From positions 83,694 to 147,693 of IMG/VR virus record IMGVR_UViG_3300026320_000001: a stretch of 64,000 nt of DNA. One strand, written 5' to 3'. Below the pieces are notes generated by a model that had not been told where the DNA came from, did no database searches, and saw nothing but the letters and a program-made list of their open reading frames with translations. Both the position numbers and the translations under genes were made by a program. Positions 1 through 64,000 of this stretch are shown one piece after another. How positions within the stretch are numbered: the first letter of the stretch is position 1; the number at the start of each line of letters is the position of its first letter. The stretch is from a virus.

Positions 1-2
1 AT

Positions 3-176
3 GATACAGAAACAATCACAGATAGAATCGCCCGTCATAGTCAAAAACCAGCAATTGTAAGAGATAGAATTGTTGATTTAATGGGGGATATTTCTAGAAT
101 AGAATTATTCGCTAGAGATAAAACTAAAGGTTGGGATGTTTGGGGAAATGAAGTAAAATCTGATATTAAATTATAG
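3..176 (+). CDS. MT-A70-family adenine methyltransferase, C-terminal fragment (5' end outside window)
   Basis: Frame 3 reads ...RHSQKPAIVRDRIVDLMGDISRIELFARDKTKGWDVWGNE...*; the HSxKP / IELFAR / GWDxWGNE motifs are the typical MT-A70 C-terminus. Not in the ORF track. Confidence 0.85.
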   Translation, partial: DTETITDRIARHSQKPAIVRDRIVDLMGDISRIELFARDKTKGWDVWGNEVKSDIKL

Positions 177-185
177 GAAAATAAT

Positions 186-416
186 ATGGATACAACACTC
201 ATTGATAAGATATTTCCAAATGGCGTAAAAGAAGATGATACAAAAGTTATTGCTGATGTTATTATATTTGCCATAAAAAATAGAGATTCAAGCGCATGGG
301 AAAAAGCTGGTTTGATGCTTATTGATAAACAAATAATTGATTGGGGAAAACATTGTATCAACATTGCCCATAGATTAGATAAGCAAAAGGAAAAAATTAA
401 AAATGCCACTGTATGA
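186..416 (+). CDS. hypothetical protein
   Basis: 76-aa ORF with AGGA upstream, in operon context. Confidence 0.65.
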   Translation: MDTTLIDKIFPNGVKEDDTKVIADVIIFAIKNRDSSAWEKAGLMLIDKQIIDWGKHCINIAHRLDKQKEKIKNATV

Positions 417-603
417 TTATTTTTGCGATTCATGTGAAAATGAATTTGAAGAAAAAATTTCATATGAAGAAATAGACAATAAAAAAATTAAATGTCCAAA
501 ATGTAAAAGTCAAAAAACAAAGAGAATTATTAATGCGAAACCATTTGTTCGTTATATTGGAGATGGTTGGACACAAGGAATTGATAGGTTGACTGATGAA
601 TAA
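403..603 (+). CDS. FmdB-family zinc-ribbon protein
   Basis: MPLYDYFCDSC...CPKC...GDGW pattern. Confidence 0.85.
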   Translation: MPLYDYFCDSCENEFEEKISYEEIDNKKIKCPKCKSQKTKRIINAKPFVRYIGDGWTQGIDRLTDE

Positions 604-1159
604 TCAAAAAATATTTGCTAGTGATATTGATGATGTCTTATTGAAATTAATACCTCATTGTTTAGATAAATATAATTTAAATTGGAATGATAATTTAAAA
701 GAAGAAGATATTACAGATTGGGCAATTTCTAGTTTTGTTAAACCTGAATGTGGAGAAAAATTTTTTAATTATTTTTCACCAGAAATTTATGATGATATTG
801 ATGTAGTTGAAAATTCATTGTGGGGAATTAATTGTTTAAGAACTCTCGGATATAGGGTTGTCTTTCTAACATCCAATGCTTTTTCTATCGGAAATATAAA
901 GTTAAATGCTCTAAATATTAGAGGATTTAATATTGATGAAAAAGATTATTTTGAAACTAGTGATAAATCCATTGATGGTTCACCAATAAAATATGATTGG
1001 TTATTAGATGATAATATGGATAATATTTTATCAGCACAGGAAAAAGGAATATTATTCACAAGAGCATGGAATAAAAAATATGATTATCAACCTCGTGTTA
1101 ATGAATGGATAGAATTAATTGAAAATTTAGAAAATATAACAAATAGGATTCTTGTATGA
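596..1159 (+). CDS. 5'(3')-deoxyribonucleotidase, HAD superfamily
   Basis: DIDDVL motif I, LLDDN motif IV, AWN near C-terminus. Confidence 0.85.
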   Translation: MNNQKIFASDIDDVLLKLIPHCLDKYNLNWNDNLKEEDITDWAISSFVKPECGEKFFNYFSPEIYDDIDVVENSLWGINCLRTLGYRVVFLTSNAFSIGNIKLNALNIRGFNIDEKDYFETSDKSIDGSPIKYDWLLDDNMDNILSAQEKGILFTRAWNKKYDYQPRVNEWIELIENLENITNRILV

Positions 1160-1542
1160 CAAAAGATATAAAATTAAAAGATTCTGGAGAAAGAAGTTCA
1201 TATAGTTCTGGTGCGGTTAGAGATAATTCTGAAGGAAAAGGAAGATTTGATTTAATACCGTATCAGGGAATGATTAGATTGGCTAGGCATTATGAAGCTG
1301 GTGCAAAGAAATATTCTGATAGAAATTGGGAAAAGGGAATGAATATTTCAAGATATGTTGATGCCGCATTAAGACATCTTTTTAAATATGTCGCCGGTTG
1401 GAATGATGAAGACCATTTGGCCGCTGTAGCATGGAATGTGTTTAGTATAATGCATCACGAGCATTCATTACCAGAATTCCAAGATTTACCAATTTGGAAA
1501 GATAGAAAATCAAATTGGATTGTTGATGAAACAATTGAATAA
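1156..1542 (+). CDS. dATP/dGTP diphosphohydrolase domain protein (DUF5664-like)
   Basis: GAVRD..GKGRFDLIP, GAKKYSDRNWEKG, ALRHL, EDHLAAVAWN motifs. Confidence 0.85.
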   Translation: MTKDIKLKDSGERSSYSSGAVRDNSEGKGRFDLIPYQGMIRLARHYEAGAKKYSDRNWEKGMNISRYVDAALRHLFKYVAGWNDEDHLAAVAWNVFSIMHHEHSLPEFQDLPIWKDRKSNWIVDETIE

Positions 1543-1546
1543 ATAT

Positions 1547-1583
1547 AAATAATAATCCGAAGAAATTTGGATTATTATTTTTT
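1547..1583 (+). terminator. intrinsic terminator-like hairpin
   Basis: AAATAATAATCC...GGATTATTATTT followed by T run, right after a stop codon. Confidence 0.55.
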
Positions 1584-1640
1584 CTTAAATTTCAATAGAA
1601 GGGAGATTGTTTGTAAAAAATAAAAATTTATGGAGGCTAT

Positions 1641-3260
1641 ATGGGATTTGCAGATGATATAATGAAATTGAGATATTCTTGGGATAAAAAAGATGGAACA
1701 AAAGAAGAATGGCCTGATATAGCCAAAAGAGTAGTTAAAAATGTTTTCTCTTCAGTTGAATTTGAAAATAAAAAAGAAATTTCTGATAGAATTATACAAT
1801 TAATTTCTGAAAGAAAATTTATTCCGGGTGGCAGATTTCTTGCACAATCAGGAAGAGATTATCATCAGGTGAATAATTGTTTTTTATTAAAAGTTGAAGA
1901 TACAAGAGAATCTTGGGGTGATTTGGCAAATAAAGCTACAATAATGTTAATGTCCGGCGGTGGATTAGGTGTGGATTATTCTGAACTTAGACCTAAAGAT
2001 ACTCCATTAAAAAGAAGTGGGGGTGTCTCTTCAGGAGTTATTCCTTTGATGAAAATGATAAATGAAATTGGCAGAGGAGTTATGTCTGGTGGAAAACGAA
2101 GAAGTGCAATTTGGGCTGGACTTAGATGGAATCATGGAGATATATTTGATTTCGTAAATATTAAAAATTGGTCTGAAGATATTAAAAAATTGAAACAAAA
2201 AGATTTTGATTTTCCAGCACCTATGGATATGACTAATATATCTGTTATATTAGATAAAGATTTTTTTGATGCTTATGAAAATAAAGAAAACGAAAAACAT
2301 AAACATGCACAAAATGTTTATTGGCAAGTAATAGAAAATATGACTAAATCTGGAGAACCCGGCTTTAGTATTGATTATGAAAATAAAAAAGAATCTTTAA
2401 GAAATGCATGCACTGAAATTGTATCGGAAGAAGATTCGGATGTATGTTGTTTAGGTTCTATAAATTTATCTCAAATAAAAGATATAAATGAATTAAAAGA
2501 AGTTACTGAGTTGGGACAATTATTTTTGATTGTTGGAACTGAATATTCTGATGTTCCACATCCAAAAGTAAAAGAAATACAAAAAAGATTAAGAAGAACT
2601 GGATTAGGATTGATGGGGTTTCATGAATGGTTAATTCGTAGAAATTATAAATACGAACCAAATGAAGAATTGGGAGAATGGTTATCTGTTTGGGAAAAAG
2701 AATCTAATAAATCAGCTAAAAAATGGTCAAAAATATTAGGTTTTAATGAACCGATTAAAAAACGTGCCATTGCACCAAATGGAACTATTTCAATTGCCGG
2801 AGGACAAACAACATCTGGCATAGAGCCTATTTTTAGCGTAGCATATCAAAGAAGATATTTGACCCCTGATGGATGGAAAAAACAATATGTCGTTGATTTT
2901 GTAGCAGAAAAATTACATGAAGAAGGATATGATGTCTCACAAATTGAAGATGCATATTCATTAAGTTTAAATGTTGAAAAAAGAATATCATTTCAAGCAT
3001 TTGTTCAAAAATATGTTGATAATTCAATTTCATCCACGATAAATATGCCAGCTTATGAAACATTGGGAAATAATGATTATAAAAAATTTGGTAAAATATT
3101 AATGAAATATTTGCCTCAACTAAGAGGGATAACCGTATATCCCGATGGAAGTAGGGGCGGGCAACCATTAACTCCTGTTTCATTTGATTTTGCTATATCA
3201 AAAAAGAACGTTGTTTTTGAAGGAAGTGAAGAATGTGCAGATGGTATTTGTGGTGTATAA
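1641..3260 (+). CDS. nrdJ: class II (adenosylcobalamin-dependent) ribonucleotide reductase
   Basis: PGGR, NNCF, GGGLGVDYS, NACTE, CCLGSINL, IAPNGTIS, SGIEP and C-terminal CxxxxC; compact, no nrdB neighbour. Confidence 0.88.
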   Translation: MGFADDIMKLRYSWDKKDGTKEEWPDIAKRVVKNVFSSVEFENKKEISDRIIQLISERKFIPGGRFLAQSGRDYHQVNNCFLLKVEDTRESWGDLANKATIMLMSGGGLGVDYSELRPKDTPLKRSGGVSSGVIPLMKMINEIGRGVMSGGKRRSAIWAGLRWNHGDIFDFVNIKNWSEDIKKLKQKDFDFPAPMDMTNISVILDKDFFDAYENKENEKHKHAQNVYWQVIENMTKSGEPGFSIDYENKKESLRNACTEIVSEEDSDVCCLGSINLSQIKDINELKEVTELGQLFLIVGTEYSDVPHPKVKEIQKRLRRTGLGLMGFHEWLIRRNYKYEPNEELGEWLSVWEKESNKSAKKWSKILGFNEPIKKRAIAPNGTISIAGGQTTSGIEPIFSVAYQRRYLTPDGWKKQYVVDFVAEKLHEEGYDVSQIEDAYSLSLNVEKRISFQAFVQKYVDNSISSTINMPAYETLGNNDYKKFGKILMKYLPQLRGITVYPDGSRGGQPLTPVSFDFAISKKNVVFEGSEECADGICGV

Positions 3261-3293
3261 TATAATTGATAGAATCAAAATTTTATAAATAGT

Positions 3294-3328
3294 AAAAAAA
3301 ATACCCTAGAATTTTCTAGGGTATTTTT
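3294..3328. terminator. bidirectional intrinsic terminator between convergent operons
   Basis: A-run, ATACCCTAGAA-TT-TTCTAGGGTAT, T-run. Confidence 0.85.
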
Positions 3329-3330
3329 AT

Positions 3331-4152
3331 TTAAAACATTATGAAAAATGATGATGCAAGTAACGTAGGAGCAACAAAAGTACCATTTGAAGTAAATGAA
3401 TGAATAGTTTTTCCTCCAGAATGTGTAATTGTTCCTCCGGTTCCATCAACTACACCAGCAGAAGTATAGGATAAAACGCAAATTCCTGAGCCACCATTAC
3501 CTCCATTACTTGCGCCAGCACCACCACCACCGCCGCCGCCAGTATTTGCTGTTCCATTACTTCCTGCTCCTGATGATGCTCCATTTCCGCCTCCACCGGT
3601 TCCTCCTGTTCCACCAGTTCCACCATTTATTCCTCCGCCACCACCGCCAGCATATGTAACCGATGCTCCTGTTATTGATGATGCAAGCCCGGCTCCACCG
3701 TTACCTCCCACACTTGTTGTTCCATTATTTCCTACTGCATTTTTTCCACCACCACCACCAGTTCCAAAGTTTGCAGATGTAACGCCAGTACCACCACTTG
3801 AACCTTGTCCACCTGTACCTGCACCAGCGGTTCCACTAAATCCAGCACCACCGCCAGAACCTCCAGTACGTCCCGGATATTTACTTGTATCAGCACCAGA
3901 CGCAGTTCCACCACCACCACCTTTTGTTGATGTATGGCTATTCCATGTCGAGTCATTTCCATCTGTTCCTTGTGTTGCCGTTCCTCCAGTTGCACCAGCA
4001 CCTCCACCTCCAACAACAACGGGTAGAGATGCTGAAGTAGCAACGGCATCTGTTCCGGTAATCATTCCACCGGCACCACCGCCACCTCCAATAATATTTG
4101 CTCCACCACCTCCACCAGCCACAAGTAAATAATCTATATTTATGTTTGCCAT
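3331..4152 (-). CDS. glycine-rich virion/tail-fibre accessory protein
   Basis: YLLVAGGGGG ... GGGGAGG ... GGNGGSG repeats; last gene of the tail operon. Confidence 0.75.
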   Translation of the reverse strand: MANINIDYLLVAGGGGGANIIGGGGGAGGMITGTDAVATSASLPVVVGGGGAGATGGTATQGTDGNDSTWNSHTSTKGGGGGTASGADTSKYPGRTGGSGGGAGFSGTAGAGTGGQGSSGGTGVTSANFGTGGGGGKNAVGNNGTTSVGGNGGAGLASSITGASVTYAGGGGGGINGGTGGTGGTGGGGNGASSGAGSNGTANTGGGGGGGAGASNGGNGGSGICVLSYTSAGVVDGTGGTITHSGGKTIHSFTSNGTFVAPTLLASSFFIMF

Positions 4153-5904
4153 TTAAGCCTCTTGTGCCGATGCAACCAAGTCCCACTTTGTATCTGTTGA
4201 ATTATAGATAAATCCAAGATATAAAGTTTTACTTATTACAGTTGTTGTTGGCAATGCCGTTCCCATAGCCCTATAGATTGCATTAAAAGCTAAGGCTCTA
4301 GCTGTAGCATTATCTTTTATACGAATAGTTAATTTATATCCTTGTTTTGGACTTCCTCCGGGAATACCAAAAGTAGGTGCGGTAGCAAGAGCGGTAACAG
4401 TAAATAATAAATTATTAATTGCCGCTGTTGGAGTCGGGGTTGAACTTGAAGTAATTGTTTCTGTAGGAATATCTATACTTGGTAATCCACCACTGTAATA
4501 TAAATTTGTTCCATCAGAAATAAATTCCAATACAGTTACAGAACTGGCAACTAAATTAACTTGAGGAACATTGATAAATACAGCGTTCCATGTTGGATTT
4601 CTTCCTCCAGTTCCATCCTGTGTTAAAACAAGCGTGTATATGCCACCAACTTTCAAATTTGTTGGAGCGGCAAATGTTCTGCTTCCACCAAATGTAACTG
4701 TAGCATAACTTCCACTATTTGTATCCCAAGATATTGTTGCACCATCGGTAAGTGCAAACGATGTTTGAGCAGGATTTGTAAGTGTTTTATTTGTTAAAAT
4801 ATCGGTCGTTGCTTTTCCAACTAAAGTATCAGTTGCATCTGGCAATGTCAATGTTCTATCATTTGTATGAGATGAAAGTATTGTCATTGTTTTTCCGGTA
4901 GTTGCACCACCTAGAGATGTTTTTAATGCTTTTGTTACATCAGAAACATTTCCAAAATAAGATGTTGAATCTGACAATATTTTATTTGTTAAAGTATCTG
5001 TTGTTGTTTTTCCAATTAAAGTATCTGTTATATCTGGCAATGTCAAGCTTCTATCGTTTGTATGAGAAGAAACAATAGTCATTGTTTTTGCTGTTGTTGA
5101 ACCGCCTAAAGATGTTTTTAATATTTTTGTAGCATCAGAAACATTAACAAAATATGATGTTGAATCAGAAAATAATTTATTTGTTAAAGTAGATGCTACC
5201 GCATCATAATAAGTTTTTATGGTTGCTTTTAAATTTGCCCATGTTAATTTTTTAAGGACATTTGATGCCGCACTATCCACCAATGGAATTTCATCAGCAT
5301 CTACGGGAGTTGCTTTTGTTGTTGCGGCATGAGTGGTATCTGCAAGCATTCCTGCTTGTGTGGTTGTTCCTAATAATGTATTATCAGAATTGACCGTAAC
5401 AAGATTTCCTGAAGTACCAACTATATTTATTTGGTCTGCACTATTTGCTGACACCCATAACCATCTAGTCCCATCAAATATAAATAAATATTCTCTTCCA
5501 ATTGTTAAATCTGAACCAGTTAAATTTATAGCAGTGCCAGAACTATTATTTTTCATTACGGATTTAATTCCCAATGAATTTATATTTAAAGTTACAGTTC
5601 CACTAGATGTAGTATCTAAAGTTAATATTATTGTCATACCAGTTACATAAGATGTTATCGCTGTTATACCTGTAACGGCATAAAAATTTGCAGATTGAAA
5701 CAATGCTGTTACTGGAATAGAACCCCTTGTAGATTGCAAGCTTGTAATTTGTGCGGCTTGGACACCATATGCAGTATCTATTTTATAAAAATTGCTTGTT
5801 GATGATGGGCCATCAATAACAGCCCTCCAAGTTGCAAAAGTTGCCGCTTGGTCGCCAGTTGAATCATATAAGACTAATCCTAAATTCGGAGTTGTAGTAG
5901 TCAT
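4153..5904 (-). CDS. tail fibre / receptor-binding protein
   Basis: Thr-rich; TPVDADEIPLVDSA, TLTNK repeats and LTQDGTGGR fibre-type motifs; downstream of baseplate genes. Confidence 0.75.
   Translation of the reverse strand: MTTTTPNLGLVLYDSTGDQAATFATWRAVIDGPSSTSNFYKIDTAYGVQAAQITSLQSTRGSIPVTALFQSANFYAVTGITAITSYVTGMTIILTLDTTSSGTVTLNINSLGIKSVMKNNSSGTAINLTGSDLTIGREYLFIFDGTRWLWVSANSADQINIVGTSGNLVTVNSDNTLLGTTTQAGMLADTTHAATTKATPVDADEIPLVDSAASNVLKKLTWANLKATIKTYYDAVASTLTNKLFSDSTSYFVNVSDATKILKTSLGGSTTAKTMTIVSSHTNDRSLTLPDITDTLIGKTTTDTLTNKILSDSTSYFGNVSDVTKALKTSLGGATTGKTMTILSSHTNDRTLTLPDATDTLVGKATTDILTNKTLTNPAQTSFALTDGATISWDTNSGSYATVTFGGSRTFAAPTNLKVGGIYTLVLTQDGTGGRNPTWNAVFINVPQVNLVASSVTVLEFISDGTNLYYSGGLPSIDIPTETITSSSTPTPTAAINNLLFTVTALATAPTFGIPGGSPKQGYKLTIRIKDNATARALAFNAIYRAMGTALPTTTVISKTLYLGFIYNSTDTKWDLVASAQEA
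4790..5190 (-). repeat. internal ~195-bp tandem duplication in the fibre gene
   Basis: Two copies of TLTNKxxSDSTSYFxNVSDxTKxLKTSLGGxTTxKTMTIxSSHTNDRxLTLPDxTDTLxGK; ends approximate. Confidence 0.85.
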
Positions 5905-5922
5905 TATTTTTTTCCTTTCTGA

Positions 5923-6408
5923 TTACGTTAATGTGTAATCCATAGTTCCTAAAGTTTGTGTATCTAATGTCCCTAATGTTTGAGGGTCAAAATCTCCCAA
6001 TAAATTAAAAATAGCATAAATTGCTGTTGCAGTTACATGAATTTTTCCTTCATTTATTATTGTAATTATTTTTTGTTTAGCACGAGAAATAAATATAATA
6101 TCTATTTGACTGTTTATAATAACTACAAATTTCATTATTTGTTTCATTGAATAGTTTATTTTAATATATTTAGCATTAATTGTTTGTGTAATTTTTGTTA
6201 TCAATTTTACAATTGAAACTAATAATTTAATTTTTTTTACATTTATTGTAGCACTTGCTTTACTTAATATTGTGGCAACAAATAAAATATCTAATTGTTG
6301 TATAATTCTAAAAATAAGTGTTGTAGCAAATTGAAATCCAGATATGAATAAAGAAAAAGTTTTATTTTTTCTATTTATTAATTTAAAAGATTTTTTATTT
6401 ATATTCAT
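5923..6408 (-). CDS. hypothetical tail-module protein
   Basis: 161-aa ORF with AGGA RBS between tail genes. Confidence 0.6.
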   Translation of the reverse strand: MNINKKSFKLINRKNKTFSLFISGFQFATTLIFRIIQQLDILFVATILSKASATINVKKIKLLVSIVKLITKITQTINAKYIKINYSMKQIMKFVVIINSQIDIIFISRAKQKIITIINEGKIHVTATAIYAIFNLLGDFDPQTLGTLDTQTLGTMDYTLT

Positions 6409-6425
6409 AACGAATAATTCCTATA

Positions 6426-6833
6426 TTAAGAATTGTTCATTTGAACAGTAATAGCACCAATAGCAAATAAAACTGTTGTTGCAGATGCAACGGCTCTTGA
6501 TGGTGTCAATACGTCAAAAAACCAAATATTTCCTGATGTCAATGCATCAGAAATAAATACATAAGTTATAGTTCCCCATGATGCCGTACTTTCTGCAAAT
6601 GTTACTGCCGCTGAATTTGTTAAAATTCCATTTGATGCTGTTCCCCAATTTGTTTTATCATTTACCAGTGCAACTCTGGCATAAGAACCACCAGAAGGTT
6701 CAGTTGCTCCCGTACCATCAATAGCAATAGCTGTTGTTGATAATCCAAAATACATTGTTCCGGGTGGAGTATATGCAACCGAACCAAAATTTCTATCTAT
6801 AATTTTATTTGCGCTAAAATATGTAATCGCCAT
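6426..6833 (-). CDS. small tail/fibre-associated structural protein
   Basis: YFGLST..EPSGGSYARV..NSAAVTF..WGTIT..DALTSGN pattern common in siphophage tail modules. Confidence 0.75.
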   Translation of the reverse strand: MAITYFSANKIIDRNFGSVAYTPPGTMYFGLSTTAIAIDGTGATEPSGGSYARVALVNDKTNWGTASNGILTNSAAVTFAESTASWGTITYVFISDALTSGNIWFFDVLTPSRAVASATTVLFAIGAITVQMNNS

Positions 6834-6834
6834 T

Positions 6835-7758
6835 TTATTTTTTCTCCTTTTTTATTCCATTTGGAAAATTTAATTTTCTTGATAAATCATTCTGAATAAC
6901 ATAATTATCATATGATATTGCAGAATCTATTTCATTTTTAAAATATCCCAAACATATTCTTTTATTTTTTATTGTTATTCTAGTTCTCCATAAATTACAA
7001 CGAGTATCAAAAATAACACCAATATAAATACTCGATTGTCTTGAAATATGTTCTTGTTCTAATTTATCAATTATTTTTTGATTTTTTTTAATTTCTTTTT
7101 TCGTTATTTTATTTAATTTTGATTTATCATATCCATAATATTTTATTAATCCATCATTATATGCTAAAGCCGCAGAAATTTCAGTTTTATGATAGCCGAG
7201 AGAATGTTTTATTTTTAAATACATTATTTCTGCGTGCCATGAATTATTAAATCTATCCCAATAAACACCGACATATTTACTTGATGTATTTGAGTGTTTA
7301 GAACCTAAACTTGAAATAACCCTAGAATCTTTTTCTTTTTGAGATTGTTTTCTTCCCTTCGTATTGGTATTACCCATCATTGCAATGGACATTTTTTTGT
7401 TTCTCTCTTTTGTATGTCTTCTTCCAAGCATCGGAGCTATTCCACCCGGAGAAATATTATATCCATTTGGTTTTTGAGATTTTAATTTTTTTATCAAATG
7501 AATCTCTCTTATGTGTAATTTTTCCACTTTGCAGAATTCTAAAACACCAATTTCAAAATTTTCTTCACCATATTTATTCCAAGAATTTTGTAATATTAGA
7601 CAATCATCATCATTTTTCCTCAATTCTCTGAGATGTCCCATTATTCTATTCCTCAAATCTTTAGCTTGACCAATATATAATTTTTCATTTATTATGTTTT
7701 TAAAATAATATATTCCAGACTTGCCTTCTAAATCTTCAAATAAATTTATCTTTTTCAT
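6835..7758 (-). CDS. free-standing GIY-YIG homing endonuclease with NUMOD3-like and two AP2-like domains
   Basis: SGIYYF...LYIGQ, GYN..GG, GRRHT, SKYVGV...LGY...AALAYN. Confidence 0.88.
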   Translation of the reverse strand: MKKINLFEDLEGKSGIYYFKNIINEKLYIGQAKDLRNRIMGHLRELRKNDDDCLILQNSWNKYGEENFEIGVLEFCKVEKLHIREIHLIKKLKSQKPNGYNISPGGIAPMLGRRHTKERNKKMSIAMMGNTNTKGRKQSQKEKDSRVISSLGSKHSNTSSKYVGVYWDRFNNSWHAEIMYLKIKHSLGYHKTEISAALAYNDGLIKYYGYDKSKLNKITKKEIKKNQKIIDKLEQEHISRQSSIYIGVIFDTRCNLWRTRITIKNKRICLGYFKNEIDSAISYDNYVIQNDLSRKLNFPNGIKKEKK

Positions 7759-7764
7759 TTTGTT

Positions 7765-8121
7765 TTATGTTAATTCTATGCGGGGAAGAATGAGGCAGAT
7801 TCCCTGTGCTGGACGATACTCACTTCCACCAAAACTTGTGATGATAGGTTGTTGAATATATTTTCCAAAAAATGTTTCTGTATTTGTAGCCGATAATTCA
7901 ATTTTAAATTTATTAGTAGCCGTTATTGTTCCAACAATATGTAGAACAGTAAAATCTGGTTGTCCATAAGGACATAAAACCCAATCTACTGTTGCTCCAC
8001 CTAAATCTAAAGGAGTAACACCATCTTCTTCAAAAACTTCAAATTCAAGAGTATAAGTATTTCCAGCAATAAATGAAAATTCTTCGAGTGAATTTAAGGT
8101 TTTAAAACTTATAAAAGACAT
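7765..8121 (-). CDS. BppU-like baseplate upper protein
   Basis: GNTYTLEF..DGVTPLDLGG pattern; position after Tal. Confidence 0.55.
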   Translation of the reverse strand: MSFISFKTLNSLEEFSFIAGNTYTLEFEVFEEDGVTPLDLGGATVDWVLCPYGQPDFTVLHIVGTITATNKFKIELSATNTETFFGKYIQQPIITSFGGSEYRPAQGICLILPRIELT

Positions 8122-8322
8122 TTAATTTTCCTCCTTTTTTTCTTCAGGTTTATTTTCTTCAATATTTTCAACAACAATCAAATTATCAAATATATTTTTT
8201 AATGCAACTTTAGATAAAAAAATATGTTCTACTCCATTCCCTTTTACCTCTATTTCTGATAAATTGTTATTTATTTTTATTATTATTTCTTTTATTTCTA
8301 TCTCGCTCTTATATTGAAACAT
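8122..8322 (-). CDS. hypothetical protein
   Basis: 66-aa ORF with AAGGA RBS. Confidence 0.6.
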   Translation of the reverse strand: MFQYKSEIEIKEIIIKINNNLSEIEVKGNGVEHIFLSKVALKNIFDNLIVVENIEENKPEEKKEEN

Positions 8323-8348
8323 ACTATATTTTCCTTTTAAAAATTTAT

Positions 8349-11045
8349 TTAAGCTGTATATTGAACTAAAATTCCATTATCAAATCTCATAAATCTATTT
8401 CCAGCCGGAGTAGTTACATTGACTGTTTGATTTAAGCCTCTTCCAGAAACAAAACCATCGGGAGAATAAGTATATAATTTTCCTTCAATATTTATATGTG
8501 CAGAAGATGGAACATTAAATATGATACCAAATTCAGAATGCATATTTATTCCACCACTATCTTGTAACATAAAATTAGCTCCTGAATTTGATGAAATTTC
8601 TATTTCTAATGGAGCCGCTATTGAAATAAAACCAGAAGTACCAGATGTAACACTAACTCCTCCGGGCCATTGTAAAGCAACTCCTGTTGGTGCAACTCCT
8701 GTTGATATTTTTTGAAATGGTATGTTGGTCAATTGAGAATAATCAACAAGACCTAATAATTTTACTGCCTGAATATTTCCAGTAAAAGTTCCAGATGCTC
8801 CAGATATATTTCCACTAAAAGTTCCAGTAGCGGCACTCAATGCGCCTGCAAATGTTCCTGTTGCCGCAGATAAACTCCCTGCAAATGTTCCTGTTGCCGC
8901 AGATAGAGAACCGCTAAAAGTTCCAGTAGCGGCACTTAAAATACCAGCAAAATTTACATTACCAACATTATCAACCCAAAATTTATCAACAAAAGTTCCG
9001 CCTTGATTTTTTTGAATATTCAAAACTTTGATTGCTGTTGGGTCAATAAATATTTTAGTATTTGTTGAAGTTAAAGTAAATTTAGCATTAGTTAATGTTG
9101 CACCTGTTTGGTCTAATACAAAATTATTTCCACCATTAGAAATTCTTAAAGAATTACCGGCAAGAATATTTCCGACGATAACACCACCAACAACACCATA
9201 TGCTGTTCCACCGCCGGGAACAGATACCTCTCCAAGTGCTAATTTTGATGTTAAAAATCCATCATCTGAAAATGCTAAAACATTATTTACAAGCCATGCT
9301 TGTTTTAGACTATAAGTACCACCACTATAATTTCTTGCTCTTAATCCATTTTCATTAATAAGAATTTCTTGATTTGAATTGCTTATTAAATTATTTGTTG
9401 TTGTATTTAAATCAGATGTAATAAAATTTGTTACATCATCTTTATAATTATTACTCCAATTACTCCAATTATAATTATCAAAACTTACAGCAGAACCAGT
9501 TTTAACAACATTTCCTACTAAGTCAGAATACATAAATCCACTTCCGTCAATTCTAACTCTATTACTAAATAGCATAGAAAAATTAATTGGGTCATTAAAA
9601 CCAAATGTAATTTTTAATAACACTGTTTCTATAAAAACATCTGTTTCTATTTCAGCAATTACGGTTGCACCAACTTCTGTTTGAGTCGTAAAAACAGAGA
9701 ATTCTTCCAATGCAATATAATTTGCTGAATTCATAGAAATTTCATATCTTGGTTGAGAAACTCTTGCCAATACTGTTATAGCTTGGTCATATAATGCTTG
9801 TTCAGCATGTTGAATTTCTACTAAGGTCATAGAATCAGTTTGAATTATATTTTCATTTTTATATGTGTTTTCATATATGAAATTATTCAATTCTAATAAT
9901 TGTGATGGACTAAAATTTGTTGAAAAACTAACCTGATTATTTATTGTAACTATACTAGTTGTTGTTGAATTTATTTGAGTTTGTTTATTTGTAATTAAAA
10001 TTTGTTGTGCTGTTATTTGAGATTGTTTTGCGACCATTAGGGCGACAATATCAGAATAGGGGAGTCCCTGTTGTATTCTTACTTTTTGAACGCCCTCCAA
10101 TGCTAACAATTCAGAATTCAAAGTATCTAAAGTACCATTTAAAACTATTAATTCTGAATTATAAGTTATTAATAAAGTCAATAAATTAGCATAACTCAAC
10201 TGAAGAGAATCAATTAAATTATTCCAATTATTAACTGCTGTTACAAGACTGGAACTCATCCAATTAGAATTTGTATAATAAGAAAAATCATATATCTTAT
10301 CTGTTCCTAAAGGATTTACTGCACGTATATTTAAAACACCTCCACCATAAACAGATAGACATGTGGTTATTTCATCACTTTTTTCAGAAAATGTTGCATC
10401 TTTTATTATGTTATCAAAACTTAAAAATATATCAGTTTGTATTGTTGCATTTTCTATTGTTTTTGCTGAAATAGTTTTATTATCAGTATCAAAAAAGAAA
10501 ACACATTCAAATGCTTTACACACATCTACCATTAAAAAATTATAAATGTTTGTATCTGAAACATTGAATGTTCTAAATTTAACCATTAATTCTGTATCAA
10601 TATTTCCAATAGACCATGTTGGTGCAAGCTTAATCATATCATCAAGAAGTGTTCCAGCAGGACTAACAATGTTATATAAAGCAACTGTTCCACCATAGGC
10701 AACCAATCTTTTTGAAATTAAATCTGCTTCTAAAGAATTGCATGTTACTTTTTTTATTGGAATTGAACCATTCAAATCTTCTTCAGAATCAATAATTAAA
10801 AAATATCCATATCCTTCAATTCTAACAAGTCTTTTGTTTTGAATATAATCATATGCTTCTATGTTTGTTGTTCCACCATCTATACTTTTAGGAAAATCAA
10901 ATTTGAATTCACTAAGAGAATTAAAATTTAAATTTATTTCTGTATTATATGCAAGACCCAATGAATATAATTCCGATTTATCCGGGTTGCACAGAAGGAT
11001 AAAAGGTATTTCAGGTTGACCAAAGAAATCAAATTGGACATCCAT
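8349..11045 (-). CDS. tail-associated / baseplate hub-spike protein (Tal-like)
   Basis: Follows TMP and Dit; prophage-tail-like N-terminus, coiled coil, GTFxGxLSAAT repeats. Confidence 0.75.
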   Translation of the reverse strand: MDVQFDFFGQPEIPFILLCNPDKSELYSLGLAYNTEINLNFNSLSEFKFDFPKSIDGGTTNIEAYDYIQNKRLVRIEGYGYFLIIDSEEDLNGSIPIKKVTCNSLEADLISKRLVAYGGTVALYNIVSPAGTLLDDMIKLAPTWSIGNIDTELMVKFRTFNVSDTNIYNFLMVDVCKAFECVFFFDTDNKTISAKTIENATIQTDIFLSFDNIIKDATFSEKSDEITTCLSVYGGGVLNIRAVNPLGTDKIYDFSYYTNSNWMSSSLVTAVNNWNNLIDSLQLSYANLLTLLITYNSELIVLNGTLDTLNSELLALEGVQKVRIQQGLPYSDIVALMVAKQSQITAQQILITNKQTQINSTTTSIVTINNQVSFSTNFSPSQLLELNNFIYENTYKNENIIQTDSMTLVEIQHAEQALYDQAITVLARVSQPRYEISMNSANYIALEEFSVFTTQTEVGATVIAEIETDVFIETVLLKITFGFNDPINFSMLFSNRVRIDGSGFMYSDLVGNVVKTGSAVSFDNYNWSNWSNNYKDDVTNFITSDLNTTTNNLISNSNQEILINENGLRARNYSGGTYSLKQAWLVNNVLAFSDDGFLTSKLALGEVSVPGGGTAYGVVGGVIVGNILAGNSLRISNGGNNFVLDQTGATLTNAKFTLTSTNTKIFIDPTAIKVLNIQKNQGGTFVDKFWVDNVGNVNFAGILSAATGTFSGSLSAATGTFAGSLSAATGTFAGALSAATGTFSGNISGASGTFTGNIQAVKLLGLVDYSQLTNIPFQKISTGVAPTGVALQWPGGVSVTSGTSGFISIAAPLEIEISSNSGANFMLQDSGGINMHSEFGIIFNVPSSAHINIEGKLYTYSPDGFVSGRGLNQTVNVTTPAGNRFMRFDNGILVQYTA
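8780..8950 (-). repeat. 33-bp tandem repeat encoding GxLSAATGTFx (~5 copies)
   Basis: CCTGCAAATGTTCCTGTTGCCGCAGATA occurs twice identically; flanking copies diverged. Confidence 0.85.
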
Positions 11046-11063
11046 ATTATTTAACCTCCTTTT

Positions 11064-11861
11064 TTACCCACCAATTTTTTTGGCGATTGTTTGAGTTGTC
11101 ATAGAAAATTGTGCGATATTTCCTTGTATTCTTAATCTATTAACTCCCGGAACTAATCTCAAAAAATGTTTATTGAATTTTGATAATCTTTTCAATCCAG
11201 TTGAAGAAGATATTGTTTGTAAACTATTATCTATAGTAATTACTTCATTAGCAGAAAGGGCGGTAAAAGTAAACATTCTATTATTATCATCAAGATTTGT
11301 TATATTTATATTTCCACCAAAAGAATTACAAGTAAGAATATTGGATGGATATAAATAAGAACCTATATCATCTGAAATATTATTAAAAGTAATTGTAGCA
11401 TCAACAACAGGAACAACATAATTATACACAACAGTTTTTGGAAAATTAAAAGCAAATGGAGCATTACAATTAACTGTAAATTTTACTCCTGTTAATAAAT
11501 TACCAATTCTAACAATTTTTGGGTCATTTAATATTGCGTCAAAATAAACTAATTGCATATCATCTTCATCAATTTGAAGACGTTGATATGTTCTACTAGA
11601 AAAAAAGACTTTTTGAATTAATTGAAAAAAATCAGCATCAATTTCTTCGTTACTAAAAGCTGTCATTTCAAAAGATAAAACTGGAGATGGAGTTGCACCA
11701 TAAAAAAATGGTGTTGCCCGTCTATATAATTTTTGATTTAATATTTCCATTGAACTTGAACCCATTGATTCATTAACTGCTTGTGCATCTATATTGGAAA
11801 TTCTTAGTCCATATAATTCCGAAGGAATCCCCCCGTAGAGGAAAGAGCTACCATAAAACAT
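11064..11861 (-). CDS. distal tail protein (Dit)
   Basis: Directly after tape measure; CNAPFA and FLRLVPGVN motifs. Confidence 0.8.
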   Translation of the reverse strand: MFYGSSFLYGGIPSELYGLRISNIDAQAVNESMGSSSMEILNQKLYRRATPFFYGATPSPVLSFEMTAFSNEEIDADFFQLIQKVFFSSRTYQRLQIDEDDMQLVYFDAILNDPKIVRIGNLLTGVKFTVNCNAPFAFNFPKTVVYNYVVPVVDATITFNNISDDIGSYLYPSNILTCNSFGGNINITNLDDNNRMFTFTALSANEVITIDNSLQTISSSTGLKRLSKFNKHFLRLVPGVNRLRIQGNIAQFSMTTQTIAKKIGG

Positions 11862-11878
11862 ATTTTCTCCTTTCTATA

Positions 11879-11912
11879 TATAAACCCTTATTTATTATAA
11901 TAAGGGTTTATA
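11879..11912 (-). terminator. hairpin after the tape measure gene
   Basis: TATAAACCCTTATT...AATAAGGGTTTATA perfect inverted repeat. Confidence 0.55.
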
Positions 11913-11917
11913 ATTAA

Positions 11918-14900
11918 CTATTCTTGAAATAAATCTGCGCGCCTATTAAAACCACGATTTTGCATTGTTTTATTTAATTCTGAAATAACTTTTTGTGCTA
12001 TTTTTTCAATATCTGGAAGAACTGAACGGTCAAGATTTCCAGAAACAGTTATATCCATTAATTTCTCAATATTTATTCCTCCTGAACCAGATGATTGAAC
12101 CATTGATTGAGGTAAAATATTTGACATAAAATTATGCATTTGTTTAGGATTTATAACAAGTTCTCCGTCCATAAGCTTATTAAATTCTTCATTGGATTTT
12201 AATTTCGGTGCGCCTCCAACAAATCCAGATTTTATACCATCATGTCTATGTGGAACAACGGGAGTGATGGTAGAAGATGGTGTAAACGCTCCAGCACCTC
12301 CAGCAACTCCTCCAAGTCCAGCCAAAGATGTTCTATATTGTTCTACTGCCATTCTTGCAGAATCCCACATTTGAACAATATCTTTATCAATTCCAGTTCC
12401 ATATTCACTATTCCAAGCAATTAAATCTTTATAAACACTTGAATTTTTATCGGCAATCAAGTCTAATGCTTGTTTATTTATATTGCCTTCTTTTGATAAA
12501 TAATCATCAATTAATTGTATTTGGTCTTGTAATGATTTTTCTTTTGCGTTATAAGAATTATCAAGTTCTTCAACTCTTATATCGTATCTTCTTTGAGCCG
12601 CTTGTTGTTCATCATCAATTTCTCTTAAGCGTAAACTATATGATTCTTCATAATTCTTTTTTTCTTGGTCAATTGAATCGGTTTGTAATTGTGAAGTTTC
12701 TTGTGCAATTTGTTTTTCATGTTCCAATGCTTGATTTTGAAGATTATATTGTCTATCAGCAACATCCTGAGACATTCCCTTTTGTAATTTAGCGGCTTCA
12801 TCTTCTAGTTGCAATTTCTTTGCTTGTGCTTCGGCACTATCATCAAGTCCTAAAACAATTATTTGTGCTTCTAAATCTGAAAGTTTTTTTTGATTTTCTT
12901 CAGTTTTATTATTATAATCGTCTTCTGCTTTTTTAGCTTTTAATAATTCTTCTTGTGCAGATATGATTTTTAGATAAGAATCAAGCTCATCTTTTATTGC
13001 TTGTTTTCTATCATCGGCATTTTGTTGTTCATCTTCTTTTTGTCTTTGTAGACTTGTTTTCTCATCATCATAAATTTGTTTTTGTCTGTCTAATTGGTCT
13101 TTGTATTCTTTTTTTCTTTGTTCAATTACATTTTTATAATCCGAAAGTTCTTGTTTGAGATTATCTTTTTCTTGTTTCTTTATATCCTTTAACATTTCAA
13201 CAACATTTTTTGTTAATGCTTTGAATGCATCTTTAGATTCTTTTGTAACCTGAGAAATTGGAGAATCTGACGATGAAGATATTTGACTGGATGCTTGTTT
13301 TACAGTATTTACAACAGTTGCAAGTTGTTTAGCAATTTCTTGGTCTATTTTATCGCCATTTTTTAAAGTATTTAATAAAACATCTTGTTGTGCTTTATCT
13401 AAAGAATAATATGAAGTTTTTATTTGATTCATGTATTCTTTTTGCAATAAAGCATCTTCTTTTAACTTCTCTGCCAAGCCTTTTGCGGCATAGGGAGTGA
13501 TTATAAGACTATTTGCCTGTCTTTGAAATTGTTCTATTTCCTGTCTTGTTTTCTTATATGCATTTATGTCGGCTTCATAACTTTTTTTATTTGCTAAAGA
13601 AAGTTTTTCTTTTTCAATATCAATTTCTTCTTTTTTTAAATCTAGAAGTGCTTTTAAATTAACTGTTTCATCAATTATGAAATTGCCTTGTTCATCATAA
13701 TATCCTGAAACTGTAGGAAGAATATCTCTCAAATCTGATTGAACTTTAAAAAATCTTTCTTGTTCATCATTTGTTTTACTTGTTTTATTTTTTAATGATT
13801 CAAATTCTTTCCATAAATCTTTGATGGAATCTGATTGTTTATTTAGTTTAGATAAATTAGCGGCACTTTCTTTTGCATTCATAGATAATTGATTTAATTT
13901 ATCTCTTGTTTCATCAACAGTATCATTAAAATAATTAAATGCTAAAACAGCCGCACCAATGGCTAGTACAGCAAATCCAAATGGATTTGCTTCCATAATT
14001 AAGGTTAATGCCGCCCATGCATCAGTTAATGTTGTTATACCAACAGCAGAAACAATAGCCGCTCCATTGAATGCCAATAGGGAAGTGGTTATAACTCCAA
14101 AAAGTGCTGGAAGTCCACCAGCCAAAGATATTATATTTAATAATCCTGAACCAATATCATATAATGCAGGAACTAATCCACTAGATACAGTTCCTTGTAT
14201 TAATTTTTCCCATGAAGCAATAAATCTATTTTGTGCGGCTTCTGCGCTTTTCAAATAAATTGAATATCTATCCATTGCAAGACCAGCAGAATTTGATTCT
14301 TCTGTTTGCAATTTCAATGCTTCGTTCATATGTCCCATAAGAACATAGAAAATATTAGCTTGACGTACACCGGCGATACTTTTTGCTATATTGGCTTGCT
14401 CTGTATCACTTAAGCCATTCCATTTAGCTGAAACATCTTCTAATACATCAGACATATTTCTAAATTGATGTTGACTATCTCTCAATGGAACATCTATTCT
14501 TGCCAAAGCAGATTCAACATTATTTAAACCAAGACCATCTTCATCAATTTTTCCAGCTTTAATATCTTGCATACGAGCAAACATGGTTTTAAATGATTGA
14601 CCAATTGTTTCTGCGCTTTGTCTGGTAACAGAACTAACTACACCAATATAACTTATTAGTTTATCAAGACTTACTCCGGCTTGTTGACCTGACGCCGCTG
14701 AATATTGTAATGCTGTTGCCAATTCACCAGCGCTTGTTGCGGCAACATTATCTACAGCTATCAATTTATCAACAACACTTGAAGCATCTTTTGCTTCTAG
14801 TTTATATGAATTTAATGTTGCTGTTAAATAATTTGTTGCATCTGCTGTTTCAAGATTTCCAAGTTTTGAAAGCATTAAACTTGAACGAAGTAATTCTTGT

Positions 14901-15646
14901 GTTTCTGCAATGCTTTTACCTTGTCTTAACCACTCAACACTTCCTTGTGCGACTTCGATAGTTGTTGCGCCTAATTCTCTTGCAAGTCTATTATAACTTA
15001 AAGCCAAAGCATTTACTTCTTCTGGTGTTTGCGCTCCAGTTACTTGCAAGACTTGAATATTTGTCATTTCTTTATTCAAATCTTTTACATATTGAATACC
15101 TTGTTTAATTTGATTTAATGCACCATAAACTAATCCAATACTTGTTGCATATTGTAAAGTTCTTGAAATAGCATTTGATAAACCATCAGTCCAAGTTGCA
15201 ATAGATTTAGTAGAACCTTGAACTACTTTTGTAGTTTGAACAAATCCAGCATTTTGTTCATCAGTAGCATTTTTTAATTTATAAGTTTCAGTAATTAAAG
15301 TATCTTGTGCATCTCTATATTTTACAATTTGACCAGTGACATCACCAGTATTATTTGTAATATTTGTTGTTTGAACATTTTTTCCTAAATCTTGTAATTC
15401 TTTTATTCTTGTTTGAATTTCATCAAGAGATTTTAATTCCATTTTAGCATCAATAAGTTGAATTTTTGATTTACTCTTATTGATAGAACTATTAACTTTG
15501 GCTGTAAAATCGCTAACATCTTTATCGTTTATATTTAATTTTAAATTTAAACTATATTTTTTTGATAAAGTGTCAACTTCTTCTTGAAGACTTGTTGCAT
15601 CTATAGATGCTTTTAAAATTAAACGATAATCTTTATTGCTTGCCAT
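11918..15646 (-). CDS. tape measure protein
   Basis: TP901-type core (EWLRQGK, VDKLIAVDN, TRQSAETIGQSFKTMFAR), hydrophobic ANP segment, long coiled coils. Confidence 0.92.
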   Translation of the reverse strand: MASNKDYRLILKASIDATSLQEEVDTLSKKYSLNLKLNINDKDVSDFTAKVNSSINKSKSKIQLIDAKMELKSLDEIQTRIKELQDLGKNVQTTNITNNTGDVTGQIVKYRDAQDTLITETYKLKNATDEQNAGFVQTTKVVQGSTKSIATWTDGLSNAISRTLQYATSIGLVYGALNQIKQGIQYVKDLNKEMTNIQVLQVTGAQTPEEVNALALSYNRLARELGATTIEVAQGSVEWLRQGKSIAETQELLRSSLMLSKLGNLETADATNYLTATLNSYKLEAKDASSVVDKLIAVDNVAATSAGELATALQYSAASGQQAGVSLDKLISYIGVVSSVTRQSAETIGQSFKTMFARMQDIKAGKIDEDGLGLNNVESALARIDVPLRDSQHQFRNMSDVLEDVSAKWNGLSDTEQANIAKSIAGVRQANIFYVLMGHMNEALKLQTEESNSAGLAMDRYSIYLKSAEAAQNRFIASWEKLIQGTVSSGLVPALYDIGSGLLNIISLAGGLPALFGVITTSLLAFNGAAIVSAVGITTLTDAWAALTLIMEANPFGFAVLAIGAAVLAFNYFNDTVDETRDKLNQLSMNAKESAANLSKLNKQSDSIKDLWKEFESLKNKTSKTNDEQERFFKVQSDLRDILPTVSGYYDEQGNFIIDETVNLKALLDLKKEEIDIEKEKLSLANKKSYEADINAYKKTRQEIEQFQRQANSLIITPYAAKGLAEKLKEDALLQKEYMNQIKTSYYSLDKAQQDVLLNTLKNGDKIDQEIAKQLATVVNTVKQASSQISSSSDSPISQVTKESKDAFKALTKNVVEMLKDIKKQEKDNLKQELSDYKNVIEQRKKEYKDQLDRQKQIYDDEKTSLQRQKEDEQQNADDRKQAIKDELDSYLKIISAQEELLKAKKAEDDYNNKTEENQKKLSDLEAQIIVLGLDDSAEAQAKKLQLEDEAAKLQKGMSQDVADRQYNLQNQALEHEKQIAQETSQLQTDSIDQEKKNYEESYSLRLREIDDEQQAAQRRYDIRVEELDNSYNAKEKSLQDQIQLIDDYLSKEGNINKQALDLIADKNSSVYKDLIAWNSEYGTGIDKDIVQMWDSARMAVEQYRTSLAGLGGVAGGAGAFTPSSTITPVVPHRHDGIKSGFVGGAPKLKSNEEFNKLMDGELVINPKQMHNFMSNILPQSMVQSSGSGGINIEKLMDITVSGNLDRSVLPDIEKIAQKVISELNKTMQNRGFNRRADLFQE

Positions 15647-15688
15647 TTTTCCTCCTTCTCCTCACCAAGATAGGGAGGTGGTTATTAT

Positions 15689-16693
15689 TTAAGTAAATGC
15701 TTCATCTGACATATCCTCATCATCACGAATAACATATAATTCACTTGTTTGTGATGATTCATGTCCTAATAATTTTTGAACTACTTTTATATCGCGTCCC
15801 TGTTCTACTACTAAACTCGTAGCACGTGACTCTCTCAAAATATGTGGGTGAAATCTTCTTCCCAATAATTTTGTAAAAATTGTTGTTCCCCATAAATTTA
15901 AAGTTGCCGGATTCAATTGTTTGACAACATGGTTATGTTTTGATACAAAAACATATGGACAATCATCATTTCCTCTAATTTCCATCCATTTTTTAATTGC
16001 CAACATAGATTCTTCATCAAATTGAAAAATTCTAATCTTACCGGCTTTTCCTTTTCCTTTACATCTAATTTTTCCAGTTAAATAATACGTGGCAGTTTTT
16101 ATAATTTCATTTCCATTTTCATCTTTTACTTTTATTTCTTTTTCTTGTTTTTCTGCATTAATAACTTCTTTTAAAAGCTGAATAGATTCTGCTCTTCTAC
16201 ATCCGGTGCTAAAAGTAAATTTTAAATATGCTAAATGTTGCCACATTTCTAATTTTTCTAATTCTTTACACATTAAAGAATATTCTTCAAGAGTGGGAGG
16301 ATTTTTTTCATTTACAAAAGCAGATGTGGGTGCAGATATTTTTTTAGTTATATAAGACCTAAAATTTAATTCTTCATAATATGTTTCAATATATGAGTTT
16401 AAAGATGAAACAGCCGCACGTTTTAATCTAACAGCAGAAGAAGAGAGTCCTCTTCTTGTCAAATAATTTTGATATAAAAGAAAATCTTTACTTTTTATTT
16501 TATCAAAATCTTTATCTTCACAATTATCTTTAATATAACAAAAATATATACGAAGTGCAGATGTATATTGTGACAAAGTTTGGTCAGATAATTGAATACT
16601 TTCTTTTAAAAATTCTTCCACTATTTTTCTATTTTTTTGATTTATAGATGCCCATTGAACATCTGTAACTTCAGGTATTTTTTCAACTGTCAT
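15689..16693 (-). CDS. tyrosine recombinase (XerC/D-like)
   Basis: STGCRRAE (R), KGK (K), HPHILR (HxxR), LLGH, SELY (Y): full catalytic set. Confidence 0.9.
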   Translation of the reverse strand: MTVEKIPEVTDVQWASINQKNRKIVEEFLKESIQLSDQTLSQYTSALRIYFCYIKDNCEDKDFDKIKSKDFLLYQNYLTRRGLSSSAVRLKRAAVSSLNSYIETYYEELNFRSYITKKISAPTSAFVNEKNPPTLEEYSLMCKELEKLEMWQHLAYLKFTFSTGCRRAESIQLLKEVINAEKQEKEIKVKDENGNEIIKTATYYLTGKIRCKGKGKAGKIRIFQFDEESMLAIKKWMEIRGNDDCPYVFVSKHNHVVKQLNPATLNLWGTTIFTKLLGRRFHPHILRESRATSLVVEQGRDIKVVQKLLGHESSQTSELYVIRDDEDMSDEAFT

Positions 16694-17327
16694 TATTAAT
16701 TGCTCCTCTATTTGGATAATCTTCTGGAAAATTTAATGGATGAGGCAAATTATTATTTATTATATATTCATCATATGCTTTTGCCGCATCAATTTCTGTA
16801 TCATAAATTCCAATGTGTATTGATTTATTATTTAATTTTAATGAGGCTCTCCAATATTTTTCATTTTTAAAAGAAACACCCCTATAAATAGATTTATATT
16901 TTATATTTGAACTTCTTTTTTTTGGGACTTTCATTCTTAATTTTCTTTCTTCTGAAAGATTTTTACCAAAAAGTGCCTTACGAATATTTTCTTTTGTTTC
17001 TTGGGATGGAATCCATCCCAATGAACCTTCTCCTCCGTCAGTTAAATTATAACCATTTGGAGATTTGGTATTGAATTTTTTAATATAATAAATTTCTTTT
17101 TTTATTAGTTCTTCTCTTTCACATTTTTTAATTATATAAAATTTAAAATTATTTTCTCCATATTTATTCCAAGCATTTTGTAAATAATTATTTACATGTT
17201 TATTATTTTTTAAATTAAATTTATGAGAATTCCATCTTCCAATTATATCTAAACCTTTTCCAATATATTTTTTATTATTAATTAAATTTTCAATACAATA
17301 AATTCCAATTATTTTATTAATTCTCAT
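16683..17327 (-). CDS. free-standing GIY-YIG homing endonuclease with AP2-like domain
   Basis: GIYCI...KYIGK, GYNLTDGGEG, YRGV...AAKAYD. Confidence 0.88.
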   Translation of the reverse strand: MRINKIIGIYCIENLINNKKYIGKGLDIIGRWNSHKFNLKNNKHVNNYLQNAWNKYGENNFKFYIIKKCEREELIKKEIYYIKKFNTKSPNGYNLTDGGEGSLGWIPSQETKENIRKALFGKNLSEERKLRMKVPKKRSSNIKYKSIYRGVSFKNEKYWRASLKLNNKSIHIGIYDTEIDAAKAYDEYIINNNLPHPLNFPEDYPNRGAINNDS

Positions 17328-17769
17328 TTTTCATATCCTTAATAATAATTTCAACTCTTGGATTTAATTTATCATATTGGAAGGGATGAAATTTTAATCT
17401 TAAATTTTCTCCATTATCATCTATCAAAACCCCTGCGTCAACAAATCCATCATTAATCAATTTGGGTGTAAGCAGTAAATTATCGAAATCTCTTCTCCTA
17501 TGGTCTGGAAAAAAGAAAGTGTATTCAAATTCTGCTTTATTTAATTTTAAATTAGCAACATCATAATAGCTTGCTAACCAAATTGAAAATTCTTTATATT
17601 TTTGTTTCAATGAATTTTGAACCATTCTTTTTATTGATGTAAAATAATTAAAAGAAGGTGGTATCGGTTTTTTTATTGGCATAACTTTTCTCTTTGGATA
17701 TTTTTCAAAATAATAAATCATATATTTTTCTAAAATATCATTATTAATTATTATTTTATATTTATTCAT
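17317..17769 (-). CDS. rusA: RusA-like Holliday junction resolvase
   Basis: RRRDFDN...KLINDGFVDAGVLIDD and NPRVEI motifs. Confidence 0.8.
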   Translation of the reverse strand: MNKYKIIINNDILEKYMIYYFEKYPKRKVMPIKKPIPPSFNYFTSIKRMVQNSLKQKYKEFSIWLASYYDVANLKLNKAEFEYTFFFPDHRRRDFDNLLLTPKLINDGFVDAGVLIDDNGENLRLKFHPFQYDKLNPRVEIIIKDMKNEN

Positions 17770-17780
17770 ATTCTTAATTT

Positions 17781-17812
17781 TATGTAGACTCTCACATAAG
17801 AGAGTCTACATA
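17781..17812 (-). terminator. hairpin at gene junction
   Basis: TATGTAGACTCTC-ACATAA-GAGAGTCTACATA. Confidence 0.5.
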
Positions 17813-18288
17813 TTAACTCCTCTTTTTTTAAATTCTGAAGAAAATAATTTTTCTAATTCTCCCTCTTCAAACATTTCATGTATAAAACGATTCCAATAAT
17901 CCGCACGCTGTTTGTGTCCAAATACATCATTTACATTAAGTAAATCAGCAAGACGTTTACGCATATCTTTTCCATTTTCAAAATGGCGACCAGAACCTCT
18001 ATCAACGGTCATGACTTCCCAATTATAAAATAATTCTCTTGATATATCATTTAATGTTTTACGAGTTTCTTTTAGTCGAAATGCTTCTAGAAATTCATAA
18101 GAAGGAATTCCAGAATTATCTTCATAATTCTTATTGGGGAAATAGTCCCAATGGTATGTTTCGGCAAGTATATGGTCTTTTAATTTTTCTCTTACTTGAA
18201 TGCTAACAGATTCAATAACTTCTCTTGTTATTTCTTCCATTAGAATTCTTAATTGGTTCTCGTTTTTTATATTCAATATCATCACCAA
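17806..18288 (-). CDS. putative tail completion protein
   Basis: Position in the tail module; function inferred from location only, start uncertain. Confidence 0.45.
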   Translation of the reverse strand: MVMILNIKNENQLRILMEEITREVIESVSIQVREKLKDHILAETYHWDYFPNKNYEDNSGIPSYEFLEAFRLKETRKTLNDISRELFYNWEVMTVDRGSGRHFENGKDMRKRLADLLNVNDVFGHKQRADYWNRFIHEMFEEGELEKLFSSEFKKRGVNM

Positions 18289-18490
18289 GAACTTTCTTTT
18301 TATTATTATCCTGCTTTTTATTTATATGATTATGATTTTCATATTCGCAGGTTGGACAATATATATAATCTTTTTCATCTATAATCTCAACACCTTTAAC
18401 AAGAACAGAATTATTTTCAACTCTTAGTTGAAGAATTCCACCACATTCTGGACAACGCTTTTTCAAAGTTCTTTTAAGACGACCCAACAT
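18212..18490 (-). CDS. small zinc-ribbon protein
   Basis: CPECG and CPTCE motifs. Confidence 0.65.
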   Translation of the reverse strand: MLGRLKRTLKKRCPECGGILQLRVENNSVLVKGVEIIDEKDYIYCPTCEYENHNHINKKQDNNKKKVLGDDIEYKKREPIKNSNGRNNKRSY

Positions 18491-18491
18491 A

Positions 18492-19031
18492 TTATTTTAC
18501 CGATTCTTTCATGATTGCTCCAACAGGAGTATTTTCTAATTCTTTGCTAAAATTTTTTATAATATTATTGATATTATCTAATCCTTCTTGTGAAAAATCG
18601 AATTCAGAAATTTTTTTAAGTAAAGGATTAATTTGCATCAAGAATGACTGAACAACATAAGCAATATTATCTTTTTTATTTTTTTCATATTCTAAAGCAT
18701 CTTTTAGTGCCATTTCAAATTGTGGATAATTATCAATATTTCTCTTGATTTTTTCCCAAAGACCACTAGCAATAAATAATTCTATATTGAATTCATTTTC
18801 AATATCAACATTGGTCATTAAATCTAAAACAGCTATAATATTTCCATATTGAGCAGAAATATAATTTCTTTCTTCATTTTCAAAATATATTTGCATAAAT
18901 GTATTGATTAATATTCTTTGTTTCTCAACATTCATATAACGTTCAACTTCTATTTTTTGACCATCAAATTCAACTGAATCTAATGATTTTTGTGATTCCT
19001 TTGATTTTATCCAAGCAATCTTCTTACTCAT
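18492..19031 (-). CDS. hypothetical tail-module protein
   Basis: 179-aa ORF with AGGAG RBS. Confidence 0.7.
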   Translation of the reverse strand: MSKKIAWIKSKESQKSLDSVEFDGQKIEVERYMNVEKQRILINTFMQIYFENEERNYISAQYGNIIAVLDLMTNVDIENEFNIELFIASGLWEKIKRNIDNYPQFEMALKDALEYEKNKKDNIAYVVQSFLMQINPLLKKISEFDFSQEGLDNINNIIKNFSKELENTPVGAIMKESVK

Positions 19032-19211
19032 GTAATTCTCCTATTTTTTGCATTTTTTAATTATCATCTATTTTTTGTACTTTTTATGACTATATACAAT
19101 AGTCATAAAAATAAACAAAAATACTAAAGATAAAAAATCATAAAAGTTATTTCACAGGTCAAATTGACCCGTAAATTCATTGATGAAATGACTGTTTTAT
19201 CAATAGTATTA

Positions 19212-19841
19212 TTATTTAATTAAAGACATAATCCAATCTGTTACTGGTTTGATGGTCATTACAAAATATAATGCTCCACCTCCATAAATTAATATTTTAG
19301 GTAGATTTTGTTTTATAAAAACTACCGAATCTATTTTTCCTTTGTTATCAACATCACTTATTTTTTGATTCATTTGAATAACATCATTTTTGATTGTGGT
19401 TATGTCACTACTATTATCTTCAACTTTATTTCCAACTTTTTCTGTAAAATTTTTTAGTTCACCGACAGTTTTATCAAATCTTTCAAGTATGTCAGAAAAC
19501 CTATTGATAGTTTCATCAAATCTTTCTGCAAAAAGACCAAACTTAGTAATTGTTGCATTCATATCAACATAACCATCTTCTAACTTTCTAATTTTACTTA
19601 TGTGTTCATTTAATTCAGCCCGATGAGAGCGTATTTGTTCCTGAATACTGGCTTGTCCATTTCCCCTTACCAATATTTTATCATGAATTTTGAAACCATT
19701 TTCAAGACGTTCAACATTTGGATTTATTGTATTAATTTTTTCTTCTATTGTTCTTAGTCTATTATGGTATTCATCGTTTAATTTTGAAAGTCTTTCGTAC
19801 TCATTAGACAATACAGCTAATCTTTCACTTTCCTCTCCCAC
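19212..19841 (-). CDS. coiled-coil protein with C-terminal membrane anchor (possibly lysis-related)
   Basis: Heptad-rich body; hydrophobic ILIYGGGALYFVMTI at the end; GAGGT RBS with GTG start. Confidence 0.55.
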   Translation of the reverse strand: MGEESERLAVLSNEYERLSKLNDEYHNRLRTIEEKINTINPNVERLENGFKIHDKILVRGNGQASIQEQIRSHRAELNEHISKIRKLEDGYVDMNATITKFGLFAERFDETINRFSDILERFDKTVGELKNFTEKVGNKVEDNSSDITTIKNDVIQMNQKISDVDNKGKIDSVVFIKQNLPKILIYGGGALYFVMTIKPVTDWIMSLIK

Positions 19842-19864
19842 ATAACACCTCTCTAAATAAAATT

Positions 19865-20074
19865 TTATATATCCAGTTCTATTGCATCACCAGATTTTTT
19901 ATTTTCAAAATTTCCAATTATTTTTTCACCATTACCATTATTATCAATAACAATATAGTTTTTACCAACAGCAATAATTTTATATAATTGTTTCATAAAT
20001 TTCTTTTTTTCTTTTTTTGATTCTTCTTTATATTCTTTTTCTTCCTTAAAATCATTGAACATAAACACCTCCAA
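19865..20074 (-). CDS. hypothetical protein (true start probably the ATG at 20062)
   Basis: GGAGGT precedes MFNDF. Confidence 0.6.
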   Translation of the reverse strand: MEVFMFNDFKEEKEYKEESKKEKKKFMKQLYKIIAVGKNYIVIDNNGNGEKIIGNFENKKSGDAIELDI

Positions 20075-20082
20075 TTTAAATA

Positions 20083-20118
20083 ATAAGCGATATAAGAAAA
20101 AATTCCTATATCGCTTAT
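20083..20118 (-). terminator. hairpin after the major tail gene
   Basis: TAAGCGATATA...TATATCGCTTA. Confidence 0.6.
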
Positions 20119-20127
20119 ATCTAATTA

Positions 20128-21162
20128 TTAAGTTGTTGTTACTGTAACATTTGCATCTATCGAAGTTTTAGCTGTTATTGTTGCTGAAATCAAAGCTGAA
20201 CCACTAGAAATCCATGTTACTAGTCCACCATGAAGAGACACGGTTGCATCACCCGTAGAACTAGAACCAAATGTCAAATCAGCTAATGGTGCTAAGAAGG
20301 CGGCCCCACTTGATGGAACTGCCCATACAACCAATTGTTTTGTTCCTGAAGCAAGAGTAAAATCACCACCTTGAATTCCAAGAGCAACGACGGAATCATA
20401 CCAATTTGCATTATCTAATATTTCTATTAATTTTGCAAGAACTGGTGTATTCAAGCATGAAGCTGTTGTCAAATCAGTATTTGCTAAAGCACGAATTTTC
20501 AATGGAGTTGTAGAAACACCATCCGATGTCATTGACAAAGAAAATGCACCAGTCAAAGTAGCTGTTGGAACAATAATTTGAACAACACCAATTCTACTAG
20601 TTGTTTCTTGTGAACTAATTAAAAGAGTTTCCATTTCAACTCTAACAATTGATGGTAGAACATCTGCTTCGATTGTTAATGAACGAGCCGCAGAATTTAA
20701 ATGATAATATCTTACACAAACAACATCACCACTTGTACCTGTACTAGATGCAAAAGTTGAACCTGAGAATGTAACTTTATCAACTGTTCCGTCAATTTGA
20801 GTTACCCAACCGTAGATTGTTGTTCCTGTTACGGACAATGGAGTTCCTGTAACTGTTCCGCTTCCAGATGCTCCTAAAGTAATTGTTTCTTCTGTATAAA
20901 CATTATCTCCAGTTACAATTGATTTTCCAACCGCAGTTGCAAGAAAATCTAAATTAAATTGTGTATCATTAACAGTTAAATTTAAATCACTTGTATGATA
21001 ATAAATTGCTTGTAGTTGACTACCGCGTCCACCTCTAATGTCAGTATTTCCAAGTGTCATTTCAAGACTTGAATCTACTAATGTTTTTCCAATAGCAATT
21101 AAACTATCGTTTGAAACATCATAAAGTCTAACATCGGCAACCGAAACCATAAATTTTTTCAT
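20128..21162 (-). CDS. major tail protein with C-terminal Ig-like domain
   Basis: GKTL..S...DIRGGRG motif, strong GGAGGT RBS, Big2-like C-terminus, location. Confidence 0.75.
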   Translation of the reverse strand: MKKFMVSVADVRLYDVSNDSLIAIGKTLVDSSLEMTLGNTDIRGGRGSQLQAIYYHTSDLNLTVNDTQFNLDFLATAVGKSIVTGDNVYTEETITLGASGSGTVTGTPLSVTGTTIYGWVTQIDGTVDKVTFSGSTFASSTGTSGDVVCVRYYHLNSAARSLTIEADVLPSIVRVEMETLLISSQETTSRIGVVQIIVPTATLTGAFSLSMTSDGVSTTPLKIRALANTDLTTASCLNTPVLAKLIEILDNANWYDSVVALGIQGGDFTLASGTKQLVVWAVPSSGAAFLAPLADLTFGSSSTGDATVSLHGGLVTWISSGSALISATITAKTSIDANVTVTTT

Positions 21163-21177
21163 GAATTACCTCCTATA

Positions 21178-21921
21178 TTATTTTTTACCACTTAATTTTT
21201 TTTCAACTGAATCTGTGGCAATAAGATTTTCGTTTCTATCTGATTCTAAATCAGACATCCAATGTTTTATAAAACTTTTATCTTTAAATTCCACAAGTCC
21301 ACTTAATGAGGCAGATAAATATATTTGATAATGAAGTTTTACGTCAACTCTTTGTAATGTTTTTACAAATTTTCTTATTGTCATATTAAAAATATCATCC
21401 ATATTCATAGATGTAGAAATTAATATGCATATTATTTGGTCTTCAAGAGAACCCATTCTTGTATTAGAAGATTTGTTTTTAAAATTTCTTGCTTCCTTTA
21501 ATTTATCTCGAATTTCTTTTTGAATTGTTTCATCTTCCAATTCTATTGAATTTTGTTCACATATAATTTTTCTTATGTTTTCAAAATCATTTCCATTAAT
21601 AATTTTATCATCAATTTTTATTATTGGTTTTTTTTTATTATCAAAACCAAATGATATGTTTTCATTATCAATTTTTGTAGACAATGATAATATTATGTTT
21701 AATTTTTCTAATAAATTATTTTGTTTATTAGATATGGAAAAAAGATATTCGAGATAATTCATAGTAATTATATTAACATCTGGAATGCTATTTTTATCAA
21801 TTGTTAAACAATCAATATAATAATTAAATAATATGTAATCTGACATTAACACTGGATAAAGTAAAATTCCATTTATTGGAACTGGCTTATCAAAGATATA
21901 AAAAAAATCTCTTGAATTCAT
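21178..21921 (-). CDS. tail-module protein (possible assembly chaperone)
   Basis: NMTIRKF motif; between neck and tail genes. Confidence 0.5.
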   Translation of the reverse strand: MNSRDFFYIFDKPVPINGILLYPVLMSDYILFNYYIDCLTIDKNSIPDVNIITMNYLEYLFSISNKQNNLLEKLNIILSLSTKIDNENISFGFDNKKKPIIKIDDKIINGNDFENIRKIICEQNSIELEDETIQKEIRDKLKEARNFKNKSSNTRMGSLEDQIICILISTSMNMDDIFNMTIRKFVKTLQRVDVKLHYQIYLSASLSGLVEFKDKSFIKHWMSDLESDRNENLIATDSVEKKLSGKK

Positions 21922-22460
21922 TATCCCACCTTTGCAGACATGACTATTCTTTTTCCTTTGAATGGAATTTGACCAGAAGGATATTCTCTATTTTCTTTAT
22001 TTCCCATTACATCAAAAAATAAATTTCCCAATGCTCCAATACCATTCCAACCATTAAATTTTTCTATTATGATTTGACAAATAGTATCAGTTCTTGTTGT
22101 ATAATTACTCAATGTATTGACTCTATAATGTGCATATACGTCAAAATTCATTGATATTGTTCCAACAGTTCTATTTTCAGGAAATATAGAATAAGGCCAA
22201 ATTCTTATAACACAAGCTTCATGTACCCATGCATTGATTTGTCCTTCATCAGAAAATACTCTAAATAGAGTTTCATCCTTTTGACCCCCATATATCAATG
22301 ATTGTTTTTGACTCAAAGTTAAATTTGGTTTTTTCCATGCATCTGCATCACTATAGAACATCAATTTCCAAGTCATCTCATCAGTTTCTAACAAATATTT
22401 TATACAATTATATGAATAATTTGGAAGATTTGAATATTTATTATAGGCAAATGAATCCAT
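21921..22460 (-). CDS. putative tail terminator / neck protein
   Basis: Position and size. Confidence 0.5.
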   Translation of the reverse strand: MDSFAYNKYSNLPNYSYNCIKYLLETDEMTWKLMFYSDADAWKKPNLTLSQKQSLIYGGQKDETLFRVFSDEGQINAWVHEACVIRIWPYSIFPENRTVGTISMNFDVYAHYRVNTLSNYTTRTDTICQIIIEKFNGWNGIGALGNLFFDVMGNKENREYPSGQIPFKGKRIVMSAKVG

Positions 22461-22489
22461 ATTATAAAACTCCTTTAAATTCTAACATA

Positions 22490-23815
22490 TTACCAAGCAC
22501 CACGAAGCCAGTATTCAACAATCTCAGTATGAATACCAGATTCTATTTTTATTTTTAATGATGAATTCAAATATCTAGAAATATTTGTAATTGAAAAATG
22601 ATTTCCATCTATAACATTATAGCTAAATTTAGATATTGGTACAGTGTTCGATATATCAACAGTAATAGTAAATGTATCAGATTGTACAACATCATTCAAC
22701 CATAAATAAACAGAATATATTTCTACAGAACCTTCTAAAATAGAATTTGTTGAAGGGTCAAGAATTATTTCATAATTATTTGATGGTGATGATATAACTG
22801 AAATTAAACATTCATCATAAACAGAAGAATTTCCATCAATTTCACATTTAATTGTTGCCATACCCGGAGAAATAGTTGTTACCAATCCAGATGAATCAAC
22901 TCTTGCAACCAATAAATTATCGCTTGACCATGCTACAGATTTATCAAAAATAATTCCATTTATTTTAACTTCAGCAGATAAAGAAAATGTTTGACCATTT
23001 TCTATACTTATAGAATTTTTATTTATTTTTATTGTATAAATATCTTCAAATGCATCAGCCACACCATTTACAAAATCATCCGTTGTTGGATTACTTTGTC
23101 CAACAGTCATTGTTAATTTTAATAATCCTGTACTTGAATTATCACTTGTTTTTAAATTATTGTAATTATCTATACCCCCACCCATTATTTTATATCCAAC
23201 CCAATTATCAGTATTTCCAAATAGAAATCTTTGACTTGGCTGAATTTTATTCGTAGTTTCATTGAATTGTGTTACCACTTCTATAAAACCAGATGGTAAA
23301 ACTAGAGAAGAACCAGCGGTACTATAATCTCTATTTTGTTTAATATCGTAATTAATTGAACAAGGTGATGTTAGTATTGCTCCAGTTTCAGGGTCAATCC
23401 ATTTCAAAACATTATTACATCTTTTGACAACGGATGAAGCGGCAAGATTTTTAATTCCTTCACTATTAATAACTATCCAATAATTATCATCAAAAAGGTA
23501 CATATATCCAACATTGGAAACATGGTCTAAATTTTGAAATAATATTATTTTATAATCATCTCCTAGATGTTGTCCTGTTCTAGTATTAATAGCATGATTC
23601 ACTCTTACATCTATATCTACAAAGTTTTTTGACATTGTAGGAAATTCTTCTTTAATAGTGTACCAATCAGTAGATGTTTTAAATTCCATATCTAAATTTT
23701 TTTGAAAATCATTTGAAAAAGAATTTTTAGGGGATTTTTGAATTGGCATGGATGCGTTTAAAAAATCATAAGGCATAATTACCCCACAAAATTTCCGGCA
23801 AACCATGATGCCCAA
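22490..23815 (-). CDS. putative head-closure protein with Ig-like domain (start probably MPYDF at 23776)
   Basis: KRCNNVLKW motif; VAWSSD..VARVDSSGLVT..PGMATI Big2 motif. Confidence 0.65.
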   Translation of the reverse strand: MGIMVCRKFCGVIMPYDFLNASMPIQKSPKNSFSNDFQKNLDMEFKTSTDWYTIKEEFPTMSKNFVDIDVRVNHAINTRTGQHLGDDYKIILFQNLDHVSNVGYMYLFDDNYWIVINSEGIKNLAASSVVKRCNNVLKWIDPETGAILTSPCSINYDIKQNRDYSTAGSSLVLPSGFIEVVTQFNETTNKIQPSQRFLFGNTDNWVGYKIMGGGIDNYNNLKTSDNSSTGLLKLTMTVGQSNPTTDDFVNGVADAFEDIYTIKINKNSISIENGQTFSLSAEVKINGIIFDKSVAWSSDNLLVARVDSSGLVTTISPGMATIKCEIDGNSSVYDECLISVISSPSNNYEIILDPSTNSILEGSVEIYSVYLWLNDVVQSDTFTITVDISNTVPISKFSYNVIDGNHFSITNISRYLNSSLKIKIESGIHTEIVEYWLRGAW

Positions 23816-24243
23816 TCAAGATTTTTAAATCCATAGTCCACCATTGCCTGAGAACAATCTTCATTTAATTTATCATATGAAGATTTTTTTGCATTTAAAT
23901 TATTTGCTTCTGCAAATGTTTTAAAATCATCATCTTGAACATGAAGTCTCATTTGTAAAATGTCATTAACTTCTTTGCCAAGCCATTCTTTTACCATGAA
24001 TTTTGATAATATTATTTTATTTATTTCTGTCATGATGAAATTAAATTCTTTTGAAGAATCATTTCTATCTGATAAATTTTGTGTACAAGGGTCAAATCCT
24101 CTTGTTGCTAAAATTAAAAATCCTGTAAGATATGTTTCAAAATTTGAAATACCAGTTGTTGGTGTATTATATAAATCAATTAATCTATAGTCTGATAATT
24201 GTTGCATAAAGAGGTCAAAGATTTCTGAAAACGAAGTTCCCAT
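23779..24243 (-). CDS. putative head-tail adaptor
   Basis: MGTSFSEIFDLF...DFKTFAEAN; position two genes after the capsid. Confidence 0.6.
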   Translation of the reverse strand: MGTSFSEIFDLFMQQLSDYRLIDLYNTPTTGISNFETYLTGFLILATRGFDPCTQNLSDRNDSSKEFNFIMTEINKIILSKFMVKEWLGKEVNDILQMRLHVQDDDFKTFAEANNLNAKKSSYDKLNEDCSQAMVDYGFKNLDWASWFAGNFVG

Positions 24244-24278
24244 ATTTCCTCCTTATTATATTAAAAATACAATTCCCG

Positions 24279-24875
24279 TTATGTAACAGGAATTGCATCT
24301 AATGCTTTAGCTTCTTCAGCTAATTTTGATAAATCTGTTCCACTTATTTTTGAAATTTGTGAAATGATATTTAAATCTAATTCATTTACTTTCATTTCTT
24401 GCACAAGCATCGAATCTATATTTTCTCTTTGTGCTGGAGTTGCGCTTTGATAAAGTTTTACAGCCAATTTGGAATCACAATTAAGAATTTTTTCAATCAT
24501 TGATTTAGAAAGAATATTTGCATACATGTCATTAAGTCCATGTTTTCTGATAATTTTTTCATTTAATATATAAAAATATCCTTTTTCCATGAAACTTCTA
24601 TAATTTTCCATAACACTAGCTAAATCATTATATAGAATTCTTTTTACTTCACCAAAATCATTAAAAGAAAAACGCTTTCCTTTTCCTGATGGTTCTGTAC
24701 TAAGATTTAATTTTCCGGGATATAAACTCATTACTTCAATATATGAATCTAAACGAAACTCTAAATCTTCTTCTTGATTTCTCAATTTTTCATTTTCCAA
24801 TTCAATTCTTGCTAATTTTTCGACCAAAGTTTCTTCAACTTTAGTTGTTGGTTGTACTTTTTTTTCTGTAGCCAT
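24279..24875 (-). CDS. head-associated hypothetical protein
   Basis: 198-aa ORF after the capsid gene, GAGGAG RBS. Confidence 0.7.
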   Translation of the reverse strand: MATEKKVQPTTKVEETLVEKLARIELENEKLRNQEEDLEFRLDSYIEVMSLYPGKLNLSTEPSGKGKRFSFNDFGEVKRILYNDLASVMENYRSFMEKGYFYILNEKIIRKHGLNDMYANILSKSMIEKILNCDSKLAVKLYQSATPAQRENIDSMLVQEMKVNELDLNIISQISKISGTDLSKLAEEAKALDAIPVT

Positions 24876-24908
24876 TTCTCCTCTTTATATTTATAATTTG
24901 AATTTTTT

Positions 24909-24950
24909 ATTTAGGGAATGTTCTATAATTAAATAAAACATTCCCTAAAT
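24909..24950 (-). terminator. hairpin after the capsid gene
   Basis: ATTTAGGGAATGTT...AACATTCCCTAAAT. Confidence 0.55.
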
Positions 24951-24983
24951 TTTATATTATTATTTTTATAGAAATAATAAAAA

Positions 24984-26111
24984 CTATGGTAATGTCATAA
25001 CACCGGCAATTGCATTTGTCGCAATACCAGATGCCCAACTCTTCATAAGAGTTGCATTTTGGTTAAGATTTGCATTAGCAAAATTATTATCAACATTTGC
25101 CAATGTTGTTCCTTCGATAACTAATTTTACAAGTTTATTCGCTGATGGAGAAATCACATACAAGCGAGTATCATCTAAAACTAGGCTAAAAGGTGTTGTC
25201 CAATCAGCTACTTGTGGTAATGCCATTACATCATATGTTCCCATAGTGTTAATATAACCAATACGAACATAATCTGATTCCAAAGTATATCTGTAATTTG
25301 CATCTGCCGGTAAAACACTCAATAGAGCGACTGGAGTTCCAACAATAATGGCTTTATTTCCACCATTCCATGCAGAAACCTTTTGAGCCAAAGTGATTAA
25401 ATCAGATTGACTATATCCAGCGTACTTCAATTTTGCATTGCCTGAAGATGTAAGATTTGTCATAGCAGTATTGAACGTAGTATAAACATCTCTTGTCATT
25501 TCTGATTCAAGTGAACGAATAACTTTTGTTACAAAATCTCCCAATGATTCTTTTCCGGCCAAAACCTTGTAAAGAGAAACTTGTGTTGATAATTCACGCA
25601 TTACAGGAACAAGTGTAACTTGTCCTTCAAATTGCTTATGAATTTCTCCGGTTCTCATGCCTTTACCAGCTTTTGAAACCACAAATAAATCACGAGGTTT
25701 AATATCGAATGAAGCAGAATCTCCCCAATCAAGTGCTTTTACATCAGTATAAATACCAATACTATCAATTAATGTATCTGGAAGAACCATATCAACAAGA
25801 GCGTTGATAACAGCAAAAGTAGCCCATTTAACCATAGGGTTACTAATCCATTGTTCTAAAGGAAGTTGTTCAAAATGAGCAACACCTGCATGGCGTAAAA
25901 TTTCACGCTTCAAGCTTGCATTCATTTGAGTTTCTTTTTCATCAAACGTAATTGTTGTTCCATCTGGACGATTACGTTGAAAATCATATTGTTTTCCATT
26001 GTTCTTGTTTTGCATTGAACGATAATGGTTGTAATAGTCCAAAAATGATTTATATGGACTTAAAAATGTTTCGCCTCCGGCGAATTGTATAACTTTATTA
26101 GTAATTTTCAT
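24984..26111 (-). CDS. major capsid protein
   Basis: 375 aa, AGGAGG RBS, order protease/scaffold - decoration - capsid, IIVGTPVAL motif. Confidence 0.8.
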   Translation of the reverse strand: MKITNKVIQFAGGETFLSPYKSFLDYYNHYRSMQNKNNGKQYDFQRNRPDGTTITFDEKETQMNASLKREILRHAGVAHFEQLPLEQWISNPMVKWATFAVINALVDMVLPDTLIDSIGIYTDVKALDWGDSASFDIKPRDLFVVSKAGKGMRTGEIHKQFEGQVTLVPVMRELSTQVSLYKVLAGKESLGDFVTKVIRSLESEMTRDVYTTFNTAMTNLTSSGNAKLKYAGYSQSDLITLAQKVSAWNGGNKAIIVGTPVALLSVLPADANYRYTLESDYVRIGYINTMGTYDVMALPQVADWTTPFSLVLDDTRLYVISPSANKLVKLVIEGTTLANVDNNFANANLNQNATLMKSWASGIATNAIAGVMTLP

Positions 26112-26140
26112 TATATTTTTATCCTCCTATATCTATAGTA

Positions 26141-26680
26141 TTACGCAACAGCCACAACTTCAAACAAGTAGGCAGTAACACGTTGTGTATCAATTCCGCC
26201 TGTACCAATAGAAATATAGTCAGTTGAAATTAATTTTAAAGTTAAACCTGAAACAGCACTAGCCGCCCAAGTTAATTTTTGAGCCGCATTTGTTGCAACA
26301 ACAAATCCGTTTGATGATTTTGTTCCAGCAACAGCATCGGCACTCATCAAAATTAAGTCACCCATTACTGGTTGAAACACTGAAAAAATATCCCCAATTT
26401 CATTTCTGAAATTTCTTGGGTCAGGGTCTAATCCCTTATATTTTGAACTTCCAGAAACAGTTACAACAACTTCTGGTTCATAAGCCATCCATAGATTAAC
26501 TAAATCACTAGTAGTAGGTGCAGTAATAACCCAAACTTCACCTTCACCAGTTGTAGTAGATTTTGTTAGAAGATTTCCAACACTACCATTTTCATAAGCA
26601 CTAGCACTTACAGCGGCACGATTATATGAATCAATGTTTAAAGCCGCAACTTTTGTTTGTACGATTACTCCGTATGCCAT
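26141..26680 (-). CDS. capsid decoration / cement protein
   Basis: ENG motif, size and position between scaffold and capsid. Confidence 0.65.
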   Translation of the reverse strand: MAYGVIVQTKVAALNIDSYNRAAVSASAYENGSVGNLLTKSTTTGEGEVWVITAPTTSDLVNLWMAYEPEVVVTVSGSSKYKGLDPDPRNFRNEIGDIFSVFQPVMGDLILMSADAVAGTKSSNGFVVATNAAQKLTWAASAVSGLTLKLISTDYISIGTGGIDTQRVTAYLFEVVAVA

Positions 26681-26693
26681 AATTTATCTCCTT

Positions 26694-28832
26694 TTATTCC
26701 CATAATTTTTCTTGCTTTGGTTTTCTTTCAGAAAAAGGAAGTTGCATTCTTATAATGTCATCTTTTTCCTTATCTTTACTTCCAGCATAAACAAATGCCT
26801 TTGCTTTTACCATATTTGTATAAGAATCCATATTTTCTAAACTAAATTCTAAAGACAAATTGCGGCATTTTTCAATTTCTGCATCTGGCATTCCAACTTC
26901 CATCGCTTCATTTAAAACTTTTTCTACTGCAAAACTAAATTTTTCCAATTCTGAATTTTTCTTGTATTGTTTTAATTCTACATTTTCTTTTGACATTTCA
27001 TTGATTGTTGCAGAATCTTTTGCAATAGCCAAAGATGCTTCCTTAACAAAATTAATCATTGAATTAGTAATATTTTTTAATTTAGCATCAGAACCTTTTG
27101 CAATTTCAACAGCGCAAGATTCAAGTAAACTATAGAATACACTTTTATTCTTATCTTTTTCAGACATTTGACGATATGTTTTTGTTTCTGATTCTAAAAA
27201 TGAAAGAATTGCTTTTACATCAAGATTTTCATTCAATGACATATTTACATCTTCTTTTTCTTCTGCGTCAGAACCAACTGTTGAATCAGCATAAGATTCT
27301 TTTACATCACCCTTATCTCCCTCTTTTTTATCTTCTTTTTTTTCTTTTTCAGGAGTTTCTTTTTTTTCTTCTTCAGGTGTTTCTTCTTTAGCAAAAGTTC
27401 CATCTTCTTTTGACATAACTTCTGTGTCTGTCATTTCTTCTTTTGACATAACTTCTGTGTCTGTCATTTCTTCTTTTGCCATTTCTTCTGTCTTATTTTT
27501 ATCGGCCATATTATTTACCTCCATTCCCAAGTAATTATCTTCTTGAAATTCAGAAGACATTTTTTCTTCATTTGGCTTATCTAAGCCCATTTTCTCATAA
27601 ATCTTTAGTATTTTTCCAACCACACCAGATTCATTTTGACCTCTTGCTCTTTGTAAAGCGGCAGAAAGACCATAATGATTATAAACAAGAGTATTATTTT
27701 TTAACTCCATAACTGGATATTTCAAATGTTCACTTGGGGCATCTTCCCACCCATTTTCAACAAGCATATAAACATCATTAACTAATGATTTGTAATTGCT
27801 TGCATTTAAAATCTTATTTCTAAGAGATGTTTTATCTACATTTCCCCATGCATCTTCACTCATTGATTCTTTTTTTTTGTCAATTTTTAAAACTTCACCA
27901 GAACCTAAATCTTCTGAAGAAAATTCAGACATTTTTTCTTTCTTTACCCAATGTCCATCTTTTACTTCATGTGTTTTTTTAAAACTACTAATTGCAATTG
28001 CCCATCCATTTTTATTTTTATCTGTTCCTATAGATTCGGCTTGTTTTGCAATAGCATTGGCTTGGCTTAAAGTAATTGGGGGATTGATTCCTTTTAATGC
28101 AGGATTTGCATCTTTTAAACTAGCGTAAGGCATAGTAATATCACCTTTCTTTTCATAACTTGAAATCTTATCATCAATATCAATTAATTTATTTATCACT
28201 TCTTTTACTTCATTTTTCAAAATTGAGAAATCAGATTTATATTCAAATTCTTCTTTATAGATTTTTTCATATTCTTCATTCTCTTCTTTTGCAAATGAAA
28301 TCATTTGTAAATTTGCACCCGGAGATGCTGGAGTTGTAAAATCTCCCAAAACACAAATAGCAGTATATGTAAAATCTAATAAATTTAATAAACCATCTTC
28401 TGTTTCATTATAGTCATTGACTTCTAATTCAACTGAAACTGATTTATTTTTCTTTCCAGATTCTTGAAATACTTGCATAAATTTTGGAGCATATTTTTTC
28501 CATATTTTTCCAAATACATTTAAAGAAGTTCTACCGTCTGGTAAAATTTCAAATTCTGCACTATCTGGCATTACAAATCCAGAAATAATAGGAATATCAG
28601 AATGTCCTCCAAAATCTCTCAATCTATTATCATATTCAAAAATTATTGGTTTTTCATATAATGTTGGAGCAGTTCTTTTTAATGTCTCAACATCACAAAC
28701 TGTATCATGAAGACTTTTTCCTGTTGAAAATGCTTTAATTTTTGCTGTTGCAAATTGACTGTCTGGTGATTCATATATAATATCAACACTTTCAATTTCA
28801 AAATTTAATTTCTTATTTACCAAGTAAATCAC
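26694..28832 (-). CDS. prohead protease / ChaB-like / scaffold fusion
   Basis: N-terminal protease-like region (DFGGH, GKIWKKY, SVSVEL, ICVLG..PAS); acidic scaffold-like C-terminus; AGGAGGT RBS. Confidence 0.75.
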   Translation of the reverse strand: MIYLVNKKLNFEIESVDIIYESPDSQFATAKIKAFSTGKSLHDTVCDVETLKRTAPTLYEKPIIFEYDNRLRDFGGHSDIPIISGFVMPDSAEFEILPDGRTSLNVFGKIWKKYAPKFMQVFQESGKKNKSVSVELEVNDYNETEDGLLNLLDFTYTAICVLGDFTTPASPGANLQMISFAKEENEEYEKIYKEEFEYKSDFSILKNEVKEVINKLIDIDDKISSYEKKGDITMPYASLKDANPALKGINPPITLSQANAIAKQAESIGTDKNKNGWAIAISSFKKTHEVKDGHWVKKEKMSEFSSEDLGSGEVLKIDKKKESMSEDAWGNVDKTSLRNKILNASNYKSLVNDVYMLVENGWEDAPSEHLKYPVMELKNNTLVYNHYGLSAALQRARGQNESGVVGKILKIYEKMGLDKPNEEKMSSEFQEDNYLGMEVNNMADKNKTEEMAKEEMTDTEVMSKEEMTDTEVMSKEDGTFAKEETPEEEKKETPEKEKKEDKKEGDKGDVKESYADSTVGSDAEEKEDVNMSLNENLDVKAILSFLESETKTYRQMSEKDKNKSVFYSLLESCAVEIAKGSDAKLKNITNSMINFVKEASLAIAKDSATINEMSKENVELKQYKKNSELEKFSFAVEKVLNEAMEVGMPDAEIEKCRNLSLEFSLENMDSYTNMVKAKAFVYAGSKDKEKDDIIRMQLPFSERKPKQEKLWE
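27403..27478 (-). repeat. 33-bp exact tandem duplication (EEMTDTEVMSK x2)
   Basis: TCTTCTTTTGACATAACTTCTGTGTCTGTCATT twice plus a partial copy. Confidence 0.9.
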
Positions 28833-28840
28833 CTCCTATA

Positions 28841-29047
28841 TTAAAAAAGATTTTTTGTTATTTTGTAATAAAATGGAATATTTTCTAAAACTTCCTTTAA
28901 TAAATCAGTATTAGCAAAATACCATTCCCCATTTTTACCTCTACCAAAAAGAGGAATATTTTTTGAATTTATAAGCCAATTGGCAATAATACCATTTGTT
29001 TTATATAATTTATTCTCTTTTATAATGTCAGGGTTAACTACATACAT
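28841..29047 (-). CDS. small hypothetical protein
   Basis: 68-aa ORF with AAGGA RBS. Confidence 0.65.
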   Translation of the reverse strand: MYVVNPDIIKENKLYKTNGIIANWLINSKNIPLFGRGKNGEWYFANTDLLKEVLENIPFYYKITKNLF

Positions 29048-29079
29048 GATAATCTTCCTTTAAACAAAAACTCTCTTTA

Positions 29080-30000
29080 TTACAAGAGAGTTGTTTTTAA
29101 TATATTTTCTATATTATCAAAATTCCAATACGGAATCCTAATAAGTTTTATATCATTATCTTTACAATATTTTGTTTTTATTTTATCATTTTTCTTTGTT
29201 TTTTTAAATTCTATTGGTTTATTGAATTTATCTTTATAATGAAGAATTCCATCATATTCTATTAAAATATTTAATTTTGAAATATAAAAATCAAATGAAA
29301 GAATGCGAATATTTTTGCAATTTTTAAAACCTTTATATTGTGTTTCAAATTTTATGTTATTATTTAATAAATATTCTGATATTCTTTTTTCACCTTTTGA
29401 TGAAGCACAATTTGGACAATTTTTTCCAGAAGTTCTATTGGAAATTTTACATATCCATTTATATCCACAATCTTTGCAAATCCAATTTTTATATTTATGT
29501 GAACCTATTGTAAAATCCTTTGGAATTCCAGTATTTTTATCATAATTCCATTCAGAAGAAATTTCTGGAAATTTTATTTCCAAATTATTATGATTTCCAT
29601 TTATTCTCCATAAAGTTTTACATTTACATAAACCTCTTCCTGAACGAATATAATCAAAACATATGTAAAATTCTTTTTTACAATTATTGCATAAAAATTT
29701 TAAATTCTTTTTTTCTGTAGAAATATATTCTCCAGAAATATATGTTATAAGAATATTATTATTTTTTATATATAGTAAAACATTATATAAAGAATAAGGA
29801 TTATATTTTGCAAACTCATATAATTTACAATTTCTTTTTATTTGAGTTTTAAAATTGGTAAATGTTGTACTATATTTATATCCATATTTATCTATAATAT
29901 TTAAATAATCTTTTGTTGTATTATATTTTTTATCAATCAAAAAATAATATTTATTTTTTTCTATGATTGATTTTACTTCTTGATATGAAAATTTTCCCAT
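29080..30000 (-). CDS. free-standing PD-(D/E)XK (Vsr/DUF559-like) endonuclease with zinc ribbons
   Basis: SKGE..I, LSFDFYI..LIEYDGILH, D..K..YC...IKLIRIPYW, CxxC repeats. Confidence 0.8.
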   Translation of the reverse strand: MGKFSYQEVKSIIEKNKYYFLIDKKYNTTKDYLNIIDKYGYKYSTTFTNFKTQIKRNCKLYEFAKYNPYSLYNVLLYIKNNNILITYISGEYISTEKKNLKFLCNNCKKEFYICFDYIRSGRGLCKCKTLWRINGNHNNLEIKFPEISSEWNYDKNTGIPKDFTIGSHKYKNWICKDCGYKWICKISNRTSGKNCPNCASSKGEKRISEYLLNNNIKFETQYKGFKNCKNIRILSFDFYISKLNILIEYDGILHYKDKFNKPIEFKKTKKNDKIKTKYCKDNDIKLIRIPYWNFDNIENILKTTLL

Positions 30001-30019
30001 ATATCATCTCCTATAATGA

Positions 30020-30088
30020 TTCCTAAAAATAAATTGACGGCAGGACATTTAGGAAATGTCTTTTCAGTTCTAGTTACCTAGCCGTCAA
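30020..30088 (-). ncRNA. structured 5' leader RNA (three-way junction plus pseudoknot), copy 1
   Basis: P1 TTGACGGC/GCCGTCAA, GAAAA junction, P3 GACAT/ATGTC with loop TTCCTAA complementary to downstream TTAGGAA. Confidence 0.55.
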
Positions 30089-30092
30089 AAAT

Positions 30093-30121
30093 ATTATACC
30101 ACAAAATCTTTATTTTGTCAA
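30093..30121 (-). promoter_or_regulatory. sigma70/sigmaA promoter for the endonuclease
   Basis: TTGACA-17-TATAAT with extended TG. Confidence 0.85.
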
Positions 30122-30127
30122 TATAAA

Positions 30128-31059
30128 TTATCCAATAGTTAAGAATGTTAATTCAAGAATTTTAGTAGCATCGAATGTTCCTGCAACTGCATAAATTGAA
30201 CCTTCTAGGGTTGTTGCCGCTGTCACTGTGCCAGCATCTACAGAACCATTAAAATCTTTTGATAAAACATTATTTGTGTTATCAATAATAGAAGGAAATC
30301 CAACTTTATTACCAACACCAATCGAAACTGTATCTGTCAATCTGTTACTTAATGACCTTATTACAAGGCGGATAGTATTTTCATGCTATCTCTGCAATTT
30401 TATATATTGTTGCAGTTCAGACTATATATTCACGCTTAAAATAAGCGGGATGAGTTCAGCATTTATATTACTATAAATGCCCCGTAGTCGTTAGAGGTTC
30501 TTTTGTTTTTTATATAAAAGTCTTCCTACGGTCTTGTCCATTTTTGGATTTTAACCGTTATACTCATCTTCTAATTAATTTTTATTTAATCCATATATTA
30601 CTATATGTTCAGGCAAAATTTACCTGCATGTGTTTCGGCGGGAAGGTCTACCGATGTAATTGTTGCGAAAGCTTTTACGCCCAAAACTTCAGTTGCTCCA
30701 TTCAAAGCAATTGTGTCAGTAATTGCTGTGCCAGCCATATTTGTTCCATTAACTGTGACGTTTCCAACATTACCAGACGCATTTCCCTTTATTGTTGCAA
30801 TTCTTGGAAAGTCTGGATTTGTAAATGTTCCAGTAGCATATCCAACTTGCGCTCCCGATGTCAACGCAATTGCCGCATGAACATAAGTTGCAGTTCCAAG
30901 TGCTGGAGTTGTTGAATATTTAAGTGTATTTACTGGTGAAAGAGTTCCAGCACCAGAAAGGGATGCTCCACCCATTATCAAAGTTCCCAACTGTGCCCTT
31001 TGAGATGCCGCATTCATATTATTTAAATCAGAAATTCTTTTAGCTGTAACAGTAGTCAT
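30128..31059 (-). CDS. probable virion protein, spliced (exons 31059-30622 and 30337-30128; 215 aa)
   Basis: Removing 30338-30621 joins ...LPAETHAG|TDTVSIG... in frame; Thr/Gly/Ala-rich, AGGAGG RBS. Confidence 0.8.
30338..30621 (-). ncRNA. group I intron, ORF-less (284 nt)
   Basis: P1 CAGGU/GCCUG with U.G at the 5' splice site; P7 elements AACGACUA and UAUAGUC; P3 GAUGAG/CUCAUC; terminal G; in-frame exon join. Confidence 0.9.
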
Positions 31060-31154
31060 ATTTTAAAACCTCCTAATTAAGTCATTATTTTGTCTAAATA
31101 TTTTTAGACGGTAAAGAAATAATATTATTTGACAAAAATAATATTCAAACCATT

Positions 31155-31664
31155 TTATTTCCAATAGCTATCTGCATTCAATTCATAAAATTTTTGAAAT
31201 GAATAAGATTTTTCATCTTTTATTTCTTCACCAAACCAATAAGGAATCATAAATTCATTCATTTCTTTTTCAGAATAAAATTCAACTTCTACAATTATAT
31301 CTCCATCTTCAAAATAGTCAATTGTAGCAGTTTGATAAATTCCTCCAGAACCAGTATTAACCGTTGGTAAAGTAATAAAAACTCTCTTTTTTTTAATTGG
31401 TATTTTTCCAATAAAATCAAATATTCTTATATATTGATTTTCTGTAATTTCAGGTTCAATTTCTTCTCTCACTCCATCATTTAAATTGTACTTTGTACAA
31501 TGAGTATAAACAGTATATTCTTCTCCAATCATTTTTCTTATTCTGTTAGAAGGATAAGATTCATCATTAGAGTTTGTATAAACATCTTCAATATCCACAT
31601 TTCCTGAAATACATTCAGCAGGAGGTAATTCTTTTAGCTTCCATCTTCTTTCTTTTTCTAACAT
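31155..31664 (-). CDS. CYTH-domain (triphosphate tunnel) protein
   Basis: EKERRW (ExExK/R), RIR, REEIE, IVEVEF, PYWFGEEI. Confidence 0.85.
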   Translation of the reverse strand: MLEKERRWKLKELPPAECISGNVDIEDVYTNSNDESYPSNRIRKMIGEEYTVYTHCTKYNLNDGVREEIEPEITENQYIRIFDFIGKIPIKKKRVFITLPTVNTGSGGIYQTATIDYFEDGDIIVEVEFYSEKEMNEFMIPYWFGEEIKDEKSYSFQKFYELNADSYWK

Positions 31665-31675
31665 AAATCCTCCTT

Positions 31676-32497
31676 TTATAAAACAAATGGGTTTGGATGT
31701 TCATTTGGTTGTAAAATTCTAATTCTCCATTTAGGAAGATAATTTTTATTATTTCCCACAGCAAAAATTGGAATTATTGAATTATTAATATATTGTGGAA
31801 ATGGGTCTGATTTATTTTCCCTATATTTACCAGTCCATTGACTTCCAGTTGGATTGCTAGAAGTTGATTCAAATAGATTTCCATTTTTATCAATCCATAT
31901 TTCAATTCTTACTGAATTTGATGGTCTATAAAACATATACCAATTATCTATTAAATTATATTGTTTATAATTTCCCAAACAATCAATAGCATCAAATTCC
32001 CAACAATCTTCTCCAGAAATTCTTTTTTCTCCAGTTATCTTTAATATAGTTCCACCACAAGCAGACGGTTGTAATCTCATATTTTCATTATCTAAATTTT
32101 TTTCATTCACATAATCAGCATTAGTATCACTACCATATCTATTTGTTATAAACCTATCCCCCTTCATTAATGAACTCCAAGAATATTTTGCTTGTTGTTC
32201 TGTAATGCTTGGAGATAATGACCAACATAAATTATGCATCCATAATTGAATATCTTCTGTCATGTCAACATAATCATCAATAATAAATCTGGCAACAGCA
32301 GGAAGACCCTTAATTCCTCTAGGTGCTTCATTTCTTGTTGGACGACTCACATGAAATCTGAGTTTTGAATTTGTAACAATATAATCAGGCCATTGTTGGT
32401 CATAGTCAAGATTTACAACTCCAAAAATATTATTGTTTTGATTATTTTCTATAATAGAATAATAACTTTCATTTTCATATTCAACTGTTATTTTCAT
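31676..32497 (-). CDS. hypothetical protein, lysis-cassette neighbour
   Basis: 273-aa ORF. Confidence 0.7.
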   Translation of the reverse strand: MKITVEYENESYYSIIENNQNNNIFGVVNLDYDQQWPDYIVTNSKLRFHVSRPTRNEAPRGIKGLPAVARFIIDDYVDMTEDIQLWMHNLCWSLSPSITEQQAKYSWSSLMKGDRFITNRYGSDTNADYVNEKNLDNENMRLQPSACGGTILKITGEKRISGEDCWEFDAIDCLGNYKQYNLIDNWYMFYRPSNSVRIEIWIDKNGNLFESTSSNPTGSQWTGKYRENKSDPFPQYINNSIIPIFAVGNNKNYLPKWRIRILQPNEHPNPFVL

Positions 32498-32499
32498 GA

Positions 32500-32823
32500 C
32501 TATATCTTTGTAAAATCAGTTCCAACATATATTCCCCCATCGTTTTCAACTGTAACTTTTTTTGGTTTATAAGGGTCACTTGTTGAAACAACAACTTCTT
32601 GAACATAGATAATATTTGTATATCCAAGAAATCTTGGAACATAATAATTATTTGGTAATTTAATAAAATCTATTGTATAATTTATATTATTAATTTTTTC
32701 TATATTTGTAGTTACAACGTCAGAACTAAAAGTATAACCAATTGGCAATTCTGTTTGAGTATTTGTTTCAAACATACTTGCTGTCAATCTTGGTTTTACG
32801 GGATTTATAATTTTATAATTCAT
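32500..32823 (-). CDS. hypothetical protein, lysis-cassette neighbour
   Basis: 107-aa ORF with AAGGA RBS. Confidence 0.65.
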   Translation of the reverse strand: MNYKIINPVKPRLTASMFETNTQTELPIGYTFSSDVVTTNIEKINNINYTIDFIKLPNNYYVPRFLGYTNIIYVQEVVVSTSDPYKPKKVTVENDGGIYVGTDFTKI

Positions 32824-32834
32824 ATAGTTCCTTT

Positions 32835-34322
32835 CTATCTTTTAGATATGTTAGTTGTTATATATTTATTATCACTATATTCAACTGTTATTTTTTTTAT
32901 ATTATTATTTGGAATTGTTCCAGGAGGAATTGTTGTTTTATTTTTTATTCTAAATCCTAAAATATTTGCAACTCTTCTTAATTTATATCCGGGATAACGA
33001 ATAACATCATCTTCACCAGATGGTTTTCCTATTATTTTCACAATACCATTATCTCGAATTGCCATAGTGGTACTACCACCACCATCATTCATATACGCCA
33101 TATAACAACCTAATTTTAACATTATTTTTGCAACATCTTGAAAATTTAAACCTTCTTTACTATAATAATCTCCACCATCCACAACAAAGAAAAATATTGT
33201 TTTTCCATCTTCTGAATATCCCCATGCTGTTCTTGCTCTAATATCATCTATTGCTTTATTAATTGGAACAATTATTCCATTAATAACCAACCTGTTAGGA
33301 TGAGAAATTGCATTCCATATTGACGATGGACGAACAAGAGATAATTCATTATTTTTACCTATGTAAACAGGTTCTTCTATTCCAAATTTTCCATATACAT
33401 TTCCTTCACTTGAAGCATATCCTGCAATCGTAGTTGAAATAAATCCATCTCCATTGATTGCAAAATCTATATTAAATGCATCTAAATAATCAGGAACATA
33501 TTTTCTTGCTTGAAGTTGAGGACTCACATATAGTTCAATTTTATCAGAATCAACTTTCATAAGATGATATGTTGCTTTTCCATAGGAAGTATAAGTTTCA
33601 TATTTCTTATAATTAATTCCATCATAATATTGTTTTTCTTCCAATAATAAATCTTCTGTTGGAATTGGATTTATGTTTATTTGAATATTAAATCTTTTTA
33701 TCAAAGATATTTCATCTCCATTATAATAATTCAAATCAACAGATGAACTTTCAACTCCATATAAACTTCCAATTCCTTTATCTGTATATTGCCAAAATAA
33801 CCAACCCTTATCTTTCCAAGTATCGGGAATTGCAGGTTGTGGATTATAAGACGCTATCCATAAAGGATATTGATTAAAATATATATTTTCGCTTGATGGA
33901 ACATTATCTTTCCAATAGTAGAAGTTCGTATAAATTCCAATTTCTTTATTTCCTACTAAAATTTTTAAATGTTCAAGAAAAATTTTCCAATTTTCCCATC
34001 CTTTGAATTGACCACCATAATCTTTTTCAACATCTATAAACATTGGTAGTTCACCAAAATCACCGTCAAAAACACTCATATATAATTCAGCTTGTGTTTT
34101 TGGGTCAATTCTATCATCATAAAACCAATAACTTCCACGAGGAAGATTTGCTCTTTTAGACATTGACCAGTTATATAGAAAATCAGGGTCTTTCCATATA
34201 TTTTGTCCAGCCCTTACAATTGTAAATTTAGCATTTTGTGACATTATTGAAAAATCTATTTGTCTTACTGTTTCATCATTATCATTATATAAATCAACAT
34301 CAGTCCCTATAAGATAAGTCAT
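32835..34322 (-). CDS. endolysin: GH25 muramidase plus phosphodiester-glycosidase (NAGPA-like) domain
   Basis: GTDV, IDVE, GIYT, LWIASY, FWQYT, VDLN (GH25); AINGDGF, ARTAWG, VVDG, NDGGGST (NAGPA-like). Confidence 0.85.
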   Translation of the reverse strand: MTYLIGTDVDLYNDNDETVRQIDFSIMSQNAKFTIVRAGQNIWKDPDFLYNWSMSKRANLPRGSYWFYDDRIDPKTQAELYMSVFDGDFGELPMFIDVEKDYGGQFKGWENWKIFLEHLKILVGNKEIGIYTNFYYWKDNVPSSENIYFNQYPLWIASYNPQPAIPDTWKDKGWLFWQYTDKGIGSLYGVESSSVDLNYYNGDEISLIKRFNIQININPIPTEDLLLEEKQYYDGINYKKYETYTSYGKATYHLMKVDSDKIELYVSPQLQARKYVPDYLDAFNIDFAINGDGFISTTIAGYASSEGNVYGKFGIEEPVYIGKNNELSLVRPSSIWNAISHPNRLVINGIIVPINKAIDDIRARTAWGYSEDGKTIFFFVVDGGDYYSKEGLNFQDVAKIMLKLGCYMAYMNDGGGSTTMAIRDNGIVKIIGKPSGEDDVIRYPGYKLRRVANILGFRIKNKTTIPPGTIPNNNIKKITVEYSDNKYITTNISKR

Positions 34323-34335
34323 AATTCTCCTATCT

Positions 34336-34698
34336 TTATATCAAATATCCAAATACATCAATATCAACTGTACAATCAGATGTTGTTCCAGTAGCTATTG
34401 ATATTTCAAAACTATCATTTGAAATTAAATTTTGAAATTTTGTATTATTTGTATCTAATATAATAAAATCTGTTTCTGGAGTTGTCAAAGAAGATAAATC
34501 TACAGATTGTTTCCAATTTGTAAAATTATATTCAGTTCCACCAGCCATAGAAGCAGAAGGATTTCTAATAATAACATGTGTTATATATCCGGTTTTTCCA
34601 GAAGGAACAATATATAAACTATTATTTCCGACTGTTTTCATATCAACACCTTCAGATGTTGATAATTTTGTCATTGCTATTGTATTTAAATTTGCCAT
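34336..34698 (-). CDS. putative virion protein
   Basis: YIVPSGKT motif, beta-rich, GGAGG RBS. Confidence 0.6.
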   Translation of the reverse strand: MANLNTIAMTKLSTSEGVDMKTVGNNSLYIVPSGKTGYITHVIIRNPSASMAGGTEYNFTNWKQSVDLSSLTTPETDFIILDTNNTKFQNLISNDSFEISIATGTTSDCTVDIDVFGYLI

Positions 34699-34708
34699 AT
34701 TTATCCTC

Positions 34709-34894
34709 CTAAAAGTTAAAAACTATTTGTCCATCATAAGTTACGACATCTCCATCATAAATTACAGCGGAGGATAAATTAAAATTAAAATCAAATGGTT
34801 GTCCAGAACTAATCAAAACATTATATTGATTTTCATTTAAAGTAATAATTACATCTAAATTATCAGTAGGAGTAATAATTGGATTTATTGTCAT
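34709..34894 (-). CDS. hypothetical protein
   Basis: 61-aa ORF with AGGAG RBS. Confidence 0.6.
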   Translation of the reverse strand: MTINPIITPTDNLDVIITLNENQYNVLISSGQPFDFNFNLSSAVIYDGDVVTYDGQIVFNF

Positions 34895-34895
34895 A

Positions 34896-35246
34896 TTAAA
34901 CTCCTAGAATATTAAAATTTCCAGCCAAAATAGTTCTTGTATAAACTGTTATTGGAGTAATTTCTTGTTTTGGTGTATTCCAAACAAATTCCCATTTATA
35001 TTTTTCTGATGCAATAGGAAGAGATTCAATAGAATCTTTTGAAATAAAAAAATGTAATTTACCAATAGATAAATCGGTTTCAGTTATAACAATAGGTATT
35101 ATTGTCAAAGCTGTTCCAGAAGGAATAATGTTTGCTGTAAAATCATAATTTGTTAAATCAATACCAAAATCTGCATCAAAAGATAAATCATCTCCTAATT
35201 GCATTGTTAAATCAAGTTTTCCAGAATTTTGTTTTAAGTCAGTCAC
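34896..35246 (-). CDS. BppU-like small structural protein
   Basis: QLGD..F..DLTNY...RTILAGNF pattern; GGAGG RBS with GTG start. Confidence 0.55.
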   Translation of the reverse strand: MTDLKQNSGKLDLTMQLGDDLSFDADFGIDLTNYDFTANIIPSGTALTIIPIVITETDLSIGKLHFFISKDSIESLPIASEKYKWEFVWNTPKQEITPITVYTRTILAGNFNILGV

Positions 35247-35289
35247 ATTATTTTGCCTCCTTTATTTTATTGATAAAAGACATGTTTCA

Positions 35290-36054
35290 TTAACCTTTTG
35301 CTATTCCATGAACAAAACCAGTTCCAGCAGTTAAAGCAACCGTACCTTTTATTTGCACTTTATAGTATCTGTAAGGTGCTGGTGAAGCAACATAACTACT
35401 TGTTGCTAATGCAGAAACAGTAATTGGTGAACCAACAATAATAGCATCACTAAAATCAGTATCATTTGCCGCTACAACTTGCCAAGTAATAGAATTTGCA
35501 ATATCTGTATTTTGAATAGTATAAGCCATAACAGAATAATTTAATGCATCTATTCCTGAACCAACAACATCAGCATAACTATTTGTTGATAATTGAGCAA
35601 CAGGAGAAACTTCTAATGATGCATTGCTAAAACTTCCGCTAACTGAAACTACTTGATTACTAGGTAAAACAACTGGAAAACTTGCGGCGGATGTTTTTTG
35701 ACCCAATGATGTTGGCATTCTTTCAAAAGCCCATTTCACCAAACCTCTTAATTTTCCACTTATTGTACCGCTTGTATCGGTAATAACAGCAGAATCGGCA
35801 ACCGCCCCCTGAGTCGCATCTCCTCCGTTTGCAATTTCCACTTGTCCTATTGTTATAGTTCCGGTACTAACAGAAACAGGAAGACCATAAACAGACAGAG
35901 TTAAATCCTCTGCAATTATTCTCCAAGTTCCATCGTCTATCATGAATATTGTTCCACCAATTATACTTGCTCCAACGATTGTGTCATTATCAATATCCGA
36001 TGTTTCAGCTATATATGTGGGAACATTATTCTTTGAAATTAATTTTAATGTCAT
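35290..36054 (-). CDS. putative virion protein
   Basis: Thr/Ser/Gly-rich, LGQKTSAASFPVVLPSNQ fibre-type motif, GGAGG RBS. Confidence 0.6.
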   Translation of the reverse strand: MTLKLISKNNVPTYIAETSDIDNDTIVGASIIGGTIFMIDDGTWRIIAEDLTLSVYGLPVSVSTGTITIGQVEIANGGDATQGAVADSAVITDTSGTISGKLRGLVKWAFERMPTSLGQKTSAASFPVVLPSNQVVSVSGSFSNASLEVSPVAQLSTNSYADVVGSGIDALNYSVMAYTIQNTDIANSITWQVVAANDTDFSDAIIVGSPITVSALATSSYVASPAPYRYYKVQIKGTVALTAGTGFVHGIAKG

Positions 36055-36067
36055 ATTTTATTGCCTC

Positions 36068-37717
36068 CTATTTTCCAGCGTTTCCGCCATCTTCTCTTGT
36101 TTGAGAACCGCTATCAGTTAATTTAGATGTTGGTTTTGTTGGACGACCTTTTGTTTTAGTTGTTGAACTATCTCCTCCACTATCGGCTGGCATTTGCGCC
36201 CCCATAATAATTGGAGTTAATCCATCTACAAAATTATTTATTTTAGTCATCGCCAATTGACGTTCAAAATGATGAGGTAATTGACCCAATGCGGCCGCTA
36301 TTTTTTGCATATTTACTATACCATATGACATCATATCTTTTTGCATATTTAATCTTTCTTCTCTATTGGTAAAGAAATTTGTACCTTCAAGAAAAAATTT
36401 AAATTTTGTTTTTGTTTTTTTATTGATTTGATATTCCAAGAAATCAGAAAAATAAGGATAAATATGTTCCATCAAATATTCATCAACGTTTATTGATAAT
36501 TGAGATTCAACAGCATTATTTTTATCTAAAGTAAATATTAATCTAGAATTTACACCAGATGAAGCAGTAGTTGTTTTCAAAAATTCTTCATAAAATGGAG
36601 TTCCTAATGGAAAATCAATTGCTTTCATATCTTCAAGAGGAGCCGCACCTACTTTAATAGCTTCTGATAAGCCCGATTTTAATAAAGCAAGAAACTTTCC
36701 TAGCAAATCAGGACTAACAGCAACACTATCTTTAACAACTCCACCTTTAACATCTTTATTTAGCATTGGGATTTTTCCTAAAACTAATTTACTTGCACTT
36801 GCAATATAAGCATTTGTTTGTAGTTTACGAATAACTGGTTGTAAAACTACATCTGAAAACATAGGAGCAAGAAAAGGAATTCTTGTTGCTAATTCAGGAT
36901 TAAATTTGAAACACCAAAAACCATCTTTAGGACTTGTTTGAGTCCATAAAACCCATGAACCAGTTCTTCTATCAACTGGATTTGATGGATTATACTTTTT
37001 ATAAGATTCATTTTCTCCATAAACTCTATTATAAAGAGATTTAAAAATTCTAGGAAACATATTTATATCAACACCGGGTTGAATAAAATATAATATATCA
37101 AAATCAAAAAGCAATCCATAATCCCATCTACCAGTAATTAAACAATATTGATGATTTAATTCTTGAAGCGTATATCTATCACCTTCATCTCTCAATACCG
37201 AGAAAAATGCTTCTTGTCTAAGCATTTGTCTAATTGCTGTTCCAAATTCTTTTTTAATATCAAATTTATCTAAGAAATTGTTTACTATTTTGACATCTTT
37301 TTTATATTGTTTTAAAAATTTTGCATCTTCAAAATCAACATCATCTCCAATAGGAACATAAGTTAAATCAAAACTTAACATTCCAGAAAGATAATATAAA
37401 ACTCTTTTATATACCATTGATGTTAATTCAAAAAATTCAGAATATCCAACTAATTGTTCTTCATGTTCTTTTGGATTTAATAATGCCGCATCTATTTTAT
37501 CGGCTGTTGCCATTTGTGGTGACATTGAAACAGCTTGCAATTGTTGATTAACTAATTGAGGGGTATAAACATTTCCATATAAACTTGATGCAAATTGTAA
37601 AACATCCCAAACTTCTTTTTCTGACAATAAAATATCATCATTCTTAACTTTTATAATATCTGTTGATTTTTTTGATGATGATTTTCTAGTTATTTTTTTT
37701 GATTTTGTTCTTGCCAT
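36068..37717 (-). CDS. portal protein
   Basis: Directly after TerL; 549 aa; C-terminal GRP low-complexity tail. Confidence 0.75.
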   Translation of the reverse strand: MARTKSKKITRKSSSKKSTDIIKVKNDDILLSEKEVWDVLQFASSLYGNVYTPQLVNQQLQAVSMSPQMATADKIDAALLNPKEHEEQLVGYSEFFELTSMVYKRVLYYLSGMLSFDLTYVPIGDDVDFEDAKFLKQYKKDVKIVNNFLDKFDIKKEFGTAIRQMLRQEAFFSVLRDEGDRYTLQELNHQYCLITGRWDYGLLFDFDILYFIQPGVDINMFPRIFKSLYNRVYGENESYKKYNPSNPVDRRTGSWVLWTQTSPKDGFWCFKFNPELATRIPFLAPMFSDVVLQPVIRKLQTNAYIASASKLVLGKIPMLNKDVKGGVVKDSVAVSPDLLGKFLALLKSGLSEAIKVGAAPLEDMKAIDFPLGTPFYEEFLKTTTASSGVNSRLIFTLDKNNAVESQLSINVDEYLMEHIYPYFSDFLEYQINKKTKTKFKFFLEGTNFFTNREERLNMQKDMMSYGIVNMQKIAAALGQLPHHFERQLAMTKINNFVDGLTPIIMGAQMPADSGGDSSTTKTKGRPTKPTSKLTDSGSQTREDGGNAGK

Positions 37718-37731
37718 TTTTCTCCTCTCTG

Positions 37732-39540
37732 TTAAACTACCATAATACTATTGAGAAATTCTTCATCAGTATTTCCGGTTTCTTTTAATAAATCGTTATC
37801 TAAAAATCCAACGAAATAATTTGCATATGAAACACAAGTATAACGGTCTTTTCTTGCTCCATCAGGTTCTTTTAATTTAATGTATCCTGCTTCTAATTTC
37901 ATAGAAAGATTGACACACTCATTAATAAACAAACTTGTTTGAATATATGGATGAAGAAAGAATGCTTTTATAGTTATATCATCATTATCTATTATTTTTT
38001 TATAAGTTTTCATTAAATATCCATCTGCAACTGTTTCTTCAACTAAAAATGAAAACATTTTTTTCTTTAATTTATCTCTAAATGCCACAGCAATTTCAGA
38101 ATTTAATTTTGCAGATGCAGAAATTGGAAATATATTTTCTTTAGCATTAATAGCCAAAGTACGTCTTGATAATTCTTCATAAACATCATCAGAAATTCCA
38201 ATATGTTTCATAACTGTCATTGCTTCGTATTCAATATTTCTTTCATCATCTTTTGTTATATTGCCTAATTGGTCAAAAATACTTATACCAGCGTTTGCTA
38301 TATCAAGCACAATATAATCAGCATTAAAATCAAAATAAATTTGTTTCAATCTCAATGTTTGAAAAACAGTATTTTTTCCAGAATGACTTTCCATATAATA
38401 TAATTCTCTGTGATACCCAACACTCGTTGGTAAAAGTCTAATGCAAGAAATAATTGTTAAGTCATTACTTCTTCCCGCACGAGTAGCAACATCACAAGAT
38501 ATTAAACGGATTTCTCCTTCAATTCTTTGGATGTCAAATGGATTTTCTTTCTTATTATATTCATCTTTTCTTTGAGGATAAAATGCTTTCTTTATATCTC
38601 TATTTTTTGCAAACATTGACATTTTAAAATAAGCATCTCCAGCTTCACCAGCAGGTATATTAAGATATTCTAATTGAAATGGAATTTCTTCCATTGTTTC
38701 TTTATCATTTTCAACCTGTTTTACTGTTTTTATTCTGTGATGAATAGCAGTTAAATAATCTGTGACAAAAAAACCAGAATCTTTTCCAGATAACATTTGT
38801 TTTATTGTAATCAATGCTTCTTTATACCACCATCCAGAAACAAAGTGTGCAGATGTAATGTGCATTTCTTTTGCTTCTTCGGGAGGAATAATATGATATT
38901 CAATATTTTGATTATATGGTGTTGGTCTAACATAAGCAAATGGTTTGATGATACTATCTAAAATATCCTTATCTACCAATCTACTTTCTTCTACTATAAT
39001 AAATGTTGCTCTGTGACCCCTCGCACTTTCTTTACTTGCCACAACTACAATATTACTTCCATTATGAAATATTACTTCATGTTTATTTTGTCCAGATGTA
39101 ATACTTAAAATTTCTCTTGCTATATTTGGATAATTATTATTTAAACTTTGTATTTTTTCGCCTATAATAATACCAGCTTGTGCCATAGTGGAAGAAACAA
39201 TAACAACTGTGCTTCCGGGATATAGTACACAACGAACTATCGCATAAAGTCCAATTAACCAACTTTTTCCAATACTTCTTGATGCAACAGTAAAAAATTT
39301 ATCTTTTATTCCCATTGCCCATATCCAGACAATTTGAAATGGATATAATTTTACACCAAAATAATGTTCTACAAAACGATGAGTATTGAGTCTATAAAAA
39401 GTAACCCAAGATTTTAATCTATCTTTTCTTTCTTGTGTTAATTCTTTTTCTTTTTTCATAACTCTTGGTTTTTGAAATAAGTTTTTACTTCTTGTATTTT
39501 TAAAATATTCTTGAGAATAATTTTTTATTTTTCCCACCAT
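37732..39540 (-). CDS. terL: terminase large subunit
   Basis: LYPFQ, ASRSIGKS (Walker A), ARGHR, IIVEE (Walker B), nuclease motifs SCDVA and KDRY. Confidence 0.92.
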   Translation of the reverse strand: MVGKIKNYSQEYFKNTRSKNLFQKPRVMKKEKELTQERKDRLKSWVTFYRLNTHRFVEHYFGVKLYPFQIVWIWAMGIKDKFFTVASRSIGKSWLIGLYAIVRCVLYPGSTVVIVSSTMAQAGIIIGEKIQSLNNNYPNIAREILSITSGQNKHEVIFHNGSNIVVVASKESARGHRATFIIVEESRLVDKDILDSIIKPFAYVRPTPYNQNIEYHIIPPEEAKEMHITSAHFVSGWWYKEALITIKQMLSGKDSGFFVTDYLTAIHHRIKTVKQVENDKETMEEIPFQLEYLNIPAGEAGDAYFKMSMFAKNRDIKKAFYPQRKDEYNKKENPFDIQRIEGEIRLISCDVATRAGRSNDLTIISCIRLLPTSVGYHRELYYMESHSGKNTVFQTLRLKQIYFDFNADYIVLDIANAGISIFDQLGNITKDDERNIEYEAMTVMKHIGISDDVYEELSRRTLAINAKENIFPISASAKLNSEIAVAFRDKLKKKMFSFLVEETVADGYLMKTYKKIIDNDDITIKAFFLHPYIQTSLFINECVNLSMKLEAGYIKLKEPDGARKDRYTCVSYANYFVGFLDNDLLKETGNTDEEFLNSIMVV

Positions 39541-39542
39541 AA

Positions 39543-40496
39543 TTATTTTTCGCTTTCATTTTCAGAATCATTTAATTCAATTTCTGTTTCATTATTTTCG
39601 CCTGATTTTATAACAAAATCTCTTGAACGAGTAATAAAATTTTTTATAGGTCTAACAATAAAATTTTCAAAATATTCATTTATATTGTCAACGTCTTTAA
39701 ATAATTCTCTATTTTCATTCCACCATTCGGCTGGTTCTTTTTGTTCAATATCTTTTATCCAAACTCCGAATGCTTCTTGATTTTTTCCAGAAGATGCAAC
39801 ATTTTGTTTGGCAGGGTCTAATGCCGCTGTTTTCAAAATCTCTTGCAATTGTTTTTGTAATTTAGAAACATCTAAATTTTGAACTCTCTTATTTCTAATT
39901 GCTAATTGGGTAAAACATATCTCCCTAATCATAACAATATCTGAATTTCCACCAATTGAATTATCTTCTTTCCATCTTGCTAATTCTTTTTCTAAATATT
40001 CATAATCTTCAAAACTTAAACCTTCGCCCCAAAAATCATTTAAATATTCTTGAAAATCTTCAGATTCATTAGAAATTTCATCGTTATTAATATTTTTAGT
40101 AAATCCATTATATTCATATTTTCCTGATAATGAAGGATTTAATTTTAATTGTTTTCCTAAATGTGATTTATATAATGAAAATAAATTTTTACTCAATACT
40201 TTATCACCCAATGTTTCCATATGTAACTCTAAAGAATCTATAACAGATTCCATATATGCAACATCAACAATTTGACATGTTTTATGGATTGCTTCTTTTA
40301 AATCCATATAACTATTTTTTAAACAACCTTCAAATATTTCTGAAATACAAAGTTTACAGATAGACATAAAATTATTTGAATCTATATCTAAATTGACAGC
40401 AGAATAAAATTCTGTTGATTTTTTGATTTTCATACACTTGCGGCAATAGACTCCATCAACTTCAGTTATAAGTCTTTTGCTTTTTAGTCTTGCCAT
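39543..40496 (-). CDS. putative terminase small subunit
   Basis: CxxC pairs, WGEG...YEYL, FGVWIKDIE..EP; immediately upstream of TerL. Confidence 0.6.
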   Translation of the reverse strand: MARLKSKRLITEVDGVYCRKCMKIKKSTEFYSAVNLDIDSNNFMSICKLCISEIFEGCLKNSYMDLKEAIHKTCQIVDVAYMESVIDSLELHMETLGDKVLSKNLFSLYKSHLGKQLKLNPSLSGKYEYNGFTKNINNDEISNESEDFQEYLNDFWGEGLSFEDYEYLEKELARWKEDNSIGGNSDIVMIREICFTQLAIRNKRVQNLDVSKLQKQLQEILKTAALDPAKQNVASSGKNQEAFGVWIKDIEQKEPAEWWNENRELFKDVDNINEYFENFIVRPIKNFITRSRDFVIKSGENNETEIELNDSENESEK

Positions 40497-40530
40497 TTTA
40501 TATGACCTCCGAACTATTTCAGTTTAAAAC

Positions 40531-40555
40531 AAAAAAGACTCTATAAAGAGTCTTT
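40531..40555 (-). terminator. terminator, GACTCTATAAAGAGTC copy 1
   Basis: Hairpin followed by a U run on the minus strand. Confidence 0.65.
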
Positions 40556-40563
40556 CAATATAG

Positions 40564-40635
40564 AGCTACCAGCAGAAATTGAATCCACAAGACCTAATTA
40601 CAAGTTAGGCATTTTACCAGTTAAATTATGGTAGC
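40564..40635 (-). tRNA. tRNA-Thr(UGU), weak T-stem
   Basis: GCTACCA/TGGTAGC acceptor; CCTAA-CTTGTAA-TTAGG; TTCAATT T-loop. Confidence 0.75.
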
Positions 40636-40646
40636 AAAAGAAAAAA

Positions 40647-41270
40647 TTATTTTTTTCTATTAGTTCTTCCATTTCCTTTATTTTTTGCTTTAAAAGTTGG
40701 AAGAAGAGCATCACAATTATTGCAAACATATCTAAGATTATTTGGAAAATTATTATTATGATTTCCGTCTATATGGTCAACAACAACGGGAATTTCAACA
40801 TCATTCCAATTTTCTAATTCGCAAATTGAACATTTTTTATCAATATTTATTTTTCTAAAAAATCTTCTTGCTTCTTCGTCGTTCATTTCTCCAGCATTAT
40901 ATCTAGGTAAATTTTTTAAAAAACTATCTTTTTGATTTTTTTCAGCTTGACATTTTGTATTACAATATTTTCTATCACTTCTTCCATTTATTTTTTTACC
41001 ACAATTTATACAAAAAGAATCTTTTCTTCTTTGAATATAAATTTTTATGTTTTTATTAGAATAACTTGCTCCACAACTTTGAGAACAATAAGTATTAACT
41101 CTTTTTTCATAATCAATTGGTTTATTGCATTCTAAACATAATTTTGGATTATTTTCGTATTTATTTTTTGCTTTTAATCCATTTTCAATTGTTAAATTTC
41201 TTCCAATTTTTAATTTATCATTTGCTCTTTTTCTGCTTGCTTTTGATTTATATCTTCCTGAACTTTTCAT
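40647..41270 (-). CDS. HNH endonuclease
   Basis: CSIC...VVDHIDGNHNNNFPNNLRYVCNNCD; N-terminal CxxC repeats. Confidence 0.88.
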   Translation of the reverse strand: MKSSGRYKSKASRKRANDKLKIGRNLTIENGLKAKNKYENNPKLCLECNKPIDYEKRVNTYCSQSCGASYSNKNIKIYIQRRKDSFCINCGKKINGRSDRKYCNTKCQAEKNQKDSFLKNLPRYNAGEMNDEEARRFFRKINIDKKCSICELENWNDVEIPVVVDHIDGNHNNNFPNNLRYVCNNCDALLPTFKAKNKGNGRTNRKK

Positions 41271-41285
41271 TTTTTATTTTCCCAT

Positions 41286-41368
41286 AATCCCACAAATATA
41301 ATTAAAAAGAAAGAAGCCGGGGATTCGGCTTTTCGATTGGTTCATGACTTCCAATCTATCTATCTTTT
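41286..41368 (-). ncRNA. structured 5' leader RNA, copy 2
   Basis: P2 GATTGG/CCAATC, GAAA junction, P3 AGCCG/CGGCT with loop AATCCC complementary to downstream GGGATT. Confidence 0.55.
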
Positions 41369-41370
41369 AG

Positions 41371-41441
41371 TTGCGCGAGCAAGAATCGAACTTGCGGCAA
41401 GAGGTTATGGGCCTCCTGTGTTACCACTACACCATCTCGCA
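41371..41441 (-). tRNA. tRNA with CAU anticodon (Met, or possibly Ile2)
   Basis: GTGT/ACAC D-stem; GGAGG-CCCATAA-CCTCT; GCAAG-TTCGATT-CTTGC; one acceptor mismatch. Confidence 0.75.
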
Positions 41442-41451
41442 TCGTAAAAAC

Positions 41452-41480
41452 ATGTTATCATATAAACATGATTTTGTCAA
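41452..41480 (-). promoter_or_regulatory. sigma70-type promoter for the tRNA/HNH cassette
   Basis: TTGACA-17-TAACAT with extended TG. Confidence 0.65.
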
Positions 41481-41486
41481 GAGGTT

Positions 41487-41510
41487 AAAAAGGACTCTAT
41501 AAAGAGTCCT
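41487..41510 (-). terminator. terminator, GACTCTATAAAGAGTC copy 2
   Basis: Hairpin followed by a U run on the minus strand. Confidence 0.65.
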
Positions 41511-41597
41511 CTCTAACAAATATATTTAATTTCCCCCATATTTATAATAAATAGAAACAATAAAAAATAAATTCTTAATAAATATAGAAAAATTTAT

Positions 41598-42506
41598 TTA
41601 ATTTTTTAATAAATTTTCTTTTTTAAATTTAGACAAAATATTTTTTCCATATCTATGTAAAGAACCGCATTTATCACATCTCAAAGATTCATACATTCCT
41701 TGACCTGAAGGATATTTTCCTTCATTTGTAAATTCTGTTCCCAAACAATTAGGACATTGTTTTGTTTCCAAATTATTGTGTCTGGCAAGATTTGGGTGAT
41801 TTGGAATGAATCCCCTAAGTTTGTAATACAAAGTTTCTGTAGCTATAACATCACCCACATTATAAGAAAGCATCGTATTCAGGGACTTGTCATCCCCATT
41901 AGAACAGGCTATCCATAAAGGAAAACCATCATTATCAATTTTATTTCTAATACCTAATTTTTTATTTATTTCAGTTAATTTATTTGAAGTAAATCTGAAA
42001 TTATTTCTAGCTACTTGTAAAGTATCTATGGTCAAATATTTTACTGGTTTTGCATACATCAAAAAATAATTATTTAAAGTTTTTCCATCATAATTAAGAA
42101 AATTATGTCCAATTATTATATCACATGAATTAACAAATTCAAATGCAGATAAAGAAATTCTTTCTGGATTTCTATTTATGGCTTCTTCTGATGTCAGAAT
42201 ATCTGAATATATTTTATTTGAATTCAAATATTTTCCAGCCCAACTAAGAAGACATAAATCTTCTATCATTTGTTCTCCACCTAGATATTGTTCTCTCATT
42301 CCCCATGAATAAAATTTAGCCGGTAAATTTTCTATATCCATCACGCCAATTTTAAAAGTATCAGTTTTTGCATTTACTTCAAAAAATTCTACAGGAATGG
42401 AATCCCATGTACCACAATCTTGACATTCTATTCTTTTTTTTGTTCTGGATTTATTAAATCCTCTTTGTTGAATATTTTCTGAACTACATTCTTTGCAGGT
42501 AATCAA
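41598..42506 (-). CDS. RNase H-like (DEDD) 3'-5' exonuclease with zinc fingers
   Basis: VMDIE, GHN..YD, IDTL, YNVGDV; CxxC pairs at both ends. Confidence 0.85.
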   Translation of the reverse strand: MITCKECSSENIQQRGFNKSRTKKRIECQDCGTWDSIPVEFFEVNAKTDTFKIGVMDIENLPAKFYSWGMREQYLGGEQMIEDLCLLSWAGKYLNSNKIYSDILTSEEAINRNPERISLSAFEFVNSCDIIIGHNFLNYDGKTLNNYFLMYAKPVKYLTIDTLQVARNNFRFTSNKLTEINKKLGIRNKIDNDGFPLWIACSNGDDKSLNTMLSYNVGDVIATETLYYKLRGFIPNHPNLARHNNLETKQCPNCLGTEFTNEGKYPSGQGMYESLRCDKCGSLHRYGKNILSKFKKENLLKN

Positions 42507-42572
42507 TTTTATCTCCTAATTTGGATATGTTATAAAAATACATATCCCCCTAATTACATTTCCCACATTTAG

Positions 42573-42644
42573 CTGGCACGACAGGACTTGAACCCATATG
42601 ACGATATTAACAGTATCGCATCTTGCCTATTAGATGACACGCCA
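42573..42644 (-). tRNA. tRNA-Asn(GUU)
   Basis: CGATA-CTGTTAA-TATCG arm; TTCAAGT T-loop; several G.U pairs. Confidence 0.75.
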
Positions 42645-42661
42645 AAATTTATTTATTACAG

Positions 42662-42736
42662 TCAGTGTAGCAGGATTTGAACCTGCGAACCTCGCCGCCC
42701 CAAACGGCTTGCTCTACCGAACTGAGCTACACACTG
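42662..42736 (-). tRNA. tRNA-Pro(UGG)
   Basis: CAGTGTG/TACACTG; GCTC/GAGC; TTTGGGG loop; GCAGG-TTCAAAT-CCTGC. Confidence 0.9.
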
Positions 42737-42759
42737 ATATTTATTTTTTTTCTTACAAG

Positions 42760-42831
42760 TCCAGTTATAGGAACTCGAATCCTAATTTGCAGGGTGAAAA
42801 CCTGCCGTCATGACCTTTAGACCATAACCGG
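42760..42831 (-). tRNA. tRNA-Glu(UUC)
   Basis: GCAGG-TTTTCAC-CCTGC; TAGGA-TTCGAGT-TCCTA. Confidence 0.8.
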
Positions 42832-42835
42832 ATAG

Positions 42836-42906
42836 AGCAGGTAAAGGGAATCAAACCCTTATCATCAGTTTGGAAAACTGAGGCACAATCAATATACCAT
42901 ACCCGC
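42836..42906 (-). tRNA. tRNA-Gly(UCC), degenerate D and T loops
   Basis: GCGGGTA/TACCTGC; TCAGT-TTTCCAA-ACTGA; AAGGG-TTTGATT-CCCTT. Confidence 0.72.
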
Positions 42907-42943
42907 ATTTAGGTCTATTTCTAGACCCATTTATATTCTCTAA

Positions 42944-42972
42944 ATTCTACCACATTATGTTATTTTTGTCAA
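42944..42972 (-). promoter_or_regulatory. sigma70-type promoter of the tRNA cluster
   Basis: TTGACA-17-TAGAAT with extended TG. Confidence 0.8.
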
Positions 42973-42978
42973 GGGATA

Positions 42979-43278
42979 TTATTTATCAAGTTTATCTTGT
43001 TGATGAAATAATTGTCCCAAATAGTAAACACCAAAAATTGAACTAATAATCATAAATATAGGTGTTGCAATTGTCATAAAAGCATCAGTTGCATATGTCA
43101 ATATCAAATATGCTCCAACACCAATTGCGGCACTTCCCAAGAACGATAAAAATTGTTTTTGGGCTGAATTATATTTTGTTTGAAACCAGTTCCATCTTTC
43201 GACTAAAAAAGATACAACGGCCACACTTCCACCACCGAAAGCAAGAAATTGCAAAAATCCAATTAAAGTTATATTCAT
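42979..43278 (-). CDS. holin-like membrane protein
   Basis: Three hydrophobic segments, charged C-terminus, AGGAGG RBS. Confidence 0.55.
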   Translation of the reverse strand: MNITLIGFLQFLAFGGGSVAVVSFLVERWNWFQTKYNSAQKQFLSFLGSAAIGVGAYLILTYATDAFMTIATPIFMIISSIFGVYYLGQLFHQQDKLDK

Positions 43279-43304
43279 TTTTCCTCCTATTTTTTAAAAC
43301 ATTA

Positions 43305-43619
43305 TTATGAAACCATTATTGTATAATTTCTCGGTACAAGACCACCAGCATTTCCCGATGTATAAGTCCATGTTATATCAGGATAAATTTTTACATGCTC
43401 CCATTTTTGCCAATCATAAGGATATGTTGGATATGTTGGATATGTTGGATATGTTGGATAAACATATGGTCTATCAACATAAATAGTTTCTTTTTCTGGT
43501 TGAATGCCCAACAGATTAGTCAAAGCTTCTTGTAATTCTATTGCTTGTTCAACCGTCAATTCAGCTTCTTTATTTCCTATCTTTATTGTTATTTTAGATA
43601 TTTGTACATCTTTATTCAT
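43305..43619 (-). CDS. hypothetical protein with a PTY repeat
   Basis: 104-aa ORF with AGGAG RBS. Confidence 0.7.
   Translation of the reverse strand: MNKDVQISKITIKIGNKEAELTVEQAIELQEALTNLLGIQPEKETIYVDRPYVYPTYPTYPTYPTYPYDWQKWEHVKIYPDITWTYTSGNAGGLVPRNYTIMVS
43420..43460. repeat. 9-bp tandem repeat GGATATGTT x4.5
   Basis: Directly visible; encodes (PTY)4. Confidence 0.95.
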
Positions 43620-43657
43620 TTTTAAATCTCCTTAATATTAATAAAAAACCAATTTTA

Positions 43658-43936
43658 TCAAGGTTTTATTTCTGTAGTTTGTTCTGAAACTTCTTCTATA
43701 CTTTCAGATTCTTCGTTTTCATCATTAAGCATATGATACATTCTATGGTCGAATTCTGCTTCGGCTGTTTCACTTGTAAGAGCAAGTGTTTCTAAAATAA
43801 CCATTCCGGCTTTTGCCATAAGTAAAGGGATATTGTCAGACATGAATCCTTGAGGCCATGATTCTTCGCCAAAATTTGCTTCACACCATGTTTCTAAAGT
43901 TTGAGCTAAATCTGATTCTAATTTTGGATGTAACAT
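43658..43936 (-). CDS. acidic hypothetical protein
   Basis: 92-aa ORF, translationally coupled. Confidence 0.7.
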   Translation of the reverse strand: MLHPKLESDLAQTLETWCEANFGEESWPQGFMSDNIPLLMAKAGMVILETLALTSETAEAEFDHRMYHMLNDENEESESIEEVSEQTTEIKP

Positions 43937-44313
43937 TATTTATTCTCCATTTCTGAAATCGCAATATCATTTGCTTTACTTTTAATTTTTCTTTTTTCTG
44001 GACTTCTCAAAAGGTCACGTAAATTTTGACCCAATTGTACTACTGCACGTTTACCGGCAGGAAAATCTTGGTAAATTGTTTTTCCTTGTAAACGACTTTC
44101 TCTTGCATTTACACCTTTTCTAGCTGGTAAAATTTGTATATAAAGATGCATTAAGCCTCTAATATCTATATCAATTCCGTTTTCAATTGATTCGGCAAAT
44201 ATGTCTTCAAATGTTTTCAGAAATATTTTTGCATCATTGACTGTAAAGCTTCCTCGTTCGGCAAGCATTTGTATAAATTGGTCACGGTCAATAAAATTTG
44301 TATTTTTAGTCAT
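43936..44313 (-). CDS. HU/IHF-like DNA-binding protein
   Basis: R.QFI..LA.R, IDIRGL, PARKGVN arm; near a YonO-like RNAP as in SPbeta-type layouts. Confidence 0.75.
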   Translation of the reverse strand: MTKNTNFIDRDQFIQMLAERGSFTVNDAKIFLKTFEDIFAESIENGIDIDIRGLMHLYIQILPARKGVNARESRLQGKTIYQDFPAGKRAVVQLGQNLRDLLRSPEKRKIKSKANDIAISEMENK

Positions 44314-44349
44314 TTTTTACTCTTCTCCTACCAATATATAATGGGGTAC

Positions 44350-45132
44350 TTAACTTTCGCCATTTTTCACAAGTCTTTTTTTAGATTCGAGTTTAATTTT
44401 ATTTAAATATGTTTTATAACATTCTATACAAAAATCATGTTTTTTAGATTTTACTATTTCTTTTCCACATTCTACACAAAAATATTGTATAAAAGAAGTT
44501 ATATTGTTTATATCTGTAATCACCATAAAATGTTTTCCTTTATCATCGGCAAAATTCAGTTTAAAACTTTTATCACTAAAAAGATTTGTTTCGATAAACC
44601 CTCTAATACCATCTAATTCATATTTTATTCTATTAGATTCTTTTTCTGTAGGATGAGAAAATCCAGCAAAATATAATACAAAATTGAAATCCATATTTAA
44701 ATAATAAGCATGACTTTTTCTTTTTATTTCTTTTATTCTAGCCGTAGAAAATTTTTGAAGTCTAGCCAAAACTATCATGGTAAAAAGAATTCGATATAAT
44801 TTATGAGGTAATTTTTTTATTTTTTCTATTTCAGAAACATAAACTGGTATATTCATTGTTCCCGATTTTAATTTATACATTTTTGATTTTCTTATGGATT
44901 TATTTATCATGTTTTGATAAATAACAGGATTGAAATATTCATCCTCATTCTTACAAAAATCAATTATCATATTGTAAATAGTCTTATCTTTATGACCTTG
45001 CATATGAAAATATTTACTCAACAAACCTAATTCATAATTGTTTATTACATGACCAGTAAAGCCATATTTAATTATCTGGTTAGATTTACTTATTTCGTCC
45101 AGTATCGGGAGTCTCTTTGGCAATGGAATCAA
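44350..45132 (-). CDS. hypothetical protein with C-terminal zinc finger
   Basis: CVECGK...FCIEC; start uncertain. Confidence 0.7.
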   Translation of the reverse strand: MIPLPKRLPILDEISKSNQIIKYGFTGHVINNYELGLLSKYFHMQGHKDKTIYNMIIDFCKNEDEYFNPVIYQNMINKSIRKSKMYKLKSGTMNIPVYVSEIEKIKKLPHKLYRILFTMIVLARLQKFSTARIKEIKRKSHAYYLNMDFNFVLYFAGFSHPTEKESNRIKYELDGIRGFIETNLFSDKSFKLNFADDKGKHFMVITDINNITSFIQYFCVECGKEIVKSKKHDFCIECYKTYLNKIKLESKKRLVKNGES

Positions 45133-45805
45133 TTCTCCTTTTTGCTATCTTATATTTTATTTTATCATATTCAATACCAATAACATTTCTATTATTTTTT
45201 AATCCCCAAGAAATTGTTGTACCTGAACCAACAAATGGGTCAACTATTAAATCACCTTCATCGGTATATGGAAGTAAAATTCTATCCATAAGTTTTAAAG
45301 GTTTTTGCCATTCTACAAGTTTTCCGGTTTCAGGATTAGATATGCGTTCTTTGGCAACAGTGGTTAAACAAATATCGTCTATCCAAGCTGTTGCTTTTTT
45401 TGTTATTCTTCCCGAGGGATTCAATCTCTTAGAACCTGTGGTTGCTTTTGGGACTTGAATCCTGTCAGGATAAAATTTATAATTTGAACCTTTACAATAA
45501 ATGAGTATGTCATCATAGCATTGATGAAATTTATTAGATGGAGAACGCCCCCATTCGTTTTTCCATACAAGATGATTTAAAAATGTTGCGCCATTGATTT
45601 CATCTTCCATATAAACCCTGAATCTATGTTGACTATGAAAATCAGTCATGGCAATAAATATTCCGCCATCTTTTAACATGTCATAATAATGGTCTACCCA
45701 ATTAAAATCAAGGTTTTCATATATATAATCAGCAAAGATAATATCAACTGTTTTACTGTCTCTATTGAACTTCATATTGTCCATGTTCAAAAGTTTGTAA
45801 GTCAT
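45086..45805 (-). CDS. N4/N6 DNA methyltransferase (beta class), atypical motif IV
   Basis: QKP..LM, GDLIVDPFVGSGTT, IGIE; DYIY where DPPY is expected. Confidence 0.8.
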   Translation of the reverse strand: MTYKLLNMDNMKFNRDSKTVDIIFADYIYENLDFNWVDHYYDMLKDGGIFIAMTDFHSQHRFRVYMEDEINGATFLNHLVWKNEWGRSPSNKFHQCYDDILIYCKGSNYKFYPDRIQVPKATTGSKRLNPSGRITKKATAWIDDICLTTVAKERISNPETGKLVEWQKPLKLMDRILLPYTDEGDLIVDPFVGSGTTISWGLKNNRNVIGIEYDKIKYKIAKRRIDSIAKETPDTGRNK

Positions 45806-48800
45806 TTATTCTAAATTCCTTTTCTGAGTAATTTTTATTGAGAAAATTTATTTTTCCCATATGGTCTAAAATTGGAACAATTATTTTTCTATTGGAATTT
45901 GAGAGCATATTATTTATAATGCCCTCCCCGAACAGGCTCCAACACATTTCACTTTGAGAATTGTTTTGATAACAAACTCGAACAGCAAGATTTGCTAGTT
46001 CATTTATATTAGAGGATATATTAAACAAGGCTTTATTTTTTATTGCCGCCGCCATTTGTTCAAAGTTTTCATAATCGCTGGTTTCATAAGTTTTTCTTTT
46101 AAAGGATTTATATTCTTTATATAATTCTTCCATTTTTTCCAGTTTTATTTTATTTAATGAAATGTTTTTATCAATATATATATTAAAATCAAAATTAAAA
46201 TCTTTTTTCAATGAAATTTTATATTCTTTTATCTGATTTGAAATATATTTATAAACTTTATCCATAATTCCATTTGAATTAATTAAAAATGGAATATATT
46301 TAACATATTTTTCATATATTTCTTGTTCTTTTTTATGTCTTTTTTTAGATAATAAAACATCTAATCCATATCCAAATTTAGATTGACAATAATTTTCATA
46401 AATTTTATTATATTTTTTATATTCATTCATCTTGTGAGGGTAAAGATAGGTCATCCAAAGAGGACGTTTATCAATAATAATTTTATTTTGAATATTTATC
46501 TGTTCTATCTCTTGTAATGTCATGGAAGATTTCAACTTAATCCATCTCCCCCATTCCGGTATTTTCTTGGTAATGATTCCTTTTTGTTTATCTATTTCAT
46601 TACCTTGTAGTTTACGACATATTTTTAATCTTTCCATAATCATTTTATATTCAATAGAATCTTTTTCAAATAATGAAAGCATTGAATATAATGTTGTGGA
46701 TTGATTTGTTATAAGTCCAATCTTTGAGCCAAAAGAATTGATGTCTGATAAAGCCAGATTATTATTTTCTATAATTCCTTTTGGTGCAGATTTTTTTTCA
46801 TATGATATTGGCAATCCATTGGATGTGCCTTGAATAAAAACATCATTATCTGTTGTGAATAAAATATCGAAATCAAACTTTTATACCCTCGGTTTCCCGA
46901 TATTTTTAAGGGGAATAGACTATATCTTTATCCAATTCAAAATTGGATATTTGGCATTTCCTAAGAATGAGTTTCACATTCAAAGTACGGTTTTCACCTA
47001 GTCGTTACATGTTCTATTTTCATAGCTTCACACGGTATTTACTTTATTGATTTATTTTATTTTTATTCTCTTTATTGGCAAAAGAAAATAAAAACCCTCT
47101 ATATAAAACTTTATTATTTATCATTGTTGATAGTCTATTTTGAACACTTTTAACCTTTTTAGCTCTCACAATTTTTTTCTCAATCAAAAATTCAGCACAA
47201 TGTTTTACAGTTAAAAATGTCTCAATAATTATATTATCTTTTATCATATCTACTGGTTTTGCCTTAGGATTATTTTCATAAGTTATGTTTCTATGATTCT
47301 CAACCCATTGATTGTATTTTTCTTCGCTCATTCTTTCTTTTGGTGAGACACCAAATTGAGAATTTTTATCACCAGTAACAGAAACACTTCTATTTTTCAA
47401 CCATTGTTCATATATTTCTGGAGTCATTCTTTCTTTTGGAGATACTCCGTACATTGGATTATTTTCACCTCTTAAAACTGGAAAAAATTTTCCACCCGGA
47501 GAAATATTGCATTGTGCTTGATTTATTTCTTTATATTTTTCAATATAATAGATTTCTCTTTCATAAGCAACATCTTCATCCAAATTATCTTCTAGGATTT
47601 TATAATCACAATCATATTTATTATAATATCTCATAAAATATATATTTCTTCTATTTAATCTTTTTGCTCTTCTTCCAGAACCTTTTCCTATGTAAAAAAC
47701 ATTATCTGTTTCTTTATTGAACCAAGCATAAACATAATGTTTATTCAAACCCATATCCTATCTGCCAATATTTAAAATCAATTTTAGTATTCCACCGTTA
47801 GCAGTATTTCTACCACACCTTATATTTATAAGTTAACCAAATTTTTTATTATACATTACTGTATAAGGAGACAGTGTTGTTCATCTCCATCACCATAAAG
47901 CATCATGTCAATACCATGAATATTGAAAACAATACCGCTTTTCAAATGACCATACCATTTATCAATTTCATTATTTCTAATTAGATTGAGAGTATTCATT
48001 TCACTTTTCCAAGTAAGAGGACTTCTGCCCGATGCAACTTTGAAAATATTTTGTTCTATCCAATAAGAAGAATAGTGTTCATGTTCTTCTAACAATCCTT
48101 TTACTGGTAAATTAAAAGCATGTTGACATAAAGCAAATGGGTCACTAATACAAACTTGATAATTACCATTTATCAGTAATCCACCAGTATATGATTCTCT
48201 TATTTTCTTATTTAGTGTTCTAGAAATATATTGTTTAATAAAATAATCTTTTGATGAATTTTTATTTATAAGTAATGCTTTTATATAATTATTATCAATT
48301 GATTTCCATTGAGTTTCATCAAATTTTTCTATAGATGTTCCCATTAAATAAAGAAGTGATTTTTCTGGAGACTCGAAACTTATTTCTTTAAAGTATTGAA
48401 TAGTGTCATTGCACAAATATTCAATATCTTTATTATCAATATCTAAAACTTGAATATATTGATAAGATGACCAGAAATTTTTCTTTTCTTCTTTTGGGGT
48501 TTGACGAGAGATTCCCCAAGAAAGATTATTTGATTCACAATTTGTTTTATAGTTTTCTAAATTAGAATAAGAACTCCATAGCTTAAATTGAGAAGCTGTA
48601 AGTATGCAATCTATATCGTTCACATTATGTAAATTACCCCATACATCAATTATATTTTCCACATTATATTCTTTTGCAAATCCATGAATATCAAAAGATA
48701 CACATTGACCCTTTAAAAATGAACCTCGAATACAAAAAGAATTTGGAATATAATCTAATTCCATTTCACTTGACCATATCTTGGAAAATTCTAATGATAT

Positions 48801-49505
48801 AATTCCCTGCCCATCAAATATATTTTGAACAATCGGAATATTCCTTTTTTCAACATGGTCTATTTTGTTTTCATCTTCATAAACAAAATCAACATTTCTA
48901 TTTTTTGTTATTTCATAATCTGGAACTACAACAAATCTAGGTGCTGTAACTTTATGTGTTGCACTGGCATATAAAGCAAAATATGAATTAAACTTATTAA
49001 TATTTAATTCAATATCTTTATTTCTTCCATTGTCAAATATGTTTATTAATTTTTTACAAATAGACTCTTCTGCGAAAATAGATGTGTTACGCCTCGCATG
49101 TCCAGCCCCCGTAAGTAGACGAATATACTTCTTATTATTTATAAATAATCCTTGTTTAATTATTTGTTTGTAATGTGCCACATTATTAAAATGAATAGAT
49201 ATAATATCAGGAACAAATAATATATCTTCTAATTCTTTATTTATTTCAAAGATTCTATTTCTATTTATTTTAGAATCTTTTTCTTTTTTTAATGTTCTTT
49301 TTTCTTGCAACAATTCATCAATATGATATTGTGAAAATTCTATATCGTTTATTCTTCGATAAGTTCTCAATAGTTCTGAATCAGCCAGTGAAATAATTTC
49401 ATTATTTTTCAACGCTTCTTCATATGAAATTTGTATTGTATAGTTTGAATTTTTCAAACGCTCTGATGTAAATTTCATGATGGAAAACTGTTGAAGTTTT
49501 TTCAT
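45762..49505 (-). CDS. yonO: YonO-like single-chain two-barrel RNA polymerase, spliced (exons 49505-47883 and 46877-45762; 912 aa)
   Basis: FDGQG, FCIR..FLKG, ILTASQFKLW, SYQYIQ, SDP, RSP, spliced GD|FDFDILFTTDN, IGLITN, QGNEIDKQKGI. Confidence 0.88.
46878..47882 (-). mobile_element. group I intron (1005 nt) carrying a GIY-YIG endonuclease
   Basis: P1 GGAGAU/GUCUCC with U.G at the splice site; AACGACUA and AAGAUAUAGUC P7 elements; terminal G; in-frame exon join. Confidence 0.92.
47044..47754 (-). CDS. intron-encoded GIY-YIG homing endonuclease
   Basis: YVY...FYIGKGSGRR, CNISPGG, GENNPMYG, NUMOD1-like AKPV C-terminus. Confidence 0.88.
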   Translation of the reverse strand: MGLNKHYVYAWFNKETDNVFYIGKGSGRRAKRLNRRNIYFMRYYNKYDCDYKILEDNLDEDVAYEREIYYIEKYKEINQAQCNISPGGKFFPVLRGENNPMYGVSPKERMTPEIYEQWLKNRSVSVTGDKNSQFGVSPKERMSEEKYNQWVENHRNITYENNPKAKPVDMIKDNIIIETFLTVKHCAEFLIEKKIVRAKKVKSVQNRLSTMINNKVLYRGFLFSFANKENKNKINQ

Positions 49506-49510
49506 TATCT

Positions 49511-49699
49511 TTATTCATCAACTTCTTCGTCAACAAATTTTCTCTTGTCTTTCATTTTATTATAACTCATTTCATTCCAAATCACATTTCCATTTTTATC
49601 TTCTTTGTAATTTAAATTATTCCAATCTTCATAGCCAATTAAATCTTCATCTTCTTCATCAAAATCATCATCTATTTCATCAACATAATATTCATTCAT
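49511..49699 (-). CDS. small acidic protein
   Basis: 62 aa, GGAGGT RBS, directly upstream of the RNAP. Confidence 0.7.
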   Translation of the reverse strand: MNEYYVDEIDDDFDEEDEDLIGYEDWNNLNYKEDKNGNVIWNEMSYNKMKDKRKFVDEEVDE

Positions 49700-49710
49700 A
49701 TTAAAACCTC

Positions 49711-50136
49711 CTACCTTGCAAAGTCATAAATAAAGGGACAGTTATCAGATTTTCTTACTCCCCAATTAACAGGAGTAGGAATCCATAAATCATTCAAATT
49801 ATATTTTAGCATCATTTCAATTATTATCTCTCGTTCTCTATCGGTTCTTCTTCCACGTTTAAGTTCTTCCTTGATAACAGCAACCCACCCATTTTTACTA
49901 CTATCATAATTAACAATAACACCAAAATATTTTTTATCTTTTTTATTTATTTTTTTATATAATCGAATTTCTTGTCGTGATTGATTGCCTTCATCATTCA
50001 ATTTTACAATTATCTTTCCGTCTGTATAACAATGTCTTCCTGATTGAATGCCTCCCGTATGAGACATGTGTTTTGCTTTTTTGCCATTTATAAATACATT
50101 ATTAAAATCATCAACAATAATCTTTGGTTTTTTCAT
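49711..50136 (-). CDS. minimal protein-kinase-like protein
   Basis: GRHCY..IIVK..QS.QE..Y, DL....NWG, IYDFA. Confidence 0.6.
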   Translation of the reverse strand: MKKPKIIVDDFNNVFINGKKAKHMSHTGGIQSGRHCYTDGKIIVKLNDEGNQSRQEIRLYKKINKKDKKYFGVIVNYDSSKNGWVAVIKEELKRGRRTDREREIIIEMMLKYNLNDLWIPTPVNWGVRKSDNCPFIYDFAR

Positions 50137-50609
50137 AATTTATCCATATTGTTTTTTATAATCTTATCAACCATTCCCATTTTTATAATGTGAACAAACA
50201 AAGGAACACTTCCTCTTTTTGCTATATCAATCATATCTTTAGTTCCTTTTGAATTGTTTTGCCAAAAAGCAATTAAAATTGGATTATCAAATCTTGCATA
50301 GTCGAACATTTTCATATTCCTATTTCTTCCGGCAAGAGCATTATAATCTCCAAAAAAATCATTATGCTTTACAAATACGGGAGGTTCAAAATTATGCCAA
50401 TCAGCTTCAAATATTTTTTTCTTCAACTGGTATTCATCGGCGAACTTATTCCCCAATTTATCTGTTCCATATGCACCACCGTGAATTATTTCAAAATCAT
50501 TTGGATTGATTTCTTTTTTATATTGTATCTCTGAAAATATATTCAATACATTTGTTTTGAAAATATGATAATTTTCAAACTCCCTAGAACCAGATATAAT
50601 AATTCTCAT
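50133..50609 (-). CDS. SLOG / YspA-like (DUF2493) protein
   Basis: IIISGSREF, HGGAYGTD, AGRNRN..M, AFW..SKGTKDMI. Confidence 0.85.
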   Translation of the reverse strand: MRIIISGSREFENYHIFKTNVLNIFSEIQYKKEINPNDFEIIHGGAYGTDKLGNKFADEYQLKKKIFEADWHNFEPPVFVKHNDFFGDYNALAGRNRNMKMFDYARFDNPILIAFWQNNSKGTKDMIDIAKRGSVPLFVHIIKMGMVDKIIKNNMDKL

Positions 50610-50612
50610 ATT

Positions 50613-51206
50613 TTAATCCCATAAATCTAAATAATATTCTGAAAATTTTTGTAAACCTTTTTGTAATCTTTTATCAAGTTGTCTATGTTCTTCAATAGTC
50701 TTCCAACCATGTAATTCATCCATTTGTTTACGTGCTTTAAATCCATCAATCATTATGTCTAATTCTTGATTCCATAATTTGATTGCATCTTTTTCAATCT
50801 TCTTATCTTCATCATTATATGGAGAATTAAGCATATAATCTTTTGGAAAACAAAGTTGTGGAATTCCATGACCTGATTTTTTATATTCCGGTAAAACTTC
50901 CAACATAATATTTGCTAACCAATAATCAATTCCCCATATAACTCTATCATCCCATCCTCTAAAAACTCTCTGCCAAGCAAACTTGACTTCATAATAAGAA
51001 TCTGATATAATTCGTGATATAATCAATTGAGGTGCAGAATAGATAACATGATGAGCGCATGGAAAAGGCCACCACCAATCTCTTGTAATTTCATCAAACC
51101 AATAATGAACAGGATGGTCTTTTTTCCATTCTGCTTCCATATCATCAAACATTGTTCCTATAGAATTATAGTTTTTACTTATTTTAGATGTATCAAATTC
51201 TTCCAT
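50613..51206 (-). CDS. hypothetical phage protein
   Basis: AWQRVFRGWDD...GLQKFSEYYLDLWD. Confidence 0.75.
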   Translation of the reverse strand: MEEFDTSKISKNYNSIGTMFDDMEAEWKKDHPVHYWFDEITRDWWWPFPCAHHVIYSAPQLIISRIISDSYYEVKFAWQRVFRGWDDRVIWGIDYWLANIMLEVLPEYKKSGHGIPQLCFPKDYMLNSPYNDEDKKIEKDAIKLWNQELDIMIDGFKARKQMDELHGWKTIEEHRQLDKRLQKGLQKFSEYYLDLWD

Positions 51207-51214
51207 TTATTCTC

Positions 51215-51649
51215 CTAGACACCGTAATCCCAAATTTTTATATTATTGTTTATATCCAAACCAAAATTATCATCATTATAAGCACAATCACATAGAGAAT
51301 ACTTTCTTTCAATATTTCTTACTTGTTTATAATCTTTGTGATATAAAACATCTTTTTTACTTATATGTCTTGTAGCAATCATGCGTTGTGAAACCCAATA
51401 TATTTTTTTATTATCTTCTAATATATAACCATAATCCAGAGGTTCAACAAAATATTTTTTTTCTTCATCTTTCATCATATTCCACAATTGTATTTCTTGA
51501 TAAGATTGACCACATTCATCCCAATCCATTTTTATGATAATATCACCATATCTATATAAATCCCTGCTATATCCACAAGCAGGATAAAAACTATTTACCT
51601 TATCGTTATTTATGTAAATATACGCCCTACTGACTACACGAATTCTCAT
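51215..51649 (-). CDS. minimal protein-kinase-like protein (paralog of 49711..50136)
   Basis: GYSRDLY..IIIK..QS.QE..W, D....NFG, IWDYG. Confidence 0.6.
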   Translation of the reverse strand: MRIRVVSRAYIYINNDKVNSFYPACGYSRDLYRYGDIIIKMDWDECGQSYQEIQLWNMMKDEEKKYFVEPLDYGYILEDNKKIYWVSQRMIATRHISKKDVLYHKDYKQVRNIERKYSLCDCAYNDDNFGLDINNNIKIWDYGV

Positions 51650-51677
51650 AGATAAATCCTCATATTTTTATTCAAAT

Positions 51678-51745
51678 ATTCTACCATAAAACCTTAAAAA
51701 TGTCAAGGGCTACATATTGACAGAATATAGGAAATGTGGTAGAAT
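51678..51745. promoter_or_regulatory. back-to-back divergent sigma70-type promoters
   Basis: Minus strand TTGACA-17-TAGAAT (51706-51678); plus strand TTGACA-17-TAGAAT (51717-51745). Confidence 0.85.
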
Positions 51746-51750
51746 AAATT

Positions 51751-51863
51751 TGTTTAAAATTATAGAGATAGGTTCAATTTGGTTGCAACTAAATTGTTTC
51801 TGATAAATGTCCCTTTCCATTTCTCTATAATCTTAAACATTATCATATAAATAAAAAAAGGGA
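51751..51863 (+). ncRNA. structured 5' leader RNA, copy 3
   Basis: P1 ATTATAGAG/CTCTATAAT, P2 CAATTTGGT/ACTAAATTG, GATAA junction, P3 AAATG/CATTT with loop TCCCTTT complementary to downstream AAAGGGA. Confidence 0.55.
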
Positions 51864-51880
51864 TTAATGAGAGGAGTGAA

Positions 51881-52810
51881 ATGACAAAAAAATTAACAAT
51901 AGAATACTGTAAGAAAAAATCTAAAGAAAAAGAATATATATTGTTAGAAAATATTTATTTGAATGCTCATACGAAAATGAATTTTCAACATGTAAAATGT
52001 AAGTATATATTTTCGATGAAATGGAATAATTTTAATTCTGGAGATAGATGTCCGAATTGTCAACGCAAATCAGTTGGATTTAAAAAAAGATTAAAAATAG
52101 AAGATTGTAAAAAAATAGCTTTCAATAGAGGATTTAAATTATTGAACAATATTTATATCAACAATAAAACAAAAATGGAGTTCGTTCACATTGATTGTGG
52201 ATTTAAATTTTTAAAAGGGTGGAGTAATTTTCAATCAGAAAAAGGTTGTCCAAAATGTTCTGGTAAAATTAAATTGAGCATTGAATTTTGTCAAAAAGAA
52301 TCTTTCAATCGGGGTTATCAATTGCTTTCTAAAAAATATAAAAATAATAAAACAAAAATGAATTTTAAACATATTGAATGTCAATCTAATTTTTTGATGA
52401 ATTGGACTAATTTCTATAATGGTAAAAGAGGTTGTCCAACATGTGATTCCAGTCTCGGAGAGTTAGAGATAAAAAAATATTTAAAAATATGGAAAATAAA
52501 AAATTATCATGAATATTATGGATTTAAAGAATGTCGAGATAAAAAAGTTTTACCATTTGATTTCTATATAAAAAAATATAACATCTGTATTGAATATCAA
52601 GGAAAACAACATTTTGAACCTATACAATACACATATTCAATAACTATAGAACAAGCTAAGAAAAATTTAAGAATACAAAAAAATCATGATAAAATAAAAA
52701 GAAAATTCTGTAAGAATAATAATATCATATTGCTTGAAATAAGATATAAAGATTTCAATAATATAGAAAATATTTTATATAATAAAATAGAGGAAATTAA
52801 AAATGGATAA
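51881..52810 (+). CDS. free-standing PD-(D/E)XK (Vsr/DUF559-like) endonuclease with three zinc-finger repeats
   Basis: 3x (Y.N.KTKM.F.H..C...W.NF....CP.C); SLGE, LPFDFYI, IEYQGKQH, D.IK..FC. Confidence 0.8.
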   Translation: MTKKLTIEYCKKKSKEKEYILLENIYLNAHTKMNFQHVKCKYIFSMKWNNFNSGDRCPNCQRKSVGFKKRLKIEDCKKIAFNRGFKLLNNIYINNKTKMEFVHIDCGFKFLKGWSNFQSEKGCPKCSGKIKLSIEFCQKESFNRGYQLLSKKYKNNKTKMNFKHIECQSNFLMNWTNFYNGKRGCPTCDSSLGELEIKKYLKIWKIKNYHEYYGFKECRDKKVLPFDFYIKKYNICIEYQGKQHFEPIQYTYSITIEQAKKNLRIQKNHDKIKRKFCKNNNIILLEIRYKDFNNIENILYNKIEEIKNG

Positions 52811-54143
52811 CATCCCCCACATTGTTGTTATAGATAGTCCTACAGGTTCAGGAAAAACATCTTGGGCTATAGATATGATTAGCAAATTACCAGACGATAA
52901 AAATGTATTATATATAACACCATATATATTAGAAGTAGATAGAATTATAGCTTCTTGTCCAAACAAACATTTAGTACAACCCAAAAAATGGTCTGGTGAT
53001 GGAAGTAAAATGAATCATTTGGTTGAATTAGTATCACAAAAAAGAAATATTGTTTCTACTCATGCACTTTTGCAAAACATATCAGACGAACTAATAAATT
53101 TATTGCGTAACAATGATTATATATTGGTTTTAGATGAAAGTTTTCAAGTAGTACAACAATATGACCTTTTTCCTGAACTAAAGAAGATGTCAAAGGAAGA
53201 AAGAGAAAATATAACTAAATCAGATGTTCAATGGTTATTCGATGAAAAGTATATAGAAGTTACAGATAACTTTGCAATTAGATGGATAGACCAAAATAAA
53301 ATGATTGGTAGTAAATATGATAAATTAAAATCTCTTATTGATAGGGATATGATTTATCTTGTAAATAATTCATTATTTTTATGGACATTTCCCTATGAGG
53401 TATTTGGAGAAGGAATATTCAAACAATGTTACATTATGACTTATTTATTTGAGAGTCAATTCCAACATTACTATTACCAATATTTTAATATCAAATATAA
53501 AAAATATCACATTGAATCTAAAGCTAATAAATATAAAATGGTTGAAACAATAAATAATCAATATGATATTGATTTCAGAGAAAGAGCTAGTAAACTAATA
53601 ACAATAATAGATAATGACAAAATAAATAGAATAGGTTCTTTTTATCGTGATATTCATGGAAAAGTAAAGACAACTGATTTATCCATGAACTGGTATAAAA
53701 ACAATGAACATTTACATAAACAATTAAGTTTAAATGTTTATAATTATTTTAAGAATATATCTAAATCAAAAGCTAATAAAAGATTATGGACTGTATTCAA
53801 AGATTTTAAGAAATTAATAAAAAATCCTCTTACTACATCTCACGGTTTTTTGGAAATTACAGCTAGAGCTACTAATAATTACAACGATAGAAATGTACTC
53901 GCCTATCTTATTAACAGGTATCCCAATTCTTTTTATATTGCATTCTTTAGTAAAAGAGGAATAATAATAGACAGCGATTTATATGCCCTATCTGATTTGA
54001 TTCAATGGGTATGGAGAAGCGCAATCAGAAACGATAATCCAATTACCCTCTATATTCCTTCTGAGCGAATGAGAAATTTATTCTTGAACTTCCTTCAAAA
54101 TAAAAAAATAATAAATTATGAAGATTTTGATTATGAGGATTAG
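52803..54143 (+). CDS. SF2 helicase-like / putative origin-binding protein
   Basis: DSPTGSGKTS Walker A, ITP, STH, LVLDE Walker B, QWVWRSAIR. Confidence 0.75.
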   Translation: MDNIPHIVVIDSPTGSGKTSWAIDMISKLPDDKNVLYITPYILEVDRIIASCPNKHLVQPKKWSGDGSKMNHLVELVSQKRNIVSTHALLQNISDELINLLRNNDYILVLDESFQVVQQYDLFPELKKMSKEERENITKSDVQWLFDEKYIEVTDNFAIRWIDQNKMIGSKYDKLKSLIDRDMIYLVNNSLFLWTFPYEVFGEGIFKQCYIMTYLFESQFQHYYYQYFNIKYKKYHIESKANKYKMVETINNQYDIDFRERASKLITIIDNDKINRIGSFYRDIHGKVKTTDLSMNWYKNNEHLHKQLSLNVYNYFKNISKSKANKRLWTVFKDFKKLIKNPLTTSHGFLEITARATNNYNDRNVLAYLINRYPNSFYIAFFSKRGIIIDSDLYALSDLIQWVWRSAIRNDNPITLYIPSERMRNLFLNFLQNKKIINYEDFDYED

Positions 54144-54327
54144 GGGATAAATCTATGCCTACACGCATTCGTATATCTTTAGACTTTTATAAACAACGAA
54201 TTACCCGTGAATCTGGTTTTAGCCAGTTTTAAAAAGTGATTTTGGCTAAAATAAAAAAAAAGACATATAGCACATAGTCATAAGTACCCCTTTCCCTTTT
54301 AAAAAAGATTTATATATGTCTAAAACC

Positions 54328-54356
54328 AAACCACCCGTAAAAAGGTGGTTTTTTTG
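54328..54356 (+). terminator. intrinsic terminator
   Basis: AAACCACC-CGTAAAAA-GGTGGTTT plus T run. Confidence 0.75.
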
Positions 54357-55055
54357 TTTAAGCTTATATTGATATTTATTATTATTGTATATAGTTATTA
54401 CTATTATTTATGTTGATTATTTTTAATTTTTATTTATTTTTATTATTATTGTATATAATGTTTTGTTGATTAAATTGTGTGTTTAAAGGTGCTGATGACC
54501 GATTTTCAAATACCAGTATGCTTAATTATGTAAAATACCCCTATACCTTATGATTATTACATATAATCATAAGCAATAACATACAATGAGCATGACCATA
54601 TACCAGTATGATTTTATAAATATTTGTATGATGATTCTTTGTCTCCCTACTATTGCAAGATTATTATTTTACAAAAAGATATGTACATAACACAATAACA
54701 ATACATCATCATCACATCATAATCAATATAACAATAACATAAATAAATATAATCAATACATCATAATAACAATATGATACCATAGCTCTATCACCTGCTA
54801 TCATATACAACTATGATTCAATAGGATATATAAACAGGTATACAATAACAATATCACACAATAAAATAATAAAAAAATATAACATATATACATCATAATC
54901 ACATCATGATATTATACCTATTCACCTATACATCATGCATTCATTCATCATATAACCATCTAATCATACACGATAGGATACCAGTACATCATACACGCTT
55001 CATCATACACTAGTCATATACCATATGAATATATAAATAATAAATATGTTAAATA

Positions 55056-55089
55056 AAATAACACTCTCTTATAATCTGAGAGTGTTATT
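55056..55089 (-). terminator. terminator of the leftward early genes
   Basis: AATAACACTCTC...GAGAGTGTTATT. Confidence 0.65.
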
Positions 55090-55117
55090 ATTGTTATGTT
55101 ATTATATTTATTTATTC

Positions 55118-55513
55118 TTATTCGTAATCACTAGGATTAAACTTCTCCATACATGCATTGAATCCGTCTGAGTCATTTTCGCTATAACTCCAGTCTGAGA
55201 TAATATCTTCTGCATCACCATTGCCTAGAGTGATTAAGATATTATGAAAATGTTTTTCACCATTCTTAATATAAATTCTTGACTCATCCAAATTGAATAT
55301 AACTTCCATTGTAGATTTTATATTATTATCTTTTACTGTGTGACTCTCTTCACCGTCATATACCGAGTCAATTGTAAAGCCTGAGGTCACAATATGGTTA
55401 AGAAGATTCCCTATAACTCTTCGCTCTACTTTGTTTTCTAATTTTAATTCGTGACCATATAACTTCTTCATTTCCTTATCAATATCGAGGGAGGGAGTTT
55501 TAAATTTTGTCAT
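55118..55513 (-). CDS. hypothetical early protein
   Basis: VYDGEE...LGNG..D.ISDW motif; AAGGA RBS. Confidence 0.75.
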   Translation of the reverse strand: MTKFKTPSLDIDKEMKKLYGHELKLENKVERRVIGNLLNHIVTSGFTIDSVYDGEESHTVKDNNIKSTMEVIFNLDESRIYIKNGEKHFHNILITLGNGDAEDIISDWSYSENDSDGFNACMEKFNPSDYE

Positions 55514-55545
55514 GTTATATTTTTCCTTTTTTGTTTTGAATATGA

Positions 55546-56718
55546 TTATATCTTTTCAATTTTACCGCGTATTATAACGGTTTGTTTTTTACCATTAAAA
55601 GAATCTAATTTCTTTATTGTGGCAATAATAATATTAACGTTATCGCCTGCCTCAATATCGAATGATTTACTGGCAAAGTAAGTTATGATACTACCATCTG
55701 AATCGAATGTATATAAATGAGTTACTCCATTGTAATTATTTTCGATTTGATTATATCGGATGACCTTAGCATTAATATTATTTAATTTTGTGCCTACCTC
55801 TCCAAGATGATTTGATTCAGGTTGATTCTTTATTGTTAATTCTTTTTCCACCATACGATGATACATGGGAATAATTGAAACGATATAGCCTGAGTGCTTC
55901 TCACTCATATAACCATATTCAATTAATTTCAATAGAGTTATATCGTATTCAGTTATACCGAACATATTATTATTTTTTGCATTAACCATCTTTTCATTTA
56001 ATTTGTTTTGTACATAGGATAAAATCTTTTTTGCCTCTTCAATTTCAAAGTCTGTTAATTTTTCTTTTGGTACAAAGTAACGATTTAATGAATCGTATTT
56101 TGTGGGATTATCTGAATCGCTTTTCTTATAACCTTGCTTGTTTATAGATTGAATCGCATAGGGTAAAAAGGATTCAATCTTCAAAAGAGTTTTACCAGTG
56201 TTAAATTTTTCGCTTGCATTCTCTTCATCTGAATATGATTTGATTAACTCGAATGAACCGCCATAAAATTTAGCTATATCTTCCGCGTTGGGAAGGTTTA
56301 TATAATTAGCTAAACAATTACCACCCACTATTTTAACTTCACCTGATTCAGATTGAATCAAGTAGTAAAAATTTCGTGACCTATTTATTTTGCAATGCTC
56401 ACAAATTAATTCGCATTCACGATAATTCGTAAAATCAAAAGTGGTATTGTGAGAATGAATCAAATTATCATTGCCCATTCTTTCAAGCTTTGCTAAAAAT
56501 GTATAGCCTGCTATAGTGGGAGATTCACCATATACAGAATAAATATAATCTGTACGATATGAATCCCATGCAGTAAGAGGGTCAATAACTTTTACAGTCT
56601 CTTTTGATTCAAGAGTAAAGCCAAAAGGTATATTCAATTTTTTAGCCTTATTAGTAAAGCGATTCATTTTTGATTCAAAGTCGCTTACGTTCCATGAAGG
56701 AATTCTATAGGTTGTCAT
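55546..56718 (-). CDS. phage protein with CxxC and possible C-terminal OB fold
   Basis: CEHC..NR.R..VG.NC; SNHLGEVG...ATIK...FNGKKQT. Confidence 0.7.
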   Translation of the reverse strand: MTTYRIPSWNVSDFESKMNRFTNKAKKLNIPFGFTLESKETVKVIDPLTAWDSYRTDYIYSVYGESPTIAGYTFLAKLERMGNDNLIHSHNTTFDFTNYRECELICEHCKINRSRNFYYLIQSESGEVKIVGGNCLANYINLPNAEDIAKFYGGSFELIKSYSDEENASEKFNTGKTLLKIESFLPYAIQSINKQGYKKSDSDNPTKYDSLNRYFVPKEKLTDFEIEEAKKILSYVQNKLNEKMVNAKNNNMFGITEYDITLLKLIEYGYMSEKHSGYIVSIIPMYHRMVEKELTIKNQPESNHLGEVGTKLNNINAKVIRYNQIENNYNGVTHLYTFDSDGSIITYFASKSFDIEAGDNVNIIIATIKKLDSFNGKKQTVIIRGKIEKI

Positions 56719-56732
56719 GTTATTTTACCTTT

Positions 56733-56957
56733 TTATATATTGTATGTTTCAAGATGTTTAACTATTTGTTTTGCCATGCGATAGGCTGAGTCTCCGCTTA
56801 TACGAGTAAAGTATAAAAAAGCGGTTGTTTGCACTAGAATATAAATGGATTTTTCATCACGTGCAAGTCTTACATTTTGCATGATACCATCTATATTAAC
56901 TTGTTTTGTTTCAACAAGCTTATTGATAACAACGGTTTTTAATTCAGATTGTTTCAT
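56733..56957 (-). CDS. hypothetical protein
   Basis: Translationally coupled small ORF. Confidence 0.65.
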   Translation of the reverse strand: MKQSELKTVVINKLVETKQVNIDGIMQNVRLARDEKSIYILVQTTAFLYFTRISGDSAYRMAKQIVKHLETYNI

Positions 56958-57139
56958 TATTTAATCTCCAATGATTTTACAATTTGTTTAGCGATATTAT
57001 ATTCAGAATGCAGATTCAAATTTTCGCGGTGTTGGATATTCTTGACCTCGTAATAAACGTTTACGAGGTTAACCGCTTGTTTACTTTTGTTAAGGTTATT
57101 TAAAACTTTTTCTGTGAGGGTCAATTGTTTTGTGTTCAT
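56957..57139 (-). CDS. hypothetical protein
   Basis: Translationally coupled small ORF. Confidence 0.65.
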   Translation of the reverse strand: MNTKQLTLTEKVLNNLNKSKQAVNLVNVYYEVKNIQHRENLNLHSEYNIAKQIVKSLEIK

Positions 57140-57375
57140 TATTTGGATTCCTTTTTGATTGCCTGAGTGATAGTAAAACGGATTAAGAATGGAGCTATAA
57201 CTTCATCATCAAGCTTGAATAAAACATAAGCACTGACAAGGGAGCAAGCGGTGTATACATCGAAAGATATGCTCATAACAAAAACCATCTGATAGCACAG
57301 ATATAAACCCATAGCAATAACCAAGAGAGCTATATCTTTCTCATCTTTCTGTAGGGCAGTAAAAAATTTGTTCAT
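57139..57375 (-). CDS. small membrane protein
   Basis: Two hydrophobic segments, AAGGA RBS. Confidence 0.65.
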   Translation of the reverse strand: MNKFFTALQKDEKDIALLVIAMGLYLCYQMVFVMSISFDVYTACSLVSAYVLFKLDDEVIAPFLIRFTITQAIKKESK

Positions 57376-57396
57376 GTATATTCCTTTTGTCGGTTA

Positions 57397-57443
57397 GGTT
57401 AAACTTACTGCGTAAGTTTAACCGTTTACATGTCAATTGTCAA
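57397..57443 (-). promoter_or_regulatory. promoter overlapped by a 27-bp palindrome
   Basis: TTGACA-17-TAAACT; GGTTAAACTTAC-TGC-GTAAGTTTAACC covers the -10 and start region. Confidence 0.65.
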
Positions 57444-57562
57444 TAGAAAATTTGTTCTAATTTTGCACCAGTTTGATACTGGCTGACGAGCGTTGACCAT
57501 CTTTAAATAAAAAATCCGCCTGTGATACAAGCGAATTTTTTTTATTATGATTTAATTTATTT

Positions 57563-57808
57563 TTAGTTGTCTTTAAAAATAATCCCGTCCTCTTTTGCAG
57601 ATAATAATTTTCTGTAATCGCCCATATATCTATTATTTATTTCCAACCGATAAGGAAAATTTTTATCGCTCCCGTGTCGATTATCTTTTGTTATGGTTAT
57701 AGTCTCAAAACTCCAAATAGTTTGCACACCATTAAAAATAATGTTCTTAATCCATTTTATTTTATTCATTTTAATTTTATCCTTTTTTATTTTTCTGTAA
57801 ACGTCCAT
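57563..57808 (-). CDS. hypothetical protein (start probably MNKIK)
   Basis: AAGGATAAAA leader precedes the internal ATG. Confidence 0.6.
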   Translation of the reverse strand: MDVYRKIKKDKIKMNKIKWIKNIIFNGVQTIWSFETITITKDNRHGSDKNFPYRLEINNRYMGDYRKLLSAKEDGIIFKDN

Positions 57809-57969
57809 TGAAAAGATTTTTTGATTAAAATTTGTGCAATCGGATGAAGACTAGAATATTTTTTTAAAACTTTTGCAAGATTAATCAAACCTCCATTCTC
57901 ACAATGGTTTATAACCGCTATTGAATAGCGTACATCCCGACATTGCTTACAATAACAAGTATTATCCAT
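57787..57969 (-). CDS. hypothetical protein
   Basis: AAGGATAA leader; CYCKQC. Confidence 0.6.
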   Translation of the reverse strand: MDNTCYCKQCRDVRYSIAVINHCENGGLINLAKVLKKYSSLHPIAQILIKKSFQWTFTEK

Positions 57970-57990
57970 TTTTTTTATTATCCTTTTTTG

Positions 57991-58299
57991 TTATATCAAT
58001 TCGTAAGAGTTGCCAATAGAGTCAACGTAATAACCACCAAGCAAATTAGATGATTTTTTATAAATAAAGCCAGATGTTTTACCATAGGCGTTATATTTTC
58101 TTATAGCATTATTAAAATCCGAATAATCCTTTACATCGTTATTGTATTTTTGAATAGGAAAATAAGTATAGTAAAATTTTCCGTATGCATAAGATAGAAT
58201 TCTTACGTTCCACCAACCGCTTAAAGGTTGATTCAAGGATTGTATATCGTCTGAGGATGTATAATTTTTAAATTGGATTGTATCAGTTGAATTATTCAT
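57991..58299 (-). CDS. hypothetical protein
   Basis: AAGGATAAAA leader. Confidence 0.65.
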   Translation of the reverse strand: MNNSTDTIQFKNYTSSDDIQSLNQPLSGWWNVRILSYAYGKFYYTYFPIQKYNNDVKDYSDFNNAIRKYNAYGKTSGFIYKKSSNLLGGYYVDSIGNSYELI

Positions 58300-58317
58300 T
58301 TTTTTATTTTATCCTTT

Positions 58318-58599
58318 TTACCATTTTATAATTGATTCAAAATTTGAATTTTCACTAGATACCAAAAGATGAAAAATGATTCCTTCATCTGAAGATATAC
58401 GGTTATATACAGCCCATTGTATATCTGAGGGCTTTACATTATTCATTAAACCGTGAGAGCGTGGATTGTTACAAATATTTTTCCTTAATTCTTTTGCAAC
58501 CCTATACAATGATTCATCATCTTTTATATAGGTTGACACGAGAGTTATTATATAATGAATTGAATTTTTTAACTTGAGTGATATAAATACGGTTTTCAT
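58318..58599 (-). CDS. hypothetical protein
   Basis: AAGGATAAAA leader. Confidence 0.65.
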   Translation of the reverse strand: MKTVFISLKLKNSIHYIITLVSTYIKDDESLYRVAKELRKNICNNPRSHGLMNNVKPSDIQWAVYNRISSDEGIIFHLLVSSENSNFESIIKW

Positions 58600-58608
58600 T
58601 TTTTTATT

Positions 58609-59184
58609 TTATCCTTTATTATATAGATTTGTAAAAGGTTGCATAACCGAGTTACTAGAATAATCTTTAACATAATCCTTGCATAATTCCACCCATTCCT
58701 GAGGGGCGAAAAATGCTCTTTGCGTATAACTAAAATCTTTATTCTGATAATATGCCGCTGTTTGTGCTGGAATCTCTGCGAATAAAACTCGGAATAAATA
58801 ATCAGGATAATATTTTGCTTGTGTTAAAAATGCATTATATTCACCTTGAAAAGTAAAGGGACATCCACAAACTAAATGAGCATAGACATCATGTACCGCT
58901 CTGCCTATATTGTTATCATCATAATTCAAAAATGGATGACCAGTTGACCCGGTGTATATATAGATTTTCTTTTCTGCTATAACACGCTCTCGCATGATTT
59001 TAGCGGATTCGTATACGTCTGATTCAGTAAAGATAACTTCAAAAGGAATTTGGGCAAATAGATTTTTATTGACCTCAGTTATAACCTTAAAACAATCTGC
59101 TAGATAATTAGAATTTTCATGAGGCAATTTTCCCTCATGCAAATATTGATAACCGATTAGATTCATAACTTGATTCATTTCCAT
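58609..59184 (-). CDS. phage protein with RAVHDxxxH motif (possible metal-binding)
   Basis: HPFL...N..GRAVHDVYAH...F.F.GE. Confidence 0.7.
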   Translation of the reverse strand: MEMNQVMNLIGYQYLHEGKLPHENSNYLADCFKVITEVNKNLFAQIPFEVIFTESDVYESAKIMRERVIAEKKIYIYTGSTGHPFLNYDDNNIGRAVHDVYAHLVCGCPFTFQGEYNAFLTQAKYYPDYLFRVLFAEIPAQTAAYYQNKDFSYTQRAFFAPQEWVELCKDYVKDYSSNSVMQPFTNLYNKG

Positions 59185-59197
59185 TTTAATTCCTTTT

Positions 59198-59410
59198 TTA
59201 ATGATTCATATAAGCAGGCTTATTTTCCCCGCTCATAAGTTTGTTAAGGTTGCGGATAACTCCGGGAGACACTTCGCCATGATTAGGTACGCTTAAGGTT
59301 GGCTTGCCATTGCACTTAAAAATACGATGACTCGAACCATTTCCGGGTTGCTCTATGTATCCTTGAGATTCAATCTGTTTTATAAAATCTTTTGTTCTAA
59401 CCGGCTTCAT
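59198..59410 (-). CDS. hicA: HicA-family mRNA interferase (orphan)
   Basis: 70 aa; GY...GSSHRIFK...LSVPNH.EVSPGVIR. Confidence 0.85.
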   Translation of the reverse strand: MKPVRTKDFIKQIESQGYIEQPGNGSSHRIFKCNGKPTLSVPNHGEVSPGVIRNLNKLMSGENKPAYMNH

Positions 59411-59543
59411 TATGTTTTATCCTTATTTGAATATAGATTTTAGATTGTTTCCATTATACCACTTTTAAAATTTTGGCAAGGTTTTTAACCTTAAAAAATC
59501 GCCCATAGATTCTATGCGAATGCGTATAACCATTTCACCTAGT

Positions 59544-59576
59544 AAAAAAATAGCCTCCCGAACGGGGAGGCTATTT
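59544..59576 (-). terminator. intrinsic terminator
   Basis: AAATAGCCTCCC-GAACG-GGGAGGCTATTT with a U run on the minus strand. Confidence 0.85.
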
Positions 59577-59584
59577 CAAAAAAG

Positions 59585-59788
59585 TTATAAAATCTTTTTT
59601 GTTTTTTTATATTGTCTTTCATCCACTTCGATTCCATAATGGCCGATTAATGGACTATAACCAGAGCGACAACGAATCCCGGACTCTTTCAATAGTTGCA
59701 TGGCATAAGATTTGCTCATACCACCTTCCGATGATTTTAAGCAGTTAATCGTTATCCAATTTTTAACAATAACCTTTTTGTTTTTCAT
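59585..59788 (-). CDS. hypothetical protein
   Basis: 67-aa ORF in operon context. Confidence 0.6.
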   Translation of the reverse strand: MKNKKVIVKNWITINCLKSSEGGMSKSYAMQLLKESGIRCRSGYSPLIGHYGIEVDERQYKKTKKIL

Positions 59789-59792
59789 CGGA

Positions 59793-59918
59793 TTATTTTA
59801 CCGCTTGATAATTGTGCAATGCGTTAACGTATGCAATGCGATTCGATTCACTATGATTCTTACGATAGTTTTTTAGAGCATTGACCATTGCAGAATAATA
59901 GATTTGTTTTGTTGACAT
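59793..59918 (-). CDS. 41-aa hypothetical protein (not in the ORF track)
   Basis: AAGGT RBS; MSTKQIYYSAMVNALKNY...YVNALHNYQAVK*. Confidence 0.55.
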   Translation of the reverse strand: MSTKQIYYSAMVNALKNYRKNHSESNRIAYVNALHNYQAVK

Positions 59919-59963
59919 TTTTACCTTTTTATAAATGGCATGTAACGAACATGCAATCGGGAA

Positions 59964-60155
59964 TCAATCTTCGGTTATTTCATAACTAGATTTGAATTTC
60001 TCAGGATGTTTTGATTCCTTAAACATAAGCCTGAGTCCATCTTGCAAGCAGATTGTTTTTAGTTTTGGATTTGATTCTTTTGCTTGCTTGATTATTGTAT
60101 CTGTTTTTATATCAGTAAAAAACTTTTGCTTACAATCGGGGCAAATTCTTAACAC
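59964..60155 (-). CDS. small CxxC protein
   Basis: GGAGGT RBS, GTG start, CPDC. Confidence 0.65.
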   Translation of the reverse strand: MLRICPDCKQKFFTDIKTDTIIKQAKESNPKLKTICLQDGLRLMFKESKHPEKFKSSYEITED

Positions 60156-60214
60156 TGGTTTTATACCTCCATTCTTTCTATATAAGTCTTATTAGTGGCA
60201 ATAAATATTTTTTA

Positions 60215-60418
60215 TTATTCGTTATCCGCTGGTATCCATTTATTACCATTTTTTACTAACACTTGAAAAGAATGAAAATACCATCCTCGCCCGTTTTTAT
60301 CACCCGCCCACCCTCTATTTTTTTCTTCATCCCATTGTGAAACTATAAAAATTTCGCCTGAGTTATCAGAATAATCAGAAGTAAATTTTATTTTACTTCC
60401 ATTTTTAATTATAACCAT
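60215..60418 (-). CDS. small SH3-like hypothetical protein
   Basis: GGAG RBS before MVIIKNG; enclosed by stem 3. Confidence 0.65.
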   Translation of the reverse strand: MVIIKNGSKIKFTSDYSDNSGEIFIVSQWDEEKNRGWAGDKNGRGWYFHSFQVLVKNGNKWIPADNE

Positions 60419-60501
60419 TTTATTATCTCCAGTTATTGCCACTGGTAAAACTTATATAATTTTTTATTCATTCATTGTTAGAATAAACAAGCGATAGATT
60501 A

Positions 60502-60795
60502 TTATTTGCTTAAACGTTTTGCCATTGATTCTTTGATTGACTCGTAATTATCCCATGAATTAAACATAGAACATAGAGTCATTGCTTCAGATTCTTCGGG
60601 TTTGATTCCGAGTCTCTCTTCGTTATACCATTTAACCCATTCCTGAGATTGCAATCCGTAAGTAGTGGGGTAGTAACCAGTCTCACCAAATTTAACCACT
60701 CCAATTTCCGCAACAAATTCACCATCATTATTTTTTGTTTGAGTCGAAATGTTATACATCATACATCTTTCGGGATTCATTTTTAACTTTTCCAT
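60502..60795 (-). CDS. hypothetical phage protein
   Basis: VKFGETGYY...N..LGI...AM..CSMF.W; enclosed by stem 2. Confidence 0.75.
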   Translation of the reverse strand: MEKLKMNPERCMMYNISTQTKNNDGEFVAEIGVVKFGETGYYPTTYGLQSQEWVKWYNEERLGIKPEESEAMTLCSMFNSWDNYESIKESMAKRLSK

Positions 60796-60868
60796 TCTGC
60801 TTGTTTACTCTGGCAATGAATAAATAATATATTTTTACCGATTGTTAGAATAGACAAACTATATTTAT

Positions 60869-61177
60869 TTATTCTGCGATTAATTTTTGTAATGCTTTTA
60901 AAAATCTTTTAGATACTCCGGACTTATTTAATTTCATTTCGCCATGTATCAAGGCTGAATAACCACCAACACTGTTTGAGTCTGTCCCCCATACACTCCC
61001 GGCTGAAGTTGTCGGAAGTTGTCGGATTATGTCAACGTCATATTCTGCTTTGATATAAGCCTCTTTATTGTTTGCCTCAAAAGTTTTTGTTAGAGTGATG
61101 ATATTTTCGTGAATGTTGATTCTCACGTTCGCCATTTTGCAATACATAAAAAAGGCTTTTACATCTACAATTATCAT
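60869..61177 (-). CDS. hypothetical protein
   Basis: Start MIIVDVK preferred, because the upstream extension runs through the stem arm; enclosed by stem 1. Confidence 0.7.
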   Translation of the reverse strand: MIIVDVKAFFMYCKMANVRINIHENIITLTKTFEANNKEAYIKAEYDVDIIRQLPTTSAGSVWGTDSNSVGGYSALIHGEMKLNKSGVSKRFLKALQKLIAE

Positions 61178-61294
61178 TATAGACTCTCTTTTCTTTTGTC
61201 TATTCTGGCAATCGGTAAAAATATTATTGTAATCTTGCAAATTCGCCCGCCGGGTCTACCGGACAATTCGTAAGATATTGTTATGTATACAGTT

Positions 61295-61322
61295 ATTATA
61301 CAGATAACAAGCGAAGAGTCAA
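61295..61322 (-). promoter_or_regulatory. sigma70-type promoter for the stem-containing operon
   Basis: TTGACT-16-TATAAT. Confidence 0.6.
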
Positions 61323-61734
61323 GGTCTGAGAGATAGCAATTTTAAAACTATGACTATGCGCTTTTCTCAAAATAAAGGGGTATAGAGCGAAGCAACCTCG
61401 ATTCCATAGTCTGATACCTTTTTGATTTTTTAGAGGCATTATGCCACTTGAAAATTGAAGCAGTTTTTTAGTAGGAATCGGAAAATAAATCTTGACAAAA
61501 TAAAAACAACTATGATACAATTATATTCTTAAAATTTGAAAAATGATAGCTATACGCTTAATTGTATCAAATCGAAATTTTAATTGTGTGATTTTTTTAA
61601 ATCTTAAAAAATGTTTTTGCTATTGACAAATTTTATATTATGTGATGATGAATTTTTAAAATCACTTGACCTCTTAATTGTAATGTGATACAATTACGTC
61701 ACGTATAAAAGTTTTTTACAAGTGAGGTCATACA

Positions 61735-61998
61735 ATGAAATTGAATGGGCGTTTTTATATTGAAGATGAAAAAGACTCTTCAGGTTATTGGAATCTTGTT
61801 GACACAATAGATGGTACATTAATCGGATTCAAAAAGAAAAGCGACGCAAAAGAATCCTTAACGTTTGCTAGACAATATGTTAAACGTCATGGTGATATTG
61901 ATTTTTTATCATTCCCTTATTCAATAGATACTCCCCTCCATTATGAATCATATAATGGGCGGGAACGAATCCAAATAGAGGACAAAATAAAATCATGA
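61735..61998 (+). CDS. hypothetical protein
   Basis: GAGGT RBS; upstream TTGACC-17-TACAAT. Confidence 0.7.
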   Translation: MKLNGRFYIEDEKDSSGYWNLVDTIDGTLIGFKKKSDAKESLTFARQYVKRHGDIDFLSFPYSIDTPLHYESYNGRERIQIEDKIKS

Positions 61999-62513
61999 AT
62001 GAAACACAAAATAAAAATAATCTATTACAACTAAAAATAATTGAAGAGACTCATAGGTGGTATGAAGAGGCTTGCACAATATATAATCTTAATATGAATC
62101 TTGTATCTGATTTGAAAATTGATTTTAATCTAAAAAATTCTACCGCTGGCATTGCATATTCTATCCAAAACAAAATAGAGTATAATTTAATTCTTGCCTC
62201 TCAAAATGAAGACGCTTTTATTAAGCGAACGATTCCCCATGAGGTCATGCATTTAGTAGCAAATAAAATTTACAAAAGGAATGTCGGCCATAAAAAAGAA
62301 TGGGCGCAAGTTATGACAAGACTCGGGTTAACTCCCTCGCGTTGCCATACTTACGAATTAAAAAATTTAAGCAGAAAATTTTATAAATATAATTGTGGAT
62401 GTAATGCGCCTCATGAGGTTGGAATCAATCTTCACAAAAAAATGCAAGCGGGCGACATGAGAAAATGTTCTATCTGCAAGGAATATCTAAATTTTGATTC
62501 TGCTATAGATTAG
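61995..62513 (+). CDS. SprT-like zinc metalloprotease
   Basis: TAG.A, TIPHEVMHL (HExxH), GH..EW..VM, CHTY, C.C...H...C..C. Confidence 0.9.
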   Translation: MNETQNKNNLLQLKIIEETHRWYEEACTIYNLNMNLVSDLKIDFNLKNSTAGIAYSIQNKIEYNLILASQNEDAFIKRTIPHEVMHLVANKIYKRNVGHKKEWAQVMTRLGLTPSRCHTYELKNLSRKFYKYNCGCNAPHEVGINLHKKMQAGDMRKCSICKEYLNFDSAID

Positions 62514-62534
62514 GAAACTCCCATTAAGGAATAA

Positions 62535-62563
62535 TTGACATAATCCTTGACCCATGATATAAT
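62535..62563 (+). promoter_or_regulatory. sigma70/sigmaA promoter
   Basis: TTGACA-17-TATAAT with extended TG. Confidence 0.85.
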
Positions 62564-62591
62564 CACTCAAACATAATCCAAAAAGGAAAAA

Positions 62592-63116
62592 ATGACAAAT
62601 AAAACCCCACTTCCCCCAACCCATACAAGTTTTGATTCTGCTTATGTTATCGAATCCTATCCATACGGAAGACTCAGGACTCAAATGAAAGTATGGATAG
62701 AAACGAAAAAAAATAAAGGTCAACGAGTCGTTTCTTGCACGTTGAATCCAAAAAACGGGCAATGGAATAAACCTCACGCTGGAACATATGATGATATGAA
62801 GGTTTTATATATTGATAACTCAGATGGTCATATTCACAATGATGGTATTCACGAATATAACGCACTCGAAAAAGCAGAATCATTTTTAAATGAATATGAA
62901 GAGGTATTAACATTGGCACAACGAGACAAATTAACACGCTGGTATGCCTCAAATATTGTACAAGAGATTAAGGGAATTCGCTTAATGACAGATGGTAGAC
63001 AAAAATTTTATGAAGCTTTAATTTTGCAATTGAAAGAATTTAATAGAAGTGATTTAATTGACCCATATATGGAAATTATGGCAAGTGGTAAGGTCACAAT
63101 TATCAGTCACGAATAA
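62592..63116 (+). CDS. hypothetical phage protein
   Basis: HTS..SAY....YPYG.LRT...WIE...G.R....T.NPK...WNKP...TY. Confidence 0.75.
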   Translation: MTNKTPLPPTHTSFDSAYVIESYPYGRLRTQMKVWIETKKNKGQRVVSCTLNPKNGQWNKPHAGTYDDMKVLYIDNSDGHIHNDGIHEYNALEKAESFLNEYEEVLTLAQRDKLTRWYASNIVQEIKGIRLMTDGRQKFYEALILQLKEFNRSDLIDPYMEIMASGKVTIISHE

Positions 63117-63227
63117 ATGAATAAGGGGGGATTAATAAAAGCCTCTAATTTAATACTATTGGCGGCTTTTATTAATCTGAATATTAAATATTGGCGGTTT
63201 ATACTGCCCACAATTGGAGATAATAAA

Positions 63228-63434
63228 ATGTCTGACCTAAAATTTGTTACAATCCAAACAAAAAATCATGATGATAGAAATGTCACTCTCTCATATGGTG
63301 GCAATGGTGCATGGAATGAAGTTAAATTACTTGGCGAATTGGCACATGGTACGCAAATTGTGATTAACCAAAAATTAGTGGATGACCTACAAAAAATTGT
63401 TGACTTTTATAAGGAATCAGAAAATGAATTATAA
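63228..63434 (+). CDS. hypothetical protein
   Basis: GGAG RBS before MSDLK. Confidence 0.65.
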   Translation: MSDLKFVTIQTKNHDDRNVTLSYGGNGAWNEVKLLGELAHGTQIVINQKLVDDLQKIVDFYKESENEL

Positions 63435-63723
63435 TAATAACAAGTTTGCTTATGTGGTAAATTGGCAGGATGTAAACGGAAAATATTATAGTGATGAAAT
63501 TGTAAGAATCGGATTTTATGAATCAATGGGCGAACGTTCATGGGTGCATGAATGGAATAATATTGAAAATGGATTAGAGTATTTTTTGTATCATCTTCCA
63601 AAAATTAACACCATAGTTTATAAATTAAGAGAATATTCTCTAGCAGTATTGAGAAGTGATTATATTATAATTCCTGATAGTAAGTTAATTGAAAATGCAA
63701 TTGAAATTAAAAAAATACTATAA
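63424..63723 (+). CDS. hypothetical protein
   Basis: AAGGA RBS before MNYNN. Confidence 0.65.
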   Translation: MNYNNNKFAYVVNWQDVNGKYYSDEIVRIGFYESMGERSWVHEWNNIENGLEYFLYHLPKINTIVYKLREYSLAVLRSDYIIIPDSKLIENAIEIKKIL

Positions 63724-63761
63724 TAAAATCATCATTTCATTAAGCATTGGAGGCTTATACT

Positions 63762-64000
63762 ATGATAATAGTCAAGGTGGATGGTCAAGCACGTGCAAAA
63801 CGTTTAAAAAATAATGACCCTGTTTTATTTGGCAATAAATGGTATAATACAGAAGGGTTGGCGAAAGATATTAAGGCAGATGAATCCTTTTGTTATAATG
63901 GATACTGGTATACGGCTGAAAAAATTATGTCATTACAAGATGAATTTATTAATACTAGTATTGAAGTAGAATATATCACATATATTTATCAAGGTAAAGG
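63762..64000 (+). CDS. hypothetical protein, runs off the window end
   Basis: GGAGG RBS; open frame MIIVKVDGQ... to the end. Confidence 0.65.
   Translation, partial: MIIVKVDGQARAKRLKNNDPVLFGNKWYNTEGLAKDIKADESFCYNGYWYTAEKIMSLQDEFINTSIEVEYITYIYQGK

Follow-up and report, generated by a model that had tools for sequence, protein, structure and literature searches.

Introduction

The closest described relative of the RNA leaders reported here is the int-alpA motif (Rfam RF02996), which reportedly has its origin in the survey of Weinberg et al. 2017. Its consensus runs P1, UAG, P2, CGAAAA, P3 (with a CCUU-type loop), CU, P1', a U-rich tail and a loop-complementary AAGG. The motif is not discussed in the main text of that survey (PMC5737381); Rfam types it as 'Gene; sRNA'.

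Structures that hide the ribosome-binding site repress the phage homing endonuclease genes I-TevI, I-TevII and I-TevIII (T4) and mobE (Aeh1), and segB of T4 has been implicated as well; in these systems an RNA in cis keeps the translation of a selfish nuclease low, as is proposed for the leaders below, sometimes in company with the gene's own promoter and an upstream terminator (PMC3014915). These are simple, lineage-specific local hairpins over the Shine-Dalgarno (SD) sequence or AUG, whereas the leaders described below combine a decoy with a conserved three-way junction and an anti-SD loop at a distance. SD-sequestering pseudoknots are also found in the SAM-II and preQ1-II riboswitches, which the leaders resemble in their long-range pairing with SD-like purines and in placing a structured, aptamer-like domain 5' of the start codon; however, the leaders suggest no ligand and match none of these riboswitches in Rfam, by sequence or by model. 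The HEARO and omega RNAs of IscB and TnpB, which are long, serve as guides and associate with a single protein family, are similar in being structured RNAs encoded beside a mobile-element nuclease gene. The leader RNA, in contrast, is 55-75 nt long, is found ahead of unrelated proteins and base-pairs within its own leader.

Results

Three leaders in front of endonuclease genes

The window, i.e. the whole stretch of DNA that was analysed, comprises 64,000 nucleotides of a phage contig (positions 83,694 to 147,693 of IMG/VR record IMGVR_UViG_3300026320_000001). The preliminary description had noted three leaders sharing one layout (P1, UA-G, P2, GA(A/U)AA, P3, P1' and a purine run), and this layout was confirmed in all three. 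The features are as follows.

Copy 1, minus strand
30093-30121, minus: promoter TTGACA-17-TGgTATAAT, 12/12 consensus, extended -10
30034-30088, minus: three-way junction read from the sequence: P1, UAG, weak P2, GAAAA, P3, CU, P1'
30081-30088 with 30034-30041, minus: P1, UUGACGGC/GCCGUCAA, then UAG
30066-30080, minus: weak P2, CUAG-GUAA-CUAG region
30061-30065, minus: GAAAA junction
30044-30060, minus: P3, GACAU-UUCCUAA-AUGUC, CU next
30049-30055, minus: P3 loop UUCCUAA (anti-SD), complementary to site 1 and the SD
30020-30027, minus: decoy site 1, UUUAGGAA, from sequence and loop complement
30003-30020, minus: small hairpin AUCAU-UAUAGGAG-AUGAU, loop carrying the SD (30008-30013), minimum free energy (MFE) fold
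29080-30000, minus: h1, free-standing homing-endonuclease-like gene, 306 aa (Pfam DUF4379; phrog_559, phrog_9084)

Copy 2, minus strand
41452-41480, minus: promoter TTGACA-17-TGaTAACAT, 5' of tRNA-Met, 10/12 consensus
41370-41441, minus: tRNA-Met(CAT), directly 5' of copy 2
41304-41368, minus: three-way junction, from covariance models; P3 plus U-run also fits an intrinsic terminator
41359-41368 with a strand within 41304-41315, minus: P1, AAAAGAUAGA/UCUUUCUUUU, one U.U mismatch, then UA
41335-41356, minus: P2, GAUUGG-AAGUCAUGAA-CCAAUC, GAAAA next
41342-41347, minus: P2 loop palindrome UCAUGA
41316-41329, minus: P3, GCCG-AAUCCC-CGGC
41320-41325, minus: P3 loop AAUCCC
41286-41291, minus: site 1, GGGAUU, 6-nt complement of the P3 loop
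41277-41283, minus: SD-like GGGAAAA, from sequence, 4 nt matching the loop
40647-41270, minus: h2, HNH endonuclease gene within the tRNA cluster, 207 aa (phrog_1271, phrog_14736, phrog_10822; weak Pfam HNH_3 match)

Copy 3, plus strand
51717-51745, plus: promoter TTGACA-17-TGgTAGAAT, from sequence
51759-51831, plus: three-way junction with long P2, from covariance models
51759-51768 with 51823-51831, plus: P1, then UA
51771-51801, plus: P2 with palindrome GUUGCAAC at 51782-51789, GAUAA next
51805-51822, plus: P3, AAAUG-UCCCUUUC-CAUUU
51810-51817, plus: P3 loop UCCCUUUC
51857-51863, plus: site 1, AAAGGGA, 7-nt complement of the P3 loop
51869-51876, plus: SD GAGAGGAG, from sequence
51881-52810, plus: h3, paralog of h1 by sequence comparison, 309 aa

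The leader RNA begins at or near the nuclease transcript start in copies 1 and 3 and directly after the tRNA in copy 2. For copy 1, the start predicted from the promoter (~30086) falls on the first bases of P1; consensus promoters adjoin P1 in this copy and in the homologous leaders L017, L067, L080 and L089. Hairpins similar to the small one that carries the SD of copy 1 recur in L017, L067 and canonical int-alpA loci; because the background of such hairpins is high, that of copy 1 is suggestive only.

In both paralogs, h1 and h3, DUF4379 zinc ribbons are combined with a C-terminal domain of Vsr/DUF2726-like type. The contig also encodes a fourth paralog that has no leader, and none was found with the five cultured-phage homologs examined; hence, the RNA is not obligatory for these nuclease genes. 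It should also be noted that the 3' end of h3 shares 8 nt with the start of a helicase gene.

The leaders form one RNA family

Within the window alone, the MFE z-scores of the leaders (-0.2 to -1.5) are not significant, and under a lenient rule a loop/downstream match of at least 6 nt is found in 30 of 50 leaders on the contig. The window by itself is insufficient to prove the leaders beyond chance; the homologs settle the matter. The same layout is present in many inspected leaders 5' of 80 metagenomic homologs of h1 and h3, and from such AT-rich leaders two covariance models were built, R2 from 12 metagenomic sequences and R3 from 17, neither including any sequence of the window. All three copies match these models. 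When R2 was run on the whole 147.6-kb phage contig with default filters, copies 2, 3 and 1 were the three best matches. Copy 2 scores 39.1 bits with R2 (E=8e-7) and 39.4 bits with R3; copy 1 scores 27.8 bits with R3 (E=0.0016) and 21.3 bits with R2; copy 3, the weakest of the three by model score, reaches 22.6 bits with R2 (E=0.018) and 20.1 bits with R3 (E=0.012, in a 20-kb search with filters off). Because an ordinary terminator at 59543-59606 attains 25.7 bits with R3, which marks the specificity limit of that model, copies 1 and 3 are assigned on their combined features rather than on model bits alone.

In alignments that were fitted to the model and whose related sequences are not independent, 95.7% of helix cells are paired versus 65.5% in shuffles, with the observed values reached by 0/500 shuffles; 18 of the 21 helix pairs carry double-sided changes, and slid-alignment controls are ~50% paired. 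Copy 1 aligned with L017 likewise reveals compensatory changes in P3. The leaders are one structured-RNA family in front of nuclease genes, with a covarying long-range pairing.

The P3 loop has two partner sites

That pairing joins the P3 loop to purines downstream. The complementarity between loop and purine run, which the preliminary description had put forward on three copies, is borne out among the homologs: the complement averages 6.72 nt for cognate pairs versus 4.62 nt for non-cognate ones, a value reached in 0/20,000 permutations. Taken separately, site 1 and the SD region each covary significantly with the loop (0/20,000 in both cases), and covariation is also seen in the 18 members that the model found on its own; in canonical int-alpA loci the corresponding counts are 0/20,000 for site 1 and 301/20,000 for the SD. 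Both sites are present in 17 of 25 members.

In copy 1, the loop pairs over 8 nt with site 1, flanking bases included (-7.7 kcal/mol), and over 5 nt with the SD (-7.3 kcal/mol). The duplex with site 1 is 6 nt in copy 2 (-8.3 kcal/mol) and 7 nt in copy 3 (-10.0 kcal/mol), where pairing with the SD is worth -7.9 kcal/mol. Since the true SD matches the loop weakly in copies 2 and 3 (4-5 pairs), some copies may do without SD masking. In most canonical loci the start codon lies at a set distance 3' of the junction, +37 to +44 nt.

Relation to int-alpA

The leaders had been offered as a novel family, a claim not supported by comparison with RF02996: the architecture is the same, although the window copies fall below the family's gathering cut-off (35.8 bits), at which no match was obtained in the window. 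The best RF02996 match in the whole 3.38-Mb assembly is copy 2 (23.8 bits, E=0.016); copy 3 is absent among the matches of that search, and for copy 1 a search of 301 nt gave none with E<=10. The closest homolog, L017, also stays below the cut-off with 28.1 bits. In the reverse direction, R2 matches four canonical int-alpA loci, each in the correct position.

Both RNAs carry their elements in identical order, with identical junction bases. Copy 1 has every element of the RF02996 junction, CU included; copy 2 lacks J3/1, and copy 3 has GAUAA and no J3/1. The complement between P3 loop and purine run extends over 8, 6 and 7 nt in copies 1, 2 and 3, the last without a U-rich tail. In canonical copies, too, the SD offers the loop a second complement, and the start codon lies ~40 nt downstream. 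The window clade differs in being AT-rich, in its often longer P2 with a palindromic loop, in the frequent absence of J3/1 and in using GAUAA as often as GAAAA. The contexts differ too: promoter, leader and homing endonuclease gene in a large phage, as against integrase, leader and unknown ORF in proteobacterial islands. A tyrosine integrase lies just upstream in 6 of the 7 canonical loci checked; this integrase/alpA context is absent from the window copies, which precede phage homing endonuclease genes. The leaders are a diverged, AT-rich, phage-borne branch of the int-alpA motif and not a new kind of RNA.

A hammerhead or other small self-cleaving ribozyme was considered and rejected, as the junction strands have the wrong lengths and order for the CUGAUGA ... 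GAAA ... UH core and no Rfam ribozyme model gave a match.

Discussion

We consider it most likely, with moderate confidence, that these leaders of the AT-rich int-alpA branch control, in cis, the initiation of translation of a potentially harmful downstream gene. The three-way junction (P1, UA plus the G that opens P2, P2, GA(U/A)AA, P3 and P1') displays the pyrimidine-rich, anti-SD loop of P3. This loop could pair with the purine decoy, site 1, just 3' of the U-rich linker, forming the pseudoknot of the preliminary description, or alternatively with the gene's own SD region, often in or beside a small hairpin; the balance between the two duplexes would set the accessibility of the ribosome-binding site. 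The earlier proposal of a translation-limiting pseudoknot in cis fits this anatomy, the loop being anti-SD and the real SD being matched as well. The fold, its covariation, the two complementary sites and the kinship to int-alpA are demonstrated by the analysis, whereas an influence on translation, the direction it takes and the trigger that tips the loop's balance are inferred. Conservation of the junction bases beyond the needs of simple SD masking hints at a bound factor or ligand.

Termination of transcription or release of a small RNA is a live alternative, given the U-rich run after P1' and the terminator fit of copy 2, and one to which we assign a minor but real probability. The junction closed by P1, together with the U-rich run, would be an intrinsic terminator that either ends an upstream transcription unit (tRNA, integrase or structural gene) or attenuates the cassette's own promoter, and the anti-SD loop of a released small RNA could act in trans. 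Most members have a U-rich tract 3' of P1', which belongs to the Rfam consensus too, a terminator scan called P3 of copy 2 plus CUUUCUUUUU, the canonical copies lie directly after integrase ORFs as copy 2 does after its tRNA, and the Rfam typing as sRNA agrees with such a role. Nevertheless, copy 3 has no U-run after P1', and that of the GC-rich canonical copies is down to 3-4 U; the two sites that covary with the loop, site 1 and the SD, would come after the point of termination, and the fixed distance to the start codon is at odds with a terminator.

Less probable still is a sensor. A small ligand or a protein would be recognised by the conserved junction (GAUAG ... GAUAAG), or the palindromic P2 loop would let the RNA dimerise; either event would shift the P3 loop from decoy to SD or back, giving a riboswitch-like or concentration-sensing model in cis. 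The junction bases are indeed the most conserved positions, and one loop with two mutually exclusive partners is a hallmark of switches. However, Rfam returned no match to a known riboswitch or ribozyme, and no common pathway among the downstream genes points to a ligand. Dimerisation gains some numerical support: a perfect palindrome of at least 6 nt occupies the central 12 nt of 17 of 26 P2 hairpins versus 4.4 expected, with eight different hexamers in use, although this statistic counts relatives and canonical forms with a short P2 do not show the palindrome clearly. It is conceivable, at slightly longer odds, that the leader is a concentration-sensing switch in which dimerisation through the self-complementary P2 loop (a 6-nt palindrome in ~9 nt) moves the anti-SD loop from decoy to SD. 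Were this so, genes of mobile elements such as homing endonucleases and island cargo would gain a built-in, protein-free negative feedback.

That the leader is an RNA partner of the nuclease had also been suggested; this reading, or that of an omega-like guide, is highly improbable. The RNA does adjoin nuclease genes in the window, but the same RNA precedes unrelated proteins: besides PD-(D/E)XK-type and HNH genes, it is followed by an unknown ORF in L037 and by diverse unknown, non-nuclease ORFs behind integrase genes. Moreover, its variable loop complements its own leader and no foreign target, and a paralogous nuclease does without it. Chance resemblance among AT-rich leaders and terminators, as might be read from the non-significant z-scores, the 60% of contig leaders with a 6-nt match under the lenient rule and the 25.7 bits of a plain terminator, is the least credible of all and is refuted for the family by the top ranking of the three copies under independent models with default filters, by the compensatory changes in homologs and by the decisive loop/target permutation tests.

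Leaders, nuclease genes and their setting

Three endonuclease genes in the window, h1, h2 and h3, are each preceded by an RNA leader (copies 1, 2 and 3, respectively) built of a stem P1, UA-G, a hairpin P2, a GA(A/U)AA junction, a stem P3 and the closing strand P1'. The leader elements listed in the preliminary description are all present in the three copies at the coordinates it gave, including the weak P2 of copy 1. It had also placed each gene downstream of a host-type promoter. In copy 1, the position of a perfect TTGACA-17-TGgTATAAT promoter leads us to expect the transcript to start at P1, and copy 3 is preceded by TTGACA-17-TGgTAGAAT. Copy 2 has no adjacent promoter of its own; it lies directly 3' of tRNA-Met, and the promoter is upstream of that tRNA.

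Genes and features referred to in the text (window coordinates unless stated otherwise)
29080-30000 (-): h1, 306 aa
30003-30020: small hairpin of copy 1, AUCAU-UAUAGGAG-AUGAU, with the Shine-Dalgarno (SD) sequence in its loop
40563-42906 (-): cluster of six tRNAs (Thr, Met, Asn, Pro, Glu, Gly)
40647-41270 (-): h2, HNH endonuclease, 207 aa
41274-41285 (-): mini-ORF AUG GGA AAA UAA, between the purine run and the main start of copy 2
51864-51884 (+): mini-ORF AUG AGA GGA GUG AAA UGA of copy 3, its stop overlapping the h3 AUG
51881-52810 (+): h3, 309 aa
52803-54143: helicase gene, product about 39% identical to Clostridioides phage-plasmid and SPbeta-like Bacillus phage proteins
G000:C4:129887-131008 (+), outside the window: fourth h1/h3 paralog, its ATG overlapping the stop codon of the preceding gene

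h1 and h3 are paralogous, with 41% identity across the C-terminal half. Both have DUF4379 zinc ribbons and a Vsr/DUF2726 restriction-endonuclease-like C-terminal domain, and their PHROGs annotation is homing or HNH endonuclease. In the tRNA cluster, h2 together with its leader separates tRNA-Met from tRNA-Thr. Mini-ORFs driven by the purine run were considered as a general feature and dropped, being found in copies 2 and 3 only and not family-wide.

The contig carrying the window, C4 (window at G000:C4:32445-96444), has 147.6 kb and a GC content of 28.5%, while the surrounding 3.38-Mb assembly (G000) has about 42%. Given this difference, C4 is a large phage or phage-like replicon in its own right, or a co-assembled phage, and the assembled bacterium need not be its host. 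The sequencing runs containing this DNA are soil metagenomes, and no RNA run was listed among them; contigs from four of them are all identical to the window at the leaders, with no variants or informative joints. Close relatives were found neither among phage records (no near match), nor in 60 related genomes, nor by an exact-pattern search of viral contigs, and a related-locus search of viral contigs with h3 and h2 returned nothing. The window sequence has A at position 54809 and the genome assembly has C, the sole mismatch in 64,000 bases.

Relatives of the leaders and covariation of the helices

Statistics drawn from the window alone do not separate the leaders from chance, and the case depends on their relatives. 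The minimum free energy folds of copies 1-3 are unremarkable (z-scores -1.5, -0.2 and -1.1). Under a lenient rule, a hairpin loop with a perfect downstream complement of at least 6 nt occurs in 30 of 50 C4 leaders, and of at least 7 nt in 15 of 50. A loose descriptor of the architecture gave 13 matches, mostly AT-rich junk.

An alignment of h1/h3 homologs, scanned against metagenome contigs, yielded 80 loci. In many of the upstream regions inspected the RNA is again present, its stems differing in sequence. The loop of P3 and the downstream purine run change together in these loci, as in UCCUAG/CUAGGA (L017), UCCCUA/UAGGGA (L022), UCUCCUC/GAGGAGA (L057) and CUCCUAA/UUAGGAG (L037). The contig of the last of these bears a second leader copy (L037:3356-3421), which stands before an ORF unrelated to h1/h3 and without a Pfam match. 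Upstream of the homologous genes of cultured phages, no convincing leader was seen in Clostridioides phage ES-S-0173-01, Sporosarcina phage Lietuvens, Lactococcus phages P1048 and WRP3 or Staphylococcus phage Stau2.

MAFFT alignments of the junction were structurally inconsistent, and a covariance model (R1) was instead seeded from two co-linear metagenomic copies and iterated. A model rebuilt from 12 metagenomic copies, with no window sequence (R2), was run against 407 kb comprising all of C4, window included, and 85 loci. Its top three matches on the entire phage contig are copy 2 (39.1 bits, E=8e-7), copy 3 (22.6 bits, E=0.018) and copy 1 (21.3 bits, E=0.041). A third model (R3), from 17 non-window copies, gives 39.4 bits for copy 2, 27.8 bits (E=0.0016) for copy 1 and, with filters off, 20.1 bits for copy 3. 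Also with filters off, R3 assigns 25.7 bits to an intrinsic terminator, AAAUAGCCUCCC-CGUU-GGGAGGCUAUUUUUUU, at 59543-59606 (-), a false positive. The specificity of R3 is thus limited in AT-rich DNA, and since an ordinary terminator reaches such a value, scores in the twenties are not decisive here. The alignment of copy 1 with L017 lends it further support: promoter, junction bases and linker are common to both, their SD regions are near-identical, and P3 shows compensatory changes (GACAU/AUGUC in copy 1 versus GGCGU/ACGCU).

Helix covariation was counted on a 19-sequence model alignment, with 500 shuffles as control. Standard pairs fill 95.7% of the helix cells versus 65.5% in shuffles, changes on both sides occur in 18 of the 21 helix pairs, and the observed pairing values were attained by 0 of 500 shuffles. 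When the 3' partners are shifted by 1-3 columns, pairing falls to 42-52%. These figures lean toward structure because the alignment was fitted to it and the sequences are related, yet the margin is large. Hence, by homolog covariation and by models built without the window, the shared leader architecture is real.

Two downstream partners of the P3 loop

For 25 members, the longest perfect complement of the P3 loop was determined in the member's own downstream leader and in the leaders of the others. The cognate mean is 6.72 nt versus 4.62 nt for non-cognate leaders, and none of 20,000 permutations reached the observed cognate sum, which bears out the covariation of loop and purine run proposed earlier. 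The loop has two targets. One is that purine run, just after the U-rich linker behind P1' (site 1; 30020-30027, 41286-41291 and 51857-51863 in copies 1-3), and the other is the SD region itself; 17 of the 25 members have both. Each covaries with the loop separately, also in the 18 members recovered with the model alone (0/20,000 each). For copies 1-3, the duplexes of the loop amount to -7.7, -8.3 and -10.0 kcal/mol with site 1, and to -7.3, -6.0 and -7.9 kcal/mol with the SD. The SD often lies in or beside the loop of a small hairpin; comparable hairpins arise in 56% of shuffles, so this feature can be called suggestive only.

Relationship to int-alpA

At gathering thresholds, tRNAs are the only Rfam families matched in the window. 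The consensus of int-alpA (RF02996) has the same architecture as the leaders: P1, UAG, P2, CGAAAA, P3 with an aaCCuUua loop, CU, P1', a U-rich tail and AAGG. L017 matches RF02996 end to end with 28.1 bits in E-value mode, against a cut-off of 35.8, and in the whole 3.38-Mb assembly the best match to RF02996 is copy 2 (23.8 bits, E=0.016). Conversely, R2, the AT-rich model of the nuclease leaders, matches four canonical int-alpA copies at the right position (best 25.8 bits, E=0.004).

Genome contigs contain at least 120 loci that match a core pattern of int-alpA, most of them in Betaproteobacteria. These canonical copies also have site 1. Their P3 loop has a further complement at the SD, which frequently occupies the loop of a short GC hairpin such as GCGC-UUGAAGGA-GCGC, and most of the loci have their start codon at +37 to +44 nt. 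Of seven loci checked, six have the end of a tyrosine integrase ORF just before the motif, and the ORFs behind are diverse, of 150-400 aa and without a significant Pfam family (L103-L182; e.g. L145, L162, L181, L116, L149, L107). The window leaders are thus like int-alpA in design and junction bases, but score below the Rfam cut-off and occupy a different genetic setting. Given the RF02996 comparison and these features of the canonical copies, we conclude that, as judged from sequence, the window leaders are a diverged branch of int-alpA, a known RNA family of only putative function. Novelty as an unknown family is not supported, since RF02996 shares their architecture, even though the window copies fall under its cut-off. 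In PMC5737381, int-alpA receives no discussion in the main text.

Two other identities were considered. A hammerhead ribozyme was rejected because the junction order is wrong, and so was a tRNA-like element: despite the UA-G after P1 and the 7-nt loops of some copies, the arms vary in length and ARAGORN makes no call there.

Proposed control of translation and its alternatives

The message begins with a conserved junction, the anti-SD loop has two mutually exclusive covarying partners, and the start codon is at a set distance from the junction. We infer that the leader would control translation initiation of the downstream gene in cis, a reading that fits the experimentally described concealment of ribosome-binding sites in RNA structure by phage homing-endonuclease genes (PMC3014915).

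The main alternative is that transcription terminates, or a small RNA is released, at the leader. It would account for the U-rich run after P1', which most members have but copy 3 lacks, and agrees with the calling of the copy 2 P3 as a terminator and with Rfam's typing of RF02996 as an sRNA; the covarying targets, however, are downstream of the place where transcription would end. The proposal that the RNA is a partner of the nuclease fails, since the same RNA precedes unrelated proteins and no leader is found upstream of the fourth h1/h3 paralog. Of the first interpretation, then, the structured family with its covarying loop/purine-run pairing stands, while novelty and the RNA-partner role do not.

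For an orphan motif, these copies and their wider family supply a concrete model of translational control: an anti-SD loop, two covarying partners and a fixed start-codon distance. Known from integrase islands of proteobacteria, int-alpA reaches further, into promoter-leader-nuclease cassettes of phages with AT-rich DNA; the present Rfam model does not detect these. If true, the leader would be a portable governor module by which selfish or toxic genes are carried at tolerable expression, and a compact part for tuning translation.

Palindromes in P2

A perfect palindrome of at least 6 nt occupies the central 12 nt in 17 of 26 P2 hairpins, versus 4.4 expected from shuffles. Relatives inflate this count, and canonical forms with a short P2 do not show the pattern distinctly. 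Such loops lie at 41342-41347 and 51782-51789 in the window and in L088, L048, L037, L057, L067, L001, L029, L087, L016, L043 and others. Eight hexamers are represented (UAAUUA, UAGCUA, UUCGAA, UCAUGA, UCUAGA, GAUAUC, UUGCAA and CGUACG). A kissing-loop dimer would need loops that stay self-complementary although their sequence varies, and the palindromic loop may be a dimerisation site of this kind. The apical loop often has 9 nt, namely two purines, the palindrome and one purine.

Follow-up and report, generated by a model that had tools for sequence, protein, structure and literature searches.

The interrupted polymerase gene

The 64,000-nucleotide stretch of viral DNA analysed here (IMG/VR record IMGVR_UViG_3300026320_000001, positions 83,694 to 147,693; hereafter the window) carries a gene for a YonO-like RNA polymerase that is divided in two. 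All of the features described below lie on the minus strand. Exon 1 (49505..47883, 541 codons) has the C-terminal end YGDGD, whose final Asp is the first of the polymerase's Asp triad (Asp1), and exon 2 (46877..45762, 371 codons plus the stop) has the N-terminal sequence FDFDILFTT, which supplies Asp2 and Asp3. The 1005 nucleotides between the exons (47882..46878) start with GAAC, end with AUAAAAG and contain an open reading frame of 236 amino acids (47754..47044).

Homology searches bear out the proposal, made in an earlier note on this DNA, that the polymerase is YonO-like. Using tblastn, exon 1 matched yonO of SPBc2 (E 2e-21, 86% query coverage, 26% identity) and, at 40% identity (E 9e-116), the unsplit polymerase of Bacillus phage BUCT082, which is the closest relative we found for the window polymerase. 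With BUCT082, exon 2 aligned from query residue 1 onward, immediately following the match of exon 1. Exon 1 was assigned to PHROG 8308 (E 3e-94) and exon 2 to PHROG 35857 (E 7e-30). Exon 1 had no match to PF05183 (RdRP) at E 0.01, while 15 of 17 aligned relatives matched that family (best E 2.2e-21). We take the host gene to specify a single-chain, two-barrel RNA polymerase of the YonO family, belonging to a large SPbeta-like phage.

The last codons of exon 1 are GGA GAU, ending at 47883, and exon 2 opens with UUUGAUUUC at 46877; joined, the two exons encode a protein of 912 amino acids. The junction YGDGD|FDFDILFTT aligns without gaps to the sequence SDFDYDIIATT of the unsplit BUCT082 polymerase, confirming that the 5' splice site lies directly after the first catalytic Asp codon, and the resulting D-F-D-F-D aligns to the position of DNDGD in SPbeta YonO, the Asp triad of which is catalytic (PMC5467207). 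The full triad is found in the spliced product only. The unspliced frame is an open reading frame of 549 amino acids (47856..49505) that stops 8 codons inside the intron and retains one of the three Asp residues, in agreement with the earlier description of the unspliced product as one without an active site.

An in-frame UAA (46881..46883) is located two codons 5' of exon 2, and the earliest candidate start codon within exon 2 is a UUG at 46814, downstream of both Asp2 and Asp3. Exon 2 thus lacks a start codon from which its two Asp residues could be translated separately, and production of active enzyme would need splicing. These same codons argue against a reading in which there is no RNA splicing and the gene is in pieces, with two separately translated subunits and a free-standing endonuclease gene between them. 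The model for such an arrangement is nrdA of phage Aeh1, which is split by mobE. Consistent with it, PHROGs keeps the two halves in distinct families (25339 and 35857), and they are separate coding sequences in deposited records (CST179/CST178 in c-st and yonO_2/yonO_1 in Goe14). Further evidence against this arrangement comes from the spacer itself, which has a conserved and covarying ribozyme fold.

Boundaries and fold of the group I intron

The segment at 47882..46878 is a group I intron, with exactly the boundaries assigned to it in the earlier note. Profiles constructed from eight homologous introns found in other phages, and not from the window sequence, matched positions 47886-47790 (E 1.2e-15) and 47039-46872 (E 5.9e-30) using nhmmer. 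In two sets of pairs, 13 of 18 and 24 of 35 are changed on both sides, values that none of 500 shuffles attained, and the covariation scores are 0.64 and 0.52 compared to 0.06-0.18 for slid controls. The Rfam model RF00028, to which the conserved R and S elements align, matched the 3' half of the intron alone at 24.4 bits (E 1.4e-4), below its gathering threshold of 50 bits. The intron was not detected by Rfam in the whole window at the gathering score, nor in the 1.6 kb of 46600-48200 at E<=10; in the latter search the 750-nt insertion in the loop is the presumed reason. The ORF-less intron of Clostridium phage c-st scored likewise low (25.4 bits); RF00028 is weak for this lineage, and so we do not hold the sub-threshold score to exclude group I membership.

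The 5' portion of the intron can be read helix by helix. P1 (47888..47867) pairs the exon end GGAGAU (47888-47883) with the guide GUCUCC (47872-47867) over 6 bp, as had been predicted from the window sequence, with a U.G pair at the 5' splice site (47883/47872). Among relatives, the guide changes in step with the codon preceding Asp1 (AGUGAU/GUCACU, UCAGAU/GUCUGA and GCAGAU/GUCUGC). P2 (47866..47849) is a hairpin with a GUAA tetraloop in which six of seven pairs are changed on both sides across nine introns. P3 is formed by UUUGGUU (47841..47835) and UGCCAAA (46956..46950), and shows the compensatory series UUUGG/CCAAA, CUUGG/CCAAG, UCAGG/CCUGA, UUCGG/CCGAA and CGUGG/CCACG. Two family-specific hairpins, provisionally named hpA (47832-47819) and hpB (47814-47803), lie between P3 and J3/4; covariation identifies the first (four of five pairs compensatory, 100% paired) and folding the second, which forms in all nine introns although their sequences differ. 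J3/4 (GCUAA) precedes the 5' strand of P4, ACGGUG (47798..47793), whose partner is UACCGU (47037..47032) and for which ACAGUG/UACUGU, ACAGGG/UCCUGU, ACGAUG/UAUCGU and ACAAGG/UCUUGU are compensatory variants. A different P4, CUGCUAA/UUGGCAG, with the open reading frame in P6, was dropped, as the relatives give the P4 described here and place the open reading frame in the P5 loop. An 8-bp helix read from the sequence closes that loop, pairing 47782..47775 (AUUGAUUU) with 47053-47046 (AAAUCAAU), the latter strand overlapping the stop codon of the endonuclease open reading frame; a comparable long helix closes P5 in the relative L017.

The remainder of the core is found 3' of the open reading frame. 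Comparison with relatives identified P6 as the hairpin CUAU-GAAA-AUAG (47025..47014). The 5' strand of P7, GACUA (47003..46999), is contained in the conserved R element AACGACUA, and its partner UAGUC (46922-46918) in the S element AAGAUAUAGUC (46928..46918), which was located by exact match and by the Rfam alignment. P7 is replaced by GAGCA/UGCUC in two relatives, with two of five pairs compensatory and 100% paired, and the Rfam alignment is concordant with this helix. A second exact match to the S element in the window, at 32498-32508, falls at a gene junction and was set aside as chance. P7.1 (46998-46989), an extra helix with a GAAA loop, emerged from folding of the family introns, and P7.2 (46985-46961) has five of seven pairs compensatory and is 100% paired. 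The P8 hairpin (46949..46929) is given by the Rfam alignment and by the relatives. P9 pairs CCC (46913-46911) with GGG (46888-46886) and contains the inner hairpin UCGG-GAAA-CCGA (46900-46889), the stem of which covaries (UCGG/CCGA, UUAC/GUAA, UUGC/GCAA, UCAG/CUGA and CUAG/CUAG). The intron terminates in a G at 46878, as do 10 of the 11 relatives with an intron at the same site. P10 never exceeds 1-2 bp in the family and is absent in the window intron; the 3' splice site would thus be chosen through the terminal G and P9. In the scheme of Michel and Westhof, P7.1 and P7.2 between P7 and the 3' strand of P3 define subgroup IA, and by these helices the window intron is of subgroup IA, IA2-like.

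The weak P10 and the low Rfam score, together with the apparent frameshift of the relative L057 right after the junction, would also fit an element that no longer splices and a polymerase gene that is a pseudogene in the window phage. However, both exons are intact open reading frames with full-length alignments to relatives, all core helices pair, and the consensus is matched by the R and S elements as well as by P7, which binds G. Moreover, the endonuclease open reading frame is full length and keeps every conserved catalytic residue, and we consider a dead intron most improbable.

The encoded endonuclease and occupancy of the site

The product of the intron open reading frame matches PHROG 314, annotated 'homing endonuclease' (E 4.5e-11), and consists of a GIY-YIG domain at the N terminus, a linker with NUMOD3-type repeats and a C-terminal domain. 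Its AUG (47754) has a Shine-Dalgarno-like AGGA just 1 nt upstream, and translation may in fact begin at a UUG (47748) that AGGA precedes by 7 nt. PF01541 was matched only when residues 1-94 were scanned alone, at 17.6 bits (E 0.0048), short of its cut-off of 22.6; NCBIfam returned no match to the endonuclease, and phmmer searches of PDB sequences with exon 1 and the endonuclease gave no useful match. A profile of 36 homologues, among which Y7-V8-Y9, Y21-I-G23, R29, E67 and N83 show little or no variation, matched the GIY-YIG structure 9u75 in PDB (E 3e-5). With an AF2 model (pLDDT 85), the best Foldseek match was the catalytic domain of I-TevI (1mk0/1ln0; TM 0.64-0.66 on target, prob 1.00, E 8.5e-3). 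The N-terminal domain of UvrC was also among the top matches, and all of these had Foldseek E-values >0.001. The profile search and the predicted fold agree with the GIY-YIG assignment of the earlier note, and we take the product to be a divergent GIY-YIG/NUMOD3 endonuclease of the I-TevI kind.

To survey introns in yonO homologs, as the earlier note had suggested, we gathered 80 IMG/VR contigs with an 18-sequence alignment as query; a single-protein query had found no related loci. The same codon boundary is occupied in 11 of the 80 relatives by insertions of 229-1099 nt, and in one other relative the insertion lies 6 nt upstream. In Clostridium phage c-st and in MT835481 it lies 6 nt downstream, after Asp2. 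All three insertion points follow an Asp (GAU) codon. Consistent with recurrent interruption here, Asp1 is the C-terminal end of 16 of the 119 best database homologues, and 5 others end two residues upstream ('HAD'). The DNA encoding the Asp triad of YonO-type polymerases is a hot spot at which introns enter at three points. Insertions at the window boundary that have no open reading frame measure 229-388 nt, and so divide the gene there without any endonuclease gene, which makes separately translated subunits scarcely credible as an explanation for the locus.

The intron is present in ~15% of relatives and absent from ~85%. One relative with the intron (L023) and one without an intron at the site (L026) have flanking exons that are 94.6% identical, and two others (L043 and L045) share one intron that includes the endonuclease gene in the first and lacks it in the second. 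Of the introns at the three sites, 6 nt apart, some carry a GIY-YIG gene, some an HNH gene and some no endonuclease gene. Such a pattern of presence and absence points to a dispensable selfish element. No near-identical intron-less allele of the window phage was found among the relatives, and recent mobility of the window copy accordingly does not follow from these comparisons.

These observations also bear on the suggestion of the earlier note that late expression depends on splicing, which could serve as a timing checkpoint for the late polymerase. Regulated splicing would be an addition to the mobile intron explanation and not a replacement for it. The first part of the suggestion stands to the extent that an active enzyme would need splicing, and in SPbeta the late gene cluster is transcribed by YonO (PMC5467207, PMC8270828). 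In addition, the 3' end of the endonuclease open reading frame is within a ribozyme helix, so that its translation could hinder folding, and folding its translation. The checkpoint itself is unsupported, since close relatives, including the allele with nearly identical flanking exons, do without the intron and the sequence bears no sign of regulated splicing; no regulatory element was seen, and a promoter and terminator scan gave promoter-like sites at chance level. Because introns with different endonucleases or none occur at three sites, opportunistic invasion of conserved DNA fits better than a conserved regulatory device, and we regard regulated splicing as very unlikely. The window element is an ordinary mobile group I intron, and no new mechanism is implied.

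Proposed mechanism, precedents and implications

We put at roughly 90% the probability that a mobile, self-splicing group IA intron with an endonuclease gene splits a YonO-type polymerase gene inside its DxDxD motif. From the sequence evidence we infer self-splicing in vivo, as well as the activity and the target of the endonuclease. The primary transcript would fold into a ribozyme that forms P1 by pairing GGAGAU at the end of exon 1 with the guide GUCUCC and that holds the guanosine site in P7. Two transesterifications would then excise the intron and ligate GGAGAU to UUUGAUUUC, and only the spliced mRNA would encode the complete enzyme with all three aspartates. The GIY-YIG endonuclease would most likely cut intron-less alleles near the motif, with repair spreading the intron (homing).

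The td intron of phage T4, which encodes I-TevI, belongs to subgroup IA2, has P7.1 and P7.2, and contains its endonuclease gene in P6a. The window intron resembles it in its subgroup and in these two helices, in the GIY-YIG catalytic domain followed by NUMOD3-type linker elements, and in interrupting the gene of an essential enzyme where conserved catalytic-site residues are encoded. It differs in its host gene, in an endonuclease gene that loops from P5 rather than P6a, and in having hpA and hpB as additional hairpins before J3/4; where the catalytic domains align, the endonuclease is only 24% identical to I-TevI. Among precedents, the gp210 intron of PhiPA3 comes closest; it is situated in the virion RNA polymerase gene gp211/gp209 beside the second Asp and has a demonstrated role in phage competition (Birkholz et al. 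2024, PMC11620839). Both are group I introns with a homing endonuclease in a phage RNA polymerase gene, adjoining catalytic aspartates, and the window's relatives c-st and MT835481 share with PhiPA3 an intron after Asp2. However, PhiPA3 is a jumbo Pseudomonas phage whose intron encodes an HNH nickase and interrupts a subunit of a multi-subunit polymerase, whereas the window intron has a GIY-YIG nuclease and is inserted after Asp1 of a single-chain YonO-type enzyme. The window polymerase is homologous to SPbeta YonO, with an aligned Asp triad and a syntenic downstream HU gene (PMC5467207), although SPBc2 yonO is uninterrupted and the proteins are distant. According to PMC8270828, citing Lazarevic et al. 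1998, group I introns occur in bnrdE/bnrdF of SPbeta and in other Bacillus phage genes, so that SPbeta-type phages do carry self-splicing introns in essential genes, those in bnrdE/bnrdF interrupting ribonucleotide reductase genes and not a polymerase gene. In the literature collection that was searched, no paper connected introns or homing endonucleases with yonO.

It is unlikely that the intron is more than a passenger, whether through a limit on when active late polymerase is made or through an endonuclease that disables intron-less SPbeta-like co-infectors. If the former were true, the limit would be splicing, or interference of endonuclease translation with folding of the P5 helix formed by the 3' end of its gene. 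If the latter were true, a nuclease cutting the catalytic-site sequence of co-infectors would stop their late transcription, as PhiPA3 gp210 does against PhiKZ.

The split has consequences for how these phages are described. Gene callers and family databases handle the two polymerase halves as unrelated proteins, and therefore the only late-gene polymerase of these phages is often missed or called truncated. The three sites in yonO, with their related ribozymes, make up a compact natural system for how an intron and its nuclease choose and shift their target, and the hot spot parallels PhiPA3, where the intron affected competition between phages (PMC11620839).

A polymerase gene divided within its catalytic triad

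The polymerase gene of the window lies on the minus strand and is split into two frames: an ORF of 549 aa (49505..47856, C-terminus ...MLYGDGDEQHCLLIQ*) and a second frame, exon 2 (46877..45762), that starts FDFDILFTTDNDV, with an intron ORF of 236 aa (47754..47044) between them. The boundaries proposed in the earlier note proved exact: the final bases of exon 1 are GGAGAU, ending at 47883, and the intervening sequence has a G at each end (47882 and 46878). GUCUCC (47872-47867) pairs with GGAGAU, so that the U at the splice site takes part in a U.G pair.

The best tblastn match of exon 1 among phage proteins was to Bacillus phage BUCT082 (40% identity, E 9e-116), whose homologue is unsplit and 924 aa long; SPBc2 yonO matched exon 1 at E 2e-21. 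Joining the exons by script gave a 912-aa protein, and the junction YGDGD|FDFDILFTT aligns without gaps with SDFDYDIIATT of BUCT082 and DNDGDKALII of YonO. This puts the split after Asp1, the first Asp of the DxDxD triad, as had been claimed for the 5' splice site. The triad is catalytic in YonO, where the 3D>3N mutation abolishes activity (PMC5467207). The Pfam RdRP family PF05183 was matched by 15 of 17 aligned relatives; the window polymerase sequence fell short of E 0.01 against it.

Reading of the frames also agrees that unspliced mRNA would yield a product of 549 aa that retains a single triad Asp. Because an in-frame UAA (46883-46881) lies upstream of exon 2 and the first possible start is a UUG at 46814, separate translation of exon 2 cannot give a product with Asp2 and Asp3, and an active enzyme thus requires RNA splicing. 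The ribozyme core is intact, and the intron would be expected to splice itself.

Downstream of the polymerase, window 43936-45805 (minus strand) holds three ORFs that we labelled from reading their translations: a DNA methyltransferase-like ORF (45086..45805), an ORF with a Cys-rich stretch at its end (44350..45132) and an HU-like gene (43936..44313). BUCT082 and SPBc2 likewise have an HU or DNA-binding gene downstream of yonO.

Ribozyme core and intron endonuclease

A partial RF00028 match, profiles built without the window and covarying helices identify the intervening sequence as a group I intron, as the earlier note held. An Rfam search of the whole intron region returned no match; the 3' 200 nt searched alone matched RF00028 positions 113-253 (24.4 bits, E 1.4e-4), with the R element (AACGACUA) and S element (AAGAUAUAGUC) aligned. 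The window architecture is common to eight inserted sequences from our IMG/VR scan, and profile HMMs built from those eight introns, window excluded, matched 47886-47790 (E 1.2e-15) and 47039-46872 (E 5.9e-30), with no other significant match.

Helix-by-helix comparison identified P1, P2 (with a GNRA loop), P3, two extra hairpins, J3/4-P4 and the P5 loop, followed by P6, P7, P7.1, P7.2, P8 and a P9 that encloses a GAAA hairpin, and revealed abundant compensatory change. P3 occurs as UUUGG/CCAAA, CUUGG/CCAAG, UCAGG/CCUGA, UUCGG/CCGAA and CGUGG/CCACG. P4 is represented in the family by five pair sets, and for P7 seven introns have GACUA/UAGUC and two have GAGCA/UGCUC. Counted on MAFFT alignments not fitted to structure, both sides changed in 13 of the 18 pairs of the 5' part and in 24 of the 35 pairs of the 3' part, with 88% and 85% of cells paired, respectively. 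None of 500 shuffles attained the observed values, and the covariation scores were 0.64 and 0.52, versus 0.06-0.18 for slid controls. The guide varies with the codon preceding Asp1 (GGAGAU/GUCUCC, AGUGAU/GUCACU, UCAGAU/GUCUGA, GCAGAU/GUCUGC), and this tracking establishes where the 5' splice site lies. P10 is weak across the family, and the window intron lacks it.

The two extra hairpins covary and lie at 47803-47832 (minus strand), between the P3 5' strand and J3/4, with invariant GAAC and GGUGU on either side; 8 related introns have them at the corresponding position. We know of no named helices at that position in group I introns.

The endonuclease ORF is located in the P5 loop. An 8-bp helix formed by 47782-47775 and 47053-47046 closes this loop and contains the stop codon. 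Homologous ORFs (37-39% identity) occupy the same loop in three related viral loci, L017, L023 and L043. Pfam gave only a weak NUMOD3 match for the whole 236-aa protein, and residues 1-94 alone matched GIY-YIG PF01541 at E 0.0048, under the cut-off; PHROG 314 ('homing endonuclease') matched at E 4.5e-11. The proposed GIY-YIG identity is borne out by a profile of 36 homologues, which matched a solved GIY-YIG protein (E 3e-5), by conserved Tyr, Arg, Glu and Asn positions, and by the predicted fold: the AlphaFold model (pLDDT 85) matches the I-TevI catalytic domain 1mk0 best (TM 0.64 on target, rmsd 3.0, 98 columns) and then UvrC GIY-YIG domains. With its gene intact, this endonuclease may mediate homing.

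Elsewhere in the window, 30338-30621 (minus strand), between ORFs 30601..31059 and 30128..30340, is probably a second, ORF-less group I intron. It has P1-like pairing with a U.G pair (GCAGGU|AAAUUUUGCCUG) as well as CUAACGACUACGGGG and AAUAUAUAGUCUGAAC, and the profile built from the 3' half of the yonO introns matched it weakly (E 0.026); Rfam gave nothing at E<=1.

Insertion sites across relatives

A survey of introns in yonO homologues was among the checks listed in the earlier note; an alignment-based IMG/VR scan returned 80 related loci. Exactly the same codon boundary after Asp1 is occupied in 11 of them, by insertions of 229-1099 nt. One further locus, L034, carries its intron (L034:6624-6856) behind the Asp codon that lies 6 nt upstream of this boundary (FAD|CDFDGD), and database homologues P0032, P0034, P0041, P0054 and P0103 end '...HAD' at this position. 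Among the best 119 database homologues, 16 end at Asp1 and 5 end two residues earlier. After Asp2, Clostridium phage c-st has an ORF-less intron (DMD|GD; RF00028, 25.4 bits), and faecal phage MT835481 has one of ~950 nt, whose 3' end is nearly identical to that of the window intron and whose ORF, judged by eye, resembles an HNH endonuclease. The upstream, Asp1 and Asp2 sites thus make three insertion points spaced by 6 nt, all following a GAU codon.

Flanking exons of L023, which has the Asp1 intron, and L026, which lacks it, are 94.6% identical, and L043 and L045 share an intron that in L045 lacks the endonuclease gene, patterns that match the usual gain and loss of a homing intron. The earlier note had also suggested that splicing could act as a timing checkpoint. 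We found no support for regulated splicing and consider the checkpoint very improbable. The patchy distribution, varied endonuclease content and three neighbouring sites point to a conserved DNA sequence that has been invaded repeatedly. The triad DNA is an insertion hot spot and not the site of a single event.

In L057:1365-1724 the exon directly after the intron has UAUGACCGGAGAU in place of the expected YDGD (UAUGAYGGNGAU). The change looks like a 1-nt insertion, which would be either a sequencing error or a mark of a decaying gene.

Residues 637|638 of the window spliced protein (QGNEID|KQKG) mark a second intron hot spot of this gene family, again after an Asp codon. The site is empty in the window and occupied in 4 of the 80 loci (L023, L026, L036 and L042; insertions 290-872 nt), and L023 has introns at both sites. 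In GenBank, yonO of Bacillus phage vB_BsuS-Goe14 (L003 5091-6395) is annotated as two CDSs (yonO_2, yonO_1), and that of Goe11 is also in two parts (yonO_1). Between the Goe14 CDSs lies a 300-aa 'hypothetical protein' that is a GIY-YIG/NUMOD3/HTH endonuclease (PF01541, E 3.7e-7), and the interruption is very likely an unannotated intron at yet another site.

Our literature search for the window intron found no paper tying yonO to an intron or homing endonuclease. Its nearest counterpart is the gp210 intron of PhiPA3, which sits in a virion RNA polymerase subunit gene next to conserved aspartates and whose HNH nuclease harms the competitor PhiKZ (PMC11620839). The window intron in a yonO-type gene is well supported, and the splitting of a polymerase gene by an intron matters for annotation.

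Follow-up and report, generated by a model that had tools for sequence, protein, structure and literature searches.

Long double-stranded processing sites are a familiar feature of bacterial RNA. In rrn operons, the 16S and 23S rRNAs are each enclosed by a long-range helix, the RNase III stalk, and these helices follow one another along a single polycistronic RNA. RNase III cutting of phage early mRNA is itself classic, as early sites in SPO1/SP82 also illustrate. In T7, the host polymerase makes a polycistronic transcript that the host's RNase III cleaves at sites between the genes (R0.3–R1.3), maturing and protecting the mRNAs (PMC8708148, PMC6938266); the sites are local intergenic hairpins, often nicked only once, and leave a 3' hairpin. 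In Bacillus subtilis, mRNAs too contain long-range stems that RNase III cuts (PMC11780869), and the hbs 5'- and 3'-UTRs pair with each other (PMC5737220), but these helices are single and irregular, and often initiate decay or span only 14 bp.

Here we describe a phage locus in which three consecutive small genes are each enclosed by a private near-perfect stem, all with the same internal mismatch. By analogy, its geometry appears closest to that of rRNA processing stalks, with which it has in common consecutive long-range helices around one gene each in a polycistronic RNA and a fit to the 22-bp RNase III footprint, and its purpose may be closest to T7 early-RNA processing. The enclosed units differ from those of rrn operons in being protein-coding phage genes, and there is no boxA CTTTGAAAAC arm. 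Unlike in T7, the two ends of each gene form the helix, which would leave an end-paired product, and in contrast to the B. subtilis cases the stems form a tandem array of near-perfect helices with a common motif. In the literature searched (most subscription papers lie outside it), we found no description of tandem gene-enclosing stems in phage mRNA, and to that extent an earlier sequence-only reading was right that no phage equivalent has been described, the classic T7 precedent for RNase III cutting as such notwithstanding.

The phage genome and its setting

The DNA analyzed is a 64,000-nt window, to which all plain coordinates below refer, and it lies on a contig (C4) of 147,646 bp and 28.5% GC in an assembly whose other large contigs have 41–43% GC. 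Because its ends overlap by at least 50 nt, C4 is a complete, circular phage genome. Its gene content includes terminase, portal, tape measure, a tyrosine recombinase and 27 tRNAs, together with a YonV-like protein that recalls SPbeta-like phages. Shine-Dalgarno motifs precede 61% of the phage genes (11% in shuffled sequence), and the phage has 32 promoters of the TTGAC-TAnAAT type, about 6-fold over shuffled. The co-binned bacterium, whose rRNA operon looks Bacteroidota-like in our reading, shows no Shine-Dalgarno enrichment (5% vs 4.5% shuffled). Since Shine-Dalgarno use (61% vs 5%) and promoter type differ between the two, the phage was probably mis-binned with this 41–43% GC genome, and that bacterium is probably not its host. 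The relatives of the YonV-like protein on named GTDB contigs all fall in Bacillota (6/6, ~35% identity). Over 5.3 kb, the sequence has a 100% identical counterpart in a JGI metagenome assembly, which may come from the same sample. No RNA run was listed as containing the stretch.

Several other features of the assembly were recorded alongside the locus. The tyrosine recombinase gene is at C4:123751–124599 (L254:12–860), and the phage may be temperate or may use the enzyme for dimer resolution. Outside the window, C4 encodes an RNA repair set (L251:16–1113, L252:13–2018, L253:15–1487, L255:15–698, L256:14–904) of two ATP-dependent RNA ligases, a PNK with an HD domain, a Ro60-like DUF2828 protein, a poly(A) polymerase/CCA-family enzyme and RlaP. 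RtcB was not found in the phage, a soft negative given that the profile search used also missed both ligases, which hmmscan detects at scores over the Pfam threshold. A zinc-dependent cytidine/dCMP deaminase-family gene (PF00383; weak MafB19-like match) is at C4:24328–24801 (L411:9–482). The co-binned bacterium carries several low-complexity, heptamer-like inverted repeats 300–700 nt apart (on C1, C5 and C10; for example C5:127639–128091 and C1:696595–697329), which we take to be of the kind that flanks four-helix-bundle genes.

Layout of the operon

The genes and stems lie on the minus strand in an operon-like arrangement of a near-consensus promoter, a leader hairpin, three stems, three unenclosed ORFs and a terminator. 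The promoter, of the sigma70/sigmaA type (TTGACT-16-TATAAT at 61295..61322; 11/12 consensus), is one of those 32 and would drive the operon, with the transcript starting near 61288. A hairpin at 61232..61276 is predicted in the 5' leader before stem 1 (−15.3 kcal/mol for the fold of 61222–61292). The predicted transcript is roughly 1.75 kb long and would be ended by a putative intrinsic terminator at 59542..59577 (hairpin plus U run, −22 kcal/mol fold), a site absent from the list produced by the pattern scan. The three ORFs without enclosing stems (59585..60155) are small and belong to the same predicted transcript. No Rfam family reached its gathering score in 54–64 kb of the window. A HicA-family toxin gene is located at 59198–59410 on the same strand, and no HicB was recognized among the neighbors scanned.

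The loop of each stem holds one ribosome-binding site (RBS) and one ORF, placed just inside. Stem 1 has its 5' arm at 61195..61224, with the CC of the mismatch at 61208–61207, and its 3' arm at 60829..60858, with the AA at 60846–60845; it encloses gene 1 (60869..61177; 102 aa), which has 5 known family members and no Pfam or PHROG match. Stem 2 pairs 60799..60827 (CC at 60813–60812) with 60464..60492 (AA at 60479–60478) around gene 2, a member of the widespread phage family phrog_10280. Gene 2 was originally delimited as 60795–60502; we keep the end at 60502, and the start is more likely at 60780, where the gene callers place it, giving a product of 92 rather than 97 aa. Stem 3 pairs 60433..60458 (CC at 60445–60444) with 60179..60204 (AA at 60193–60192) around gene 3 (60215..60418; 67 aa). 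The 5' arm of stem 3 has an alternative local hairpin (60408–60460; CCAGU/ACUGG) over the gene 3 RBS, which is borderline against shuffled sequence (fraction 0.05).

AlphaFold2 models of the first two products have pLDDT values of 88 and 94, and fold searches gave no clear match for either (best Z 4.9 for gene 1 and 3.0 for gene 2). The gene 3 product is probably an SH3/KOW-like beta-barrel phage protein, judging from its model, whose TM of ~0.7 to KOW/SH3-like models is a lead only.

The three stems and their common mismatch

The sequence and geometry of the stems, their pairing potential and the covariation among the three copies can be read directly from the DNA. All six arms lie where the sequence-only reading had placed them, and consecutive stems are indeed separated by only 1 and 5 nt. 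Stem 1 is 30 bp long (16 outer bp, a 2×2 C.A/C.A mismatch and 12 inner bp), stem 2 is 29 bp (14 + 2 + 13, with two G.U pairs) and stem 3 is 26 bp (13 + 2 + 11, with one G.U pair). The mismatch, 5'-RCCAG-3' facing 5'-CUAAY-3', recurs in all three as had been described.

The three stems are not a product of chance. A whole-genome inverted-repeat search, proposed earlier as a check, ranks them first to third of all long-range stems found on either strand of the 147.6-kb contig. Within the 3.38-Mb assembly, these are the only three sites where the CCAG/CUAA motif is flanked by pairing sequence. Across 138 composition-preserving shuffles of the phage, stems scoring at least as high as the weakest of the three arose at 0.24 per genome, with one equal to the best. 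Because such stems are this rare in shuffled genomes, and these three abut, enclose genes and have one motif in common, the array is far beyond chance.

Each arm pairs best with its own partner, as had been claimed: on the mRNA strand, cognate duplexes reach −34.3, −31.0 and −27.3 kcal/mol, vs −14.9 kcal/mol for the best non-cognate one, a preference of at least 16 kcal/mol for each arm. The claim of covarying arms was likewise borne out among the three copies, with 5 double-sided, pairing-keeping changes between stems 1 and 2, 13 between stems 1 and 3, and 10 between stems 2 and 3. When the copies are aligned on the mismatch, the few further changes are to G.U, and no pair outside the fixed CC/AA is broken. 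Only the CC/AA and the adjacent AG/CU are invariant among the stems; the remainder drifts. Stems 1 and 2 have most of an 18-bp core in common and probably derive from one copy, and stem 3 resembles them in little besides the motif. All three stems are present in both the MFE and the centroid fold. In the full transcript, stems 1 and 2 have predicted pairing probabilities of 0.93–1.0; for stem 3 the prediction is 0.96 in a short transcript and 0.1–0.4 in longer ones, where local hairpins compete.

RNA-level and DNA-level readings of the arms

That the arms act in the mRNA had been argued from their G.U pairs, and this argument proved weak. All nine non-Watson-Crick positions are transitions, and each is therefore a G.U in one strand and an A.C in its complement. 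The CC/AA mismatch itself turns into a tandem G.U when the plus strand is read, and the plus-strand duplexes (−40.2, −28.8 and −28.9 kcal/mol) are as stable as those of the mRNA strand. The G.U pairs thus do not decide between the strands. The case for action in mRNA rests instead on the layout, a promoter followed by stems that each contain an RBS and an ORF, which fits that reading.

The same lack of an energetically favored strand, with all arm differences being transitions, is what one might expect if the arms were the ends of DNA cassettes, that is, inverted repeats for inversion, excision or single-gene capture (inverton-like, integron-like or as a single-stranded DNA hairpin), perhaps served by the phage tyrosine recombinase. 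The private arms of each gene and the presence of that enzyme in the phage would also suit such a role. The conserved part of the arms is nevertheless central, where transposon ends are conserved at their termini; the spacers of 1 and 5 nt hold no target-site duplication, there is no local attC-type hairpin, homologs of genes 1 and 2 occur elsewhere without arms, and the composition of the enclosed genes is ordinary for the phage. Contigs from four DNA runs (depth 2–5) contain no inverted or deleted joints and no sequence variants at the locus, a weak argument given that contigs drop rare variants. We regard DNA cassettes as distinctly improbable.

Two specific DNA elements were considered and rejected. 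Terminal inverted repeats of a transposon or MITE do not account for outer ends that are private and AT-rich, or for 1- and 5-nt spacers with no duplication. An integron cassette does not account for arms that pair across the gene rather than locally, and the only tyrosine recombinase found is ~30 kb away. As a group, the DNA-element readings fit worse than the mRNA reading.

Predicted processing by an RNase III-type enzyme

The explanation we lean towards, and hold to be somewhat probable, is that the stems are RNase III-type processing sites that cut the message into single-gene pieces with paired ends. RNase III binds ~22 bp, needs ~11 bp of helix to either side of its 2-bp dyad and requires A-U or U-A at proximal-box position 2, where a conserved glutamine makes contact (PMC3867540); this position is D/D' in the notation of PMC6212723. 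The helix lengths around CC/AA (16/12, 14/13 and 13/11 bp) conform to this rule. In three registers every stem keeps 11 bp or more to either side, and of these only the one centered on CC/AA has A-U at D/D' in 6/6 half-sites, for which chance at the local base composition is ~0.1, with stems 1 and 2 not independent; the other two registers have A-U in 4/6 and 2/6 half-sites. In our mapping of positions, the invariant A-U, G-C and W on the gene side would match the proximal box favored by Aquifex RNase III (PMC3074117).

The dyad is the atypical part of the site. The two central positions need not pair in vitro, yet in E. coli in vivo they are paired in ~90% of double-cut sites, mostly as G-C (PMC6212723), and here a tandem C.A mismatch occupies them in 3/3 stems. 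B. subtilis RNase III sites show no clear G-C preference at these positions. No central 2×2 CC/AA was seen in the 16S and 23S stalks of the co-binned Bacteroidota-like bacterium or in the 16S stalks of about ten Bacillota. The mismatch might restrict or block cutting. Next to the site, A-U is present at B/B' in 4/6 cases, with G-C at the outer B of the first two stems; if B corresponds to pb4, as in our mapping, this pair would inhibit the E. coli and Aquifex enzymes and may weaken the second cut in these two stems, leaving single nicks.

The same observations raise the prospect that the stems are never cut, and instead serve as RNA clamps that insulate folding and stop exonucleases, with CC/AA blocking RNase III (or allowing only binding or a single nick) or being read by a protein of phage or host. 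Besides the pairing of E. coli sites in vivo (PMC6212723), it is relevant here that a G-C beside the site inhibits and that target-site mismatches can limit cutting to one strand (PMC3867540), and that the 5'/3'-UTR pairing of B. subtilis hbs inhibits endonucleolytic cleavage (PMC5737220). Any mismatch would suffice as a block, however, and yet CC/AA and AG/CU are invariant, and pairs compatible with the proximal box are kept at 6/6 D/D' positions. On this evidence we judge uncut clamps unlikely.

If the stems are RNase III-type sites, as we favor, then transcription, the enzyme, its cut sites and the stabilization of the products are steps that we infer as follows. Host RNA polymerase would start from the promoter at 61322, and each 3' arm, as it emerges, would pair with its own 5' arm, leaving the RBS and ORF in the loop of a 26–30 bp helix. 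A host enzyme of the RNase III family would bind this helix with CC/AA at the 2-bp dyad; neither a family search nor phmmer, queried with the RNase III of the co-binned bacterium, found one encoded by the phage, a soft result in that the family search missed known phage ligases. Following the rules of cleavage, the enzyme would cut at RCC^AG and, probably less efficiently, at CUAA^Y (in stem 1, CC^AG and CUAA^C). Three single-gene mRNAs of ~362, 334 and 252 nt would be released, together with linkers of 33 and 34 nt. Each unit would start with AG, end with CUAA and be closed at its ends by 11–13 bp of stem, beyond which two nucleotides, AA, would overhang; in the predicted units, the closing stems are 96–99% paired. 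RNase J and PNPase/RNase R act poorly on ends of this form, in which the 5' end is paired and recessed and the 3' end overhangs by 2 nt. Because end-paired units would resist these enzymes, the likely gain is that the genes expressed first in an infection have stable mRNAs, each translated on its own.

Mini-III, which matures pre-23S rRNA at the consensus (G/A/U)(A/U)CC^(U/A)(C/A/U)(G/A/U) (PMC4357697), offers a further comparison. The 5' arms read RCC^A, which contains the CC^W core in the same register, but the partner is AA and not GG, position −3 is G in 2/3 arms (A only in arm 3) and position +2 is G in 3/3, off consensus. We rejected a Mini-III site proper, which calls for a paired GG in a regular helix, on the ground that CC faces AA. 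Two other enzymes were also set aside. HicA, which had been suggested as a candidate nuclease, drew no evidence in its favor, and HicA enzymes are not known to cut long helices with a stagger. The phage deaminase was considered as an editor that would convert C to U in the mismatch and was dismissed, as the protein is more simply a dCMP-type deaminase and has no link to the stems.

Predicted folding of the start regions bears on another proposal, a translational switch like those of type I toxin mRNAs, in which the 5' arm hides the RBS until the 3' arm pairs with it and the gene is complete. Local hairpins are predicted in the start regions of genes 1 and 3, and their opening energies, 11.7 and 7.9 kcal/mol, respectively, drop to 8.6 and 4.4 kcal/mol once the long stem forms. 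These effects are no better than those of shuffled arms (fractions 0.21, 0.60 and 0.05), they are absent for gene 2, and they leave the fixed mismatch unexplained, and we consider such a switch extremely unlikely.

Archaeal pre-rRNAs, with their bulge-helix-bulge motifs and circular forms, resemble the locus in that a stem surrounds the unit and bears a constant internal motif, and the phage has ligases of its own. The bulge-helix-bulge geometry invoked by analogy is absent, however: the stems contain a symmetric 2×2 internal loop rather than 3-nt bulges 4 bp apart, the host is bacterial, and no splicing endonuclease was identified. Circularization, which had been offered as one outcome, finds no backing beyond the presence of those phage RNA ligases. 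In its fullest form this idea would have one of the phage's ATP-dependent RNA ligases seal the 5'-phosphate and 3'-hydroxyl of each cut unit to give a circular mRNA, with the flanks perhaps spliced. RNase III leaves ends that are directly ligatable, the phage has genes for two RNA ligases (one of them Rnl1-like), PNK, RlaP and a Ro60-like protein, and the resulting junction, ...CUAA-AG..., would consist exactly of the invariant bases and could form a UAAA loop closed by C-G. The ligases, though, are encoded ~20–35 kb away, their usual role is tRNA repair in a phage that has 27 tRNAs, and the bulge-helix-bulge motif is missing. We therefore think it very unlikely that the units are cut and ligated. 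Equally hard to credit is the broader proposal of an expression format in which an RNase III-family enzyme excises each early gene at a CC/AA dyad left unpaired on purpose, the product persisting as an end-paired mini-mRNA or being ligated by the phage into circular mRNA.

Distribution in related phages

The expectation that relatives would have conserved arms was not borne out. Protein-seeded scans of IMG/VR with genes 1 and 2 and two neighbors returned no relatives, blastn found none in INPHARED, and a DNA-pattern search of IMG/VR with the arm junction and arm core gave only chance-level matches. Homologs of gene 1 (L001–L005; 39–42% identity) and of gene 2 (L070–L081; 46–58% identity) have no enclosing stem. 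In one of these (L070), the gene 2 homolog leads an operon in the same position beside a YonV-like gene, still with no stem. No convincing CCAG/CUAA stem is present in some 160 loci, 2.2 Mb in all, that surround genes for YonV-like proteins, the best of which has 57% identity; the locus of that best match (L082) has the same HicA-containing leftward block and also lacks such stems; its HicA gene (L082:14435–14668) lies in that early block with its own promoter. Since neither the homologs of genes 1 and 2 nor the YonV-like loci have stems, the arms do not travel with these genes, which counts against the earlier suggestion of a gene-cassette signal.

Other long-range stems were noted during these scans. 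Beside a YonV-like gene, a leftward gene is enclosed by a weak candidate, a ~24-bp stem (L069:7364–8073, minus strand) with a single C.A 14 bp from the inner end and an RBS just within the loop; its 3' arm lies in AT-rich DNA, and the stem may therefore be chance. A YonV relative has two more weak candidates, a 32-bp stem that spans a group of small genes (L085:16330–17579, plus strand) and an 11 + 2×2 + 16 bp stem enclosing 83 nt of structured non-coding sequence that directly precedes a small gene (L085:20418–20558, minus strand). Unrelated viral contigs contain near-perfect inverted repeats of 26–50 bp, 400–630 nt apart (L020:3995–4606, L021:6563–7174, L329 near 6655–7350, and L367, the last with 34-bp arms and a 410-nt loop), with AGGAGG in an arm of the L020/L021 repeat. 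An unrelated phage with a gene 2 homolog (L078:2100–3700) has intergenic spacers of 80–130 nt between its early genes, which contain a recurring CCAGCCAGACGG-like repeat and small hairpins.

Implications

The analogy to rRNA stems drawn in the sequence-only reading survives as the best reading in its central part, as helix length, mismatch position and the D/D' pairs fit RNase III and the layout fits an mRNA; no orthologous stem was found in relatives. The fixed CC/AA dyad is a new detail and a testable one. A C.A/C.A pair held at the dyad poses a clean question about the specificity of the RNase III family, and three private stems with one internal motif lead to exact predicted cut sites and product sizes. 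If circularization did take place, the locus would give bacteria a naturally occurring circular mRNA, built on a socket into which unrelated genes can be fitted. If the processing that we favor is correct, the phage would have applied the layout of rRNA excision to protein-coding mRNAs, producing single-gene messages with paired ends. This would be an undescribed way of stabilizing the first transcripts of infection, and it would provide a portable design for stable bacterial mRNAs.
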